DNA from: Squalus acanthias
Taxonomy: Eukaryota
NCBI GenBank assembly: GCA_030390025.1
Contig: CM059431.1
Location: forward strand, 96,722,001-96,786,000
Direction of reading: 5' to 3'
DNA length: 64,000 bases
Numbering within the stretch: the first letter of the stretch is position 1; every line of letters starts with the position of its first letter. Shown here piece after piece: positions 1-64,000 of this stretch. Below the pieces are notes generated by a model. That model saw only the letters and a list, made by a program, of their open reading frames with translations. It had not been told where the DNA came from and made no database searches. The position numbers and the translations under genes are program-made.

Positions 1-262
1 TGAGATGAGAAGAAATTTCTTCACACAGAGGGTGGTGAATCTTTGGAATTCTCTACCCCAGAGAGCTGTGGAGGCTCAGTCATTGGGTATATTCAAAACA
101 GAAGTCGATAAATTTCTGACAGGTAAAGGCATCAAGGGATATGACGATAGGGCTGGTGAATGGAGTTGAGGCAGAAGATCAGCCATGATCATATTGAATG
201 GCGGAGCAGGCTCAAAGGGCCGAATGGCCTACTCCTGCTCCTATTTCTTATGTTCTTATGTT
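1..262 (+). mobile_element. CR1 LINE 3' end fragment
   Basis: Encodes EMRRNFFTQRVVNLWNSLP-type ORF2 C-terminus; ends in GGCCGAATGGCCTACTCCTGCTCCTATTTCTTATGTTCTTATG tail shared with other CR1 copies in the window. Confidence 0.9.
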
Positions 263-1761
263 CTGCTCTGGCCGCCAGTCTTTCGTAGGAACACAAGTAG
301 GCTAGTCAGCCCCTCGAGCCTGTTCAGCCATTCAATGGGTTCATGGCTGATCTGTATCTTAACTCCATCCACCTGCCTTGACTCCATATCCCTTTATACC
401 CTTGTCTAACAACAATCTATTGCTCAGATTTAAAATTATTAACTGAGCTAGCATCTACTGCTTTTTGTGGGAGAGAATTCCACACTTCTACCCTAACCCA
501 AAGCCACAACCAGTTTTCCCATCCTGTTCAACCCAACCCAGGCCTACTGTCAAATGGGGCAAGAACTTCCTGCCACCCACAGCAAACATCAGGAGAAGGA
601 CATGTGCCGAGCAGGGATGGTGGATGCACAGTGTCTCGAGTTAGGAAAAAGCCAAGTGTTATGTGTGTCCCTTTCTGCAGGCCCATCTCCCCCAAGGCCA
701 CAACTTGACCTCAGAATGGGTACAGTCCCACCCAGTCCCCACCTGGCTCCAGGTACCACTACAACCTGGTGGCCAATGAGAAACCTCCAACTGCTGCCCC
801 CTGCGACATGAGCCTCCTATGACAGATGTGAACTTGCTGACTGGAAACTGCACCCAAGCACAATAACTGACCAGTTGTACAGGATCCACAGTGTAACCAT
901 CTCCAAGTATGTTGTACGAACCCTCAGTCAAGTCAAGGAAGCGCAATAGCGAACTTCCTGTTGCTGTCACAGCCTTGCCCCACAACAGAAATGGAGCAAG
1001 CATGTTCTCCAATTTCATTCTTGTTGCTGCAAGGAGCTGCCAAACTGCTAGACAGAAAGATTGGAGGCAAAGTCATGTTCAAGTTGCTGTCCTGTGATAA
1101 CCAGCTCCAAGCAGCTGCAGCAAAGACATGAACAAACAAAAGAAAACTGAAAATGCTGGCATTTTGTTTTTTGTAGCTTGTTATCTGTAACACTGCAGTC
1201 TTCAAAAGGTTTGCACAATGAAATCAATGTCAAAATTAGCAGTCAGCCAGCAAGAACAAACAGATAAACAGACTAATGCTGTCCGATTAAAGCTGCTTAT
1301 CTTAAGAGTATTAACTTCGCATTGATGGAAATGTCAGGTAAATTTTCACCATGAGTGAGATTTTTTGAGCAAAAAGACTGAGATTGCAAGCCAGTTCAAA
1401 GCAGAGTTGGTTTACTTAGTTAATAGTAAGACAGAAATAGTCGGTGGTTAACCAGACCAATAAGAAATGACAAGTCTTACACACTAGCTAGCAGCAAGAT
1501 TGTGTAGGCCCCTCATTTAATCTCGTCTGATCCTGCACTAGCAATTTGTAAATTATTACATCAGCACCAGATTGGCAGCACAGTCCCTATCAGCAGTCAG
1601 CAGCAGTAGATCCAACAGTGTAAAATGGTGCTTTTAATCTCCAGCTGCACATCAGTCTTGTTCCACATTATCACACACAAGTAAAGTGCACCTCTTGCTG
1701 GTACTCACAAGGAAAATGATTTATCTCATCTCTTTGTGCATTCAGAAATTATCGAATAATA

Positions 1762-2305
1762 TTGGTGTCAGTTTGGCTCAGTGGGTAGCACTCTCACCTG
1801 ACTCAGAAGGATGTGGATTCAAGCACCACGCCAGCCCCTGATCTAGACTGACAATCCCAGTGCAGTACTGAGCTGAACTGTCAGAGGGGCAATACTGAGG
1901 GAGCGCCGCACTGTCAGAGGGGCAGTACTGAGGGAGTGCTGCACTGTCAGAGGGGCAGTACTGAGGGAACGCCGCACTGTCGGAGGGGCAGTACTGAGGG
2001 AGCGCCGCACTGTCGGAGGGGCAGTACTGAGGGAGCGCCGCACTGTCGGAGGGGCAGTACTGAGAGAGTGCCGCACTGTCGGAGGGGCAGTACTGAGGGA
2101 GCGCCGCACTGTCGGAGGGGCAGTATTGAGGGAACTCCGCACTGTCAGAGGGGCAGTACTGAGGGAGTGCTGCACTGTCGGAGGGGCAGTACTGAGGGAG
2201 CGCTGCACTGTCGGAGGTGCCGTCTTTCAGATGAGACGTTAAACCAAAGCCTCGTCTGCCCTCTCAGGTGGATGTAAAATATCCCGCAGGACTATTTAAA
2301 GATGA
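1762..2305 (+). mobile_element. tRNA-derived Deu-domain SINE (SacSINE1/AmnSINE-like), 5' part; continues at 3409-3625 after a Penelope insertion
   Basis: A box TGGCTCAGTGG and B-box-like GGATTCAAGC; body matches the intact copies at 33515-33960 and 50630-51075. Confidence 0.75.
1862..2218 (+). repeat. 33-bp minisatellite, about 11 units (CACTGTCGGAGGGGCAGTACTGAGGGAGCGCCG), expanded inside the SINE
   Basis: CTGTC(A/G)GAGG recurs about every 33 nt from ~1878 to ~2208; explains the 11-aa periodic ORFs. Confidence 0.95.
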
Positions 2306-2390
2306 TGCGGAGATGCCGGTGTTGGACTGGGGTGGACAAAAGTGAGAAGTCACACAACACCAGGTTATAGTCCAACAGTTTTATTTGAAA

Positions 2391-2427
2391 TCACGAGCTT
2401 TCGGAACGCTGCTCCTTCATCAGGTAA
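2391..2427 (-). ncRNA. minimal type I hammerhead ribozyme (Penelope pLTR)
   Basis: Minus strand reads UUAC-CUGAUGA-A-GGAGCAGCGUUCC-GAAA-GCUC-GUGA. Confidence 0.75.
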
Positions 2428-3319
2428 AGTGAGGGAATACAAATCAGATACAAAGCATATATAGACAGAGAACAATGTGTTTCTGACTGCCCTCCATCAC
2501 ACCTCGGCAGAGATACAATCAGTCAGGAAGGCATTACATCAAAGACACAGCAAAATACAGCTAAGACAATGAGGTGGGGTCACAGGGGGTCCAACGTGTC
2601 AAATGCTGCAGTCTGCAGTTAAGCTTTTTACTTTTTTTAAAACTGGAAATCACATCTGTGAACAAGACAACGACGACTGGAGTCTGGATGACTCTACGTC
2701 ATGTAGCATGACATGAAACCAAGATCCCGGTTGAGGCCATCCTCATGGGTGCGGAACTTGGCTATCGGTTTCTGCTTGATGATTTTGCGTTGTTGTGTGT
2801 CTCGAAGGCCGCCTTGGAGAGCGCTTACCCGCAGATCCGAGGCTGAATGTCCTTGACTGCTGAAGTGTTCCCCGACTGGGAGGTAACAATCCTGCCTGGC
2901 GATTGTTGCGCAGTGTCCGTTCATACGTTGTCTCAGTGTCTGCATGGTCACACGACAACGCAAAATCATCGAGCAGAAACTGATAGCCAAGTTCCGCACC
3001 CACGAGGACGGCCTCAACCGGGATCTTGGTTTCATGTCACGCTACATGGCGTAGTCATCCAGACTCGAGTCGTCGTTGTCTTGTTCACAGATGTGATTTC
3101 CAGTTTTTAAAAAAAGTAAAAAGCTTAACTGCAGACTGCAGCATTTGACACGTTGGACCCCCTGTGACCCCACCTCATTGTCTTAGCTGTATTTTACTGT
3201 GTCTTTGATGTAATGCCTTCCTGACTGATTGTATCTCTGCCGAGGTGTGATGGAGGGCAGTCAGAAACACATTGTTCTCTGTCTATATATGCTTTGTATC
3301 TGATTTGTATTCCCTCACT

Positions 3320-3356
3320 TTACCTGACGAAGGAGCAGCGCTCCGAAAGCTCGTGA
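3320..3356 (+). ncRNA. minimal type I hammerhead ribozyme (Penelope pLTR)
   Basis: UUAC-CUGACGA-A-GGAGC AGC GCUCC-GAAA-GCUC-GUGA: core, stem II, palindromic AGCU stem III, stem I. Confidence 0.8.
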
Positions 3357-3408
3357 TTTCAAATAAAACTGTTGGACTATAACCTGGTGTTGTGCGACTT
3401 CTCATTTT

Positions 3409-3625
3409 TATTTAAAGATGAGCAGTGGATTTCTCCTGTTTATCTTGGTCAACATTTATCCCTCTACCAACATCTCGCTGCTGTTTTTTGGGATCTTGCT
3501 GTGTGCAAAGTGAATGCTACATTTTCTTACAAAAAAGATAGCGTGCGCTTCAATTAATTGGCTGCTCATCGCTTTGGGACATCCTGAGGATGTGAAAGAT
3601 GCTGAATAAAAGCAAGTTCATCCTT
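3409..3625 (+). mobile_element. Deu-domain SINE 3' part
   Basis: GGGATCTTGCTGTGTGCAAA...CGCTTTGGGACATCCTGAGGATGTGAAAG, matching the 3' half of other SINE copies. Confidence 0.75.
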
Positions 3626-4259
3626 TCTCAGAAAGGACCATTTCTCCCTGATATAATGATCATATAAAATACCATTGGCAACCAAAAAGCTAGTCTGTGT
3701 TTCCCTTACACAAAACACAGTGCAGGGTTTTAAGCACAGAATCTGTTTACTTTGCCAGCTGCAATACAACTTTTCAGCTGTCACTTATTTCAAAAAGATA
3801 TAAATTATGGTATCTGCTGGTGACGGACTAAAGGATGTGTTGCAGGGAGTTCTGGAATTATGCACCAATAGCATTCATTGCACATTTTGGAAAGAGGTTA
3901 CTGTAGATTTTCTTTATTCAAAGTTACTTTATTACTGAGTTTTAGCCACTAACCCCACCAATAACTTCTTACAGACATCGCCTCCTTTTCAACTCTCACT
4001 TCATCAGATCGCTGCACACATTCAGATTAAAAAGGGGAAGTTCACAGTAGGAATTCCTGCAGTTTCTCACACTGCTGACCGACAGAATCCACACATTCTG
4101 TGGGAAAGTTGATCAGAATGGAAAATGGACAGGCAAAAACTCCTTTCAGAGAAGTTGATTATTGTTTAATATACAATTTGTGTCACATTTACTGGGGCAG
4201 AACAGGAGGCTCCGAGAGTGCGGCAACTCATTGGTGTGGGAAAGACTGACTATGAAATA

Positions 4260-4353
4260 TACACTTCACCTGAGGAAGGGGTGTAAGCTCCGAAAGCTTG
4301 TGATTTCAAATAAAACTGTTGGACTATAACCTGGTGTTGTGCGACTTCTCATT
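4260..4353 (+). mobile_element. solo Penelope pLTR fragment containing a hammerhead (4265-4303)
   Basis: UCAC-CUGAGGA-AGGGG..CUCC-GAAA-GCUU-GUGA followed by the pLTR end; flanked by TATGAAATA at 4251-4259 and 4354-4362. Confidence 0.8.
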
Positions 4354-4719
4354 TATGAAATAAGATTATTCACTCAATATTGACCAACAGTCACTAACAT
4401 GAGGTGAGATTCTTCACTGCTTTTCATCCAAGGCTCAATTTACAAAAAAACAGAATCCTACCAATTCACAAGCTTTAAAGGATCACCAATAATTACAAGA
4501 TTGCGCAGGAATATTTTCTTTCCAACGCCCTTATCAAAAACTACACACAAGACTCGACGAAGCTGTGCCTTGTGCAAAGTGTAAACAACAAGCCGTTGGC
4601 ACCGAGCCAGTTGCCCCATTTCACACCTTTCACAGTCGCCCAGAGACGCGGGCAGGAACATCGCTAAATCACCTCAGCCTCTCAACAAGTTTCAACACGG
4701 GAAGAAGTTCAACGAGAAA

Positions 4720-5420
4720 ACAATCCTGGAAATGCACAACAGGTCGGCGACTTTAGCAAAGAACCTTCCCGCAGTCCCACTCGCCGCTCCGGGAGTCGGT
4801 CCGACCCGCTGCACCGCTCCCTGGAGCTCCGACACCGGGAATGACCACAAACTGGAGCCGAGGCGGAATGTGGGAAAGTTGGAGGCGGATTCGAGCAGGA
4901 ATGGCTCTGGAGATCGAGACTGGGCTGGCAAACGCGGCGCCGGTCCCCGGTGGGTGATTCCCGGTTCCCGGTGCCGGTCCGACCTCCCCCCGCGGGTTGG
5001 GGTTTCACGGGCGGGGACTCACTCGCTGTCCCTCCGGCGAAGGTCACTCACCCAGCGGCGGATCGCGGTCCGGAGCCCGCTCCAGTCCATCGCCGCTCCG
5101 GCTCCCGGTGCGCAGCACTCGGCTCTAATCCGCTGCCACACGGCGCATGTTCCGGCTCCGCCCGCCTGGCTCTGCCCCGCGGCCTGAAGCGAACCAGCGG
5201 CTGCCGCCTGGCCGGAGTCCCGGAGCCCCGGAGTGGGGCAGCACCGGCGCAACAGGCGGGCAGTAGCGGCGCAGCAGACAGACGCTGAATGATTCGCGGC
5301 GAAAGTCTCTGGGAATCTTGAAACAAAATCTAATGGGAGGGCGGATCTTCAGCCTCTAGTTAATATTAATATTTAATATTAGCAGCGCTGCCCTCTCGCT
5401 GTTTGCAGCCAATCAAAGGA
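4720..5420 (-). promoter_or_regulatory. CpG island / ATP11A promoter and first exon region
   Basis: Dense CpG and GC content around exon 1; GGGCGG near 5339 and CCAAT near 5409. Confidence 0.7.
5052..5090 (-). CDS. ATP11A: P4-ATPase phospholipid flippase ATP11A, coding exon 1 (MDWSGLRTAIRRW)
   Basis: ATG in GCGGCGATGG context, 39 nt, then GTGAGT donor. Resembles human ATP11A N-terminus MDCSLVRTLVHRY, and ATP11A is head-to-head with TUBGCP3 in human (recalled). Confidence 0.8.
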
Positions 5421-5589
5421 CTTGCTGTCTCAGAAGGGCAAGACTGATGTCACACATGTTTTGGGCCAGCATTTACTGCAGAGTTGCACCTGTTTACAGC
5501 ACAGGAACAGGCCATTCGGCCCTACTGGTCCGTGCTGGTGTTTCTGCTCCACACCAGCCTCCTCTCACCCCTCTTCCTTTCACCCTATC

Positions 5590-5793
5590 GTGCGGAGATG
5601 CCGGCGTTGGACTGGGGTGGACAAAAGTGAGAAGTCGCACAACACCAGGCTATAGTCCAACAGTTTTATTTGAAATCACAAGCTTTCGGAGCTGCTGCCC
5701 CTTCACCTGACGAAGGGGCAGCAGCTCCGAAAGCTTGTGATTTCAAATAAAACTGTTGGACTATAACCTGGTGTTGTGCGACTTCTCACTTTT
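5590..5793. mobile_element. Penelope pLTR-only fold-back insertion with hammerhead (5703-5740, +)
   Basis: ~80-bp near-perfect inverted arms; 12-bp TSD TTTCACCCTATC at 5578-5589 and 5794-5805; inserted in a CR1-type 3' fragment. Confidence 0.9.
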
Positions 5794-7044
5794 TTTCACC
5801 CTATCAGCATATCCTTCTATTCCTTTCTCCCTCATGTGCTTATCTCGCTTCCCCTGTCGCCGGCATTGGAATAATATTGGTGTCAGTTTGGCTCAGTGGA
5901 TAGCACTGTTTAATTTCCGTACAGCTTTGCACTGGAACTTGCTGTCAGTGGGAGACAGAAACAGTGCAACGCCCTCTACAGGGCAAGCAACCGAGTCTCT
6001 CCTTAACCAATCAGATTGAAGAATCATTAACGAGCAGCGCAATCTGAACCAGGAAGTGTTGGAATCGTGAATTCAATGTCAAATCAGGCACAGAAAGCAA
6101 AGTAAAGAAAGATGGGATTTAGAGAGATTAAAGAGGCAGGAATTTTTTTAAATAAAAATATTCCTTTTTTATTTTTTGAAATCTCCAACAATAATTAAAA
6201 TCTGTAACATTCACTGTTCTATATCAGATATTCTCTCATGTTTAAGCATTACCATTCAATCTTATAAGTGGACTTTGTGTCCGCTATGACCCGGAGTGCG
6301 CCTTTACACCTTTACTTCCCAATGTCTAGTAAACGATAGCATGACCTTGGGATCGCAACATAGGCCTCTGCTGCATGTACTGGATACTATGATCACACAT
6401 GTACCACCACTTGTTCTCTCCTGTCTTTACAGAAGTTGGACTAAAAAGCACACTCGTGAGATGAGGTATTATAAACCAACAAACTGATTTAAAATGAAAT
6501 ATATATTCAGTGTGAGTTTCAATTCCCTACTACTCTTCATTCCATAAAAAGAAATCAAATATGCAACTCTACCGCTGCTCTTACCAAAACTCATTTTCAA
6601 GCTAACTGCTACTGTCTTTAGGGTAGAAAGAGTGTGGATTCACATCACTGCTATTTTAGAGCCTTTATGTGTCTCTGACTGATTCACACTGACCCTCTTT
6701 CTCTCTACAGCAACACTAATTGCTGTAAACCAAAACATTCTCTCTCCGGGATGTTTACAGTGTTGTTATTGTGGTTTTTTAAAATTTCAGCCAATCAAAA
6801 AGTATGACACCAGGACGTGTTACCACATCATAATGCAGAATTTGTGATTCCAAAGCACCATGGACAGGAATTATTGTACTATTTTTTAATATATGAACAG
6901 TGAATCTCCAGTAGTATTGATCATGGAAAGTTGTTAGACTCTGGGGCAGAGCTTTGTCTTCATTCCCTGGGCTGTAATCTGATGAGTGGATTGGCTGTCT
7001 GTAATAGAACCTGCATGATTTTGAAGGAATGAGCGGTCGCACAA

Positions 7045-7242
7045 CTTAGAGGGAACGTTGCTCTCCACCTCTTTCTGTTTAAGATGCTCCTTAAAAACCT
7101 ACCTCTTTGACCAAGCTTTTGGTCACCTGTCCTAATATCTCCTTATGGGGCTCAGTGTCAAATTTTGTCTGATAAACGCTCCTGTGAAGCGCCTTGGGAC
7201 GTTTTACTATGTTAAAGGCGCTGTGTAAATGCAAGTTGTTGT
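7045..7242 (+). mobile_element. L2 LINE 3' end fragment
   Basis: GTGAAGCGCCTTGGGACGTTTTACTATGTTAAAGGCGCT...GCAAGTTGTTG tail; reverse complement of the L2 end at 10442. Confidence 0.75.
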
Positions 7243-7599
7243 GGGTGGGAACCTGGTTCTTTGGGGATTCTTGCCCGTTTGCTGCGGCCTTTTAAATTCA
7301 GTGGACTGGGGACGGCGGGGGAGGGGATTAATGGACAGATCTTCTGCCCTGCTCCCCCACTAAATCAAGGAAGCATGTTGGGCGGCGGGGGTTCTCAGGC
7401 TTCCTGGGTATCCCATCAATTACTACATCAGTAACTCACCAGCAGGGAGCTGCTGTGAGTCCCACAGGAATCTTTGAAGCAGTCACAAACTTTCATTAAA
7501 GAAAGGGAATCGGTCCCGGAGTGGATCCACCGCTTCACTCTGAGACAATGCACTGGGAGTAAAGATTGCTTTTCTGATTTTTTTTCTTCTCCAAAAAAT

Positions 7600-9225
7600 G
7601 GCCTGTGGGCAGGGGCTTTGGCCTGTGGGCTGGGTGTGTGCTCTGGGCAGGGCTTTGGGCTCTGGGCAGAGCTTGGATGGTGGGCGGGGTTTGGGCTGTG
7701 GGTGGGGTAACATAAGAACATAAGAAATAGGAGCAGGAGTAGGCCATTTGGCCCTTCGAGCCTGCTCCGCCATTCAATAAGATCATGGCTGATCTGATCT
7801 TGGCCTCAACTCCACTTTTCCGCCCGCTCCCCATAACCCTTGACTCCCCTGTAGCTCAAATGTCTATCTCTGCCTTGAATATATTCAATGACTCTGCCTC
7901 CACAGCTCTCTGGGGTAGAGAATTCCAAAGATTCATGACCCTCTGAGAGAAAAAATTCCTCCTCATCTCCGTTTTAAATGGGCGACCCCTTATTCTGAAA
8001 CTATGCCCCCTAGTTCTAGATTCCCCCACAAGGGGAAACATCCTCCCTGCATCTACCCTGTCAAGCCCCCTCAGAATCTTATATGTTTCAATAAGATCAC
8101 CTCTCATTCTTCTAAACTCCAATGAGTATGGCCCAACCTGCTCAAACTTTCTTCATAAGACAACCACTTCATCTCAGGAATCAACCTAGTGAACCTTCTC
8201 TGAACTGCCTCCAATGCAAGTATTTCCCTCCTTAAATAAGGACAGCAAAATTGCACGCAGTACTCCAGGTGTGATCTCACCAGCGCCCTGTACAATTGTA
8301 GCAAGACTTCCCTACTTTTATACTCCATCCCCCTTGCAATAAGGGCCAACATTCCATTTGCCTTCCTAATTACTTGCTGTACCTGCATGCTAACTTTTTG
8401 TGTTTCATGTACGAGGACCCCCAGATCCCTCTGTACCGCAGCATTTTGTAGTCTCCCTACATTTAAATAATAATTTGCTTTTTTATTCTTCCTACCAAAG
8501 TGGATAACCTCACATTTTCCCACATTATACTCCATCTGCCAAATTTTGACCCACTCACTTAACCTATCTATATCCCTTTGCAGACTCTTCGTGTCCTCCT
8601 CACAACTTGCTTTCCCACCTATCTTTGTATCATCAGCAAATTTGGCTACAGTACACTCTGTCCCTTCATCCAAGTCATTAATATAGATTGTAAATAGTTG
8701 TGGCCCCAGCACTGATCCCTGTGGCACTCCACTAGTTACAGTTTGCCAACCTGAAAATGACCCATTTACCCTGACTCTGTTTCCTGTTAGTTAGCCAATC
8801 CTCTATCCATGCTAATATATTACCCCCAACCCTATGAGCTCTTATCTTGTGCAGTAACCTTTTATGTGGCACCTTATTGAATGCCTTCTGGAAATCCAAA
8901 TACACTACATCTACTGGTTCTCCTTTATCCACCCTGCTCGTTACATCCTCAACGAACTCGAGTAAATTTGTCAAACACGTGTGTGCTGTGGGCGGGATTT
9001 GGGTGGTGGGCGGGGCTTGGGCAGTGGACGGGGTGTGTGCTGTGGGCAGGGCTTGGGCGGTGGGCAGGACTTGGGCAGGGGGTGTGCTGTGAGCAGGGCT
9101 TGGGCGGTGGGCGGGGTTTGTGCAGTGTGTGGGGTGTGTGCTGTGGGCAGGGCTTGGGCGGTGGGCTTGGGCAGTGGGTGGGACTTGGGCAGGGCATGTG
9201 CTGTGGGCGGGGATTGGGGCAGGCG
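7600..9225 (+). repeat. G-rich degenerate minisatellite (TGTGCTGTGGGC[A/G]GGGCTTGGGC), split by a CR1 insertion at 7707-8977
   Basis: Same motif on both sides of the CR1 (7600-7706 and 8978-9225). Confidence 0.8.
7707..8977 (-). mobile_element. CR1 LINE, 5'-truncated (RT domain)
   Basis: ORFs with [24 protein letters not shown] and FADD motifs; CR1 3' tail. Confidence 0.95.
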
Positions 9226-10441
9226 GCCCTGATGGACCCTTGCGGGTGCAATGTGCCCCTGGCTGTGTAAATGATTCCATCCCCGGGGCATCTCCAGCTG
9301 GGGCAGGAGGTTCAATTCTGCCGATCTCTTGGGGCCACCAGTTTATTCAGCACAATCACTGTCCCAGTGTCGCACAATCTCCAGCACGGTTGTTGTTAGG
9401 ATGGTAAAGACCAGGACACCAACCACCTTACACCACTGATACTGAAGTGGAGACTGACTTTTATTGGTTTCCTTTGGGTGTGGCAGGTTTCATAAATAAA
9501 TAGTCAGCTGCATGAACTCTTGATTTTATTCATTTATTGCAGAGTGAGATTTTGAAAGTTGTAAAACAGCAGCCTCTTAAAGTTCACAGGTTTTAAACTG
9601 AGGTAGAACATTGTAGGAAAATTGGAAGCAAATCAAACAACATAGAATAGGGTTAAAAGTCAAATTCCTTTGAATTTGGGAATTCTTAAAAAGACAATAA
9701 TTTTTATGGTTTAAACACTGAAAGCCTAATTTACCAGCGCAATCAGTCGGCCAGCCTGCCCTGTGTTTATGAACACCGTAATAAAAGCATCGAACCAAGG
9801 AGACTCCTCGCTGAAAACATAACTTGGTTCAATTCCCAAGAAAGCTTTTGAAAAACAAATCAGACTTTCCCTTGGTTTTCAATCACTAATCCTTTATAAG
9901 GAAAGCCTTCCTGTAAGAGCATGCTATGAATGGCCTTTATGTCCGTGGGGCTGCTTGAGATTAGACGATCAGACACCAAAACAATTTCAATAAATGTAGC
10001 AAGGTCCTAAATGTGTTTTGAAACAGAATCCTAGGTAAATCATTTCCTTTGGATCCTTTTACCCGAGATTCAGAATGACAAAGACTGAGGACATTCGGTC
10101 AGCGAGAGAAAGATTAAAGAAGATAACAAACTTAGAGCCGACCATTTTAGCAACAGAACGAATTTGAGCAGGAAGACAAGCTCAAAGTGAAAATTGTGAC
10201 CAATTAGTTTGGTAACGGTTAAGATGAAACAGAAAATGATGCCTGTCGAACTAAAACCAGGAAGAGAGGATTCCCTAAAAGCATTTCAACAGAGGGACAG
10301 CACCAGATTGGCACAGAAGAGGATTCAATGCTGACCTTTTGGTCTGACCATTTCTGTCATAAGCCTTTTTACTAAAACTGATACTATTTACTAATCTGTC
10401 TATTCAATGAGACTTTAATCAGAGGCACCATCTGCCTGCTC

Positions 10442-11366
10442 AACAACAACAACAACTTGTATTTATATAGCGCCTTTAACGTAGTAAAACGTCCCAAGGC
10501 GCTTCACAAGAGTATTATAAGACAAAAAATTTGACACCGAGCCACATAAGGAGTTATTAGGGCAGAGGTAGGTTTTAAGGAGTGTCTTAAAGGAGGAAAG
10601 AGAGGTAGAGGCGAAGAGGTTTAGGCAGGGAATTCCATGGTTTAGGGCATAGGCAACAGAAGACACGGCCACCAATGGTTGAGCGATTATAATCAGGGAT
10701 GCTCAAGAGGGCAGAATTAGAGGAACGCAGATATCTCTGGGGGTTGTGGGGCTGGAGGACATTACAGAGATAGGGAGGGGCGGGATTTGAAAACAAGGAT
10801 GAGAATTTTGAAATTGAGGCGTTGCTTAACCAGGAGCCAATGTAGGTCAGCGAGCACAGGGGTGATGGGTGAAGGGGACTTGGTGCGAGTTAGGACACGG
10901 GCAGCAGAGTTTTGGATGACCTCAAGTTTACGTAGGGTAGAATGTGGGAGGCCAGCCAGGAGTACATTGGAATAGTCAAGTCTAGAGGTAACAAAAGGTA
11001 TGGATGAGGGTTTCAGCAGCGGATGAGCTGAGGCAAGGGTGGAGACGGGCGATGTTACAGAGGTGGAAATAGGCGGTCTTAGTTATGCTGCGGATATGTG
11101 GTCGGAAGCTCATTTCAGGGTCAAAATTGACACCAAGGTTGCGAACAGTCTGGTTCAGCCTCAAACAGATGCTAGGGAGAGGGATGGAGTCAGTGGCTAG
11201 GGAACGGAGTTTCTGGCAGGAACCGAAAACAATGGCTTCAGTCTTCCCAATATTTAATTGGAGAAAATTTCTGCTCATCCAGAACTGGATATCTGACAAT
11301 TTAGAGGCCATGGAGGGGCCGAGAGAAGTGGTGGTGAGGTAGAGCTGGGTGTCATCAGCATACATG
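10442..11366 (-). mobile_element. L2 LINE 3' fragment
   Basis: MYADDTQLY...WMSRNFLQLNIGKTEAIVFG (L2-type RT); (TTG)n tail. Confidence 0.9.
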
Positions 11367-11612
11367 TGCTCAGGTGGTTGTAAAAGATCCCATGATCTTA
11401 TTTGCTATATAATTGCAAGTTTGTTGTTGTTATGCACTGTTATAGTATTACATGGTTACATGGCATTTACAGCACAGAAACAGGCCATTTGGCCCAACAG
11501 GTCCATGCCGGTGTTTCTGCTCCACATAAGCATCTGCCCACCCTTCCCCATCTAACCCCATCAACATATCAACAACAACTTGTATTTATATAGCGCCTTT
11601 AACATAGTAAAA

Positions 11613-14545
11613 CCGCTACAGAAAACAATAATAAGAATAAAACCGGCCGGACCACCCAGCATCGACCTCGGCACCAACTTCAGACACGACAACGGCACAC
11701 CCAGCCCAGTCGACCCTGCAAAGTCCTCCTCACTAACATCTGGGGACTTGTGTCAAAATTGGGAGAGCTGTCACACAGACGAGTCAAGCAACAGCCTGAC
11801 ATAGTCATACTCACAAAATCATACCTTTCAGCCAATGTCCCAGACTCCGTCATCACCATCCCTGGGTATGTCCTGTCCCACCGGCAGGAGAGACCCACCA
11901 GGGGTGGTGGCACAATGGTATACAGTCGGGAGGGCGTGGCCCTGGGAGTCCTCAACATTGACTCCGGACCCCATGAAGTCTCATGGCTTCAGGTCAAGCA
12001 TGGGCAAGGAAACCTCCTGCTGATTACCACCTACCGCCCTCCCCCAGCTGATGAATCTGTACTCCTCCATGTTGAACACCACTTGGAAGAAGCACTGAGA
12101 GTAGCAAGGGCACAGAATGTACTCTGGGTGGGGGACTTCAATATTCATCACCAAGAGTGGACCGAGCTGGCTGAGTCCTGAAGGACATAGCTGCCAGACT
12201 GGGCCTGTGGCAGGTGAAGAGAGAACCAACATGAGGGAAAAGCTGACTTGACCTCGTCCTCACCAATCTACCTGTCACAGATGCATCTGCCCATGACAGC
12301 ATTGGTAGCAGTGACCACCGCACAGTCATTGTGGAGACATAGACCCGTCTTCGCACTGAGGACACCCTCCATCGTGTTGTGTGGCACTACCACCATGCTA
12401 AATGGGACAGATTCAGAACAGATCTAGTAGCTCAAAACAGGGCATCCATGAGGCGCTGCGGGCCATCAGCAGCAGCAGAATTGTATTCCAACACAATCTG
12501 TAACCTCATGGCCCGGCATATGCTTCACTCTACCATTACCATCAAGTCAGGGGACCAACCCTGGTTCAATGAGGAGTGCAGAAGAGCATGCCAGGAGCAG
12601 CACCAGGTGTACCTAAAAATGAGGTGCCAACCTGTGGTAGCTACAACTCAGGACTACGTGCATGCTAAACAGCGAAAGCAGCATGCTATAGACAGAGCTA
12701 AGCGATACCACAATCAATGGATCAGTTCAAAGCTCTGCAGTCCTGCCACATCCAGTCGTGAATGGTGGTGGACAATTAAGCAACTAACCGGAGGAGGAGG
12801 CTCCATGAATATCCCCATCCACAATGATGGCGGAGCCCAGCACGTGAGTGCAAAAGACAAGGCTGAAGTGTTTGCAACCACCTTCAGCCAGAAGTGCCAA
12901 GTGGATGATTCATATTGGCCTCCTCCTAATGTCTCCACCATCGCAGAAGCCAGTCTTCAGCCAATTCAATTCTCTCCACGTGATATCAAGAAATGGCTGA
13001 GCGCACTGGATACAGCAAAGGCTATGGGCCCCGACAACATCCCGGCTATCGTGCTGAAGACTTGTGCTCCAGAAATAGCCGTGCCTCTAGCCAAGCTGTT
13101 CCAGTACAGCTACAACACTGGCATCTACCTGACAATGTGGAAAACTGCCCAAATATGTCCTGTTCCCAAAAAGTAGGACAAATTCAATCCGGCCAATTAC
13201 CACCCCATAAGCCTACTTTTAATCATCAGCAAAGTGATGGAAGGTGTCATCAACAGTGCTGTCAAGCGGCACTTGCTCACCAATAACCTGCTCACCGATG
13301 CTCAGTTTGGACTCCGCCAGACCTCATTTCAGCCTTAGTCCAAACATGGAGAAAAGAGCTGAATTCCAGAGGTGAGGTAAGAGTGACTGCCCTTGACATC
13401 AAGGCAGCATTTGACCGAATGTGGCATCAACTAGCCCTAGTAAAATTGAAGTCAATGGGAATCAGGGGGAAAACTCCCCAATGGCTGGAGTCATACCTAG
13501 CACAAAGGAAGATGGTTGTGGTTGTTGGAGGTCAATCATCTCAGCCTCAGGGCATTGCTGCAGGAGTTCCTCAGGGCAGTGTCCTGGGACCAACCATCTT
13601 CAGCTGCTTCATCAATGAATTTTCCTCCATCATAAGGTCAGAAATGGGGATGTTCGCTGATGATTGCACAGTGTTCAGTTCTATTTGAAACTCCCCAGAT
13701 AATGAAGCAGTCCATGCCTGCATGTAACAAGACCTGGACAACATTCAGACTTGGGCTGATAAGTGGCAAGTAACATTCGCGCCACACAAGTGCCAGGCAA
13801 TGACTACCTCCAACAAGCGAGAGTCCAACCACCGCCCCTTGACATTCAACGGCATAAACATTACCGAATCCCCCACCATCAACATCGTGGAGGCCACCAT
13901 TGACCAGAAATTTAACTGAACCAGCCACATAAATACTGTGGCTACAAAAGCAGGTCAGAGGCCGGGTATGCTGTGGCGAGTGTCTCACCTCCTGACTCCC
14001 CAAAGCCTTTCCACCATCTACAAGGCACAAGTCAGGAGTGTGATGGAATACTCTCCACTTGCCTGGATGAGTGCAGCTCCAACAACGCTCAAGAAGCTCG
14101 ACACCATCCAGGAGAAAGCAGCCCACTTGCTTGGCACCCCATCCACCACTTTAAACATTCACTCCCTCCACCACCGGTGCACCGTGTACCATCTACAAGA
14201 TGCATTGCAGCAACTCGCCAAGGCTTCTTCAGCAGCACCTCCCAAACCCGTGACCTCTACCACCTAGAAGTACAAGGACAGCAGGCGCATGGGAAAACCA
14301 TCACCTGCAAGTTCCTCTCTAAGTTACACACCATCCTGACTTGGAAATATATCGCCGTTTGTTCATCGTCGCTGGGTCAAAATCCTGGAACTCCCTCCTT
14401 AACAGCACTGTGGGAGTACCTTCACCACACAACTGCAGTGGTTCAAGAAGGCCGCTCACCATCACCTTCTCAAGGGCAATTAGGGATGGGCAATAAATGC
14501 TGGCCTTGCCAGTGATGCCCACATCCCAGGAATGAATTTAAAAAA
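11613..14545 (+). mobile_element. CR1/L2-group APE-RT LINE, near full length, degenerate; inserted in an L2 fragment (11571-11612 and 14546-14995)
   Basis: APE motifs (PDIVILT, GDFN) and RT motifs ([21 protein letters not shown]) with several stops. Confidence 0.9.
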
Positions 14546-15115
14546 ATCTCATGGCTCCTCACAGGAGCTTAATCAGACAAAATTTGACACGGCGCTACAT
14601 AAGGAGATATTAGGGCAGAGGTAAGTTTTAATAAGCATCTTAAAGGAGGAAAGAGAGGTAGTGAGGTGGAGTGGTTTAAGGAGGGAATTCCAGAGCTTAG
14701 GGCCTTGGCAGCTGAAGGCCCCGCTTCCAATGATGGAGCAATTAAAATCAGGGATTTTCAAGAGGCCAGAATTGGAGGAGCGCAGAGATCTCCGGGTTGT
14801 AGGGCTGGAGGAGATTACAGAGATAGGGAGGTGCGAAGCCTTGCAGGGATTTGAAAACAAGGATGAGATTTTTAAAATTGAGGTGTTACTTAACTGGGAG
14901 CCAATGTAGGTCAGCAAGCACAGGATTGATGGGCGAACGGCACTTGGTGTGAGTTATGACACGGGCAGCCGAGTTTTATATGACCTCAACTTTACGTTCT
15001 ATTCCTTTCTCTCTCATGTAGTTATCTAGCTTCCCCATAAATGCATCTATGCTATTCGCATCAACTATGTGGAAGCGGGTTCTAAATTCTAACCACTTTC
15101 TGGGTAAAGAAGTTT

Positions 15116-18100
15116 AAGAACATAAGAACATAAGAAATAGGAGCAGGAGTAGGCCAATCGGCCCCTCGAGCCTGCTCCGCCATTCAATAAGATCATGGCT
15201 GATCTGATCCTAACCGCCAATCTACTATCTATCACAGAACCATCTCCTGCATCTAACAGAATTGCACACACGAAATAGGAGCAGAATCAGGCTACACGGT
15301 CCCTGGGCCCGCTCCACTACCCACAGGGCCATGACCGATCCGAACCTAGACTCATGTCCAAATTCCTGCCCGCTCCCCGTAACCCTTAATGCCCTTTACT
15401 TCTAGGAAACTGTCTATTTCTGTTTTAAATTTATTTAATGATGTAGCTTCTACAGCTTTTTGTGGCAGCATATTCCATGGACCTACCACCCTCTGAGTGA
15501 AGTAGTTCCTCCTCATCTCAGTTTTGAAAGAGCAGCCCCTTATTCTAAGACTATGTCCCCTAGTTCTAGTCTCACCCGTCATCGGGAACATCCTCCCCGC
15601 ATCCACCCGATCCAACCCCTTCACAATCTTATATGTTTCAATAAGATCGCCTCTCATTCTTCTGAACTCCAATGAGTAGAGTCCCAATCTACACAACCTC
15701 TCCTCATATGACCACCCCCTCATCCCCGAGATTAACCGAGTGAACCTTTTTTGCACTGCCTCGAGTGCAAGGATGTCTTTCCTTAAGTAAGGACACCAAA
15801 ACTGTATGCAGTGTTCCAGGTGCGGTCTCACCAATACCTTGTACAACTGAAGCAATACCTCCCTATTTTTATATTCTATCCCCCTAGCAATGAAAGCCAA
15901 CATTCCATTTGCCTTCTTAATCACTTGCTGCACCTGCATACTAACCTTTTGAGTTTCGTGCACCAGGACCCCCAGATCCCTTTGCACTTCAGTACTCTCC
16001 AGTTTCTTGCCATTAAGATAATAAATTGCTCTCGGATTTTTCCTGCCAAAGTGCATCACCTCACACTTTCCAGTGTTGTATTCCATCTGCCAAATCTCTG
16101 CCCACTTACTTAGCCTGTCTATGTCCCCTTGCAGGTTTTTTATGTCCTCCTCACTCACTACTTTCCCTCCCATCTTTGTATCATCTGCAAATTTTGATAT
16201 GTTACACTTGGTCCCTTCCTCCAAATCGTTAATATAGATTGTAAAGAGTTGGGGACCCAGCACTGACCCCTGTGGAACACCACTAGTTACTGATTGCCAG
16301 TCTGAGAATGAACCATTTATCCCAACTCTTTGCTTTCTGTTAGATAGCGAATCCTCTATCCATGCCAGAATATTACCCCCAATCCCGTGATTTCTTACCT
16401 TAAGCAATAATCTTTTGTGTGGCACCTTGTCAAATGCCTTTTGGAAGTCTAAATACACTACGTCCACTGGTTCCCCTTTATCCACTCTATATGTTACTTC
16501 CTCAAAGAACTCCAGCAAATTTGTCAAACATGACTTCCCCTTCGTAAAACCATGCTGACTTTGTCCTATTAAATTATGATTATCCAAATGTCCTGTTACT
16601 GTTTCCTTAATAATGGACTCCAAAATTTTACCTACCACAGATGTTAGGCTAACCGGTCTATAGTTACCAGCCTTCTGTCTACTGCCCTTTTTAAATAAGG
16701 GTGTTACATTAGCAGTTTTCCAGTCTCCAGGGAGTTTTGAAAAATTATTACCAATGCATCTACAATCCCTACCGCCACTTCCTTCAAGACTCTAGGATGT
16801 AAGCCATCAGGTCCAGGTGATTTATCCGCCTTGAGTCCCATTATTTTACCGAGTACCACTTCCTTAGTGATTTTGATCGTGTTTAGCTCCTCTCCCCCTA
16901 TGGCCCCCTGTTTGTCCAGTGTTGGGATATTCTTAGTGTCCTCTACTGTAAAGACTGATACAAAATATTCATTCAGTGTTTTTGCCATCTCCATATTTCC
17001 CACCATTAATTTCCCGGTCTCATCCTCTAAGGGACCAACATTTACTTTAGCCACCCTTTTTCTTTTTATATAACTATAAAAACTCTTACTATCTGTTTTT
17101 ATATTTTTTGCTAATTTACTTTCATAATCTATCTTCCCTTTCTTAATCAATCTTTTTGTTATTTTTTGCTGCCTTTTAAAGTTTTCCCAATCCTCTGTCC
17201 TCCCACTAGATTTCGCTACCTTATATGCCCTTGTTTTTAGTCGAATACTATCCTTAATTTCTTTACTTAGCCACGGATGACTGTCCTTTCTTTTACACCC
17301 TTTTCTTTTCAGTGGAATATATTTTTTTTGGAAGTTGTAAAATAACTCCTTGAATGTACACCACTGATCATGTGTCGTCTTACCCTTTAATCTATTTTCC
17401 CAATCCACTCTACTCAATTCCGCTCGCATACCTTCATAGTCTCCTTTATTCAAGCTTAGCACGCTTGTTTGAGATCCAACCTTCTCACCCTCTAATTGAA
17501 TATGGAATTCAACCATGTTATGGTCACTCATTCCAAGGGGATCCTTTACTAGGACATTTTTAATTAATCCTGTCTCGTTACACAGGACCAGATCTAAGGT
17601 TCCTTGCCCCCTGGTTGGTTCAGTTACATACTGCTCAAGAAACCCATCCCTGATACACTCAATGAACTCATCCTCAAGGCAGCCCTGCCCCATTTGATTT
17701 GTCCAATTAATATGATAGTTAAAATCCCCCATAATTATAGATGTTCCCTTATTACATGCCTCAACTATTTCCTGATTGATACTCCGTCCAACAGAGTTGC
17801 AACTGTTCGGAGGCCTATAGACTACGCCCACTAGTGTTTTTTTCCCCTTATTATTCCTTATCTCCACCCAAACTGTTTCATTATCATGATTTTTTGACCC
17901 AATATCATTACTCTGTATTACAGTGATTCCTTCCTTTATTAACATAGCCACCCCACCTCCCCTTCCTTCCTGCCTGTCCTTCCTGATCGTTAAATAACCT
18001 GGTATGTTTAATTCCCAGGCATTGTCACCCTGCAGCCATGTTTCTGTAATGGCCACAATATCATAACCATATGTAGTTATTTGTGCCATTAACTCGTCTA

Positions 18101-18552
18101 TTTTGTTACGAATGCTACGTGCATTCAGATAGAGAACTTTCAAATATGCTTTGTGGCACTTAGTTCCTGCTTTTTCACTTTTTACCACTTTACCTTTTAC
18201 TCCACACACTCTGTCCCTTCCTGCCACGCTCTGATTTGTGATTCCCCTACTGCTACCTATGTCTATGACCCTCTCTGTTGTCATTTTTATTTTTTGCTCT
18301 CTTGAAACCTCCCCCCCCACTAATTAGTTTAAAGCCCTCTCCACAGCCCTAGTTATTCGATTCGCCAGGACACTAGTCCCAGCACTGGCCAAGTGAAGTC
18401 CGTCCCAACGGAACAGCTCTCTCCTGCCCCAGTATTGGTGCCAGTGTCCCAAGAAGCAAAACCCATTTTTCCCACACCAGTCTTTGAGCCACGCATTCAA
18501 CTCCCTGATTTTATTTACCCTAGCCAAATTTGCTCGTGGCTCAGGTAGTAAT
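15116..18552 (-). mobile_element. CR1 LINE, near full length: ORF1 esterase C-terminus (18324-18527) and ORF2 APE+RT (15352-18320, one frameshifting deletion near 16725)
   Basis: ORF1 with SGNH-type DGLHL motif; ORF2 with [32 protein letters not shown]. Confidence 0.95.
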
Positions 18553-19450
18553 CCTGAATTCCCTATTGGATTTATTAGTGACTATCTTATATTTATGGCC
18601 TGCAAATGGAAACATTTTCCCTACACCTACCCTATCAAACCCCTTCATAATCTTAAAGACCTCTATCAGGTCTTCCCTTTTCTAGAGAAAAGAGCCCCAA
18701 CCTGTTCAATCTTTCCTGATAGGTATAACTTCTCAGTTCTGGTATCATCCTAGTAAATCTTTTTTGCATCTTCTGCAGTGCCTCTATATCCTTTTTATAA
18801 CATGGAGACCAGAACTGTGCACAGTACTCCAATTGTGGTCTAACCAAGGGTCCATACAAGTTTAACATAACTTCTCTGCTTTTCAATTCTGTCCCTCTAG
18901 AAATAAACCCCAGTGCTTTGTTTGCTTTTTTCTAACCTTATTAACCTGCATTGCTTCTTATAATGATTTGTGTATCTGTACCCCATTTAGACACTTATTT
19001 TCCAAGGAGTATGTGGTCTTCTTATTCTTCCTACCAAAATGTACCATCTCGCACTTATCTATATTGAAGTTAATTTGCCAATTACATGCCCATTCTGCAA
19101 GTTTATTTGGGAGATTGTTCTCCGTAAGCCCAAATCCAAATGATCCAAATACACCAAGAATAAAAGTGTATCCAGCACTGACACCTGGGGAACAACACCT
19201 ACACGCCTTCTCCAATCCAAGCAACTCCCATTTACCCCAACTCTTTGTTTTCTGTCTTTCACCGACCTTACTATCCATGTTGCTACATTTTGTCTCGTAC
19301 CATATCCCTGAATCTTTGTAACAAGCTTCCTGTGAGGCACCTTATTGAATATCTTCTGAAAATCTATACACCCTACATCTACTGCATTCTTTGTATCTAT
19401 CCCATGCATTTCAAAATGCTCATTAACTTTATCTCAAACCATGGATTCTA
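18553..19450 (-). mobile_element. older CR1-type host element (other pieces at ~11455-11570 and 14996-15115)
   Basis: RT C-terminal fragments; sequence reads through when the nested insertions are removed. Confidence 0.75.
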
Positions 19451-19774
19451 AGGGTTTTCCCCAATTGACATTAGTCTACAGTTACCTGGTTTATCTTACT
19501 CTCTTTTCTTGAACCAATGTGTTACACTGGTGACTCTAGGTCCCCTGACAATTTGCATATTTATGGAGGGTGGAAAAATTGTGGCCAGGGCCTCTGGTCT
19601 CTGACTTCTTTTCACAGCCTAGGGTGCAGCCGTCAGCGCCCAGTGACTTATGCACCTTAACACTCTGCTTGTTAGTTCAGAGACAGCATAAGGTAGAGAG
19701 AGAGACAGAGACATAGGCCTCGATTTTCCTGAGATTTTCAGTAAAATAGCAGGTTGGGACTTCTGCCGACCCAC

Positions 19775-20680
19775 ATAGAATCATAGAATGTTACAGCACG
19801 GAAGGAGGCCATTTCGGCCCATCGTGTCCGCGCCGGCCAACAAAGAGCTATCCAGCCTAATCCCACTTCCCAGCTCTTGGTCCGTAGCCCTGCAGGTTAG
19901 AGTATCCCAAGTGCACATCCAAGTACTTTTTAAATGTGGTTAGGGTTCCTGCCTCTACCACCCTTTCAGGCAGTGAATTCCAGACCCCCACAACCCTCTG
20001 GGTGAAGAAATTTCCCCTCAAATCCCCTCTAAACCTTCCACCAATTATTTTAAATCTGTGCCCCCTGGTTTTTGACCCCTCTGCTAAGGGAAATAGGTCC
20101 TTTCTATCCACTTTATCTATGCCCATCATATTTTTATACACCTCAATAAGGTCTCCCCTCAGCCTCCTCTGTTCCAAGGAAAGCAGACCCAGCCTATCCA
20201 GTCTTTCCTCATAGCTAAGATTCTCTACTCCCGGCAACATCCTTGTAAATCTCCTCTGTATCCTCTCTAGTGCAATCACATCTTTCCTGTAATGTGGTGA
20301 CCAGAACTGCCGCAGTACTCTAGCTGAGGCCTAACTAGTGTTTTATACAGTTGAAGCATAACCCCCCTGCTCTTGTATTCTATGCCACGGCTAATAAAGG
20401 CAAGCATTCCGTATGCCTTCTTAACCACCTTATCTACCTGGCTTGCTGCCTTCAGGGATCTGTGGACATGCACTCCAGGTCCCTTTGTTCCTCTACACTA
20501 CTCAGTGTCCTACCATTTAATGTGTATTCCCTTTCCTTGTTAGCCCTCCCCAAATGCATTACCTCACACTTCTCCAGATTGAATTCCATTTGCCACTGTT
20601 CTGCCCACCAGACCAATTTATTGATATCTTCCTGCAGTCTACAGCTTCCTTCTTCAGTATCAACCACACAACCGATTTTA
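19775..20680 (-). mobile_element. CR1 LINE 3' fragment
   Basis: QRRFTRMLPG...FFTQRVVGVWNSLP; (TTCTATGA) tail. Confidence 0.9.
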
Positions 20681-21283
20681 GTATGAACCCACTGGCACCT
20701 GATCATATTTTCTTGGGTGGGGGGGGGAGTCTCATTTAATATGTAGGGAGCGAGTTCGACAACAATCCCGATCACGACTGGGGGTCTGCTACTCAGAGAG
20801 AAGGAAATGGTCACAACCACGGCAGCTCACTCAGAGGGAGAAGAGATAAAGCGAGAGCAAGAGCTTAAATTGAAAATTGAAAACCATGGCAGAGGAGGGT
20901 CTCTGGGGGTCTGCAATGACCATGGCCCCAAGATTCTCAGAAGCTGCAGTGGAGGTAATGGGGCAGAGAGAAGGTCCAGAAGACAAAGGCTCTTTGACAC
21001 TGAGGGAGTTATGCCCCAGGAATTGGATGTGCAGTTGTGGTCAGTGCCAACTCTGCCACCCCATGAACAGCTGTTCAGTGCCAAAATGTTGTAATGACCT
21101 CACCAGGCTGGCCAAGGTTAGTGAAGGCACAATTGCCCATCGAGATGCTGAGTTACGGCCGGAAGCATGGCTCATCTCCACACCATCCAGGACCTCATAT
21201 TGTCTAAGAAATTAATGAGACCCTTAGTTAGCATGACACCCTCCATTATCCCGTACAGAGGAACATCTCCTCTCCTGCCATTC

Positions 21284-22048
21284 CACTGTCCCATACCTCG
21301 GGAGCCGACTGTCAACAAGGGCAGACGTCGATGACGAAGTCCAACACCGCCTTCAGTGTGCCAGTGCAGCCTTCGGTCGCCTGAGGAAGAGTGTGTTTGA
21401 AGACCAGGACCTCAAACCCGGCACCAAGCTCAAGGTCTACAGAGCAGCAGTGATACCCTCCCTGCTGTATGCCTCAGAGACATGGACCATGTACAGCAGG
21501 CACCTCAAAGCACTGGAGAGGTACCACCAACGCTGCCTCCGCAAGATCCTTCAAATCCATTAGCAGGATAGGCGCACCTACATCAGTGTTCTCGCTCAGG
21601 CCAACATCCCCAGCATCGAAGCTTTGACCACGCTCGATCAGCTCTGATGGACGGGTCACATCGTCCGCATGCCCGATACAAGACTCCCAAAACAAGCGCT
21701 CTACTCGGAGCTCCGACACGGCAAGAGAGCCTCCTTGAAAAAGTGCAACATCCCCACTGACACCTGGGAATCCCTGGCCCAAGACCGCACAAAGTGGAGC
21801 AGAAGCATCCGGGAAGGCGCCGAACACCTCGAGTCTCTTTGCCGGGAGCAAGCGGAAGCCAAGCGCAAGCAGCGCAAGGAGCGCACGTCAACCCAAGCAC
21901 CCCACCCACCCGCCCCTTTAACCACCGTCTGCCCCACCTGTGACAGAGACTGTAGGTCCCGCATTGGACTCATCAGTCACCTGAGAACTCATTTTTAATG
22001 TGGAAGCAAGTCATCCTCAGTTCCGAGGGACTGCCTAAGAGAGAAGAG
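21284..22048 (+). mobile_element. RTE-clade LINE 3' fragment
   Basis: TKLKVYRAAV, MPDTRLPKQALYSEL and terminal CPTC...SHLRTH zinc-finger-like motif. Confidence 0.85.
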
Positions 22049-22922
22049 AGATCCAATTTCTTGCAATGATTAACTGGGAAAAGAAGAGATTGCTGCGTAG
22101 TCTGTACATGGCAGTATTTCACAAGGGAATGTCTGCAGACACCTGGGTGAAAACACATGGTGAAACAGTTTTTTTTTATTAGTTTATGGGATCAGGGCGT
22201 CGCTGGCAATGCCAGCATTTATTACCCATCCCTAGTTGCTCTTGAGAAGGTGGTGGTGAGCTGCCTTCTTGAACCACTGCAGTCCGTGTGGTGATGGTAC
22301 TCCCACAGTGCTGTTAGGTAGGGAGTTCCAGGATTTTGACCCAGCGACGATGAAGGATCGGCGATATACTTCTAAGTCAGGATGGTGTGTGACTTTGAGG
22401 GGAACTTGGAGGTGGTGGTGTTCCCATGCGCCTGCTGCCCTTGTCCTTCTAGGTGGAAGAGGTCGCGGGTTTGGGAGTTGCTGCCGAAGAAGCCTTGGCG
22501 AGTTGCTGCAGTGCATCTTGTAGATGGTGCACACTGCAGCCACGGTACGCCAGTGGTGGAGGGAGTGAATGTTTAAGGTGGTGGATGGGGTGCCAATCAA
22601 GCGGGCTGCTTTGTCCTGGATGGTGTCGAGCTTCTTGAGTGTTGTTGGAGCTGCACTCATCCAGGCAAGTGGAGAGTATTCCATCACACTCCTGACTTGT
22701 GCCTTGTAGATGGTGGAAAGGCTTTGGGGAGTCAGGAGGTGAGACACTTGCCGCAGAATACCTTGCCTCTGACCTGCTCTTGTTGCCATAGTATTTATGT
22801 GGCTGGTCCAGTTAAGTTTCTGGTCAATGGTGACCCCCAGGATGTTGATAGTGGGGGATTCGGCAATGGTAATGCCATTGAATGTCAAGGGGAGGTGGTT
22901 AGACTCTCGCTTGTTGGAAATA

Positions 22923-23127
22923 TGATGTGGAGATGCCAGTGTTGGACTGGGGTGGACAAATGTGAGAAGTCGCACGACACCAGGTTATAGTCCAACAGCT
23001 TTATTTGAAATCTCAAGCTTTCGGAGCGCTGCTCCTTCGTCACCTGACGAAGGAGCAGCGCTCCGAAAGCTTGTGATTTCAAATAAAGCTGTTGGACTAT
23101 AACCTGGTGTTGTGCGACTTCTCACAT
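22923..23127. mobile_element. Penelope pLTR-only fold-back insertion with hammerhead (23040-23076, +)
   Basis: ~95-bp inverted arms with a 2-nt loop; 12-bp TSD TTGTTGGAAATA at 22911-22922 and 23128-23139. Confidence 0.9.
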
Positions 23128-23582
23128 TTGTTGGAAATAGGCATTGCCTGGCACTTCTGTAGCGCGAATGTTACCTGCCACTTATCAGCCCAAGCGTGAA
23201 CGTCGTCCAGGTCTTGTTGCATGCGGGCATGGACTGCTTCATTATCTGTGGAGTTGTGAATGGCGCTGAACACTGTGCAGTCATCAGCGAACATCCCCAT
23301 TTCTGACCTTATGTTGGAGGGAAGGTCATTGATGAAGCAGCTGAAGATGGTTGGGCCTAGGCTACTGCCCTGAGAAACTCCTGTAGCGATGTCCTGGGGC
23401 TGTGATGATTGACCTTCAATCACCACAACCATCTTCCTTTGTGCTAGGTATGAATCCAGCCAGTGGAGCGTTTTCCCCCTGATTCCCATTGACTTCAGTT
23501 TTACTAGGGCTCCTTGATGCCAGACTCGGTTAAATGCTGACTTGATGTCAAGGGTAGTCACTCTCACCTCACCTCTGGTGTC

Positions 23583-24172
23583 TGGCCCGTTCCCCCCTCG
23601 TTCCCTGTAAAGTCCGCCTGGGCTGCCTTCAGGCTTATGAGGCACACCATGCCCTTTGCCTTCCTTAGGGCAAGGCTCAGATTCTCTATCTGTTCCCTGC
23701 AGGGGCCATGATCTACGTCTTCAAACCCCTGTTCGCTCGCTAACCTATAGGCTGCCTTTATGTCTTGTACTTTCTCCTCCTGCTCTCTTACTTGTCTCGC
23801 TAGGCGGGCATTCTTCTCCCACAACCTCAGTTCATTGCTCTTGGCTTCGATGACTTGGCACTGTAGATATTCCAGCCTAGTCTTATGTTCCCCTATTAAC
23901 TGTACCCTTTCCTGGTTTAGGGCCTGCAATGCTACCAGCAACTTCTCCCCTGCTAGAGTCTTGTCCTGGATTTCCAGGGCTGACTCCCGTATCTCTGCTG
24001 CCTGTGCCTCCACGAGCCTGTCCAGAAGCTGGATCTGCTTCTTGAAGCACATCAGCCAGACTGCCTTCTCTATGGATTTCCTATGATCCTTCCCTTCTGT
24101 CCATCTAGCTGCAGCATCTACCGGATGCCCAGCCCTTAACAGATTAGTGATCCACTTCTTAGTGATATTCAC
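23583..24172 (-). CDS. gag-like coiled-coil ORF of LTR retroelement, 3'-truncated
   Basis: Open frame of ~196 codons starting ~90 nt downstream of the PBS; E/K/Q/L-rich heptad pattern; gag identity inferred from position. Confidence 0.6.
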
Positions 24173-24259
24173 TTTTCAGAATACATAGTCTGAAATCCTC
24201 TCTTCCATTACGGTTTGCTCTCCCAAACCAGTGTCTACTGTATCGCACCCCTGTTGCCG

Positions 24260-24279
24260 GAGTCCTGCCGCGGTCGCCA
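24260..24279 (-). other. primer-binding site complementary to tRNA-Arg(UCG)
   Basis: Plus strand GAGTCCTGCCGCGGTCGCCA matches the recalled 3' end of vertebrate tRNA-Arg-TCG plus CCA; 4 nt from the LTR end. Confidence 0.8.
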
Positions 24280-24283
24280 TTTC

Positions 24284-25641
24284 TGTAGGGGGTGGCGTGT
24301 GTGTAGTCAGCTTGCCTCTGACTGGGTTCCTGAGTGGTTCGAATCGCTCCCACACCCCTGGGTTCCAGACACCGGACTTAGGTACAGGCGGCGATACAGA
24401 ATTGGAGTAGGCGACTGGTTTGGTACAAGAAACTCATATTTATTTTATGAACGATACAACACTGAAAAATTACTGGAATAATTACAGGCTTACTAAAATA
24501 CACATAAATTGGAATGGGGAACACGCGGCACATCGAGGGAGAAAAATCACAGTCTTAATCCCCTTACCCATATCTAATTAAGTGTGCTGTGAGGGGCCAG
24601 GGATCATGCTCACCAATAAGGGTCTCTGGACAGGTCGAATCCTGTCGATTAAGCCGGTCGTGGATTTGGGATTTGCTCGATGTGTTGGATGGTGGCTGCC
24701 GTACCCCGTACGTGGCAGAAAACTTCAGTGGCTCTCCAGGCTCAGTCTTTGCGAATCCGCTGATGCGGTCGGTTTCGTCCTTGCTTCGGTCGACTGCAGT
24801 CTGCTTGGCCTTGCTGTTCCGTGTTCCGTAGCTCTCTTGCTGTAATCTGCTAATCTGCAAAACTGCCAGTCTGTGCTCTGCCTTGCAATCTCTGTTCTCT
24901 GTAGAACTGGCTTGTCCCAGCCTCTCGTCTCTGCAGAACTGGCTTGTCCCAGCACAGGTCTATAGTTATACTGTTGGATTGTTCCTTATCTGCCCGCCAA
25001 ATCTTCCCAGTGCTTTGTTTAATTCTGGTGGGCTCGTTAAGGTCGTTAACTTTAATGGCAGGAGAATGCCTTTAACGATATTAAATATTTGTTAAGTGGA
25101 GGATGATTGCTGGTCTGATGGTTGTTCATTTGTGTTGAGTTTCGGGCCATCGAAACTGGGCCTTGGTATGAATAGACTGGGCTTTTGGGCTTGTTTTATA
25201 CATGTTTTTCTGATATGCCTGGAGTTTTGGTGAGGACTCCATTCCTTTACTTCTTTGTATAAATGCTAAGCAGTTTGATGGGCTGGAGTGGGGTCATCCG
25301 GTTCCCCAGACAGGTCGACCACCTGTAATATACAACACTATCTCTGTAGAGGCCAGCCCCGCCTCCTTTGGCAGCCTGTACTCAGGTCTGCCCAGGCATG
25401 TTTTAAAATGTCCCAAGTCCCCTTTTCTTAGGGTCTCTCTCTTTTCCTCAGAGTCTTTTGGGGGTCTGGGAATTTTGCAACTCTCTTACAGACCCAGGCA
25501 TGTCACCTGGCCTGCTGTTTTTGCAGGGCCCTGGTTTCTGTTCAGTGTCGCAAGCTTCTGCCACGAGTTCTGGAAGCCACTTTGTCTAAGGTACCCCTTA
25601 TTAATAACTCTGGGGAATGTGGGAATTTTGAGAACCCTACA
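24284..25641 (-). mobile_element. 5' LTR (1358 bp) of an LTR retrotransposon or endogenous retrovirus
   Basis: Termini TGTAGGG...CCCTACA (7-bp inverted repeat, TG..CA); minus-strand AATAAA at 24439-24444; PBS immediately downstream. Confidence 0.85.
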
Positions 25642-27814
25642 GGGAGCCGAGTGGTCTTGGCGGAACCCAAACTGGGCATCAGTGAGTAGGTTATTGGTGA
25701 GTAAGTGCCACTTGATAGCACTGTCGATGACACCTTCCATCACTTTGCTGATGATTGAGAGTAGACTGATGGGGCGGTAATTGGCCGGGTTGGATTTGTC
25801 CTGCTTTTTGTGGACAGGACATACCTGGGCAGTTTTCCACATTGTCGGATAGATGCCAGTGTTGTAGCTGTACTGGAACAGCTTGGCTAGAGGCGCGGCT
25901 AGTTCTGGAGCACAAGTCTTCAGCACGATAGCCGGGATGTTGTCGGGGCCCATAGCCTTTGCTGTATCCAGTGTGCTCAGACGTTTCTTGATATCACGTG
26001 GAGTGAATCGAATTGGCTGAAGACTGGCTTCTGTGATGGTGGCGACCTCGGGAGTAGGCCGATATGGATCATCCACTCGGCACTTCTGGCTGAAGTTTGT
26101 TGCAAACGCTTCAGCCTTGTCTTTTGCACTCACGTGCTGGGCTCCACCACCATTGAGGATGGGGATATTCTTGGAGCCTCCACCTCCCGTTAGTTGTTTA
26201 ATGGTCCACTACCATTCACGACTGGATGTGGCAGGACTGCAGAGCTTTGATCTGATCCGTTGATTGTGGGATTGCTTAGCCCTGTCTATAGCATGCTGCT
26301 TCCGCTTTTTAGCATGCATGTAGTCCTGTGTTGCAGCTTCCCCAGGTTGGCACCTCATTTTTAGGTACACCTGGTGCTGCTCCTGGCATGCTCTTCTACA
26401 CTTGTCGTTGAACCAGGGTTGGTCCCCTGGCTTGGTGGTAATGGTAGAGTGAGGGATATGCCGGGCCATGAGGTTACAGATTGTGGTGGAATACAATTCT
26501 GCTGCTGCTGATGGCCCACAACGCCTCATGGATGCCCAGTTTTGAGCTGCTAGATCTGTTCTGAATCTATCCCATTTAGCATGGTGGTAGTGCCACACAA
26601 CACGATGGAGGGTGTTCTCAGTGTGAAGACGGGACTTTGTCTGCACAATGACTGTGCGGTGGTCACTGCTGCCAATGCTGTCATGGACTATTGCATCTGT
26701 GACAGGTAGATCGGTGAGGACGAGGTCAAGTAGGTTTTTCCCTCGTGTTGGTTCACTCACCATCTGTTGCAGGCCCAGACTGGCAGTTATGTCCTTCAGG
26801 ACTCGGCCAGCTCGGTCAGTAGTGGTGCTACCGAGCCACTCTTGGTGATGGACATTGAAGTCCCCCACCCAGAGTACATTCTGTGTCCTTGCTACTCTCA
26901 GTGCTTCTTCCAAGTGGTGTTCAACATGGAGGAGTACAGATTCATCAGCTGAGGGAGGGCGGTAGGTGGTAATCAGCAGGAGGTTTCCTTGCCCATGCTT
27001 GACCTGAAGCCATGAGACTTCATGGGGTCCGGAGTCAATGTTGAGGACTTCCAGGGCCACTCCTTTCCGACAGTATACCACTGTGCCACCACCCCTTGGA
27101 TGGTGATGGAGGAGTTTGGGACATTGGCTGAAAGGTGTGATTCTGTGAGTATGACTATGTCAGGCTGTTGCTTGACTAGTCTCTAGGACAGCTCTCCCAT
27201 TTTTGGCACAAGTCCCCAGATGTTGGTGAGGAGGACTTTGCAGGGTTGACTGGGCTGTGTGCGCCATTGACGTGTCCATAGCCGGTTTCATTCTTATTAT
27301 TTTGTATCGTAGCGGTTAGTTACAACTGAGTGACTTGCTAGGCCATTTAAGAGTCAACCACATTGCTGAGGGTCTGGAGTCACATATAGGCCAGACCAGG
27401 TAAGGACGGCAGATTTCCTTCCCGAAAGGACATTAGTGAACCAGATGGGTTTTTACAACAATCCGATAGTTTCATGTTTACCATTACTGATACGAGCTTT
27501 TTTATTCCAGAGTTATTTAATTAACTGAATTTAAATTCCCCAGGTGCCATGGTGGGATTTGAACTCACAGTCTCTGGATCATTAGTCCAGGCCTCTGGAT
27601 TATTAGCCCAGTGACATTACCACTACGCTACTGTTGCAGCATATTTAAATCTCATGATGAAATTGCTGCATTAGATGCTCAGTGCAGACAGCCAGAGGCA
27701 AAGGACTGCTACCAGTGGAGGAATGGTCAGCGGCGGCACAACCCTCAGTGGGCAGGTGGAAACTCGGCAAACCCTGGGCACCACCAGTGCAGAACCAGGG
27801 TACCAGAGCTCGAC

Positions 27815-28232
27815 CCTGGCCCCGCCCACCGCAGACTTCTCCCTTCCCTGGCCCCGCCCACCTCAGGCTCCTCCCCTCCATGGTCCCGCCCACCCGAGGC
27901 GCCGCTCCTCCCTGGCCCCGCCCACCTCTGGCTCCCCTTGGCCCCGCCCACCTCAGTCTCCTCCCCTCCATGGCCACGCCCATCTCAGCCCTCCATGGCC
28001 CCGCCCACCTCAGTCTCCTCCCCTCCATGGCCCCGCCCACCCGAGGCGCCTCTCCTCCCTGGCCCCGCCCACCTCCGGCTCCCCTTGGTCCCGCCCACCT
28101 CAGTCTCCTCCCCTCCATGGCCCCGCCCACCTCAGTCTCTTCCCCTCCATGGCCCCGCCCATCCGGGTTCCTCTCCTCTCTGGCCCCGCCCACCGCAGGC
28201 TCCTCCCCTTCCTTACCCCGCCCCCGCCCCCG
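27815..28232 (+). repeat. GC-box minisatellite: 13 units of ~27-32 bp each containing GGCCCCGCCCAC or a close variant
   Basis: Counted directly; lies immediately upstream of TUBGCP3 exon 1. Confidence 0.9.
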
Positions 28233-28448
28233 CGTTTTTCGCGGTTTGTGCCACTGACCCGGAACTCGAAACGCGCACTTCCGCTCCAGTCCCGCCGGCT
28301 CTAAAAAAATGGCGCCGCCGGAGCGGGAGAGAAATTGAGTCAGACAGACAGAGCGAGCGAGCGAGTGAGGAGTGAGAGAGCGGGCCTGGGGCCTGACAGC
28401 GGGAGCCGGCCTGAGGGAGGCCCCGCGGGCTGAGGGCGGGCGGCAGCG
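28230..28448 (+). promoter_or_regulatory. TUBGCP3 CpG-island core promoter / 5' UTR
   Basis: CpG-rich; ETS-like CCGGAA and CACTTCCG motifs; YY1-like AAAATGGCG at ~28306. Confidence 0.65.
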
Positions 28449-28524
28449 ATGGCGAGCGTGGATCACAAGTCCCCGAACCTGCTGCTGCAGAGCCTGTGCT
28501 GCCGGATCCTGGGCCGCACCGAGG
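28449..28524 (+). CDS. TUBGCP3: gamma-tubulin complex component 3, coding exon 1
   Basis: [25 protein letters not shown], compare human [31 protein letters not shown] donor; 76 nt. Confidence 0.95.
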
Positions 28525-28547
28525 GTGAGTGAGGGGGAGGGGGTCTA

Positions 28548-28996
28548 ATTGGCAAATGAAGTTCAGCATCGATAATGTGAAGTGGTACATTTTGGAAGGA
28601 AGAATAAAGCGGCCACACGTTCCTTAGAAAATAAGTGTCTAAATGGGGGAGAGGAGCAGAGGGATCGGGGCTCATACACAAATCACTAAAAGTGGCGACG
28701 CTGGTTAATAAGGCCAAAAAAAAGCAAACAAAACGCTCGGGTTCATTTCTAGAGGGATGGAATTGCAGAGAAGTTATGTTGAACTTGTATCGAACCTTCG
28801 TTGGACCACACTTGGAGTACTGTGCATAGTTCTGGTCTCCATATTATAAAACGGATATAGAAGCCCTGAAGAAAGTGCAAAAAACATTTACTCGGGATAT
28901 CAGAACTGAGAGGTTATTCCCATCACGAAAGATTGAACAGGCTGGGGCTCTTTCTATCTAGAAAAGGGAAGATCTGTTGGAGGTCTTTAAGATTAT
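28548..28996 (+). mobile_element. CR1 fragment, continuing at 33010-33360 after a nested insertion
   Basis: REVMLNLYR...HLEYC; junction reads GAGGTCTTTAAGATTAT|GGAAGAG once the insert is removed. Confidence 0.8.
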
Positions 28997-30471
28997 CTTC
29001 TTTCATATGGTAGTAGCAAAGCAAATCAGATGTCAATATCTAAGTCAGATATCCAGGCCAAAGCTTCTGGTGTAACCGTGGATATCTTGTAGGCTGCCTG
29101 TGAATTTCCTCTGAGGGCAGTGCTCAATGATGTGCTCCAGGGTCTGATCAGGAGCTCCACAGTCGCATGATGGGGATGCTTTAATCTTCCATCTATGGAG
29201 AAGGTGGCAACATCTACCATGACTGGTTCTGAGGCGGTTGATGGTTGTCCACTGTTTGCGAGGAAGGTTTGATCCTTCAGGTTGTACTGTGGGATCCTCT
29301 ATCCATTCCATATGTCACTGTTCTTCCAAGGATTTCGCCATTGGTCATCAAGGCTGAGGGGAGATTGCTGAAGGGCTTTGGCAATGGTCCAAAATGGCCT
29401 TCTAGATTTAAGAGGGGTTGGTGGTGGGTTGTTCAATTCGGCCTGGAGCAGCATGTCTTTGCTGGTGTAGCGGTTGTATTCTCTGGAGACTGCATATTTG
29501 CGGCATAGGTGTGGTGGTGTGATGTTTGCAAGCACAGGCAGCCAAGGTGGTGTTGTCGATAAAAGCGTACCGGTGATAATTCTCATAGTAGAATTGAGTT
29601 GGACATCAACGGATTTGACATGCGGACTCGATAGCCATGCCGGAGAGCAGTACTCCGCTGTAGAGTACACCAGGGCGAGTGCTGCCGTACGGAGGGTTTG
29701 AGCGTCTGCTCCCCATGTGGATCCGACGAGTTTCTGGATCAAGTTGACCCTACTCTTTGGTTTCTTCCCAAAGTTCTGGAGATGTTGTCTATATGACAGG
29801 GTGCGATCAAGCGTGACTCCTAAATAGGAGGGTTTTTTGGCATGGTTTACCTCTGCGCCGCAAAAGGAGACTTTCAAAGCTTGTTTTGCTTGATGGGTTT
29901 CGACCTGAAACATTAACTCTCTTTCTCTCTCCACGGATGTTGCCTGGCCTGTTGAGTTTTTCCAGCGTTTTCTGTTGTTATTTTGCTTGATGGGTGTTGA
30001 GGTGGAATGTCGAGATGACGGTCTTTTGCGGGTTTGGCCGAAGTTGCCATCGGCGTAAGTAGGCCTCCATCCTCTAAATCACTGGTTAGGGTCTCTTCGG
30101 TGATGGACAGATTCATGTTTTGCGTGGCCAAGGCAATGTCATCAGCGTATACGAACTTGCGGGACTCTATTTCGGGCAGGCCACTGGTGTAAATGTTGAA
30201 TAACATGGGTGCCAGGACAAAACACTGGGAGTCCGTTGTTCCATGTCATATATCTGCTCTTCTGGGTGCCAGAGTACACACGGAAGCGTCGGTTGCGAAG
30301 CATGGAGTTGAGAAGATGGATCGTTGTTCTGCAGGGTAAAATGGTGGAGAGCTTGAAAAGCAGTCTATGCTTCCATACTGTGTCATACGCTGCTGACAGG
30401 TCCACGAGTGCTGCAGCAGTCTTGAGCTGGTGCTGGAATCCTGCTTCGACGTGCATTGTTAAAGCTACCAC
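28997..30471 (-). mobile_element. Vingi/Ingi-like (I-group) LINE, 3' part
   Basis: VDLSAAYDTVW, YADDIAL, YLGVTLDRTL and C-terminal NRLRTSHGRC...CDCG...HIIEHCP; GAAAGAAG tail. Confidence 0.7.
29899..29980 (+). mobile_element. Penelope family-2 pLTR fragment
   Basis: Reverse complement of ~45684-45765; 15-bp TSD TTTTGCTTGATGGGT at 29884-29898 and 29981-29995. Confidence 0.85.
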
Positions 30472-32776
30472 TTTTTTTTATTCGCTTATGGGATCTGGGC
30501 GTGGCTGGCAAAGCCAGCATTTATTGCCCATCCCTAGTTGCCCTTGAGAAGGTGGTGGTGAGCCGTCGCCTTGAACCGCTGCAGTCCGTGTGGTGAAGGT
30601 ACTCCCACAGTGCGGTTAGGGAGGGAGTTCCAGGATTTTGACCCAGCGACGATGAAGGATCGGCGATATACTTCTAAGTCAGGATGGTGTGTGACTTGGA
30701 GGGGAACTTGGAGGTGGTGGTGTTCCCATGCGCCTGCTGCCCTTGTCCATCTAGGTGGAAGAGGTCGCGGGTTTGGGAGGTGCTGCCGGAGAAGCCTTGG
30801 CGAGTTGCTGCAGTGCATCTTGTGGATGGTACACACTGCAGCCACAGTACGCCAGTGGTGGAGGGAGTGAATGCTTAAGGTGGTGGATGGGGTGCCAATC
30901 AAATGGGCAGCTTTGTCCTGGATGGTGTCGAGCTTCTTGAGTGTTGTTGCAGCTGCACTCATCCAGGCAAGTGGAGAGTATTCCATCACACTCCTTACTT
31001 GTGCTTTGTAGATGGTGGAAAGGCTTTGGGGAGTCAGGAGGTGAGACACTCACCGCAGAATACCTAGCCTCTGACCTGCTCTTGTTGCCACAGTATTTAT
31101 GTGGCTGGCCCAGTTAAGTTTCTGGTCAATGGTGACCCCCAGGATGTTGATGGTGGGGGATTCGGTGATGGTAATGCCGCTGAATGTCAAGGGGAGGTGG
31201 TTAGACTCTCGCTTGTTGGAGATAGTCATTGCCTGGCACTTCTGTGGCGCGAATGTTACCTGCCACTTATCAGCCCAAGCCTGAATGTCGTCCAGGTCTT
31301 GTTGCATGCGGGCATGGACTGCTTCATTATCTGAGGAGTTGTGAATGGTGCTGAACACTGTGCAGACATCAGTGAAAATCCCCATTTCTGACCTTATGTT
31401 GGAGGGAAGGTCATTGATGAAGCAGCTGAAGATGGTTGCGCCTAGGACACTGCCCTGAGGAACTCCTGCAGCGATGTCCTGGGACTGTGATGATTGACCT
31501 TCAATCACCACAACCATCTTCCTTTGTGCTAGGTATGACTCCAGCCAGTGGGGCGTTTTCCCCTTGATTCCCATTGACTTCAGTTTTACTTGGGCTCCTT
31601 GATGCCACACTCGGTCAAATGCAGCCTTGATGTTAAGGGCAGTCATTCTCACCTCACCTCTGCAATTCAGCTCCTTTGTCCATGTTTGGACCAAGGCTGT
31701 AATGAGGTCGGCAGCCGAGTGGTCTTGGCGGAACCCAAACTGGGCATCAGTGAGCAGGTTATTGGTAAGTAAGTGCCGCTTGATAGCACTGTCGATGACA
31801 CCTTCCATCACTTTGCTGATGATTGAGAGTAGACTGATGGGGCGGTAATTGGCCGGGTTGGATTTGTCCTGCTTTTTGTGGACAGGACATACCTGGGCAG
31901 TTTTCCACATTGTCGGATAGATGCCAGTGTTGTAGCTGTACTGGAACAGCTTGGCTAGAGGTGCGGCTAGTTCTGGAGCACAAGTCTTCAGCACGATAGC
32001 CGGGATGTTGTCGGGGCCCATAGCCTTTGCTGTATCCAGTGCGCTCAGCCGTTTCTTGATATCACGTGGAGTGAATCGAATTGGCTGAAGACTGGCTTCT
32101 GTGATGGTGGCGACCTCGGGAGTTGGCTGATATGGATCATCCGCTCGGCACTTCTGGCTGAAGATGGTTGCAAACGCTTCAGCCTTGTCTTTTGCACTCT
32201 TGCTGGGCTCCACCATCATTGAGGATGGGGATATTCATGGAGCCTCCTCCTCCCGTTAGTTGTTTAATGGTCCACCACCATTCACGACTGGATGTGGAAG
32301 GACTGCAGAGCTTTGATCTGATCCGTTGATTGTGGGATTGCTTAGCCCTGTTTATAGCATTCTGCTTCCGCTTTTTAGCATGTATGTAGTCCTGTGTTGT
32401 AGCTTCCCCAGGTTGGCACCTCATTTTTAGGTACGCCTGGTGCTGCTCCTGGCATGCTCTTCTACACTCCTTATTGAACCAAGGTTGGTCCCCTGGCTTG
32501 GTGGTAATGGTAGAGTGAGGGATATGCCGGGCCATGACGTTACAGATTGTGGTGCAATACAATTCTGTTGCTGCTGATGGCCCACAGTGCCTCATGGATG
32601 CCCAGATTTGAGCTGCTAGATCTGTTCTGAATCTATCCCATTTAGCACGGTGGTAGTGCCACACAACACGATGGAGGGTGTCCTCAGTGTGAAGACGGGA
32701 CTTTGTCTCCACAATGACTGTGCGGTGGTCACTGCTGCCAATGCTGTCATGGACTATTGCATCTGCGACAGGTAGA
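30472..32776 (-). mobile_element. CR1/L2-group APE-RT LINE, 5'-truncated, nested in the Vingi-like element
   Basis: 389-aa RT ORF; same family as 22169-27633. Confidence 0.92.
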
Positions 32777-33009
32777 TTGGTCGCAGCAGTTACGACCGCT
32801 CCAGAAGCCCGCTTGCTGTTTAGGAATGGTTGGCTTGATGATGTGGGCTAGTTTGTGGAGTAGCAGCCTCTCCAGCACTTTATAACAAGTGCAAAGTAAG
32901 GAGATCGGGCGGTAGCTGGAGGCTTCACAAGCATTCTTCCCCTGCTTCAGGAGGGCAATTATTTTAGTCTCCCTCCAAATAGCTGGAATTTTACCAGTTG
33001 CGAGTTTAC
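32777..33009 (-). mobile_element. Vingi/Ingi-like LINE, 5' part
   Basis: Minus strand translates SYRPISLLCTCYKVLERL...QQAGF...CCDQ, joining VVALTMHVEAGF at 30471. Confidence 0.75.
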
Positions 33010-33514
33010 GATTATGGAAGAGTTTGATGGGGTAGACATAGAGAAGATGTTTCCGCTTGTGGGGGAGACCAGAGGGTCATAAATATAAGCTAGTCACCAA
33101 GAAATCAAATAGGGAATTCAGGAGAAACTTCTTTACCCAGAGAGTGGTGAGAATGTGGAACTTGCTACCACAGGGAGTGGTTGAGGCGAATAACATAGAT
33201 GCATTTAAGGGGAAGCTGGATAAACACATGAGGGAGGAAGGAATAGAAGGACATGCTGATAGGTTGAGATGAAGAGGAGTGGGAGGAGGCTCGTGTGGAG
33301 CATAAACACCAGCACGAACCAGTTGGGCTGAAAGGCCTGTTTCTGTGCTGTAAACACTGTAATTCTATGTAAGGCAAGGGTTGCTGCAATGTGTCCAGAG
33401 CCACTTTCTGGATCATTATGTTTTTGATTCAATTGGATTCAGTTCTAGGAATAAAGTGGCGCAAATAAGTAATGTTAGGATAGAAAACATTTCGGAAACA
33501 GCAGCTGTAACATT

Positions 33515-33962
33515 GTTGGCCGTGGCTCAGTGGGCAGCACTTTCGCTCTAGTCAGAAAATTGTGGGTTCAAGTTCCACTCCATAGACTTGAGCACGTAAT
33601 CCAGGCTGTTACTTCCAGCACAGTACCAAGGGAGTGCTGTACTTTTGAAGGTGCTGTCTTTCGGGTGAGATGTTAAACTGATGCCCCATCTGCCCACTCA
33701 ATGGGCATAGAAGATCCCACGACACTATTCGAAGAAGAACAGAGGAGTTCTTCCTGGTCGACATTTATCCCTCGACCAACATCACTGAAACAGATTATCT
33801 GGTCATCATCTAATTGCTGTTTGTGGGAGCTTGCTGTGTGAAAATTGGCTGCCGCGTTTCCTACATTACAACAGTGACTACACTTCAAAAGTACTTCATT
33901 TTGTGTAAAGTGCTTTGAGACATCCTGAGGCGATGAAAGGCGCTATATATGCGAGTCCTTTT
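33515..33962 (+). mobile_element. Deu-domain SINE, full length
   Basis: A box TGGCTCAGTGG, B box GGTTCAAGT, body GGGAGCTTGCTGTG..AAATTGGCTGCC, L2-like tail. Confidence 0.85.
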
Positions 33963-35397
33963 TTTCTGTAATTAATTCTGATATAAAAATTGTAAAGCGG
34001 AGGGATCAGTCAAAGATAAAGGTTCTTGACTGGAAAAAGCCAATTTCAACGACACAAAAAGGAACTCGCTAGTGAAAAGAAAAATGGGCAGATGAACATT
34101 TGGAACCTTTCAGTGATGATTGGGATCGAGACTAGATATATTCCCACAAAGAGTAAAGGAGTCATCAAAATCTGGAGTTCCTTGGAGTAGAAAAGTTAAA
34201 CCATGATTTCAAAAAGAGATCAAAAATAAATCTGTGATAATACAAAAGAAAAGAAAAGAAAATATAGAGGGGGAAGCAAAAAAAAGCTTAGAAAGGCTGA
34301 GAGAGTATGACAAAAAACTATTGGGAAACAGGGGAATAAAGGATTTTATAAACAAATGAAAACTAAAATAGTTGAAGAAAGGGCAAGGCTGATTGGAGAT
34401 ATAATAGGAAATCTTACAGGATGATGGAATGGCAGAGATGCTTGTGTAGGGGATAGTTAATACTCACATAGAAAGACACTGGTTAATAAAGGAGAACCAG
34501 CATGGATTTATAAAAGGCAAGTCTTGTCTGACACACTTTGTTACTTTCTCAAAGAACTCTATTAAATGTATCAATAAAGGAAGTGCAGCGGGTATTGTGC
34601 ATGTGGATTTTTAAAAGGTGTTTGCTGAGGTGCTGCATCGAAAGCTCTAATATCAAGTACCTTCATTTTATTAAAGGAAATGGGTCAGCATGGAGGAAAG
34701 TGGCTTAAAGAACATAAAGCAGAGAATGGTAGTGGCTTTTTTTGGATTAGAGGGATGGAAACAATGGTGATCTTCAAGGCTCAGTATTAGGACCATTGCT
34801 CTGGATATAAATAAATGATCTAAATGGAAAAGAGGGAGACAAAAACAAAATCAAAATCTGCAGACAAACAAAGATTGTGTGTGGTTTACTGTGCAGAGGA
34901 TGTAAGCAACTTCAAGTGGACGTAGGGTAGTAGATTGGGCAGATAGATGTGAGATTAAGTTTAATGTGGAAAAATGTGAGGTGATAGTTTTTGGGATGAA
35001 TAAAGAGATGAAATACACTGGTATATTTCCAATGGATGTCAGTATCTGAAAATGGCAATCATTTTGAAAGAGTCTATGCCAGAATATTTTGCCTTTTTAG
35101 CTTACTGAATGCAAGGGCTTGCTACCCATTTCCAGCATTTTTTGATGTTTGAGCATTTGTCATGCAATAATAGTGCACAAAAGTGTGATGCAGAAATTTG
35201 CAGTGCGACGCTTGGTGTGAAGTGTGCTGGACAGGAAGTAGATTCTATAATGTTCTGTATCATAGAAGATCAAGGGACTTGGAATAGGAACTTTTTTTCT
35301 GTATCTTTGTTTTTATGGCCAAGTTGTCATTTGATTTAATTTCTCGTCAGACCTGTGAACCTGAATTGTCATTTCCATGTGCAATTGTGTTTTTCAG

Positions 35398-35505
35398 CTG
35401 ATGTGGCTCAACAATTCCAGTACGCTGTGAGAGTTATTGGAAGCAATTTTGCACCCACTGTGGAAAGGGATGAATTTCTTGTGGCTGAAAAGATCAAGAA
35501 AGAAA
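35398..35505 (+). CDS. TUBGCP3: TUBGCP3 exon 2
   Basis: [40 protein letters not shown] boundaries; 108 nt. Confidence 0.97.
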
Positions 35506-35806
35506 GTAAGTTGGCTTCTTTAACCAGCTCTGTAATGTATGAAATTGCTATTGTTGGATATAATCGGGGGTGGGGGGGGGGGGGGAGAACGTGAAAGGGT
35601 GAGGTTATCTCCAAGTGAACTTCTTGGTTCCTCGTATATAACGTTTAATTTGGAAACAAAAAAGTAGATCCAGCAAATAGAACTATACCAGTCAGTACTT
35701 TAGCTGTGGTGAAGTATCAAAAAGAAACAGAAATATTTACATGGGGAGATTTTGAATAAACTTTTCTCAGTTATTTACGCCAGGAGAGATGAATTAGTAA
35801 CATACT

Positions 35807-36025
35807 GTAAGATAAACAGAAAATGCTGGAAACACTCAGCAGGTCAGGCAGCAACTGTGGAGAGAGAAACCGAGTTAACGGAAGAGAAACAGAACCGATG
35901 AAAGGTCATCGACCTGAAACATTTACTCTGTTTCTCTCTCCGTAGATGCTACCTGACCTGCTGAGTATCTCCAGCATTTTCTGTTTATATTTCAGATTTC
36001 CAGCATCTGCAGTATTTTGCCTTCA
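35807..36025. mobile_element. Penelope family-2 fold-back pLTR insertion with degenerate hammerhead
   Basis: Inverted arms; 15-bp TSD AATTAGTAACATACT at 35792-35806 and 36026-36040; core mutated to CCGAUGA. Confidence 0.85.
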
Positions 36026-37233
36026 AATTAGTAACATACTAATTTATGTTTATGATATTTTCTTGAAATGCATTTCAGCGTAGTACTTTTCTCTGTTGGG
36101 CACTAAACTGAAAAACTGTATTGTACTAATGGGTGACCTTTTTTGTGGTAGGGTATAGTTTATATGTGACTTGTCATATCTCCTTATCATGTGAAATTCT
36201 GCAGCACCTTGTGTCTATCCGTGTAGGATGTGGCTTTACATGCTGCAATTTCGGACCCATCCAACCATCATCTTCACAATAATAAAATGATCCTTGTTTA
36301 CTTCTATCCTTACAAAAGATCACCATGAAAAATCTCCTTTTTAAAAAGTGCATGTGCAGTATTAGCTCTCATCTTCCCTCCCTGCACTGAATGTAAGACT
36401 ATCGCCTAGTGCAGTGAACATGGCATCAGCTAATCTTCATTTAGCAAGTAATTGCTTAAGAGCTGGGTACAAGAATAAATGTCTGATTCCTTATTCCAAG
36501 ATGAGTAGAGGGGGTAGGTTCTTCATCAAGGTAGGAAGAAGAAAGCCTTAGACTAGACTCTGGATAGGAACCTAAATATAAGAGTGGGCTCATGAGGGTG
36601 AAAGGCCTTTTCTTATTCCTACCTTATGTTTGTATGGTATTTCAGTTAATCCCTTATGAAGCCTAGTGTTTCATTCTACACTGATGTTCCAGCTCACTTT
36701 AATGAAAGCAAACTGTAGAGCAGAAGAACAAAAGTAGCTCAGTTTCCTGGTTTCATTGTTCTAGTGTGAGGAGATTCCAGGCAGAAACCGGACACCTCCC
36801 TGTTGTGGGTGAGAAACATTCGATTCAATGTTCACTGGAGCGTCCTTGCCTGTCTTCTGGTGGAGAAGCTGTCGCTCTTCCCAGTGTCTCAGCTGCAGGA
36901 GGTGTAAGACCCAGGGATGAACCTGTACATGGTTAGGAAACGGGTAGCATATAGAGGACAATAACTTAAGTCAAATCCTCAACCACAAGTTCAGTAGCTT
37001 GAATGGATTGTAATGGGAATAGAGTCTGGACTATAATTAAAGCATGCCGCAGTGCTCCTGACCTTTCACTAAAACTTCATGAAACATACTTTTGAAATTA
37101 GTGAAATACACAAATAACCTTTGAAAATCCAAGTTTCCTGGCACTTGTGATGTGTAGAATTGAAACTTTATAAACTTGTGGTTTACAGACTTTGAATATG
37201 AAATTTTCACCATGCTAATGTGCTCTCTTGCAG

Positions 37234-37301
37234 TGGTCAGGCAGAGAAGGGAGGCAGATGCTGCTTTGTTTTCAGAGCTTCACCGTAAACTGCAGTCACA
37301 G
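37234..37301 (+). CDS. TUBGCP3: TUBGCP3 exon 3
   Basis: MVRQRREADAALFSELHRKLQSQ; 68 nt; AG/GT. Confidence 0.97.
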
Positions 37302-38179
37302 GTAAGAATTAACCAAGTTCAGTTGTTGCATGGAAGAAAACTAGTGAGATGCATTCCTCCACGCCATCCCTGTACATGAGTGCCCAGTCTCGGATGCCTG
37401 TGCTTCATACATGTTGAGTTCTGCAGGGAACTGCATCTGCAAATATGCGTCCTACCACTTCTACCAGTGTTTTACCTGGAATGGAAGTAAGATTAATGGG
37501 TCTGTAGTTGCCCGTGTCTGTTTTGTAATCCTTTTTGAATATGGGTGCACCACATAACCTGTTTCCTATCTACTGGTACCTCTCTAGTGTCTAATGATTC
37601 CCTCACAAAGATTGCTAGCACCTCCCAAATCCCCTACTAGACTCCCTCAGCACTCTGGGATAAATACCATCTGATCTTGGGGATCTATCTGTTTTGAGCC
37701 CATTTTCCATGTCTAGCACTTCTATCTCGTTTATAATTAGGCTACTCTTATCTTTTGTGAACATGCTATACTCCAGTATGTTATATTACCGTTCCCTGGA
37801 GTTAGCCATATTTCTGATATTCTTACTACATTATAATTTACTTCTCTAATGCTATCTTAATATTCTTCACCAGTCTCTTTGTTGCCACTTGGTTTAGGTG
37901 CATGTATACCAGGGGATCGTTATCTTGCATCCCTCACCTATGCATTTTGAGGTGATCTTTGTATATGAGGCTTTTAAGGCCCCATCTTCTCTGGATATTG
38001 TTTGTCCCTTCATGGACTATACCACTGTGCCCCTACCCATCCCTTTCAGGATTTCTTCTAACCATTCTTCAATATTTACTGCTCCAGTTCGAGGTGCAAC
38101 ACTCACTGCCCTGTAGGTATTTTCTGTATGACACTTGTGGCTTTTCACTTTCCTGGGCGGAGTCCCCTATGACTTAGTA

Positions 38180-39840
38180 TCATGGAATGATACACTACAG
38201 AAGGAGGCCATTTGGCCCATCGTGCCTCTGCCAGCTCTTGGAAAGAACTTTCCAATTAGTCTCACTCCCCAGCTTTTTCCCCATAGCCCTGCAAATTTTT
38301 CCTTTTCAAATATTCGTCCAATTTTGAAAATTACTATTGAATCTGCTTCCACCACCCTTTCAGGCAGCACATTCCATATCATAACTCATCGCGTAAAAAT
38401 GTTTTCCTCATGTCGCCTCTGGTTCTTGTGCCAATTACCTTACATCTGTGTCCTCTGGTTACTGACCCTTCTGCCACTGGAAACAGTTTCTTTTTTACTC
38501 TATCAAAACCCCTCAAGATTTTGAACACCTCTATCAAATATCCCCTTAACCTTCTCTGCTCTAAGGAGAACAACCCCTGTTTATCTAGTTTCTCCATGTA
38601 ACTGAAGTCTTTCATCCCTGGTACCATTCTAACTAATCTCCTCTGCACCCTCTCTAAGTTCTTGACATCCTAAAATGTGGTGCCCAGAATTGGACACAAT
38701 ACTCCAACTGGGGCCTAGCTAGTGTTTGATAAAGGTTTAGCATAACTTCCTTGCTTTTGTACCTATGTCTCTATTTTTAAAGCCCAGGATCCCGCATGTA
38801 TTTTTAACATTTTTAACAGCCTTCTCAACTTGTCCTGCTACCTTCAAAGATTTGTGTATGTACACCCCCAGGACTCTCTGTTCCTGCACCCCCTTTAAAA
38901 TTGTACCATTTAGTTATTATTACTTTTCCTCGTTCTTCCTACCAAAATGAATCACTTCACACTTCACGGCATTAAATTTCATCTGCCATGTGTCTGCCCA
39001 TTTCACCAGTCTGTCTGTGTCCTCCTGAAGTCTGTTACTATCCTCTTCACTGTTTACTACATTTCCGAGTTTCGTGTCATCTGCAGACTTTGAAATGATG
39101 CCCTGTATACCCAAGTCCAGGTCAATAATATATTATCAAAAAGAGCAGTGATCCTACTACAGGTTGAGCGTCCAAAATCCGGAGTTCTGGAATGATCCGG
39201 ACTCCGGGACGATTGGTGGCCGGTTCATCCGGAATCCGTAAAATGTTCCGGAATCCGGAACTCCGGATTTTGGACGCTCAACATGTACTTCAAAAAGCCA
39301 TTAACTTTTGTCTTTTTTTTGGAAAAATCCTGTGAAAAATGTGAGTGATGCAATAAAACTTTAGTGTTGTATTTTATCCTCCTCAATCTGCACAGCTCCA
39401 CTAAGTGTTTCCGCCAGGCTGCGGCCACGGCATCACGCCGCCCTGGTGGCCTAGTGTGGGCCATCGGATGCTCTGCAGAGCTCGCAGCGTCCCTCCCCTT
39501 TAACAGAAGGGGAGGGGCGGAGAAACGCGTCAGCGCCACGCAGAGCGGCCCAGGCATTTCCGGACTCGGAGCGTGTTTCTGATGTCCGAAGTCCGGAAAC
39601 ACCCGAGCCCAGGTTGCGATATTTCCGGACTTTGGACATCAGAAACACGTTCCGAAGTCCGGAAAAACACGAAAACCGGCTCGGCCTCGGTCCCGAGGTT
39701 GCCAGATTCAGGACGCTCAACCTGTACCGACCCCTGTGAAACACTACTGTATACTTCCCACCAGACTGAAAAACCACTGCTCTCTGCTTTCTGTCCCTTA
39801 GCCAATTTCGTATCCATGCTGCCACTGTCCCTTTAATCCC
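38180..39840 (-). mobile_element. CR1 fragment interrupted by a MITE
   Basis: ISKSADDTKLG and QRRLVRMVPG ORF fragments. Confidence 0.8.
39160..39724. mobile_element. non-autonomous Tc1/mariner-pogo-type MITE
   Basis: TA|CAGGTTGAGCGTCC ... GGACGCTCAACCTG|TA; extra internal TIR ending at 39285. Confidence 0.85.
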
Positions 39841-42800
39841 AGCAGGTGAGTTGTTGACTTCTCTGGTTTTCTAGCTACCTTTTCTGTGACCTTATTTCCT
39901 TCTACATTGTTGAACATTGTCGGTTCCTGATTGTAATCTCTACATAGAGTTCCTGACCTTTCTTGCTACTTTTATCCACCTTTATCCACCTGTTGGCTTC
40001 ATTTCCTTGATTCTCTCCACACTCATCAATATTTCATGGTAATCAGATCCTGGGTTTACCAGTTTCCAGCTCTGATCCCTACTGATGTGCTCTCAACATC
40101 GAATGTAGCCCAGCCTTTTCACTGACCCATGATGACTCACTTACCAAGGCCAGTACTATCCACTAGTCCTCTATAATCCCCTCACTTTTGTCTGCACTTG
40201 TAAGTTTCTGTACCTTCCTCCCTAAAGCCATGAGTCTTTCCTTAAGCTGAAAGGTCAAAAGACAATTCTCGCATCTTTGTCCATTTCTCATTCATAAACA
40301 TCCTGCAGCAAATGTACCCCATCATCTCCATTCTTGTCATCTTCACTTATTGCCCCTTTTGATTTAGTGCACCCCAGGTGTCTCTGTTCCTGCACCCCCT
40401 TTAAAATTGTACCATTTAGTTTAGATTGCCTCTCCTCATTCTTCCTACCAAAATGTATCACTTCATACTTCTCGGCATTAAATTTCAACTGCCATGTGCC
40501 TGCCCATTTTACCAGTCTGTTCATGTCCTCCTGAAGTCTGTTACTATCCTCCTCATTGTTTACTACATTTCCGAGTTTCGTATCATCTGCAAGCCTTAAA
40601 AAAAATTCTTAAAGGGCTTGACAGGGTGGATGATGGGAGGATGTTCCGCGTGGCTGCGGAGTCTAGAACCAGGGGTCACAGTCTCAGAATGAGGGGTCGG
40701 CGATTTAGGTTTGCAGCACAAAAATTAGGCCATTCAGCCCATCGTGTCTGTGTGGCCCTTTGCTGAAGCAATTCAAAACTAATCCCACTGCCCTGCTTTC
40801 TTCCCCGTCACCCTATATATTCTTCAGCTTCTAATTTTTATCCAGTTGTTCCTAAAATGATGCAGTAGTCTCTGCCTCAACCACTCTGTGGTGAAACTTT
40901 CCAAGCTCCAACAACCCTCTTGGTAAAGAGATTTCTCCTAACCTCTTAATGATTTTAAATTGATGATCCACTCGTCACTGACTCACCAACCAGAGGGAAC
41001 AGTCTTTCTGTATTCAAGCTATCAAAACCCTTCCTAATTTAAAAAAACTCCTCTTGGCCTTCTCTGCTGCAGGGAAATAGTTACAATATCTCAAGTTGCT
41101 CCTCATATAGTTTCTCATCCCTGGCATCATCCTGGTGAATCCACGCTGTACATTCTCAATGGCTTTAATGTGCTTTCTATAATGGGGCGCCAGAGCTGCA
41201 CACGGTCTCTAACTGTGGCATTACCAATTTTTGTCCAAAATTATCACTTCTTTACTCTTGTACTTTGTGCTCCTATTTATAAAAAGCAAATGCTGTTGGC
41301 CTTTTTATAGCTTTATCTACCTGCACTCGCACTTTCAGGGAATTATGTATTTAAATCTCTAGGTCTCCCTGTTGATCCACACCCTTCAGCACCTTTCCAT
41401 GGAGTATATACCCACATTTGTTGTTTTTCCTCCCAGAGCACATTACCTCACACTGATCCACATTAAATTGTACCTACCATCTGTTAGCCCATTCTACTAA
41501 CCTGTTGATGTCGTCCTGAACTCTCTTACACTCTTTCTCGCTGCAAAATTCCCTGCTTTTGTGTTGTCAGTGATTTTGATATTGTGCTCCATATGCCCAC
41601 ATCCATATATACTGTTATGATCAGACTCGCCTTTCAATCCGTACCTCGTATTTTTGGGTAGTAATACAAAATAAATAACACACCATGCTCATCCACATCA
41701 GTGGGTTGTCCTACTGGACTTACCTAGATGGCTTTTCACTCTCCTCCACCATTTCTAATCTTTGCACCTCGGTGAAGACGCTCAGCTTTCCCTTTTAACA
41801 AACCTGATTGCCCTTGCAGCTTTCCTTTTTGGAAAAAACCTGTGTCCCTCTCTCTTTACCTCCCTTTGTTCACAGACAGGCAAAGGTCAGAGAGCTTTTC
41901 TAACACAATGGGCGCGAAGAGCCTTGTCATTGCCTAACCAAGCGAATAAATTGCTTATCGTTTAGTCTCCATCGGGAAACCACTTTCATTTAGCATATTA
42001 ACCATCTTTTATCTCTGCCTTTTTATAAAATTTGTGAAAATACACTTTTCTTTAAAAAAAAATTAAAAGTAACTCTCTTTCAAATCCTTCCTATGGAAAA
42101 ATGATCAAAAGCTCCTGAAATGCAACAAGGACCTAAAGCAGCAAGTGGGAAGAGCTTGTGCAGTGATGTGCTGTGAATTCTCTTGGTCCAATCTTGTTAT
42201 GGCATTCATATGCTGCAATGCCTCCGGTTCTGTTAAGTTTAAATTGCAGCTATTTTGGTGTCTCATGACCCATTTGTGCTCAGCTTACTAGGGAACACCC
42301 ATTGGCGTCCGGGTAGAGTCGCTCTTTGGAAATTGTGCTCTTAGGTTTTCATCGCCTACAATGCAAATAATGTAAAATTCAGGAATGCTAATTCAGGAAA
42401 TCTGTAATAAAACAGAAGAAAACCAAAAAGCTAATAGTGCAATTTTCTGTCAGAATCTGAAAAGTAGAAAAAAGCTGTTGAGGCTGGGGGTCGATTGAAA
42501 ATTCCAAAACTGAGATTTGTAGATTTTTGTGAGGCAAAGGTATTAAGTGATACGGCACCAAGGCGGATAGATTTCCTACGTTAAGGTGTTATATAAATGC
42601 AAGTTGTTGTAGATGGAGTTAAGATACAGATCAGCCATGATTTAATTGAATGGTGGAACAGGCTCGAGGGGCTAAATGGCCCTCTCGTGTCCCTATGTAA
42701 CAAGCTCGAGGGGCTGAATGGTTGTCTCCTGTTCCGAAATAACACAATATAGGAAATTGAGATCTCTTCACATTCTGACAGCTATTGAGTACTTGCAGTG

Positions 42801-43281
42801 TTTCTTTGGGCCTTTTTCATTCTTCACATATTATTTTATTCACCGTTTGAGCCTCTTACATTGTATGATCTTGCATGGAAAATTACGCCATGATTAACTT
42901 TTGTGTCCAGGTGGTATGATAATTTTTAGAAGTCCCTTGTGGCATTAAGTGAATGGGAGAGTTAGTTCAAGTACCAGAAATCATCGTTTGTTGGTGTTCA
43001 AACAGAGCTTCCGCCCTGCGACCCCAGCTTCCTTGAAGTGCTGTTGGCATCTTGGCCTTTTTTAGGTGACTGAATTGTGACAATGCCGTGTTATCAATGT
43101 TTGGAGAATTATCACAGATTGGCTGGAAATTACCTGCGCTTCTGCAAACAGCTACTTCTGTTTAAACATTTGGCTGCATTTTCTCCCTGTTACAGGTCTC
43201 TTCTGTTTTGTAATGGATTAGTTTCACAACTATCATTGAAATATTATTTGATTTAATAGATGTATTCTCTTCCACATATAG

Positions 43282-43359
43282 GGTATAATAAAGAACAGAT
43301 GGGCTGTACTCTACCTCCTGCTAAGCCTCAGTGAGGATCCACGTAAACCGCCGAGCAAG
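43282..43359 (+). CDS. TUBGCP3: TUBGCP3 exon 4
   Basis: [26 protein letters not shown]; 78 nt; AG/GT. Confidence 0.95.
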
Positions 43360-43559
43360 GTATCAGTGAAATTGTCCTCTGATCATTTGTATCAGCAATA
43401 ATCCGTCGGGGAACTATTAACAACCAGTTCAAACACCATTCATATCTGAAGAAATGGCTGGATTTAGATACTGGTACCTGGCTATAAAATTTATTATTCT
43501 AGTGTTAGAAAAAGTGTGTCTGAATTCATTGATTGTGATATCTGATGGTTACAAAGTAT

Positions 43560-44725
43560 TTACAGCACAGAAACAGGCCATTCGGCCCAACTGGTGCATG
43601 CCAGTCTTGATGCTCCACACGAGCCTCCTCCCACCCTACTTCATCTCACCCCATCAACATATCCTTCTATTCCTTTCTCCTTCGTGTACTTAACTAGCTT
43701 CCCCTTAAATGCATCTATGGTATTTGCCTCAACCACTCCTTGTGGCAGTGAGTTCCACATTCTCACCACTCTCTGGGTGAAGAAGTTTCTTCTGAATTCT
43801 GTATTGGATTTATTAGTGACTATCTTATATTTCTGGTCTCGCCCACAAGTGGAAGCATCGTCTCTACGTCTACCCTATTAAACCTTTTCATAATCTTAAA
43901 GACCTCTATCAGGTCACCACTCAGTCTTTTTTCTAGAGAAAAGAGTTCCAACCTGTTCATTCTGTCGTAATATGTATAACCTTTAAGTTCTGGTATCATT
44001 CTAGTAAATCTTTTTTGCACCTTCTCCAGTGCCTCTATATCCTTTTTATAAGATGGAGACCAGAACTGTTCACAGTACTCAAGTGTGGTCTAACCAAGGT
44101 TCGATACAAGTTTAACGTAACTTCTCTGCTTTTCAATTCTACCCCTCTAGAACTGAACCGCAGTGCTTTGTTTGCTTTTTTATGGCCTTATGTTTCTCTA
44201 CCCTATTTAGACACTTATTTTCCAAGGAATATGTGGTCTCCTTATTCTTCCTACCAAAATGTACTACCTCACACTTCTCTATATTGAAGTTCATTTGTCA
44301 ATTGCATGCCTATTCTGCAATTTTATTAATGCCTTCCTGTATTTTGTCTCAGTCCTCCTCTGTATTAACTACACTTCTCCCAATTTGGTGTCATCCGCAT
44401 ATTTTGAAATTGTACTTCTGATTCCCAAGTCCAAATCGTTTATGTAAATGTGGAAGAACAGTGGTCCCAGCACCGATCCTTGTGGAACACCACTTCCCAC
44501 CATTTGCCATCATCCATAAAGAAGTTTAACTTCTTTACCCAGAGAGCGGTTAGAATGTGGAATTCGCTACCACAGGCTGAGGCGAATAGTATAGATGCAT
44601 TTAAGGGGAAGCTAGATAAGTACATGAAGGAGAAAGGAATAGAAGGATATGGTGATGGGATGAGATGAAGTAAAGTGGGAGGAGGCTCTTGTGGAGCATA
44701 AACACCAGCATAGACCTGTTGGGCT
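43560..44725. mobile_element. two CR1 fragments in opposite orientation (43560-44510 on -, 44520-44725 on +)
   Basis: RT C-terminal and 3' UTR similarity to other CR1 copies. Confidence 0.8.
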
Positions 44726-45683
44726 AATCAATTCCATTAAAAGCAGGGAAAGTGAAGCGCCTTGCTCTGACACTCAGCCATACTTATACCTCAGTATGTC
44801 ACATTCAGTCTCCGTGTATAAATATGGTAGCATTATTTGGGAATTTTGGAAATGCATCACACATCCACTAGATACAATAGCCAATTGGGGGGAAAAAACT
44901 TTTAATGTGAGGTTTTTACATCCTTCAACTGAATTTAAAGAAAAACAAAGTATTATATTACACACATGGATTAAGATTTAAAACACTCCATTGTCTCCAG
45001 GTGTGGGTTTGCAGTTGTTTGTGTATGTTCAGGACTAGCCCTTACCACTGAAGAATTAGAGAACACTTTGTGCTGGAATCAAAAGTACCAGCATGACCAG
45101 GAAAGGGAAGCAGCTTTAGTGGAACAGAATTCTGTGGTTTGATCAAAATGACTTGTAGGTAGCTCCAAGTATTGAAGTTTGAGAGCAGAACTGCGAACAG
45201 ATGTTTCCTCTGCTGCTGGTCCTGCCAAATTCAAACAATGGTTCTGCCTGCTGAGAGAGGCAGAGGAGGAGGCGATCACAACAGTCAGGATACCAGTGTA
45301 GTACTGTACCTGTGACAGGTGCAGGTCACTTGAGAAAGTGAGAGGTCAGTGCTGGAGAGTTCAGGAAAAGGGGTCTGGGCTCGGAGCAGAGATCCCTACA
45401 CATTGAATCTTGATATGTTGAAGTTTTTGCTGAGCTTTGGGCTTCAATATTTAGAGACACCCCAGTATATTCGAGTTCTGTTTCAGGACTATCTGTGCAC
45501 TTGTTTGGTGTTCTGTTCTAAAACTGCTGGTTAGAAGCAACCTGGGATCAGACATTTGGTGTTGAACTGATGTGATGATCTGAATGGCACTGTGGACTGT
45601 GCACAGCAGCTCCCAGTCATCATGCCATTGCTGTCAAACTTCAGTTCATATCTGGGACTTGTAAGCAATGTTCCTGTTCTTAA

Positions 45684-46797
45684 AATAACAACAGAAAATG
45701 CTGGAAAAACTCAGCAGGCCAGGCAGCATCCGTGGAGAGAGAAACAGAGTTAACGTTTCAGGTCGAAGACCTTTCGTCAGAACTGGAAAAAAGCAGGAAA
45801 TGAAATAGACTTAAAGCAAGTATAGAGCAAGTATAAAGCTGGGAAAAGGGGGAGGAGATGAAAGAACAAAAGGAGAGATTAAGAGACATTGAGAGACATT
45901 AAGAGATAATCAAGGCAAGAGGAGGTGTTAATGTGACCGGTTGAGGCTAAATGAAGTGTGAAATGCACTGGCAGAATGAAGGACAGCTGCCAGCTTCTGG
46001 GAGGGGAAAAAAAAAGGGGTGGCCAAACAAAAGGGTGGATGAAAAAATAAAATATAAATGTGATAGGGGCCGAGGTTATGATCTGAAATTGTTGAAGTGC
46101 GGGAGATAGAACGGACACGGTCGAGGGCCGTGTCAACCACAGTAGAGGGGAATCCTCGGTTGAGGAAAAAGGAAGACATGTCGGAAGCACTGGTATGGAA
46201 GGTGGCATCGTCAGAGCAGATGCGGCGGAGACGGAGAAACTGGGAGAATGGAATAGAGTCCTTACAGGAGGCGGGGTGGGAGGAAGTGTAGTCCAGGTAG
46301 CTGTGGGAGTCAGTGGGCTTGCAGTGAATGTTAGTCAATAACCTATCCCCAGAGATGGAGACGGAGAAGTCGAGGAAGGGAAGAGTCGGAGATGGACCAT
46401 GTGAAGGTGAGGGAAGGGTGGAAATTGGAAGCATAGTGAATGAAATGTTCTAGTTCAGGGCGAGAGCAGGAGACGGCACGATACAGTCATCAATGTACCG
46501 GAAAAAGAGGTGAGGGAGGGGACCCGAGTTGGACTGGAACAAAGTGTTCCACATATCCCACGAAAAGGCAGGCATAGCTAGGACCCATGCGGGTACCCAT
46601 AGCAACACCTTTGATTTGGAGGAAATGGGTGGAGTCAAAGGAGAAGTTGTTCAATGTGAGAACAAGTTCAGCCAAGCGGAGGAGGGTGGTGGTGGATGGG
46701 GACTGGTTGGGCCTCTGTTCAAGGAAGAAGCGGAGCGCCCTTAGGCCATCCTGGTGGGGGATGGAGGCGTAGAGGGATTGTACGTCCATAGTGAAAA
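45684..46797 (-). mobile_element. Penelope-like element family 2 (RT fragment plus pLTR, internally deleted)
   Basis: DVQSLYASIP, QIKGVAMGTRMGPSYA and FRYIDD (PLE RT motifs); 14-bp TSD GTTCCTGTTCTTAA at 45670-45683 and 46798-46811. Confidence 0.92.
45748..45784 (-). ncRNA. minimal type I hammerhead ribozyme (Penelope family 2)
   Basis: AGUU-CUGACGA-A-AGGUC UUC GACCU-GAAA-CGUU-AACU. Confidence 0.82.
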
Positions 46798-47061
46798 GTT
46801 CCTGTTCTTAAGCTGCCTGTAGCTGGCAATTTTAAAGTTTAAAACACCACAGGTGACTGTACAACATGCGTTATAACCTTAAGATTATACACCCGTTCAC
46901 TGCAGCAAGTTTTAAGTAGTGGACTCTGGAAACTCTAGTTCACTGAATTTTAAATTTGCATTTTTTTATGTAGTTTTTTTTCTTACAAGTTTTTGCTGAT
47001 ATGGTTTTTAATTTTATACTATTGCTTCCTTGTCTAAAGCTCACTTATTCTGCTTTTCCAG

Positions 47062-47276
47062 GTTGCCAATTATGCAGCATTATTTGCTCAAGCGTTGCCA
47101 AGAGATGCTCATTCTACCCCTTACTACTACTCAAGGCCCCAAAGTCTGCCACTGACATACCCTGATAGGGCTCCCTCGTCTCAGAGTGCTGGCAGCATGG
47201 GAAGCAGTGGGGTTGGTAGCCTTAGTGTGTACGGCTTAAATGGACCAACGCCAACCCCTCAGTCTTTATTACCTGG
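47062..47276 (+). CDS. TUBGCP3: TUBGCP3 exon 5
   Basis: [27 protein letters not shown]...PQSLLPG; 215 nt; AG/GT. Confidence 0.96.
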
Positions 47277-48599
47277 GTAAGTAGTCTTCTGTTCTGTAAC
47301 TTAAAGTAAAATATGAATGTAAAATTCACCAGGATAATTGTGGAATCATTTCTGTGTAGTCAGTGTGACCTGAGTTTGCATCATCCTGGTACAGAGAGAA
47401 CTATCTGACCTGCTGCTGTCTGGACTTTCCTCCAGCGCTCCCTTGCTGGGAGTAGGGTGTTCATTGCTGACCCAGAATGGAAAGTTTTGAACCTGTGAAT
47501 TGTCTGAATGTTTCTCTTCTCCAGATTTATTGTGGGAGGTGATGACATCAGTCTGGAGAAGTTGCATATCATATGATTGTGTTTGTCACCAAAAGGCCAT
47601 TTGACTCACTGGAACGTGGTCTTACAAAGGTGGAGATACATCACAAGGCCGTGTGTGGCTCATCCTGTACCCAAATGTTACTGGAGGCTATGAGAAGGGA
47701 ACAAGTGGCAATAAGTAAGGCAAGCTATGATGGGCAGTACTTTGACAAACGGTATTAATAGCTGCAAATATTCACTCGTTGGAAGTGAGCTCAATCCTGA
47801 ATGCCATTCTAAAAGAATCCTCCAAACGTGCTTGTGTTTTGGGGGCGCTGTGAAAGTGAACTTGTGGTGGGCAGAGGGAGCGGAGACTTGGTTCTGATGG
47901 TGCCTCCTGATAAGTCTACACATTCCTTGCGCACACAGTTTTAATGCTTCTGATACCTTCAATAAGATGTGAAGGAATAGGTTCTTGCTTATATTTTCCT
48001 TACGGTAAGGTTCTTCCATTATGTGCCCTCTACAGATTTCCATCAGTAATCGATGTTGACTATAAGCTGTTGCAAATGTATGTTGAGCTTCTGATCAGGA
48101 TTCTTAGTGACATCTCTTTCATTTTTTTTTCCACTTCTCCTTCTCTTTTGCTCTCTTTCACCTTTCGTCAGGCTAGGCAGCTAAGCAGAGGTGCTGGGGA
48201 ACATGGGTGGGCAGGGGCATCGGTCTTACTGTGTCACAAGGGTGTAACTAAGTTGTGATAACAGGAAATAAACATGACAAACAGGAAGTCTCAAACATTT
48301 AAATATATAGGTATTTCTGATCTGGACACTGGCATGGGGCAGCATATGGAGCAGCGAGAGATACAGAAGCTATATCCGCATTCAAGATTACATTGGATAG
48401 GTGGATGAAGGCAAAGGGGGTGAAGGGATATGGAAATGGGACGGGTAAATGTGATTAGAACTGTTTACTCGTGTGGAGGGTAAACACTGACATGGACTGG
48501 TTAGGTTGAATAGCCAGTTTCCGTTTAGTAACAGCTACGTAATTCTGTGTATTTCCCCCTCCTCCTTCTAGTTGGTTTGTTCCCCAACCCCGATTCATA

Positions 48600-49125
48600 A
48601 TATAAGGAACAGGAGTAGGCCATTCGCCCCTTCCAGCCTGCTCTGCCATTGAGTAAGATCATGGCTGATCTTCTACCTCAAATCCACCTTCCCGCATTAT
48701 CCCCATATTCCTTGATTCCCTTAGTATCCAAAAATCTATCGATCTCTGTCTTGAATATACTCAACGACTCTCTGGGGTAGAGAATTCCAAAGATTCACAA
48801 CCCTTTGAGTGAAGAAATTTCTCCTCATCTCAGTCCGAAATGGCCGACCCCTTATTCTGAGACTGTGACCCCTAGTTCTAGACTCCCCAGCCAGGGGAAA
48901 CGTCCTCTCAGCATCTACCCTGTCAAGCCCCTTCAGAATTTTATTTGTTTCAATGAGATCTCGCCTCATTCTTCTAAACTCTAGAGAATATAGGCCTAAT
49001 CTACTCAGTCACTCCTCATCGGACAAGTCCTTTATCCCAGGAATCAGTCTAGAAAACCTACATTGCATTCCCTCTAAGGCAAGCATATCATTCCTTAGGT
49101 AAGGAGACCAAAACTGTATGCAGAT
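48600..49125 (-). mobile_element. CR1 3' fragment
   Basis: MRRDLIETNKILKGLDRVD... Confidence 0.85.
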
Positions 49126-49462
49126 TCATTCCCTTTCTCCCTTCTCCTCCTTCCCGGTTCGTGCCCTCTCTCCTCCTCTTCCCCAGTTTGTTGTCTCCCT
49201 CCCTCCTCCTCCTTGTATTTCCCCTTCATTTCTTCCTTAGCTTTAATTGTGCTTTCCTGATTGGATTCCCCTCTCTCTCTGAAAGTACATATACACAAAG
49301 TTTTGCGTGTACGGTCAGAATCCCAGAGCAGGTCTTCTGCAGCCTTGGTTCCAGTGATACTGAGTTGCACAATACTTACTGGCAAATAAGTAATGGGTTT
49401 TAAACGGGGCCAAATTCCTGTAAAATGTAACTTCTAATGAGGGTGTTTTTTATCTTGATCAG

Positions 49463-49632
49463 ACAAACGTACCAAACTACAGGAACGGCAGATACAATGA
49501 GGCAGCAGTTAGGATCGCGGTTTGCATGGGCTTTGTCTGCTGCTCAACCTCCATCATTATCTACCTCAAAGGGCCTTCCAAGCTCCACCTCTCGCAATAT
49601 GTCAAGGCTGAGACGTGAAGGAGAACTCGGCT
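49463..49632 (+). CDS. TUBGCP3: TUBGCP3 exon 6
   Basis: QTYQTTGTADTMRQQLGSRFAW...RNMSRLRREGELG; 170 nt; AG/GTGAGT. Confidence 0.93.
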
Positions 49633-50629
49633 GTGAGTATTTGATAGGTTCTTAACTTACTGCTGTGGTCAGTAGTTAGCATGTCAACATGGGAGGAAGT
49701 TTTCAGAACAGTTGTCCATATTATCTGGTCATTTATCTCATTGCTGTTTATGGGATCTTGCTGTGTGCAAATTGGCTGCCACATTCCTACATTACAATGG
49801 TGACTACACTTCAAAAGTACTTCATTTGCTGTAAAGCGCTTTGGCAAGTTCTTTCTTTTCTTTCTTTCCTTCCAGTGGTGACGGTGTTGCTTCTATTGGG
49901 GGTGGATGGTGCTGCTGGTGACGGTGAACTTGGTCATTGTGGCCTGTAACACAAAATGGAAGAAGTGTTTTCTTCCAGGTTATTTGCCCTACCTCACATG
50001 ACATTCCCCACACCCTTGAGCATCTCGACAACTGTTTGGCTACCTAATTCCACCCATATTGTGATCATATTGGTCTGTCATTGACACGTTTGCCTTTGGT
50101 TAATTAGATCACCAGTTGGTGTCTTGTCTTATGCAAGCTATTAGGAAGTGGAGTCCTGATCAGCCTTTGATTGTCTTGAATGAGTTTCCTCTGAGTTTGT
50201 GAACTGAAAGGCCCTTGCCGAAGTTTCTCAATTTCATTTCAGTCAAGAAATTGATCCCTTGCTTTAAGCTCCACCTCACGACAGGTCTGGCTCAGTGTGT
50301 GATTGCTCGTAGAGTCCTGAGCTGCAATGTTACCTGTACCAGGGCAGGTATGTGTTTCCTGTGCCTCAAAGACCCCAGGAAAACCAGTGGCTGGGGAGCT
50401 AAATGGGTAACAGAGTGCTTTCCGCAATGGAAATAACCCGAGGACGCAGCTGTTCTTTGGCAACTTCCTGGGTATCTCGGCCAGGTATTTACAAATCAGC
50501 TCGTGTGATAACGCACAGATGTTTACGCTGCCCACCATGTGTTTGGCAGCTGGTGGTGTGGTTCCTTGATAGAGCCTATCCTTTTCTGAATTCATCACGC
50601 GCGTTACGCCCATGCTGCATGCAGAAAGA

Positions 50630-51075
50630 AAGACAGACTTGCATTTCTATAGCGCCTTTCACGACCACCGGACGTCCCAAAGAGCTTTACAGCCAATTAA
50701 GTGCTTTTTGAAGTGTAGCCACTGTTGTAATATAGGAAATGCGGCAGCCAATTTGCGCACAGCAAGCTCCCACAAGCAGCAATGTGATGATGACCAGATA
50801 ATCTATTTTAGTAATGTTGGCTGGGACACCGGGAATAACTCCCCTGCTCCTCTTCGAAATAGTGCCATATGATCTTTTACGTCCACCTGAGAGGGAAGAC
50901 AGGGCCTTGGTTTAACTTCTCATCCGAAAGACGGCACCTTCGACAGTGCAGCACTCCCTCAGTATGCACTGGAGTGTCGGCCTAGATTTTCGTGCTCAGG
51001 TCTCTGGAGTGGGACTTGAACCCACAACCTTCTGACTGAGGTGAGGGTGTTACCCACTGAGCCACAGCTGACACT
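50630..51075 (-). mobile_element. Deu-domain SINE, full length
   Basis: Reverse complement of the 33515-33962 family. Confidence 0.85.
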
Positions 51076-51239
51076 GTGCTGAAGAAAGGTTCGGCAAGGT
51101 ACCTTGCCTATCATCAATCCCCATCATCACACGTCATGACCCTGTTCAGTAATCACCACCTGTAGTTTAACTGTAGACACAGCCTGTTAAAAGGGAACTA
51201 CTTAAAGTCACAGTACTGAACTGTTCTATTATTTTCCAG

Positions 51240-51358
51240 CATCTGCAGAAGTGACAGAGGCGGCACTGGTCAGAGATATTCTCTACGTCTTCCAAGGAAT
51301 TGATGGCAAATGTATCAAAATGTGTAATTCTGAAAACTGCTATAAAATTGATTCCAAG
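51240..51358 (+). CDS. TUBGCP3: TUBGCP3 exon 7
   Basis: [39 protein letters not shown]; 119 nt; AG/GT. Confidence 0.96.
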
Positions 51359-51874
51359 GTAATCAATCTTAAATGAGTGTTTGGAATAAAAATAAACTCT
51401 TGCATGGTATTTGTATATTTGCGCAGTTGCCTTTATCTTGCTTTCGCTAATGCGTTAATGAGCAGAATGTAGAATCCAGTCAAGAGTAGGGAAAGCATTC
51501 ATTGGAGTGTTGAGAATGATAACTGTTTGGGCTGGGGGAGATGCCATTGTTTCTCTGTGTATGTGAGTGAATGTCAATAATCTGGAAATTTAGAGTGCAA
51601 TTGGTCTGCTTTCTGTATCGCATACCGAAGAATTAGCTCAGCTATCCAGCAGGTAAATCATTGCGCCAAAGTAACTTCAGTCTGGAGGTCGTGACTTATT
51701 TTCTTTCTGGCATTCAAAATGCTTTGGTGCTTTGTTTTTCTGTTTGCATTGGGAAGTGTTGGCTCGGATCAAGGTTTTCTTTAATGTATACATTTTGTGC
51801 CTAATTTTACCCACTCACCACCTCTTTCCTCCGCCCCCCCCTCCTCCCCACCACTGGTTATCTAACCTTTCTCT

Positions 51875-52112
51875 CTTGGGTGGATGTAAAATATCCCATG
51901 ACACTATTCGAAGAAGAGCAGGGGATTTCACCCAGTGTCCTGGCCAACATTTATCCCTCAAACAACACTACCAAAAAAACCCAGAATAACTGGTTATTTA
52001 TCTCATTGCTGTGTGCAAATTGGCTGTTGTGTTTGCCTGCAAAACAACTGTGACTACAATTCAGAAGTTCTTTGAAATGTCCTGAGGATGTGAAGGGTGT
52101 TATATAAATAAA
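51875..52112 (+). mobile_element. Deu-domain SINE 3' fragment
   Basis: GGATGTAAAATATCCCATG...GTGCAAATTGGCTG...CCTGAGGATGTGAAGG. Confidence 0.75.
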
Positions 52113-52516
52113 TGTTATTTCTTCCTAATGTGTTCCTTGCTGGATGGGGTCCTGCCTGCTCCTTGGAGGGCAGCAGCAATGGCTGCTCCCGATATAGTTT
52201 GGTTTTGGTTTTGCCTGATGCCATTCTGCTGGTCCAATCAATTATTGTGGAAGGTTGGAAAGACTGGACTGATTGTGTACTTAGTATTGTACCATTTAAT
52301 AGTACTTCTAATGGTGGCTAGTTCAATAAGGGCAATCATCTGACTTTCAGTATATGTTTTTCATTGGTTCCAAAAAAAAAGTCATTGTGTTAAATGCTAA
52401 ATAAATAAATGCTGTTGTCAAAATGCATCATTGGCTTTGAGTTTGGTGCCAAAACACAGATGTAAACTTCCCCACCTCTCGAGCGGAGCAAGCTTCTGGA
52501 AACAGACCTTCATACT

Positions 52517-53500
52517 TTTTTAAAATTAGTTTTATGGGATGTGGGCGTTGCTGGCAAGGCCAGCATTTATTGCCCATCCCTAATTGCCCTTGAGAAGGTG
52601 GTGGTGAGCCGCCGCCTTGAACCGCTGCAGTCCGTGTGGTGAAGGTACTCCCACAGTGCTGTTAGGGAGGAAGTTACAGGATTTTGACCCAGCGAGGGGA
52701 ACTTGGAGGTGGTGGTGTTCCCATGCGCCTGCTGCCCTTGTCCTTCTAGATGGAAGAGGTCGCGGGTTTGGGAGGTGCTGCCGAAGAAGCCTTGGCGAGT
52801 TGCTGCAGTGCATCTTGTAGATGGTACACACTGTAGCCACAGTATGCCAGTGGTGGAGGGAGTGAATGTTTAAGGTGGTGGATGGGGTGCCAATTAAGCG
52901 GACTGCTTTGTCCTGGATGAAGTCGAGCTTCTTGAGTGTTGTTGGAGCTGCACTCATCCAGGCAAGTGGAGAGTGTTCCATCACACTCCTTACTTGTGCC
53001 TTGTAGATGATGGAAAGGCTTTGGGGAGTCAGGAGGTGAGACATTTGCCGCAGAATACCTAGCCTCTGACCTGCTCTTGTTGCCACAGTATTTATGTGGC
53101 TGGTCCAGTTAAGTTTCTGGTCAATGCTGACCCCCAGGATATTGATGGTGGGGGATTCGGCAATTGTAATGCCGTTGAATGTCAAGGGGCGGTGGTTAGA
53201 CTCTCGCTTGTTGGAAATAGTCATTGCCTAGCACTTCTGTGGCGCGAATGTTACCTGCCACTTATCAGCCCAAGCCTGAACGTCGTCCAGGTCTTGTTGC
53301 CTGCGGGCATGGACTGCTTCATTATCTGAGGAGTTGTGAATGGCACTGAACATCCCCATTTCTGACTTATGTTGGCGGGAAGGTCATTGATGAAGCAGCT
53401 CAATATGGTTGGGACTAGGACACTGCCCTGAGGAACTCCTGCAGTGATGTCCTGGGGCTGTGATGATTGACCTTCAACCACCACAACCATCTTCCTTTGT
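52517..53500 (-). mobile_element. CR1/L2-group LINE 3' fragment
   Basis: 214-aa ORF nearly identical to the C-terminus of the other family copies. Confidence 0.9.
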
Positions 53501-54938
53501 ATTAATCCAATCAGCAATACTTCCACTGCCAGTACAATAGGAAATAGTTGATGATGTACTGTTTTACTCAGTCTTTGTACACTTAAATGGTTGGTTTGAT
53601 AATATCTTGTGTTATAAAGTGTTTTGTAAGTTTAGACATTAGAACATTGGAATATACAGAACGGTTTTGATCCACCTGGCTGGAACCAGAGTTCAGTGAA
53701 TATGCCGGTTACTCCTTCTATCCACCAGTTGATTTTTTTTTACAAGGTTCTCCTTTTTGTGAATTTGGGTGGCGTTCAGGAATGGTGTGAAGTGTTTTGC
53801 TGGTACCGTGAGCTTCTTAAGATTTTTTTCTGTTAGGAAGGATAAGCAGCCCTGAAGTTGGTACAGATTGCTTACCTTTACCAAGCCATGCTCCAGAAAA
53901 TACATTGGTGCAGTTCAACCCGATGATGGTAAGGAAACTCTGAGTCCAGATAAACGGCCCAATATCAGTTGATTGGTCACGTAACATTAGGTGGAATCCC
54001 ACTTAAGTCAGCGGGTCACGTAACGTGATGCTCACAGCATTACCTCCAGAAGCAATACCATTGGAATGTTGCAACCATTCACCAGTTTTAATCAGTAATT
54101 TATTGTTATTTTATAATTCCTTTTAATTTCCTTTGCTTGAATATATTTTGGCATTATGCTCAGATAATGGACTGTTCAGCTCCCATCAGATGGGTTGGGC
54201 ATCAGTCCTAATCTAAAATTCTGTTTATAATTGTACTCGAACTATGAGGGATATTGGTGCTCGGGAATGGAATCTCAGTCATACAGTGTCCGCATCAAGC
54301 ACTCCCAGGTATGATATAGACTAGCTACATGCAAAGTAAGGCTCCCTCCACTCTGCCCCAACAATGTGCCTCAATCCCAACCTTAATCATCCCTTACTGC
54401 ACCGTTATTGCAATTTTTTCATTTTCCACACCAGTGTCTTGTCTGCATCCAGGGAGTAGCAGGAATCTTATGGCTGTGCTGTTGCAGAGGTGGATCCTGT
54501 TGAAACCTCTCCCAATATTGTGACCTTGGTGGTACCTTTGCACAAAGCCAGATTAGTCTCGCGTGAGTGGACGAGTTTTGGGGGCTAATGAGTCCCGTCT
54601 CCAGGTGGACTGGGCTTGTGTGAGATGGGTCTTTTTGTGTGTGTGTGGCTGGCAGGAAGGATTATAGCAGGGTTCCAGCACCCAGGGTGTATTTAAAAAA
54701 AAAAAAAAAAAAGTTTCACAATTGAATTTAGCCTGACCCCTCCCACCCTTAAAACAGTTGCTTCGAGGTTCTAGTGACTGGGGAATAAGCAAACGTTAGA
54801 GGAGTGACATTACCTGGCAATGTAAACTGGGTAGTAACTGGTGGCAGTTCAGGAGGAGGGTTTCAGGAAGAAGCCAGATGTTGTTGGCAGAAATTAGATT
54901 TTGTGTTCTATCAACATAAAACTTTTTGTTTCTTACAG

Positions 54939-55064
54939 TTGGGAATATCGAAATCCCTGAGGGATACTGCAAGTAGATTAGCAGAACTCGGATGGCTTCA
55001 TAACAAAATAAGAAAATACACAGACCAGAGATGCCTCGACCGTGCCTTTGGGCTTGTGGGGCAG
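54939..55064 (+). CDS. TUBGCP3: TUBGCP3 exon 8
   Basis: [42 protein letters not shown]; 126 nt. Confidence 0.97.
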
Positions 55065-55623
55065 GTATGTTGGATTCATCTTACGGTGTCTGTATCCCTG
55101 AACAGACACACCATGTAAGAAAGCACAGAAAAAGGACATTTATACCTGGAGTATCCAGCTCTCCTGGCCTAGCTTCCAGATCTCCTCTGCCTGGTATCCA
55201 GTTCTATCCCCGTTAACCCCCAGCTCGGCCTCTGTTGTTGGAAGTGCATTACCGTACCTGGTACATTATTCACCCTTTAAGTAAATTCTTTATAAGACCT
55301 GTTTTAAATGTTTCGCTTGTTTAGTTTTGGTGTCTTGCTTGTTTTACAGATACGTTTTTTTTAAAAATGTCCATTTTCTTGAAGTGAGAAAGCCTGGTTG
55401 GCATGTTTGATTGCTGTGGCGAGCAGCTAATTCTGAAGCAATCGACGTTCTTTTCAAAGCTGTCTAATTCTGGACATTTTTAGACCCATATAAGGTTCAC
55501 CTTGACGTACCTAAATATTCTCTATTGTTAATTAGTAAACTAAAGCAGACTGTGTATTTAAGGAAAAGTGAAATCATTGTTTGTTTATCTCTTTCAGCCT
55601 CTTTAATTCTTGTATTCCTGCAG

Positions 55624-55692
55624 AGTTTTTGTGCTTCCTTGCATCAGGAGTTGAAGGAATATTACAGGTTACTGTCCGTTTTACATTCCCAG
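55624..55692 (+). CDS. TUBGCP3: TUBGCP3 exon 9
   Basis: [23 protein letters not shown]; 69 nt. Confidence 0.97.
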
Positions 55693-56964
55693 GTAAAAGA
55701 CACTTTACTCCTCTAACATTTGCTCAGTTACCAGTACCTCAAAACCGCTCCTTTAAAGCTGGAAGGGGTCAGATTAAATTTTCTTGCGTGTTCCTGCTGG
55801 CTCCAAAAGCTCCTTGTCTGCAGTGGATACTGTACACAGCAGCACTTGTTGGGTAAATCTAAATATCCCCATCCACCATTGAAATTTCCAACTCCTCTGT
55901 TCCAATGTATTCTGCCTGTTAATTCCCTTCTTAGATTACCATGGTTTTTTTTCCAAATGTTCTGTGAATTGAAAGAATGTTTTTTTGTGAAAGTGGAGCA
56001 TGTGTTTAAATTCTGCCTAGCCACAATCCCCTCATTAGTGGTACAGAATTGTTAACCTTACCGCTAATGATCTTGTAAGAAATGTAAAGCCTATTTAGTA
56101 AAAGTCTGCAGTAAGGGCATCTCACTGTGGGCGACTACAGGTGTATGTGACCAGACTGGTCACCTTCAAGGCAGCTGGGGCTGTGAACTCCCACCGATTG
56201 TTACCTGGCCCTACTTTCCATGGCATTCTGTGTAAGAACAGATCGGGTACTCATTAATTTATTTCTCTCCCAATTAATACTACTGTTTTCCTGACATTGC
56301 TGACTCTGGCTGGACCGCGATCCGGTTCTCGCTGGGCCGCGATCTGGATCTCGCTGGCGGTCCTCTGGTACCTTGCTGAAATAACCAGGCTTTGTGCATC
56401 AGGCTGGACAGTGAGTGTTGGGAGGCTGTTCAGCCTCGAGGGGAGACCCGTCCTCGGGCACAGACTCTCCAGCAGCAGTCACTGGATAACTGGTGAGGGG
56501 AAACCATGGCTGTTTCCTTCTCCCCTCTCCCGAGCAGGGCACATTCAGGCTAACTCAGCAGAAATTGAGGATTGAACCTAGAAGCTTGCTAGTCTGTGTG
56601 GCTCAAGTCGATTATAATGTGAACTTACCGAATGGGGCATCACAACTGCCTGTGAGTGGTGGGGGGCTGGTAGTTCCTGTAATAAAAGCAAAAACTGCTG
56701 CAGTGCTTAGCCCTGTTGGCAGAAAAGACGGGCTCATGTTTCAGGTGTAAACCCCGGGTTAGCAATGGTAAATTCCGAGTTCAGTGTCGCTTCCACTTGT
56801 TTTTCAAGAAGTAAATTATGTTCATAGCAGAAGAACATGCAAACACGCCTTTTCAGTGGCCTTCCCTGGTAACTTATTCCACGTTCTTAGTTCCTTATGG
56901 GTGTAAAATTATCTGCCTGATTTCCCTTCTTGCTCCTAACTTCCTCATTTTGAACCAGTTTCTG

Positions 56965-57950
56965 ATGTAGGGCTGGAACACAAAGGGGAGGAAGTGATGC
57001 TTCAATTGTACAGAGCCTTGGACAGGCCCCATCTGGAGCACTGCATTCAGTTCTGGACACCGCACCTCAGGAAAGCCTTAGAAGGGGCGCAGCACAGATT
57101 CACCAGAATTACACCAGGGCTTAAAGAGTTAAATTATACGGGCAGGCTGCATAAGCTTGGCTTGCATTCCCTTGGATTTAGAAGATTGAGGGGTGATCTA
57201 ATCGAGGTGTCTAAAATAACAAAGGGATTTGATGGGATACACACACAAACTATTTTCTGTGCTGGGGGAATCCAGAACAAGAGGGCAGAATCTTAAAAAT
57301 TAGAGCGAGGCCGTTCAGGGGTGAAATCAGGAACATTGAGCTTGATAGATTTTAGTTGGGTAAAGGTATCAATGTATCTAATCCCTTAAAGACCTTGAAT
57401 AGTATTTCTACCGAGCATTCTCTCCAGAGTAAACAATCCCAAGATCTTCACCCTCTCCTCACAGCTCAGATTCCTTAAGCTCAGTATCAATTTGTTGCCT
57501 TTTTCTGCACTGCCTCCAGTGCCAGGATATCCTTGCTGTATTACGGTGCCCAGAGTGGTACCCAGTGCTCCAGGTGTGGCCATACCAGTGCCTGTACAGA
57601 CTCATTATCCCCTCATGGGATCTGTGCTCTATCCCTCTGACTATACATCCCAGGATGGTGTTAGCTTTCCTTACTGCTGCGACACACTGCCCTGTTGGTG
57701 ACGGTGAGCTCTCCAGCAATAGCCCAGATCCCCCTCCAGAGCTGTGTCCTGTAGTCCAGAAACAGTTAGTTTATAATCCCACCATTTATTTCCCTTCCTA
57801 GTGTCATTGCTGTGCATTTTCCCACATTAAGTGCCACTCATCAGGCACCTTCCCAACCTGTCCAGATCCCTTTGTACTTGGCCTACCTATTCATTGCTAT
57901 TGAACCTCTCCCAGCAAAAGGTCTTTTGTTACCTGCAGATCTGAAGCTCA
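56965..57950. mobile_element. CR1 fragments (56965-57385 on +; 57385-57950 on -)
   Basis: LYRALDRPHLEHC and AVRKANTILGCI motifs. Confidence 0.75.
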
Positions 57951-59659
57951 GTATTTAGAGGATAAGGAATTTGTTTTGTACAGTGGAAAAAGGGGAATAA
58001 TGTCTCCACATAACAGGACAGTTCTTGTAAAAGTGAAGTATCAATTATTTATAAGTAGAATGATAATGGATTAAAGATGCAGTAAGTCGCAGATGCATTT
58101 TCAAGCTTCAGGGCCATGATCGTTGCTTATAAGGCGGCAATGGTCAGTCTGGCTGTCAACTGAATGTTGAAAGGACCACATTATGATCCCATTAACTTTG
58201 TTTCCATGTTATCCAAATGAAATGGTATATTAACAATTCTGGTTGAAGCTATAGATAGAAGTGTTCCACACTTGGTATCAAGATTAAGGCCTTGGATTTT
58301 GTAATGTGATCTATCGATGCCCCAAGTCCCTTGCTGCAAGGCTTAAAGGTTAAAGTGGGGAATAAATAGCTCCAACCTTGCAGGAGATTGTGCTTTTACA
58401 TTGTTGAATTTTTTCTACCCTTGGAGGCCTGCCTTATCAAGTCTTTCAACAACAACAACTTGCATTTATATGGCGCCTTTAATGTAGTAAAACGTCCCAA
58501 GGTGCTTAATCATGGCAGGAAGTTGGTATAATAATTAGGTTTGGGTGCAGCCCCTTTGAGAAATCCAAAATATTGATCTGGACCATGAAAGCTGGTAGAA
58601 CTAATCTTGTCCACCTATCTACTCTTAACGTTTGAATTTTTTTCAAAGTTGAGAATGAAGGTTATGGCTCGTATTGCAGAAAACCATTGGGTTGGGAGGG
58701 GGAAAATCAGAGAGTAGTAACTATAACCATTGGGCTTTAAAAAGCTGACCGGGGAAGGAATGAAAAACTTCAGAAATTGAGATCCTGGAAAAGAATGAGT
58801 TGAAACGTGTGTGAAGAGTCTTGATTTTAACAGTGAGGTTGCAAGGAGGAACGAGAACATACCTGACAGACAACGGGCTTTTTCTGTATCTTGCCCAGAA
58901 GTGTGTGAGAGGTGGTGGAAGAGGCTCCCCAGATCTGGGAGCAATGATCAAGTCTTGTACGCCTTGGGCTTCATAAAATGTCCTTAAGGGGAAGTGTAGG
59001 GTTTGGCACAAAATAAGACAATCAAACTACTTGGAGACTGCTTTATCAACAGAGGAAATGTGATTGTTCCAAATGAGGTCCAGAATGTTGATTTAGATAA
59101 AGGACCGAGGCTGTAGCCATTACAAGCAAGAGGCAGCAGCTGTTATCTAGACCTGAAGAAACTGTCCTTCCAAGAATTGAAAGAAACAAGATTTTCATTG
59201 CCCCATTTAAGGGCATGAGATTGACATTTAGTGTCATCACACTGAGAGGCCTAGAGACTGTGGGCTACCAATGCGCTTTTATTGATAGTTCATCTTTTAA
59301 TTGATAGTTCATCTTTTTGATCACCTCTGGGGTTCTCTAGAGCAATATGTTCCTTCCACTCTTCCTTCAGCTGTCAACCGTGGCTCTGGGTAGCACTCTC
59401 GCATCTGAGTCAGAAGGTTGTGGGTTCAAATCCCACTCCAGAGACTTGAGCACAAAAGTCTAGGCTGACAGTCTTCCTGGCCCTTGCCAAATCTATATCT
59501 GAAACTTGTGTGGACTCTCCTAGTGGTAAAACTGGTTGCTCAAGGGAAGGAAGTTCTTTAGTGAGATTGGAGTCTGAGGATAAAAAAAGGTCAGCTTTAT
59601 CTTCAGGAAAGCAGCTATCCACATCCATCGGAGAGATGAGGGATGGAAAGAAGGGCTTA

Positions 59660-60935
59660 GGAGCAGGAGTAGACCCTCAAGCCTGTTCTGCCATTCAATG
59701 AGATGATGACGTATCTGTGACCTAACTCCATATACCTGCCTTTGCCCCATAACCCTTAATACCTTTGGGTAACAAAAATCTTTTGATCTCCGATTTAAAA
59801 TTAACAATTGATCTAGCATCAATTGCCGTTTGCGGAAGAGAGTTCCAAACTTCTACCACCCTTTGTGTGTAGAAGTGTTTCCTAATTTCACTCCTGAAAG
59901 GTCTGGCTCTAATCTTTAGATTATGTCGCCTCGTCCTAGACTCGCCAACCAGTAGAAATAGTTTTTCTCTATCTACCCTATCTGTTACCCTTAATATCTT
60001 GAAAACCGATCAAATCACCCCTTAACCTTCTAAATTCCAGGGAATACAACCCCAGTTTGTGTAATCTCTCCTTTAAATTTAACCCTTGAAGTCCAGGTAT
60101 CATTCTAGTAAATCTACGCTGCACTCCCTCCAAGGCCAGGAAATCCTTCCTGTGGTGCCCAGAAATGAGCACAATGCTCCAGGTGTGGTCTAACCAGGAT
60201 TTTGTATAGCTGTAGCATAACTTCTACCCCTTTGTATTCTCGTCCTCTAGATATAAAGGCCAGCATTCCATTAAGCCTTTTTGATTATTTTCTGTGCCCG
60301 TGACATTTTAATGATCTATGCACATGAATTCCTAATTCTCTTTGGACCTCCACTGTTTTTAGCTTTTCACCATTTAGAAAATAGCCTGTTCTATCCTTTT
60401 TAGGTCCAAAGTGGATGACCTCACATTTACCTAGATTGAAATCCATTTGCCACAGTTTTGCCAATTCACTTAATCTATTAATATCTCTTAGTAATTTTAT
60501 GGCTTCCATCTGCACTGCTTAAAATGCTGCCTATCTCTGTGTCATCGGCAAACTTGGATATGTGGCTCTCTCTCCCATCATCTAAGTCATTAATAAATAC
60601 AGTGAATAGTTGAGGCACCAACACAGATCCCTGTGGGACACCACTAGTCACATCCTGCCAATTAGAGTACCTGCCCATCATCCCTACTCTCTGTCTCCTG
60701 CCGCTCAGCCAATCTCCTAATCGGGTCAATAATTTGCCTTCAATTCCATGAGCTTCAACTTTAGCTAACAGTCCCTTATGAGGGACTTTATCAAATGCCT
60801 TCAGGAAGTCCATATAAATAACATCCATAGACCTTCCCCCGTCCACTACTTTAGTTACCGCTTCAAAAAAAATTCAGTCAGGTTCATCAGGCATGACCTA
60901 CCCTTTACAAATCCCTGCTGGCTCTTTTTGATCTC
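59660..60935 (-). mobile_element. CR1 LINE RT fragment
   Basis: YMDFLKAFDKVPH, PQGSVL and KFADD motifs. Confidence 0.9.
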
Positions 60936-61401
60936 ACTTAAACAAGTTATGAGAGCCAGGTTGGCAAGGGACCAAGGAAGGAGCAACTGGTGGTGGGCAA
61001 GAAAGACAACAGCTGATGCTCCAAAGTTGTGTTTAGTAGCAGTAGATTTATAGAAGCTACAAGCAGAGAAAAAGTAGGCTGACCAGATACATTGGGCATC
61101 ATATTTACGGTAATAGCAGATCAACAGGGCTGACGTCTTGGGTCTGACAGAAGGGGCAGTGTGAGGTTATGAGACTGATTGATTGGTCATTGGAAATAAT
61201 TGCCTGATGGTTAGTTTTGTATTCTTGGGCTACATTGGGGAAAAAGCAGTTGGATTTATTAACGTTTGCTGACAGCTGAACCCACTCGACACAGTAAATT
61301 CTCCTGAGTACCGCATTATGTGTTGTCCCTCCTTGTGATTTCCTGTCATTTGTATACTTGTTGAAATTTATTTGCCATTTTCTTTCAAATTAAAACCACA
61401 G

Positions 61402-61534
61402 ATACAAGTAGAAGATGACCAAGGTGTAACTGTGGGACTGGAAAGTAGCTTAACGTTGCGTCGCCTGCTGATTTGGACCTATGACCCCAAGATTAGACTC
61501 AAAACACTTGCAGCACTTGTTGATCATTGCCAAG
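61402..61534 (+). CDS. TUBGCP3: TUBGCP3 exon 10 (gene continues beyond the window)
   Basis: [44 protein letters not shown]; 133 nt; AG/GT. Confidence 0.97.
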
Positions 61535-61799
61535 GTCAGTCAGGAATTTTTTAGGTTACTGCACTGTTTTGTACATCGTAAGTTAAAGTAGGATGTTCAT
61601 GTTTTATGCTTTAAAATAGTCAACTGGAAGCCAAAAGCAGCAACTGAAGAAATTTTACAAGGAACTGAACCCAATTTTAACACATTCAGGCAGATTTTAC
61701 AAATAACCGAATTGGATTCATTCAGTATATTTTTCTTCATTTGCTAATGTTAATGAAAAAGTAGATTTTCTCTGCTTCAGCTAAACTTTTTTTATCAAC

Positions 61800-63480
61800 T
61801 GCGATTACAGAGCAATAGATTTCAGCAAGGCTTTTGATACAATGACACACAATTGATTATTCCACAAGGTAGGAAGCCTTGGAATAGGAGGAGAGCTCCT
61901 GAGGTGCATTTAAAATTAGCTAAATCACAGAACCCAAAGTGGGTCGTGAATGGAACTGAATCGAAATGGCAAAGGGTCGCGAGGGGTGGGGGGGTTGTTG
62001 CGGGGCTCACTGGCGGGGCGATTGTTGTTTACAGTGTACAGAAATAGTTTGGGGTTGGGGGCAAAAACAAAAACTTTAAAAAAAATTGGAGTGGGGTGCG
62101 TTAAAATAAGAGAGAAGGCAAACCAAAAACTGAGGGATCTGGATAGGTTGGGGAGGTGGGCTGAGGAGCGGCTAATGGTGTTTAATACAGACAGGATAAT
62201 AAGACCAGCAATGGGGAATAAATAGGGAAGAATGCAAACTAACTGTCTCTGGGCTACAGGACACAGCTCAGGAGAGGGATCTGGGCTATTGGTGGAGAGC
62301 TCACTGTCACCAACAGCACAGTGTGTAGCAGCGATAAGGAAAGCTAACACCATCCTGGGGTGTATAGTCCGAGGGATAGAGCACAGATCCCAGAAGGGGA
62401 TAATGAATCTGTACAGGCACTGGTATGGCCTCACCTGGAGCCCTGGGTATAATTCTGAGCACTGTACTATAGCAAGGGTGTACTGGCACTGGAGGCAGTG
62501 CAGAAAAGGGCAACAAACTGATACTGAGCTTAAGGAATTTGAGCTGTGAAGATCCTGGGATTGTTTACTCTGGAGAAGAGAAGGATCAGGGGAGAGATTA
62601 TTGATGGATTTAAGAGAGTGTGGGAATAGATAAATGGAACCTATATGGTTGAGATTGGCACAAACTCTAGAACCAGGGACCTGTGCTTGGGTTGCGAAGA
62701 GGGAGGGGGAGACAGTTTAGATTGAAGTACTTTGTTAAGAGAGCGGGTTAATATGTGGAATGGACTGTCCAGGAATGGGGTGGGAGCAGGGAATGTGGAA
62801 AAACATGCAGGTGCAGCAAGCAGTTAGGAAGGCAGATGGTATGTTGGCCTTCATTGTAACAGGATTTGAGTACAGAAGCAAGGATGTCTTACTACAGTTA
62901 TACAGGGCCTTGGTGAGACCACACCTGGAGTACTATGTGCAGTTTTGGTCTCCTTACCTAAGAAAGGATATACTTGTCATAGAAGGGAGTGCAGCGAAGG
63001 TTCACCAGACTGATTCCTGGGATGGCAGGACTGTCATATGAGGAGAGGTTGTGTGAACTAGGCCTGTATTCACTAGAGTTTAGAAGAATGAGAGGGGATC
63101 TCATTGAAACGTATACAATTCTGACAGGGCTAGACAGACTGGATGCAGGGAGGATGTTTCCCCTGGCTGGGGGGTCTAGAACGAGGGGTTACAGTCTCAG
63201 GATTCGGGGTAGGACATTTAGGACTGAGATGAGGAGAAATTTCTTCACTCAGAGGGTGGTGAACCTGTGGAATTCTCTACCACAGAAGGCTGTGGAGGCC
63301 AAGGCACTGAATATATTTAAGAAGGAGATAGATAGATTTCTAGACACAAAAGGCATCAAGGTGTATGGGGAGAGAGCGGGAATATGGTATTGAGATAGAG
63401 GATCAGCCATGATATTGAATGGCGTAGCAGGCTCGAAGGGCCGAATGGCCTACTCCTGCTCTTATTTTTCTATGTTTCTA
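61800..63480 (+). mobile_element. old CR1 fragment (61800-62790) followed by a younger CR1 3' fragment (62805-63480)
   Basis: RT C-terminal ORFs and CR1 3' tail. Confidence 0.85.
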
Positions 63481-63687
63481 AAATGTCCATGATAATTGGA
63501 GAGATGTTTGAGAGAGTGGACGATTGATGGGGATTAGTTTTCGGGACTGATGAGATGGACTGCAATCTTTTCCAAATTTGTACTTTCCTGAGTTCTGATG
63601 AGATACAACCATCCTTTCAGAATATGGGATAAGCGAGACCAGATTTATTTATATGTGCAAAAGTTTAATTTTTTAATGAAAACCCTT

Positions 63688-64000
63688 TGGGGGAAAAATT
63701 CAGCTGCTTGCGCCTCCCGTTAGCGCCTTAAGAGGGCGCTAATGGGGCGTAAAGCAGCTAACGCCCGGGCGCAGCGCCGCCCACGCCTCCCGAAAAATTT
63801 AGTGGGAGGTTAGCGGCGGCGGCGGCAGCCGGTAGCGCCCTGTGGCGCTGCGCCGCCGGCGATGACGTCATCGCCGTGCGCAGCACCCCACTCGCGCCCC
63901 GGTCGTGATCTTCAGTCGCGCCCCCTGATTTACCGCCAGACGCTATGTCCGACGGGTTCAGGGAGGCGTACGTGCGGCCGGGGCGGCGATATTTAAAGGG
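63688..64000. other. CpG-rich segment, probably the start of a GC-rich DNA-transposon-like repeat (truncated by the window edge)
   Basis: Abrupt switch to high GC and CpG after GGGGGAAAAATTC inside an intron; internal short inverted repeat TTAGCGCC..GGCGCTAA. Confidence 0.35.

Follow-up and report, generated by a model that had tools for sequence, protein, structure and literature searches.

Hammerhead-bearing hairpin insertions in shark-type DNA as probable two-ended integration products of one Penelope-like family

The question raised by this 64-kb stretch of DNA (hereafter the window) is how short copies that are free of coding sequence, and that bear a hammerhead ribozyme motif, come to be inserted as fold-back hairpins: as a family in their own right, or as stereotyped products of the integration of a larger element. 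A blastn comparison of the two long arms of one insertion (copy 1) with the window gave four loci comprising seven arms in total (Table 1), in agreement with the four insertions of a preliminary description, and all four (4/4) are bracketed by target-site duplications (TSDs) of 13, 9, 12 and 12 bp, which is the range of 9-13 bp given there; with the same search for flanking repeats, one of at least 9 bp was met at 47 of 5000 random position pairs. Judging from the sequence, we consider it likely that all four are insertions of a single endonuclease-positive Penelope-like (PLE) family in a shark-type genome, dead on arrival and made by target-primed reverse transcription (TPRT) from two ends.

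Four insertions of a Penelope-like family

The insertions were assigned to a PLE family because the end of the ORF in copy 1, whose minus-strand frame reads ...TMQTLRQRMNGH...GLNRDLGFMSCYMT and then stop, is 87% identical over 85 codons to the C-terminus of P0001, a 643-aa shark RT protein. The same 85-codon end is 67% identical to the C-terminus of P0015 (881 aa) and has 205 library matches, mostly at protein C-termini, and its final 33 codons recur in the right arm of copy 1 at 2950-3048. RVT_1 was found in both P0001 (E 5e-9) and P0015 (E 4e-10), and in the Atlas the neighbour clusters of the 881-aa relative carry RVT_1, HTH_animal, DUF8422 and GIY-YIG, PF01541 being present in 26-77% of their members. 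Neither the fragment nor the two proteins matched the GIY-YIG entry of the local Pfam copy, even with the threshold relaxed to E<=10; putative motifs of the GIY-YIG type (VYLIRC...WY(I/V)G(K/E)T...R..(N)GH) are readable in P0001 and P0015.

Table 1. Coordinates of the insertions and their features in the window.
Feature	Position	Strand	Remarks
Copy 1	2306-3408		two head-to-head arms, long
Copy 1, tail-bearing arm	2306..2948	-	putative endonuclease C-terminus, stop, ~270-nt 3' UTR, hammerhead, RT start region, tail
Copy 1, tail-less arm	2949..3408	+	shorter; head-to-head with left arm
Copy 1, end of PLE ORF	2694..2951	-	last 85 codons (putative endonuclease C-terminus)
Copy 1, tail	2306..2338	-	AC-rich; one arm only
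Copy 1, TSD	2293..2305 and 3409-3421		13 bp, TATTTAAAGATGA
Copy 1, TATA/Inr-like module	3284..3321	+	TATATAT 3284-3290, 24 nt, TCACTTT 3315-3321 (A at 3317)
Copy 1, mirror copy of module	2426-2463	-	
Copy 1, hammerhead, left arm	2391..2427	-	N7=U, H17=C; private stem II C>T giving G.U
Copy 1, hammerhead, right arm	3320..3356	+	
Copy 2	4260..4353	+	solo, 94 bp; hammerhead and RT start region, without tail
Copy 2, TSD	4251..4259 and 4354-4362		9 bp, TATGAAATA
Copy 2, hammerhead	4266..4303	+	N7=G; stem II GGGGU/GCUCC; loop GUAA
Copy 3	5590..5793	left -, right + (sense)	head-to-head hairpin
Copy 3, tail	5590-5622		left arm
Copy 3, TSD	5578..5589 and 5794-5805		12 bp, TTTCACCCTATC
Copy 3, hammerhead, right arm	5703..5740	+	left arm cut at G8
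Copy 4	22923..23127		head-to-head hairpin within LINE RT ORF
Copy 4, tail	22923-22959		left arm
Copy 4, TSD	22911..22922 and 23128-23139		12 bp, TTGTTGGAAATA
Copy 4, hammerhead, right arm	23040..23076	+	left arm cut at U4

Three uninterrupted LINE paralogs of the host site of copy 4, and two uninterrupted repeat paralogs of that of copy 3, are present in the window and carry the target once each; given these paralogous empty sites, the two arms of each pair were inserted as a single unit. By arithmetic alone, the LINE RT frame that copy 4 interrupts continues in register once 217 bp are taken out. No uninterrupted paralog of the host site was found for copy 1 or copy 2 in the same window.

Minimal hammerhead motifs

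Five complete copies of the motif CUGAnGA-A-(5-bp stem II)-GAAA-GCU(U/C)-GUGA, closed by UCAC or UUAC, have the form of minimal type I hammerheads, and a descriptor for such motifs (min-HHRs) gave 5 matches in the window vs 0 in 100 Markov-1 controls, so that the motif with its UCAC/UUAC-GUGA stem I stands as first described. Its particulars are an extra A after CUGANGA, a stem II of GGAGC/GCUCC, the tetranucleotide AGCU and a helix I of UCAC or UUAC with GUGA; helix II has 5 bp and a loop of 3-4 nt in 5/5 motifs. Among the window copies and the genome-wide variants listed, N7 and H17 are the only polymorphic core positions, and these are the two that the consensus leaves free. Set against the motif of a second PLE family, pairing holds in all 66 pair cells, and both sides are changed in 8 of the 11 pairs, a level of covariation reached by 0/500 shuffles, with part of the second family's pairing existing by construction because its descriptor demands helices. 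The Rfam hammerhead models (Hammerhead_1, _3, _II, HH9, HH10) gave no match over the window at the gathering score, and at E<=10 none either, whether over 2200-6000 or within the 71-nt stretch 4255-4325. The putative endonuclease C-terminus, the min-HHR features and the covariation with the second PLE family support the identification as a putative minimal, dimer-type type I hammerhead of a PLE, as had been proposed from the outset. For the hairpins of copies 3 and 4, the hammerhead content attributed to them holds for one complete motif each and not for two, because their second arms are cut inside the core (G8 and U4); in the right arm of copy 4, the inverted arm supplies part of helix I (UCAC).

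Close counterparts are the min-HHRs of Cercyon (Schistosoma) and of Xena, Poseidon and Neptune (fishes), which, in the parts of the survey that deal with them, share the core boxes, one nucleotide left unpaired between A9 and 10.1, pairing of G10.1 with C11.1, a helix I of 4 bp (4-5 bp in the definition of the class) and, in place of any real helix III, a palindromic 15.1-16.1 tetranucleotide (15.2-16.2 in that definition) implying a dimer (Cervera and de la Pena, 2014; PMC4209133). Also shared are the occurrence of most motifs as single truncated copies and that of some 'dual min-HHRs', on opposite strands 100-700 bp apart. There are two differences: helix II, of 5 bp here, typically has 7-8 bp there, and in copies 3 and 4 only one arm has a complete core. 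By predicted energies, double-hammerhead pairing in the present motifs amounts to -10.5 to -19.9 kcal/mol vs -12.2 to -22.4 for two monomers. None of the arms (0/7) starts at the predicted cleavage site, and the arms therefore bear no trace of ribozyme action.

Arms, tails and two-ended priming

In copies 1, 3 and 4, though not in copy 2, a second copy is joined on head-to-head in inverted orientation. The inverted arms are 98% identical over 305 nt and 93% in two more blocks in copy 1, 97% over 90 nt in copy 3 and 98% over 87 nt in copy 4; the unpaired centre of copy 1 measures 149 nt, and the loops of copies 3 and 4 only 7 and 2 nt. An AC-rich tail of 33-37 nt is found on exactly one arm in 3/3 hairpins, for which the chance would be 0.125 with n=3 hairpins if the ends picked their sites randomly. 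The tail-less arms end, adjoining the TSD and with 1-4 nt of target overlap, at the same stretch (CUUCUCAY UUU) as the solo copy 2, at the proposed RT start site 1. In a genome-wide comparison with contigs of sequencing runs, many copies end at the outer edge of the tail, the match stopping at 2302 and continuing into unlike sequence in 135 (run X1), 127 (X3) and 20 (X6) contigs; the family terminus at the tail of copy 1 may accordingly begin at 2303.

Within a pair the arms differ at 1-2 of 76-77 positions, and each pair has private variants that are missing from the other copies (C17 in copy 1, GGGGCAGCAGCUCC in copy 3, AAAG in copy 4). The junctions differ as well, lying at -375/-525 relative to C3 in copy 1 and at -6..-2/+5 and -5..0/+1 in the other two. 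With three distinct junctions no hairpin was copied from another, and, the private variants being shared by both arms, the hairpins are therefore best read as independent integration products and not as copies of a hairpin master.

We suggest the following scenario. The 3' module of the element would consist, 5' to 3', of the TATA box, an Inr-like start, the minimal type I hammerhead, about 53 nt, RT start site 1 (..CUUCUCAC/UUUU), the AC-rich tail of 33-37 nt and RT start site 2 (..CUCCGCAUCA). Reverse transcription would be primed by both 3' ends of a staggered break, whose stagger of 9-13 bp would give the TSD, with site 1 used by one DNA end and site 2 by the other; fusion of the two cDNAs head-to-head, blunt or with 0-4 nt of overlap, would then leave a hairpin with the tail on exactly one arm. 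The hammerhead would be a passive passenger in these copies, none of them having been made from a ribozyme-cleaved template. Two-ended priming, a single RNA source for each event and the start site are thus what we infer from the structure of the copies.

Human L1 twin priming, in which the second DNA 3' end also primes on the RNA and an inverted structure arises within one TSD, inverts stretches that lie next to each other on one RNA and do not overlap; here, in contrast, the 3' part copied appears to be the same for both arms, with two defined internal sites as starting points.

The closest experimental parallel to two-ended priming is the Poseidon-type PAc of Anolis carolinensis, whose protein cuts and extends both strands, reverse transcription beginning inside an AC-rich stem-loop, at two internal sites next to each other, and the tail being the stretch between them, while hammerhead mutants leave insertion unaffected (Frangieh, 2024; PMC11167929). 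The shark family, known from sequence alone, would resemble PAc in the placing of its hammerhead, some tens of nt 5' of two neighbouring internal start sites within AC-rich sequence, in its 30-40 nt tail between them, in the cutting and extension of both strands at AT-rich targets and in insertion from unprocessed (uncleaved) RNA. It differs in that no ATG occurs from the hammerhead to the end of the tail, whereas the PAc ORF begins inside the hammerhead, and in the overlap of 1-4 nt between target and RNA that is readable at site 1, no homology having been reported for PAc. In Pen2a_Av and relatives from Adineta vaga, as characterized in the relevant portions of Arkhipova (2013; PMC3846280), an inverted pLTR likewise adjoins the element, TSDs (8-10 bp) flank the whole unit, a 31-bp tail is found on one inverted pLTR, a TATA box is followed by the initiator TCACT in the pLTR and the inverted junctions are palindromic; the ORF is said there to lie between pLTRs, whereas the short copies in the shark consist of nothing but two pLTR ends and start 3' of the TATA box. 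An inverted 5'-truncated copy with a tail of 30-40 bp that is often confined to one end also figures in the corresponding section of Craig (2021). Inverted 5'-truncated copies, one-sided tails, TSDs, pLTR hammerheads and opposite-strand dual hammerheads are thus all already in print.

The strongest competitor, which we nevertheless regard as unlikely, is snap-back self-priming, in which one cDNA folds at a palindrome and copies itself into the second arm, as proposed for palindromic inverted junctions, perhaps on an antisense template, in the part of Arkhipova (2013; PMC3846280) that treats PLE junctions. The same private variants on paired arms would follow automatically from it, and the tiny loops of copies 3 and 4, as well as stem II of the hammerhead, itself a hairpin close to the junction, would suit it. 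However, the shared endpoint of the tail-less arms and copy 2, next to the TSD and with its target overlap, is what priming at site 1 leads one to expect, and a snap-back copy would need to stop there by coincidence three times; the long unpaired centre of copy 1 speaks against a snap-back as well, and extension of both strands from two start sites has been demonstrated in vitro (PMC11167929).

Source of the short copies

The module of TATA box and Inr-like motif in copy 1 is proposed here as the pLTR core promoter and putative start site, the pair being seen in a single source sequence (the two arms of copy 1) and Inr-like words being common. Its Inr-like A sits at -7 relative to C3, and among the few contig joints listed two end at 2430, the position of this A. 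The inner ends of the short arms all (5/5) fall between -8 and +5 of C3, at most 14 nt from the 5' edge of the hammerhead, just 3' of the TATA box and at the Inr-like motif, which suggests that the short arms could be run-off cDNA of RNA started in the pLTR. Such run-off is not the rule for every copy, as the inner ends of copy 1 lie ~375 and ~525 nt upstream of C3. The ~200-bp hairpins and the 94-bp solo copy would accordingly derive either from a short RNA template whose pLTR start lies 3-4 nt 5' of helix I of the hammerhead, or from reverse transcription beginning in a 5'-proximal copy of the module; either way the cDNA would run off the 5' end of the RNA slightly past the ribozyme.

More tentatively, and with rather less than even confidence, the minimal hairpins could be natural records of single events, in which both 3' ends prime on the same short pLTR RNA, one at each start site, and the cDNAs reach its capped 5' end and are joined. 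If so, the single tail per hairpin and the identical variants on both arms would be explained, short templates would be produced by long inverted copies like copy 1, whose two TATA/Inr promoters face outward, and the hammerhead at the 5' end of the transcript would be a decapping or template-inactivating switch instead of a processing site needed for transposition.

Of the two origins left side by side in the preliminary description, stereotyped products of two-ended integration fit these observations, and a non-autonomous MITE-like family does not, given the differing junctions, the pair-private variants, the tail on one arm and the variable TSD length. A dedicated family of this kind, whether MITE-like or retrozyme-like, would have its hairpin-plus-ribozyme unit transcribed and re-inserted by PLE enzymes, and we hold it to be quite improbable. 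It would account for short copies that keep the hammerhead and RT start module in the absence of coding sequence, and for the depth in two DNA runs, which is 3.4-6.7 million over the terminal ~90 nt vs 0.1-0.4 million immediately 5' of the ribozyme and 0.3-1.9 million over the ORF part; this profile points to many short copies, but contig depth is a weak measure that cannot rank gene parts, and a divergent 3' UTR may be under-laid. Animal non-LTR retrozymes, moreover, are reported as derived from PLE pLTRs, and in the portions of that report which describe them they are likewise non-coding and hammerhead-bearing, with dispersed monomer derivatives (Li et al., 2026). Against a dedicated family stand the three distinct junctions in three hairpins, the TATA box, which lies upstream in copy 1 and is absent from the short copies, and the read-through transcript, predicted to fold into a perfect 97-bp hairpin (-170.5 kcal/mol) in which the ribozyme is buried. 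Variation of the TSD between 9 and 13 bp and ends made asymmetric by the tail are unlike transposase-made MITEs, and since, in addition, the junctions differ and one arm runs into the PLE ORF, identity as MITEs was rejected. The same verdict was reached for identity as non-LTR retrozymes, whose defining form, according to the same portions of Li et al. (2026), is the head-to-tail tandem with a presumed circular RNA stage: blastn over the window gave solo and inverted arrangements only, with no direct (head-to-tail) hammerhead repeat, and both sides of the cleavage site are in genomic order.

A reading of the inverted pairs as artefacts of assembly, or as two neighbouring independent insertions rearranged later, has in its favour that inverted and tandem PLE structures trouble assemblies, as noted in the section of Craig (2021) cited above, but is hardly credible in view of the single TSD around each entire hairpin, the empty sites of copies 3 and 4, the private variants common to both arms, the opposite-strand joints within this family in contigs of independent runs, and the second PLE family in the window, which has the same head-to-head form.

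Insertions and identity of the family

A blastn search of the whole window with the two long arms of copy 1 as query returned four loci with seven arms, copies 1 to 4 of one Penelope-like element (PLE) family, here family 1. They lie exactly where the preliminary description had placed four related insertions, each with a direct repeat of 9-13 bp. The repeats bracketing copies 1, 2, 3 and 4 measure 13, 9, 12 and 12 bp, respectively; at 5000 randomly chosen position pairs, an identical search yielded one of at least 9 bp in 47. Copies 1, 3 and 4 are hairpins, that is, head-to-head inverted pairs, with arms 93-98% complementary. Copy 4 interrupts a LINE reverse-transcriptase ORF whose halves stay in frame once 217 bp are removed (by arithmetic only), and its 12-bp target is present singly in three LINE paralogs of the same window (near 13.8, 31.2 and 53.2 kb). 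Copy 3 sits in another dispersed repeat, with the target single in two paralogs (near 33.2 and 43.6 kb), and no paralogous empty site for copy 1 or copy 2 was found in the window.

Family 1 and second-family copies in the window, with neighboring features
Feature	Position	Strand	Description
Copy 1, family 1	2306-3408		inverted pair (blastn)
Copy 2, family 1	4260-4353		solo copy (blastn)
Copy 3, family 1	5590-5793		inverted pair (blastn)
Copy 4, family 1	22923-23127		inverted pair (blastn)
Solo copy, second family	29898-29982	+	85 bp; starts inside helix II; 12-bp TSD TTGCTTGATGGG at 29886-29897 and 29983-29994
Older inverted pair, second family	35815-35880 / 35897-35992		head-to-head; ~16 nt between arms
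Hammerhead motif, second family	45748-45784	-	found with relaxed descriptor
PLE RT remnant	46099-46798	-	30-45% identical to shark PLE proteins
LINE copies	13.6-18.3, 22.2-23.7, 26.2-27.2, 31.0-32.2, 53.0-53.4 kb		APE endonuclease and RVT_1
Host repeat of copy 1	2186-2305 with 3409-3470		dispersed short repeat
Recurrence of part of its left flank	50871-50967	-	89% identity
Tandem array	1872-2184		period ~33 bp
G+C- and CpG-rich stretch	4700-5300		~300 bp from copy 3
Open frame overlapping G+C-rich stretch	4585-5187		200 aa; no Pfam match
tRNA-like sequence	59384-59444	+	Rfam tRNA, 36.9 bits (gathering score 29)

Three of the LINE copies are the empty-site paralogs of copy 4. Copy 1 lies in a further dispersed short repeat, which may resemble a fish or shark SINE core, and the tandem array is found just upstream of it. 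The strongly G+C- and CpG-rich stretch near copy 3 reads from its sequence like a CpG island or 5' exon. The tRNA-like sequence aligns with a shortened D arm and a shortened anticodon loop, and could be either a pseudogene or a repeat derived from a tRNA.

The coding remnant of copy 1 gives the family its identity. Inward from the end of its minus-strand-sense arm, ~270 nt of untranslated sequence precede an open frame ending in ...GLNRDLGFMSCYMT-stop, of which 85 codons share 87% identity with the C-terminus of a 643-aa shark protein and 67-84% with further proteins of several sharks and with an 881-aa ORF on a short assembly contig. Both the 643-aa and the 881-aa proteins contain RVT_1. An exhaustive HMMER search matched the fragment to 205 library proteins, and in most of the matches listed it aligns at or near the C-terminus, in a few well inside the protein. 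ESM-Atlas clusters around the 881-aa protein carry RVT_1, HTH_animal and DUF8422, with GIY-YIG in 26-77% of the members of some clusters; the local Pfam copy made no GIY-YIG call on these proteins, so for this defining feature we rely on the Atlas lead and on motifs recognized visually. Together with the inverted arms, tail, TSDs and hammerhead, the RT and the C-terminal nuclease region would identify family 1 as a canonical endonuclease-positive PLE. A reading of the antisense strand as a pol III SINE, suggested by a B-box-like GGTTATAGTCC seen by eye, was dropped because no Rfam tRNA model matched the copies and the ORF of copy 1 sets the sense strand.

The family 1 sequence occurs in public runs of several organisms, and in four runs the matching contigs numbered 18309, 10696, 2175 and 58; the family is therefore a high-copy one common to related species. 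A 22-nt anchor from the pLTR had no match in metagenome contigs and none in viral contigs; its one match in a bacterial genome (locus L002) has only the pattern in common and is put down to chance. The only locus recovered by the related-locus search from P0002 (L001) is likewise unrelated: its GIY-YIG-like ORF is 30% identical, and no hammerhead lies close to it.

The hammerhead motif and its counterpart in a second family

In ORF sense the arms carry the motif UCAC (or UUAC) - CUGA N GA - A - GGAGC AGC GCUCC - GAA - AGCU - U/C - GUGA. Our own descriptor (4-bp helix I, CUGANGA, an optional extra base, a helix II of 4-8 bp closed by G-C, GAA, A...U, H and the return strand of helix I) found five motifs in the window, all within copies 1 to 4, and none in 100 Markov-1 random windows. 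The preliminary reading of a PLE with a hammerhead is borne out by the ORF end in copy 1, the minimal-hammerhead features and the covariation with a second PLE family; its statement that each insertion carries a ribozyme holds for all copies, with the qualification that copies 3 and 4 retain one complete ribozyme each. Rfam hammerhead models gave no match at the gathering score, and relaxing the cutoff to E<=10 for a 3.8-kb region and for a 71-nt stretch brought none either; this places the motif outside the Rfam families and agrees with the special descriptor that was also needed according to the available text of Cervera and de la Pena (2014; PMC4209133). Helix II is typically 7-8 bp in the minimal hammerheads described there, as against 5 bp in family 1.

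Folded alone, all five 37-38-nt motifs form helices I and II at minimum energy, and two of the five keep this topology in a 60-nt context. Intermolecular double-hammerhead pairing through AGCU has a computed energy about equal to that of two monomers. Cleavage of the copy 3 motif (5703-5740) is predicted after GAAAGCUU, and ribozyme-made 5'-OH ends would fall at GUGAUUUC.

Among the four independent source sequences of family 1, the core varies at N7 (C, U, G) and H17 (U, C) and is otherwise invariant; loop II varies too, and all changes in helix II preserve pairing (A-U to G.U, C-G to U.G). N7 (2419) and H17 (2395) are also the only core positions among the variants listed for contigs of the four public runs. 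Conservation of the ~53 nt that follow the ribozyme is no lower than that of the core. On sequence grounds, the pattern of variable positions fits a hammerhead.

A relaxed descriptor, with a mean of 0.02 matches per random window and a maximum of 1 in 50, detected one more motif, AGUU-CUGACGA-A-AGGUC-UUCG-GACCU-GAA-ACGU-U-AACU, 316 nt downstream of the PLE RT remnant. Its single-stranded core is identical to that of family 1 and the flanks are unrelated. Aligned with the five family 1 motifs it gives standard pairs in 66 of 66 cells. Because the relaxed descriptor demanded 3 bp in helix I and at least 3 bp in helix II, independent evidence comes only from the additional pairs and the palindrome. 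Both sides have changed between the families in 8 of 11 pairs, a value reached by none of 500 shuffles, and sliding the partner by 1-3 columns leaves 21-50% of cells paired. With its solo and head-to-head copies, this second PLE family behaves like family 1.

One-sided tails and the formation of hairpins

The tail-less arms and solo copy 2 share an outer end, ..GACUUCUCA(C/U)UUU, beyond which the opposite arm of each hairpin continues for 33-37 nt through GUCCACCCCAGUCCAACACCGGCAUCUCCGCA(UCA), 23 of 32 nt being A or C. This extension is the PLE "tail", as described in the available text of Craig et al.; a 31-bp tail on one inverted pLTR, inside an 8-10-bp TSD, appears in that of Arkhipova et al. 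(2013; PMC3846280). In the public runs, 135, 127 and 20 contigs cease to match at 2302, the outer end of the tail, and continue into mutually unlike sequence, which points to this end as the true terminus of the family.

In vitro, a PLE protein cleaves both strands of the DNA and extends each of them. Synthesis of cDNA begins at two neighboring internal sites of an AC-rich stem-loop, and the interval between these sites is the tail; insertion is unchanged in hammerhead mutants (Frangieh et al., 2024; PMC11167929). The same layout is seen in the shark copies, where the predicted cleavage site lies ~53 nt from the first start site (site 1) and ~90 nt from the second (site 2). For the stem-loop, a 9-bp helix UGUUGGACU/AGUCCAACA is predicted in copy 1 with weak thermodynamic support (z-scores -1.26 and +0.28). 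Every structural element here has already been described for PLEs. How these elements transpose is as yet understood only in part, and not until 2024 did in vitro work account for the origin of their inverted pseudo-LTRs and one-sided tail. The value of the copies lies in a clean natural data set on the integration mechanism, as they are unusually clean products: their TSDs are intact and their junctions near-blunt, empty sites can be proven, and each event left a single tail.

The arms within each hairpin differ at 1-2 of 76-77 aligned positions, and every pair has a variant absent from all other copies. The junctions, ambiguous by 0-4 nt, are different in each case: the arms end ~525 and ~375 nt upstream of C3 (the core position from which minus and plus offsets are counted) in copy 1, at G8 and between -6 and -2 in copy 3, and at U4 and between -5 and 0 in copy 4. 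Private shared variants and three different junctions argue that each hairpin was made anew from a single source and that none was copied from another.

How such a pair arises is suggested by the tail-less end, which meets the TSD at the same place as solo copy 2 and where 1-4 nt can be assigned either to the U-run of the element or to the T-rich start of the target. As this is what priming of the second end on RNA predicts, we favor two-ended target-primed reverse transcription, one of the two options of the preliminary description, in which the hairpins are products of integration. The main rival is self-priming, or snap-back, proposed in the available text of Arkhipova et al. (2013; PMC3846280); however, a snap-back copy would need three coincidental stops at the same place. 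The other preliminary option, a non-autonomous MITE-like family, and likewise a retrozyme-like hairpin that replicates as such, are argued against by the independent origin and differing junctions of the pairs, by the absence of head-to-tail tandems in the window (blastn), and by the predicted fold of the read-through RNA, a 97-bp perfect hairpin (-170.5 kcal/mol, z -23) in which the ribozyme is buried.

Start of the short copies, and annotation of the hairpins

The five short arms all end between -8 and +5, a span of 14 nt that includes the first core nucleotide; the predicted cleavage site is the start of none of the seven arms. Copy 1, the only copy reaching further, has an initiator-like YYANWYY word, TCACTTT, preceded by TATATAT at a distance of 24 nt; the A of this word lies 7 nt upstream of C3, where the homology of solo copy 2 starts. 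Among the contig joints listed, two end at 2430, the position of this A, and a rotifer PLE pLTR likewise has TATATATA and TCACT in the available text of Arkhipova et al. (2013; PMC3846280). The short copies would then be run-off cDNAs of RNAs starting at a promoter in the pLTR; alternatively, initiation could take place in the 5'-proximal module copy of a full-length RNA. Contig depth in two DNA runs is a weak hint consistent with short templates: the terminal ~90 nt read 3.4-6.7 million, the ORF part 0.3-1.9 million and the stretch just before the ribozyme 0.1-0.4 million. Such depth is unfit for ranking gene parts, and the divergent UTR was probably under-matched. More boldly, one RNA may serve both DNA ends, one end per start site, which would explain why exactly one tail is seen in three of three hairpins, an outcome with a chance of 0.125 if choices were independent and even. 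A genome-wide census could test both the coordinated use of the two RT start sites and the start of short templates at a pLTR promoter.

Matches of several microRNA precursor families and of V_AS5 to the copy 3 hairpin (5661-5755) fall far below their gathering scores (e.g., MIR8643, 52.9 bits against a threshold of 135) and were rejected as reflecting merely a perfect hairpin. Perfect PLE hairpins of ~200 bp, which score as microRNA-like precursors well below threshold, could nevertheless pass for miRNA genes and should be masked as PLE fragments.

Follow-up and report, generated by a model that had tools for sequence, protein, structure and literature searches.

Only four insertions, with seven arms, of one Penelope-like element (PLE) were found in the window, that is, the whole 64-kb stretch of DNA analysed here, by BLAST of the longest arm against it; three of them (A, B, and C) are head-to-head fold-backs, and the fourth copy is solo. 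We propose, at about an even chance of being right, that these are dead-on-arrival insertions for which both nicked target strands primed synthesis, the enzyme ran off at the RNA cap, and the products were joined by microhomology. Two target-primed cDNAs annealing by inverted microhomology would then explain the arms, the tail, the target-site duplication (TSD), and the junction together, and the hammerhead ribozyme would be a passenger that was copied uncut, not the cause of the inversion.

Insertions and Target Sites

Positions within the element are numbered on the sense strand, taking as +1 the C that opens CTGA in the hammerhead core (C3). A 27-nt core motif had seven matches in the window, with 0.00 expected. 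Fold-back A occupies 5590..5793, with a tailed arm at 5590-5704 whose sense lies on the minus strand and a tail-less arm at 5701-5793 whose sense lies on the plus strand. Fold-back B (22923..23131) also has the sense of its tailed arm on the minus strand and that of its tail-less arm (23040-23131) on the plus strand. Fold-back C covers 2306-3408 with its inversion at 2949/2950: the tailed arm (2306..2949, minus strand) comprises an endonuclease C-terminus (2700-2948), a 3' UTR, a hammerhead, and the tail, and the tail-less arm (2950..3408, plus strand) comprises the endonuclease end (stop at about 3054) and the 3' UTR and ends at the position called P1 below. The solo copy (4260..4353, plus strand) starts at -10/-8 and also ends at P1.

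All four insertions are flanked by TSDs, which the preliminary description had overlooked. The TSD is 12 nt for A (left copy 5578..5589 and right copy 5794..5805, plus strand), 12 nt for B (22911..22922 and 23128-23139, plus strand, inside a multi-copy host repeat, with the final 4 nt of B overlapping the TSD), 13 nt for C (2293-2305 and 3409-3421), and 9 nt for the solo copy (4251-4259 and 4354-4362), the last being read from the flanks with no empty paralogous site to compare. A, B, and C are located in multi-copy host repeats, and their TSDs are backed by empty paralogous sites (three for A; three for B, two of which overlap by 12 nt and the third, by alignment, by 8 nt; and a single site for C). 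Together, the TSDs and the empty sites indicate that each fold-back was a single insertion event. All four TSDs start with T on the P1 side, and their lengths of 9-13 nt are close to one helical turn; the narrow lengths and the T start agree with a dimer nicking AT-rich DNA.

Several other repeats were observed in the window. B was inserted in one copy of a young LINE-like repeat, whose copies (11683-14430, 22170-23578, 25642-27276, 30472-32781, and 52518-53500) are 88-98% identical and carry open frames of 200-390 codons. A 33-nt tandem array of at least 10 units at 1806-2267 runs into a SINE-like repeat just upstream of C. The segment 59384-59444 has a tRNA-like head above the Rfam gathering score with the anticodon loop missing and is probably a tRNA-derived SINE. 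Two hairpins (39166-39279 and 35834-35965) gave weak miRNA-precursor scores and are unrelated to the PLE by BLAST.

Identity of the Element

C holds the final 83 residues of an ORF, the C-terminus of an endonuclease, and no reverse transcriptase (RT) is present in the copies of the window, none of which is full-length. On its own, this 83-residue C-terminus had no Pfam match; when candidate proteins were compared with it, 27 of the 38 passed an E value of 0.001, and every named one was from sharks. The closest protein, P0002, is 87% identical to the remnant over its length and contains an RVT_1 domain (E 5e-9) and a VVY..C..C..YIG core. A CX4CxxC linker is found in both P0002 and P0005, as is a pair of cysteines within the GIY-YIG core; the window copies are cut before the linker. 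A passage of Craig et al. (2021, PMC8557442) gives the CX2-5CxxC motif of the RT-EN linker as diagnostic of Neptune or Nematis as opposed to Penelope/Poseidon. By the linker of the closest homologues, we assign the insertions to an endonuclease-bearing (EN+) PLE of the Neptune/Nematis type. The features found are those of EN+ PLEs, namely, a hammerhead in the pLTR, an inverted 5'-truncated copy with a 30-40 bp tail at one end, and a TSD. In the passages on canonical EN+ insertions (PMC8557442; PMC3846280), the same head-to-head inversion, one-end tail, TSD of about 10 bp, hammerhead in the pLTR, and overlap or palindrome at the junction are described, as is TATA plus TCACT in a rotifer pLTR.

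Other identities were rejected. Non-LTR retrozymes are defined in the consulted part of the retrozyme preprint by units repeated head to tail, each carrying a type I hammerhead; here, no such tandem was present, and all copies are solo or head-to-head. The miRNA precursors MIR8643 (52.9 of 135 bits) and mir-2208 (31.1 of 70 bits) scored below Rfam gathering as generic hairpin matches. Pattern scans of viral contigs and of prokaryote genomes detected no member of the family, and of two metagenome scans, one gave 0 and the other 2 loci, whose matches span 22 nt only and were taken as chance. Among shark gene models (P0004, P0014, P0021, P0028, and P0017), those of XRCC5, FAM210B, FAM174A-like, and FAM204A isoforms end in the endonuclease C-terminus of the element, and a septin 5a gene model opens with the endonuclease plus a translated pLTR and tail. 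Such fused models represent either exonisation or a gene-model artefact; the septin 5a model shows that the tail is conserved in other sharks too.

Outer Ends and the One-Sided Tail

Tail-less arms end at P1 (+81..+88), and tailed arms end at P2 (+118..+121). Every one of the three fold-backs pairs one P1 arm with one P2 arm (0.125 by chance), and the tailed arm extends further by 32-41 nt; in A, the 33-nt tail (5590..5622, minus strand) lies between P1 at +87 and P2 at +120. The preliminary description had the left arm extending about 35 nt further in all three fold-backs; the extension was confirmed, but "left" is meaningless in a head-to-head insertion, and three of three tails on one side would be expected by chance in 1 of 4 cases. 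At two of the seven outer ends, the element and the target share 4 nt, and two ends carry 2-4 extra T.

To extend these observations beyond the window, contigs of 4 among 24 listed public runs were aligned to the tailed arm of C. At 2302 (+122), 127 (X3), 135 (X1), and 20 (X6) contigs exit into unrelated flanks, and these numbers indicate that P2 is sharp genome-wide. Among the loose-end rows listed (24 of 700), there was no P1 or -7 row; near -7, loose-end coverage is lowered because the reference arm has private stem II changes. Contig depth, which is not a copy number and drops in stem II with these private changes, was not used to test the 5' end. Beside the tail end (2296-2305), the loose-end consensus has a few letters common to three runs, and one joint filler holds an ATG in good context, which hints that the ORF starts just after P2.

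Two discrete priming positions had been proposed earlier, and both the P1/P2 ends and the sharp tail end in the contigs bear this out; the principle is already published, in that two RT start sites bound the tail in PAc, a Poseidon element of Anolis carolinensis, in the consulted sections of Frangieh et al. (2024, PMC11167929). Those sections describe further features common to PAc and the shark element, including the location of both start sites about 110-120 nt after stem II begins, an AC-rich site, AT-rich targets, priming on both strands, and an uncut ribozyme. In PAc, RNA to +172, past the start sites, was required (PMC11167929, same sections), and such sequence is available only at a pLTR-ORF junction. 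The two elements differ in that PAc belongs to the Poseidon clade with an ORF running from stem II, whereas the closest full protein of the shark element has a Neptune/Nematis-type linker (PAc as in the same sections); an ORF start at stem II was rejected because none of the three frames stays open across the ribozyme region. The 4-nt target overlap at two of seven outer ends is another difference from PAc, and inversions and 5' ends are not treated in the consulted sections of PMC11167929.

The narrower claim, that each strand uses its own priming site, fared less well. It is plausible, given that all three fold-backs are mixed (0.125 by chance), but in PAc in vitro both target strands were nicked and extended with no strand preference of the start site (PMC11167929, in the sections on this assay). 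An inverted copy with a one-sided tail had also been described, in passages of Craig et al. (2021, PMC8557442) and Arkhipova et al. (2013, PMC3846280), in which the tail is explained by endonuclease resolution and the inversion by antisense self-priming; where the junction lies with respect to the ribozyme or an RNA start is not stated in these passages.

Inner Ends and Inversion Junctions

The arms of A begin at -6 and +6 and overlap in CTTC (5701..5704, sense -6..-3 on one arm and +6..+9 on the other), and the arms of B begin at -4 and +2 and overlap in TCA (23040-23042); neither microhomology had been noticed before. The solo copy begins at -8, with two further bases preceding the TSD, and the arms of C begin at -374 and -526 from C3, within the endonuclease coding region. 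Thus, the earlier placement of the breakpoints at the ribozyme edge holds for A and B, two of the three junctions, but not for C, which inverts in the endonuclease gene (2949/2950). The ribozyme 5' edge is reached by three of the four insertions, whose most-upstream ends are -6, -4, and -8. For three of four ends within 7 nt, simulated nulls gave P = 0.027, 0.0035, and 0.0014 under uniform ends over 130, 370, and 610 nt, and P = 0.015-0.0002 under exponential truncation (mean 100-1000 nt), with 4 events and a criterion picked after the data were seen. Clustering of the inner ends exceeds chance, on four events and this post hoc criterion.

In the public contigs, three of the seven joints listed were labelled as opposite-strand (+83/-7, +87/+19, and -188/-336). 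Nine joints with filler letters, for which direction is not given, include one end each at -7, +30 (the predicted cut), and -4; the unlabelled joint 2458->2427 (-35, -4) was excluded from the counts for want of a direction. Place 2430 (= -7) was a joint end in two samples, on opposite strands in X3 and unlabelled in X1, and one loose end inverts at -155, continuing into 20 nt of tail. The junctions are thus spread over many positions, and an end near -7 recurs in two samples; because common palindromic junctions are lost in contig assembly, the read joints give no frequency. The tailed arm stops short of its partner in A, B, and three read cases and extends further only in C; being the shorter in five of six gives P = 0.11, where detection is biased to short arms and the outer end of the partner is unseen in reads. 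Two of the three labelled inversion joints have a tail arm ending at P1 (+83 and +87), which fits, but does not prove, a trailing enzyme or two enzymes on one RNA.

Over about 80 nt, the two arms of an insertion show 1-3 differences and have private variants in common, as against 4-12 differences between arms from separate insertions; the shared private variants indicate that both arms came from one source. This is also compatible with antisense self-priming, a published proposal for palindromic junctions (in the relevant part of Arkhipova et al. 2013, PMC3846280), in which an antisense strand ending near -7 would fold on CTTC/GAAG or TCA/TGA and be copied, the tail being lost later from one arm. 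In A and B, the loop indeed reads antisense and closes on a 3-4 bp inverted match. However, the loop-bearing arm of A and B is without the tail and does not contain the tailed arm, and the latter therefore cannot be its simple copy; extra trimming would be needed. C is without a closing stem, sense RNA primes both strands in vitro (PMC11167929, same sections), and the end at -7 would still want a reason. We consider this explanation unlikely.

The shared end could also have been inherited from short non-autonomous masters starting at about -7, instead of being remade each time. Non-autonomous PLE derivatives are described in parts of the literature, and in run X1 the pLTR core (2313-2404) is 2-4 times deeper than the endonuclease part, depth not being a copy number. 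Against such masters, 4-12 of about 80 nt separate A, B, and the solo copy, which also vary in their junctions and carry three versions of stem II; the stem II of B is that of the ORF-bearing C, no tandem array as in retrozymes was seen, and short copies are without the downstream binding region needed in PAc (PMC11167929, same sections). We regard this, too, as unlikely, and slightly more so than self-priming.

The Hammerhead Ribozyme

The hammerhead of A (5703..5740, plus strand) is a minimal type I motif with C3 at 5707 and a predicted cut after 5736, built of a 4-bp stem I, CUGANGA, an extra A, a 5-bp stem II, GAAA, and a palindromic AGCU. The corresponding motifs are at 23040-23076 in B (plus strand, C3 at 23044), 4266-4303 in the solo copy (plus strand), and 2391-2427 (minus strand) and 3320-3356 (plus strand) in C. 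As described previously, TCAC-CTGA opens the plus-strand arm at 5703 and 23040, the solo start at 4260 lies 6 nt before its TCAC, and only one strand of hairpins A and B has a complete hammerhead, the inverted arms being without the sense-strand CTGANGA core. Minimal dimeric type I hammerheads of metazoan PLEs are described in the consulted part of Cervera and de la Pena (2014, PMC4209133), and the shark motif has in common with that set a short helix I, an extra base between 9 and 10.1, G10.1-C11.1, and a palindromic 15.2-16.2, whereas helix II has 5 bp in the predicted shark ribozyme versus 7-8; dual opposite-strand motifs 100-700 bp apart were already reported there. In the window, Rfam gave no hammerhead match at E <= 1, only generic hairpin and tRNA matches.

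Stems I and II are paired in 45 of 45 cells across five complete motifs, and the core is invariant in all five; the stem changes are four one-sided wobble changes and no two-sided ones, and a shuffle control was uninformative at five-motif depth. This conservation, the two of three junctions at -6..+9, and one read joint at +19, in stem II, accord with the earlier suggestion that pausing of the enzyme on the folded hammerhead leads to a template switch there and hence to the inversion. However, the enzyme meets the 3' entry of the structure (+33) first, yet the ends lie at its 5' exit (+6..-8), after full copying, and the solo copy ends at the same place without inversion. In addition, the predicted monomer fold is weak (-9 to -12 kcal/mol), the ends match a TATA/initiator-like pair, and ribozyme mutants of PAc leave insertion size unchanged (PMC11167929, same sections). 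Template switching at the ribozyme is not supported by these observations, and we consider it improbable. In predicted dimers, the AGCU stem III was not formed as the lowest-energy fold.

Ribozyme cleavage, with or without circularisation, might instead set the end of the template, a model put forward in part of PMC4209133. The intact core in all five complete motifs and one unlabelled joint ending at +30 would suit it, but none of the seven window arms begins at the cut site (+30/+31), all running through it, and in PAc, cleavage was dispensable, uncut RNA was the main template, and no RNA ended at the site (PMC11167929, same sections). We hold a role of cleavage to be very improbable. A good antisense splice-donor match (CAG/GTRAAG) was observed exactly at the border of stem I and the core (3318-3326 and equivalents, minus strand) in both stem I variants; as a cause of the ends, a donor at -1/+1 was rejected, since no end falls exactly there.

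Promoter-Like and Poly(A)-Like Motifs

Upstream sequence is kept in C, where a TATAWAWR box (3284..3291, plus strand; -40..-33 from C3) precedes an initiator-like TCACTTT (3315..3321, plus strand) with its A at 3317 (-7), the predicted RNA start; the first T of the TATA and the initiator-like A are 33 nt apart, and the TATA of the tailed arm is at 2456-2463 on the minus strand. These motifs were assigned from standard consensus sequences, and the promoter is a predicted one. With both strands counted (128 kb), there are 36 TATAWAWR boxes, so that one would fall by chance within seven given positions with a probability of about 0.002; of the five TATA-initiator pairs in the window, two belong to the PLE. 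A decayed TATA run was found in one of two other subfamily consensus flanks from public contigs. From the TATA and initiator motifs, we infer that the RNA probably begins near -7, just before stem I. AATAAA at +39/+40 and a GU-rich run at +62/+63 (in A, 5746-5751 and 5769-5778, plus strand) both lie before P1 and are the same in all arms; by the usual consensus, they form a candidate poly(A) signal.

The A at -7 might also be a splice branch point (CUCAC), or the template might be processed there, with the enzyme stopping at the branch. CTCAC at -7 fits the branch consensus, and an intron of D. virilis terminates at the 5' end of helix I (in part of PMC4209133). However, no AG occurs in -40..-1, so there is no acceptor at helix I, and a splice acceptor there as in D. 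virilis was rejected; lariat intermediates are, in our judgement, unlikely templates, and the TATA spacing favours an initiator. Splicing is thus a very doubtful cause of this end. In the available accounts, transcription starts in the pLTR in D. virilis Penelope and in Chlamys, and TATA plus TCACT was noted in A. vaga pLTRs (in a passage of Arkhipova et al. 2013, PMC3846280). In D. virilis Penelope, these accounts place the start about 120 nt before helix I, at which the intron ends; the geometry of start and ribozyme is therefore not universal.

Proposed Two-Strand Priming and Run-Off at the Cap

Under our preferred explanation of two-strand priming and run-off, the enzyme would nick both target strands 9-13 nt apart, as the TSDs and nicking by PAc in vitro suggest. 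Each 3' overhang would then prime cDNA on the sense RNA, one at P1 and the other at P2, about 35 nt further 3', and priming at both, as in PAc, would yield the one-sided tail seen in the observed ends. For the short copies, priming would take place in the 5' pLTR and the enzyme would run off the capped RNA 5' end; such copies would stop at -8..-4 because of run-off at an RNA start just before stem I. Finally, the two cDNAs would be joined head to head via the short inverted microhomology at their 3' ends (CTTC/GAAG and TCA/TGA at the sequence level). Run-off is counted against by C, which inverts far upstream and whose tailed arm is the longer, by the labelled read joints, of which just one in three ends at -7 (the others at +19 and -188/-336), by the loose end inverting at -155 and the unlabelled joint at +30, and by the different geometry of D. 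virilis. Strand-specific sites are counted against by PAc, which showed no strand preference.

In LINE-1 twin priming, both nicked strands prime, the cDNAs are joined by microhomology, and the TSD is kept. LINE-1, however, primes at the poly(A) and at a random internal site and yields non-overlapping segments, whereas the shark arms derive from two fixed neighbouring sites and overlap almost fully.

A Possible Strong-Stop Step and Its Significance

Retroviruses and LTR elements have a U3-R-U5 layout and make minus-strand strong-stop DNA, a short run-off product. The order of TATA, start, AATAAA, GU-rich element, and a priming site just downstream is common to the retroviral U3-R-U5 and the shark pLTR; unlike in a retrovirus, the primer would be the nicked chromosome, not a tRNA, and there is no integrase. 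As a bold extension, which we think rather unlikely, the pLTR might work as a real U3-R-U5 with a retrovirus-like strong-stop transfer. With the poly(A) signal before both priming sites, the mRNA would carry P1 and P2 only near the cap, and the two enzymes of a dimer would prime one RNA at P1 and P2 and run off the cap. [quoted passage not shown] If the mRNA ends at the poly(A) signal, long copies such as C would need the jump from the cap to the 3' R; alternatively, read-through of tandem units, the scenario in part of Frangieh et al. (PMC11167929), explains C without a jump. In the literature covered, outside which lie most subscription journals and the 2005-2006 Penelope reviews, the accessible parts contained no published proposal of such a strong-stop step for Penelope and no demonstration of strand transfer for any PLE, and a paper mentioning both Penelope and strong-stop dealt with fungal Copia; in the part of Schostak et al. 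(2008) concerned, no obvious mechanism beyond tandem formation was seen for pLTR rebuilding.

The tail and the inversion were already known; what is added is a shark Neptune-type case of a rule established in vitro with a single Poseidon element. The insertions bear on how the whole ORF is copied when priming occurs near the RNA 5' end and on how the pLTR is rebuilt. If true, the strong-stop step would provide one mechanism for pLTR regeneration, for ORF-start sequence at 3' ends, for the tail, and for the inversions. Should the -7 pile-up represent the cap, shark copies in their thousands would form a natural record by which to separate capped linear templates with strand transfer from ribozyme-cut circles and read-through tandems, and this would place an LTR-like step in the sister group of telomerase.
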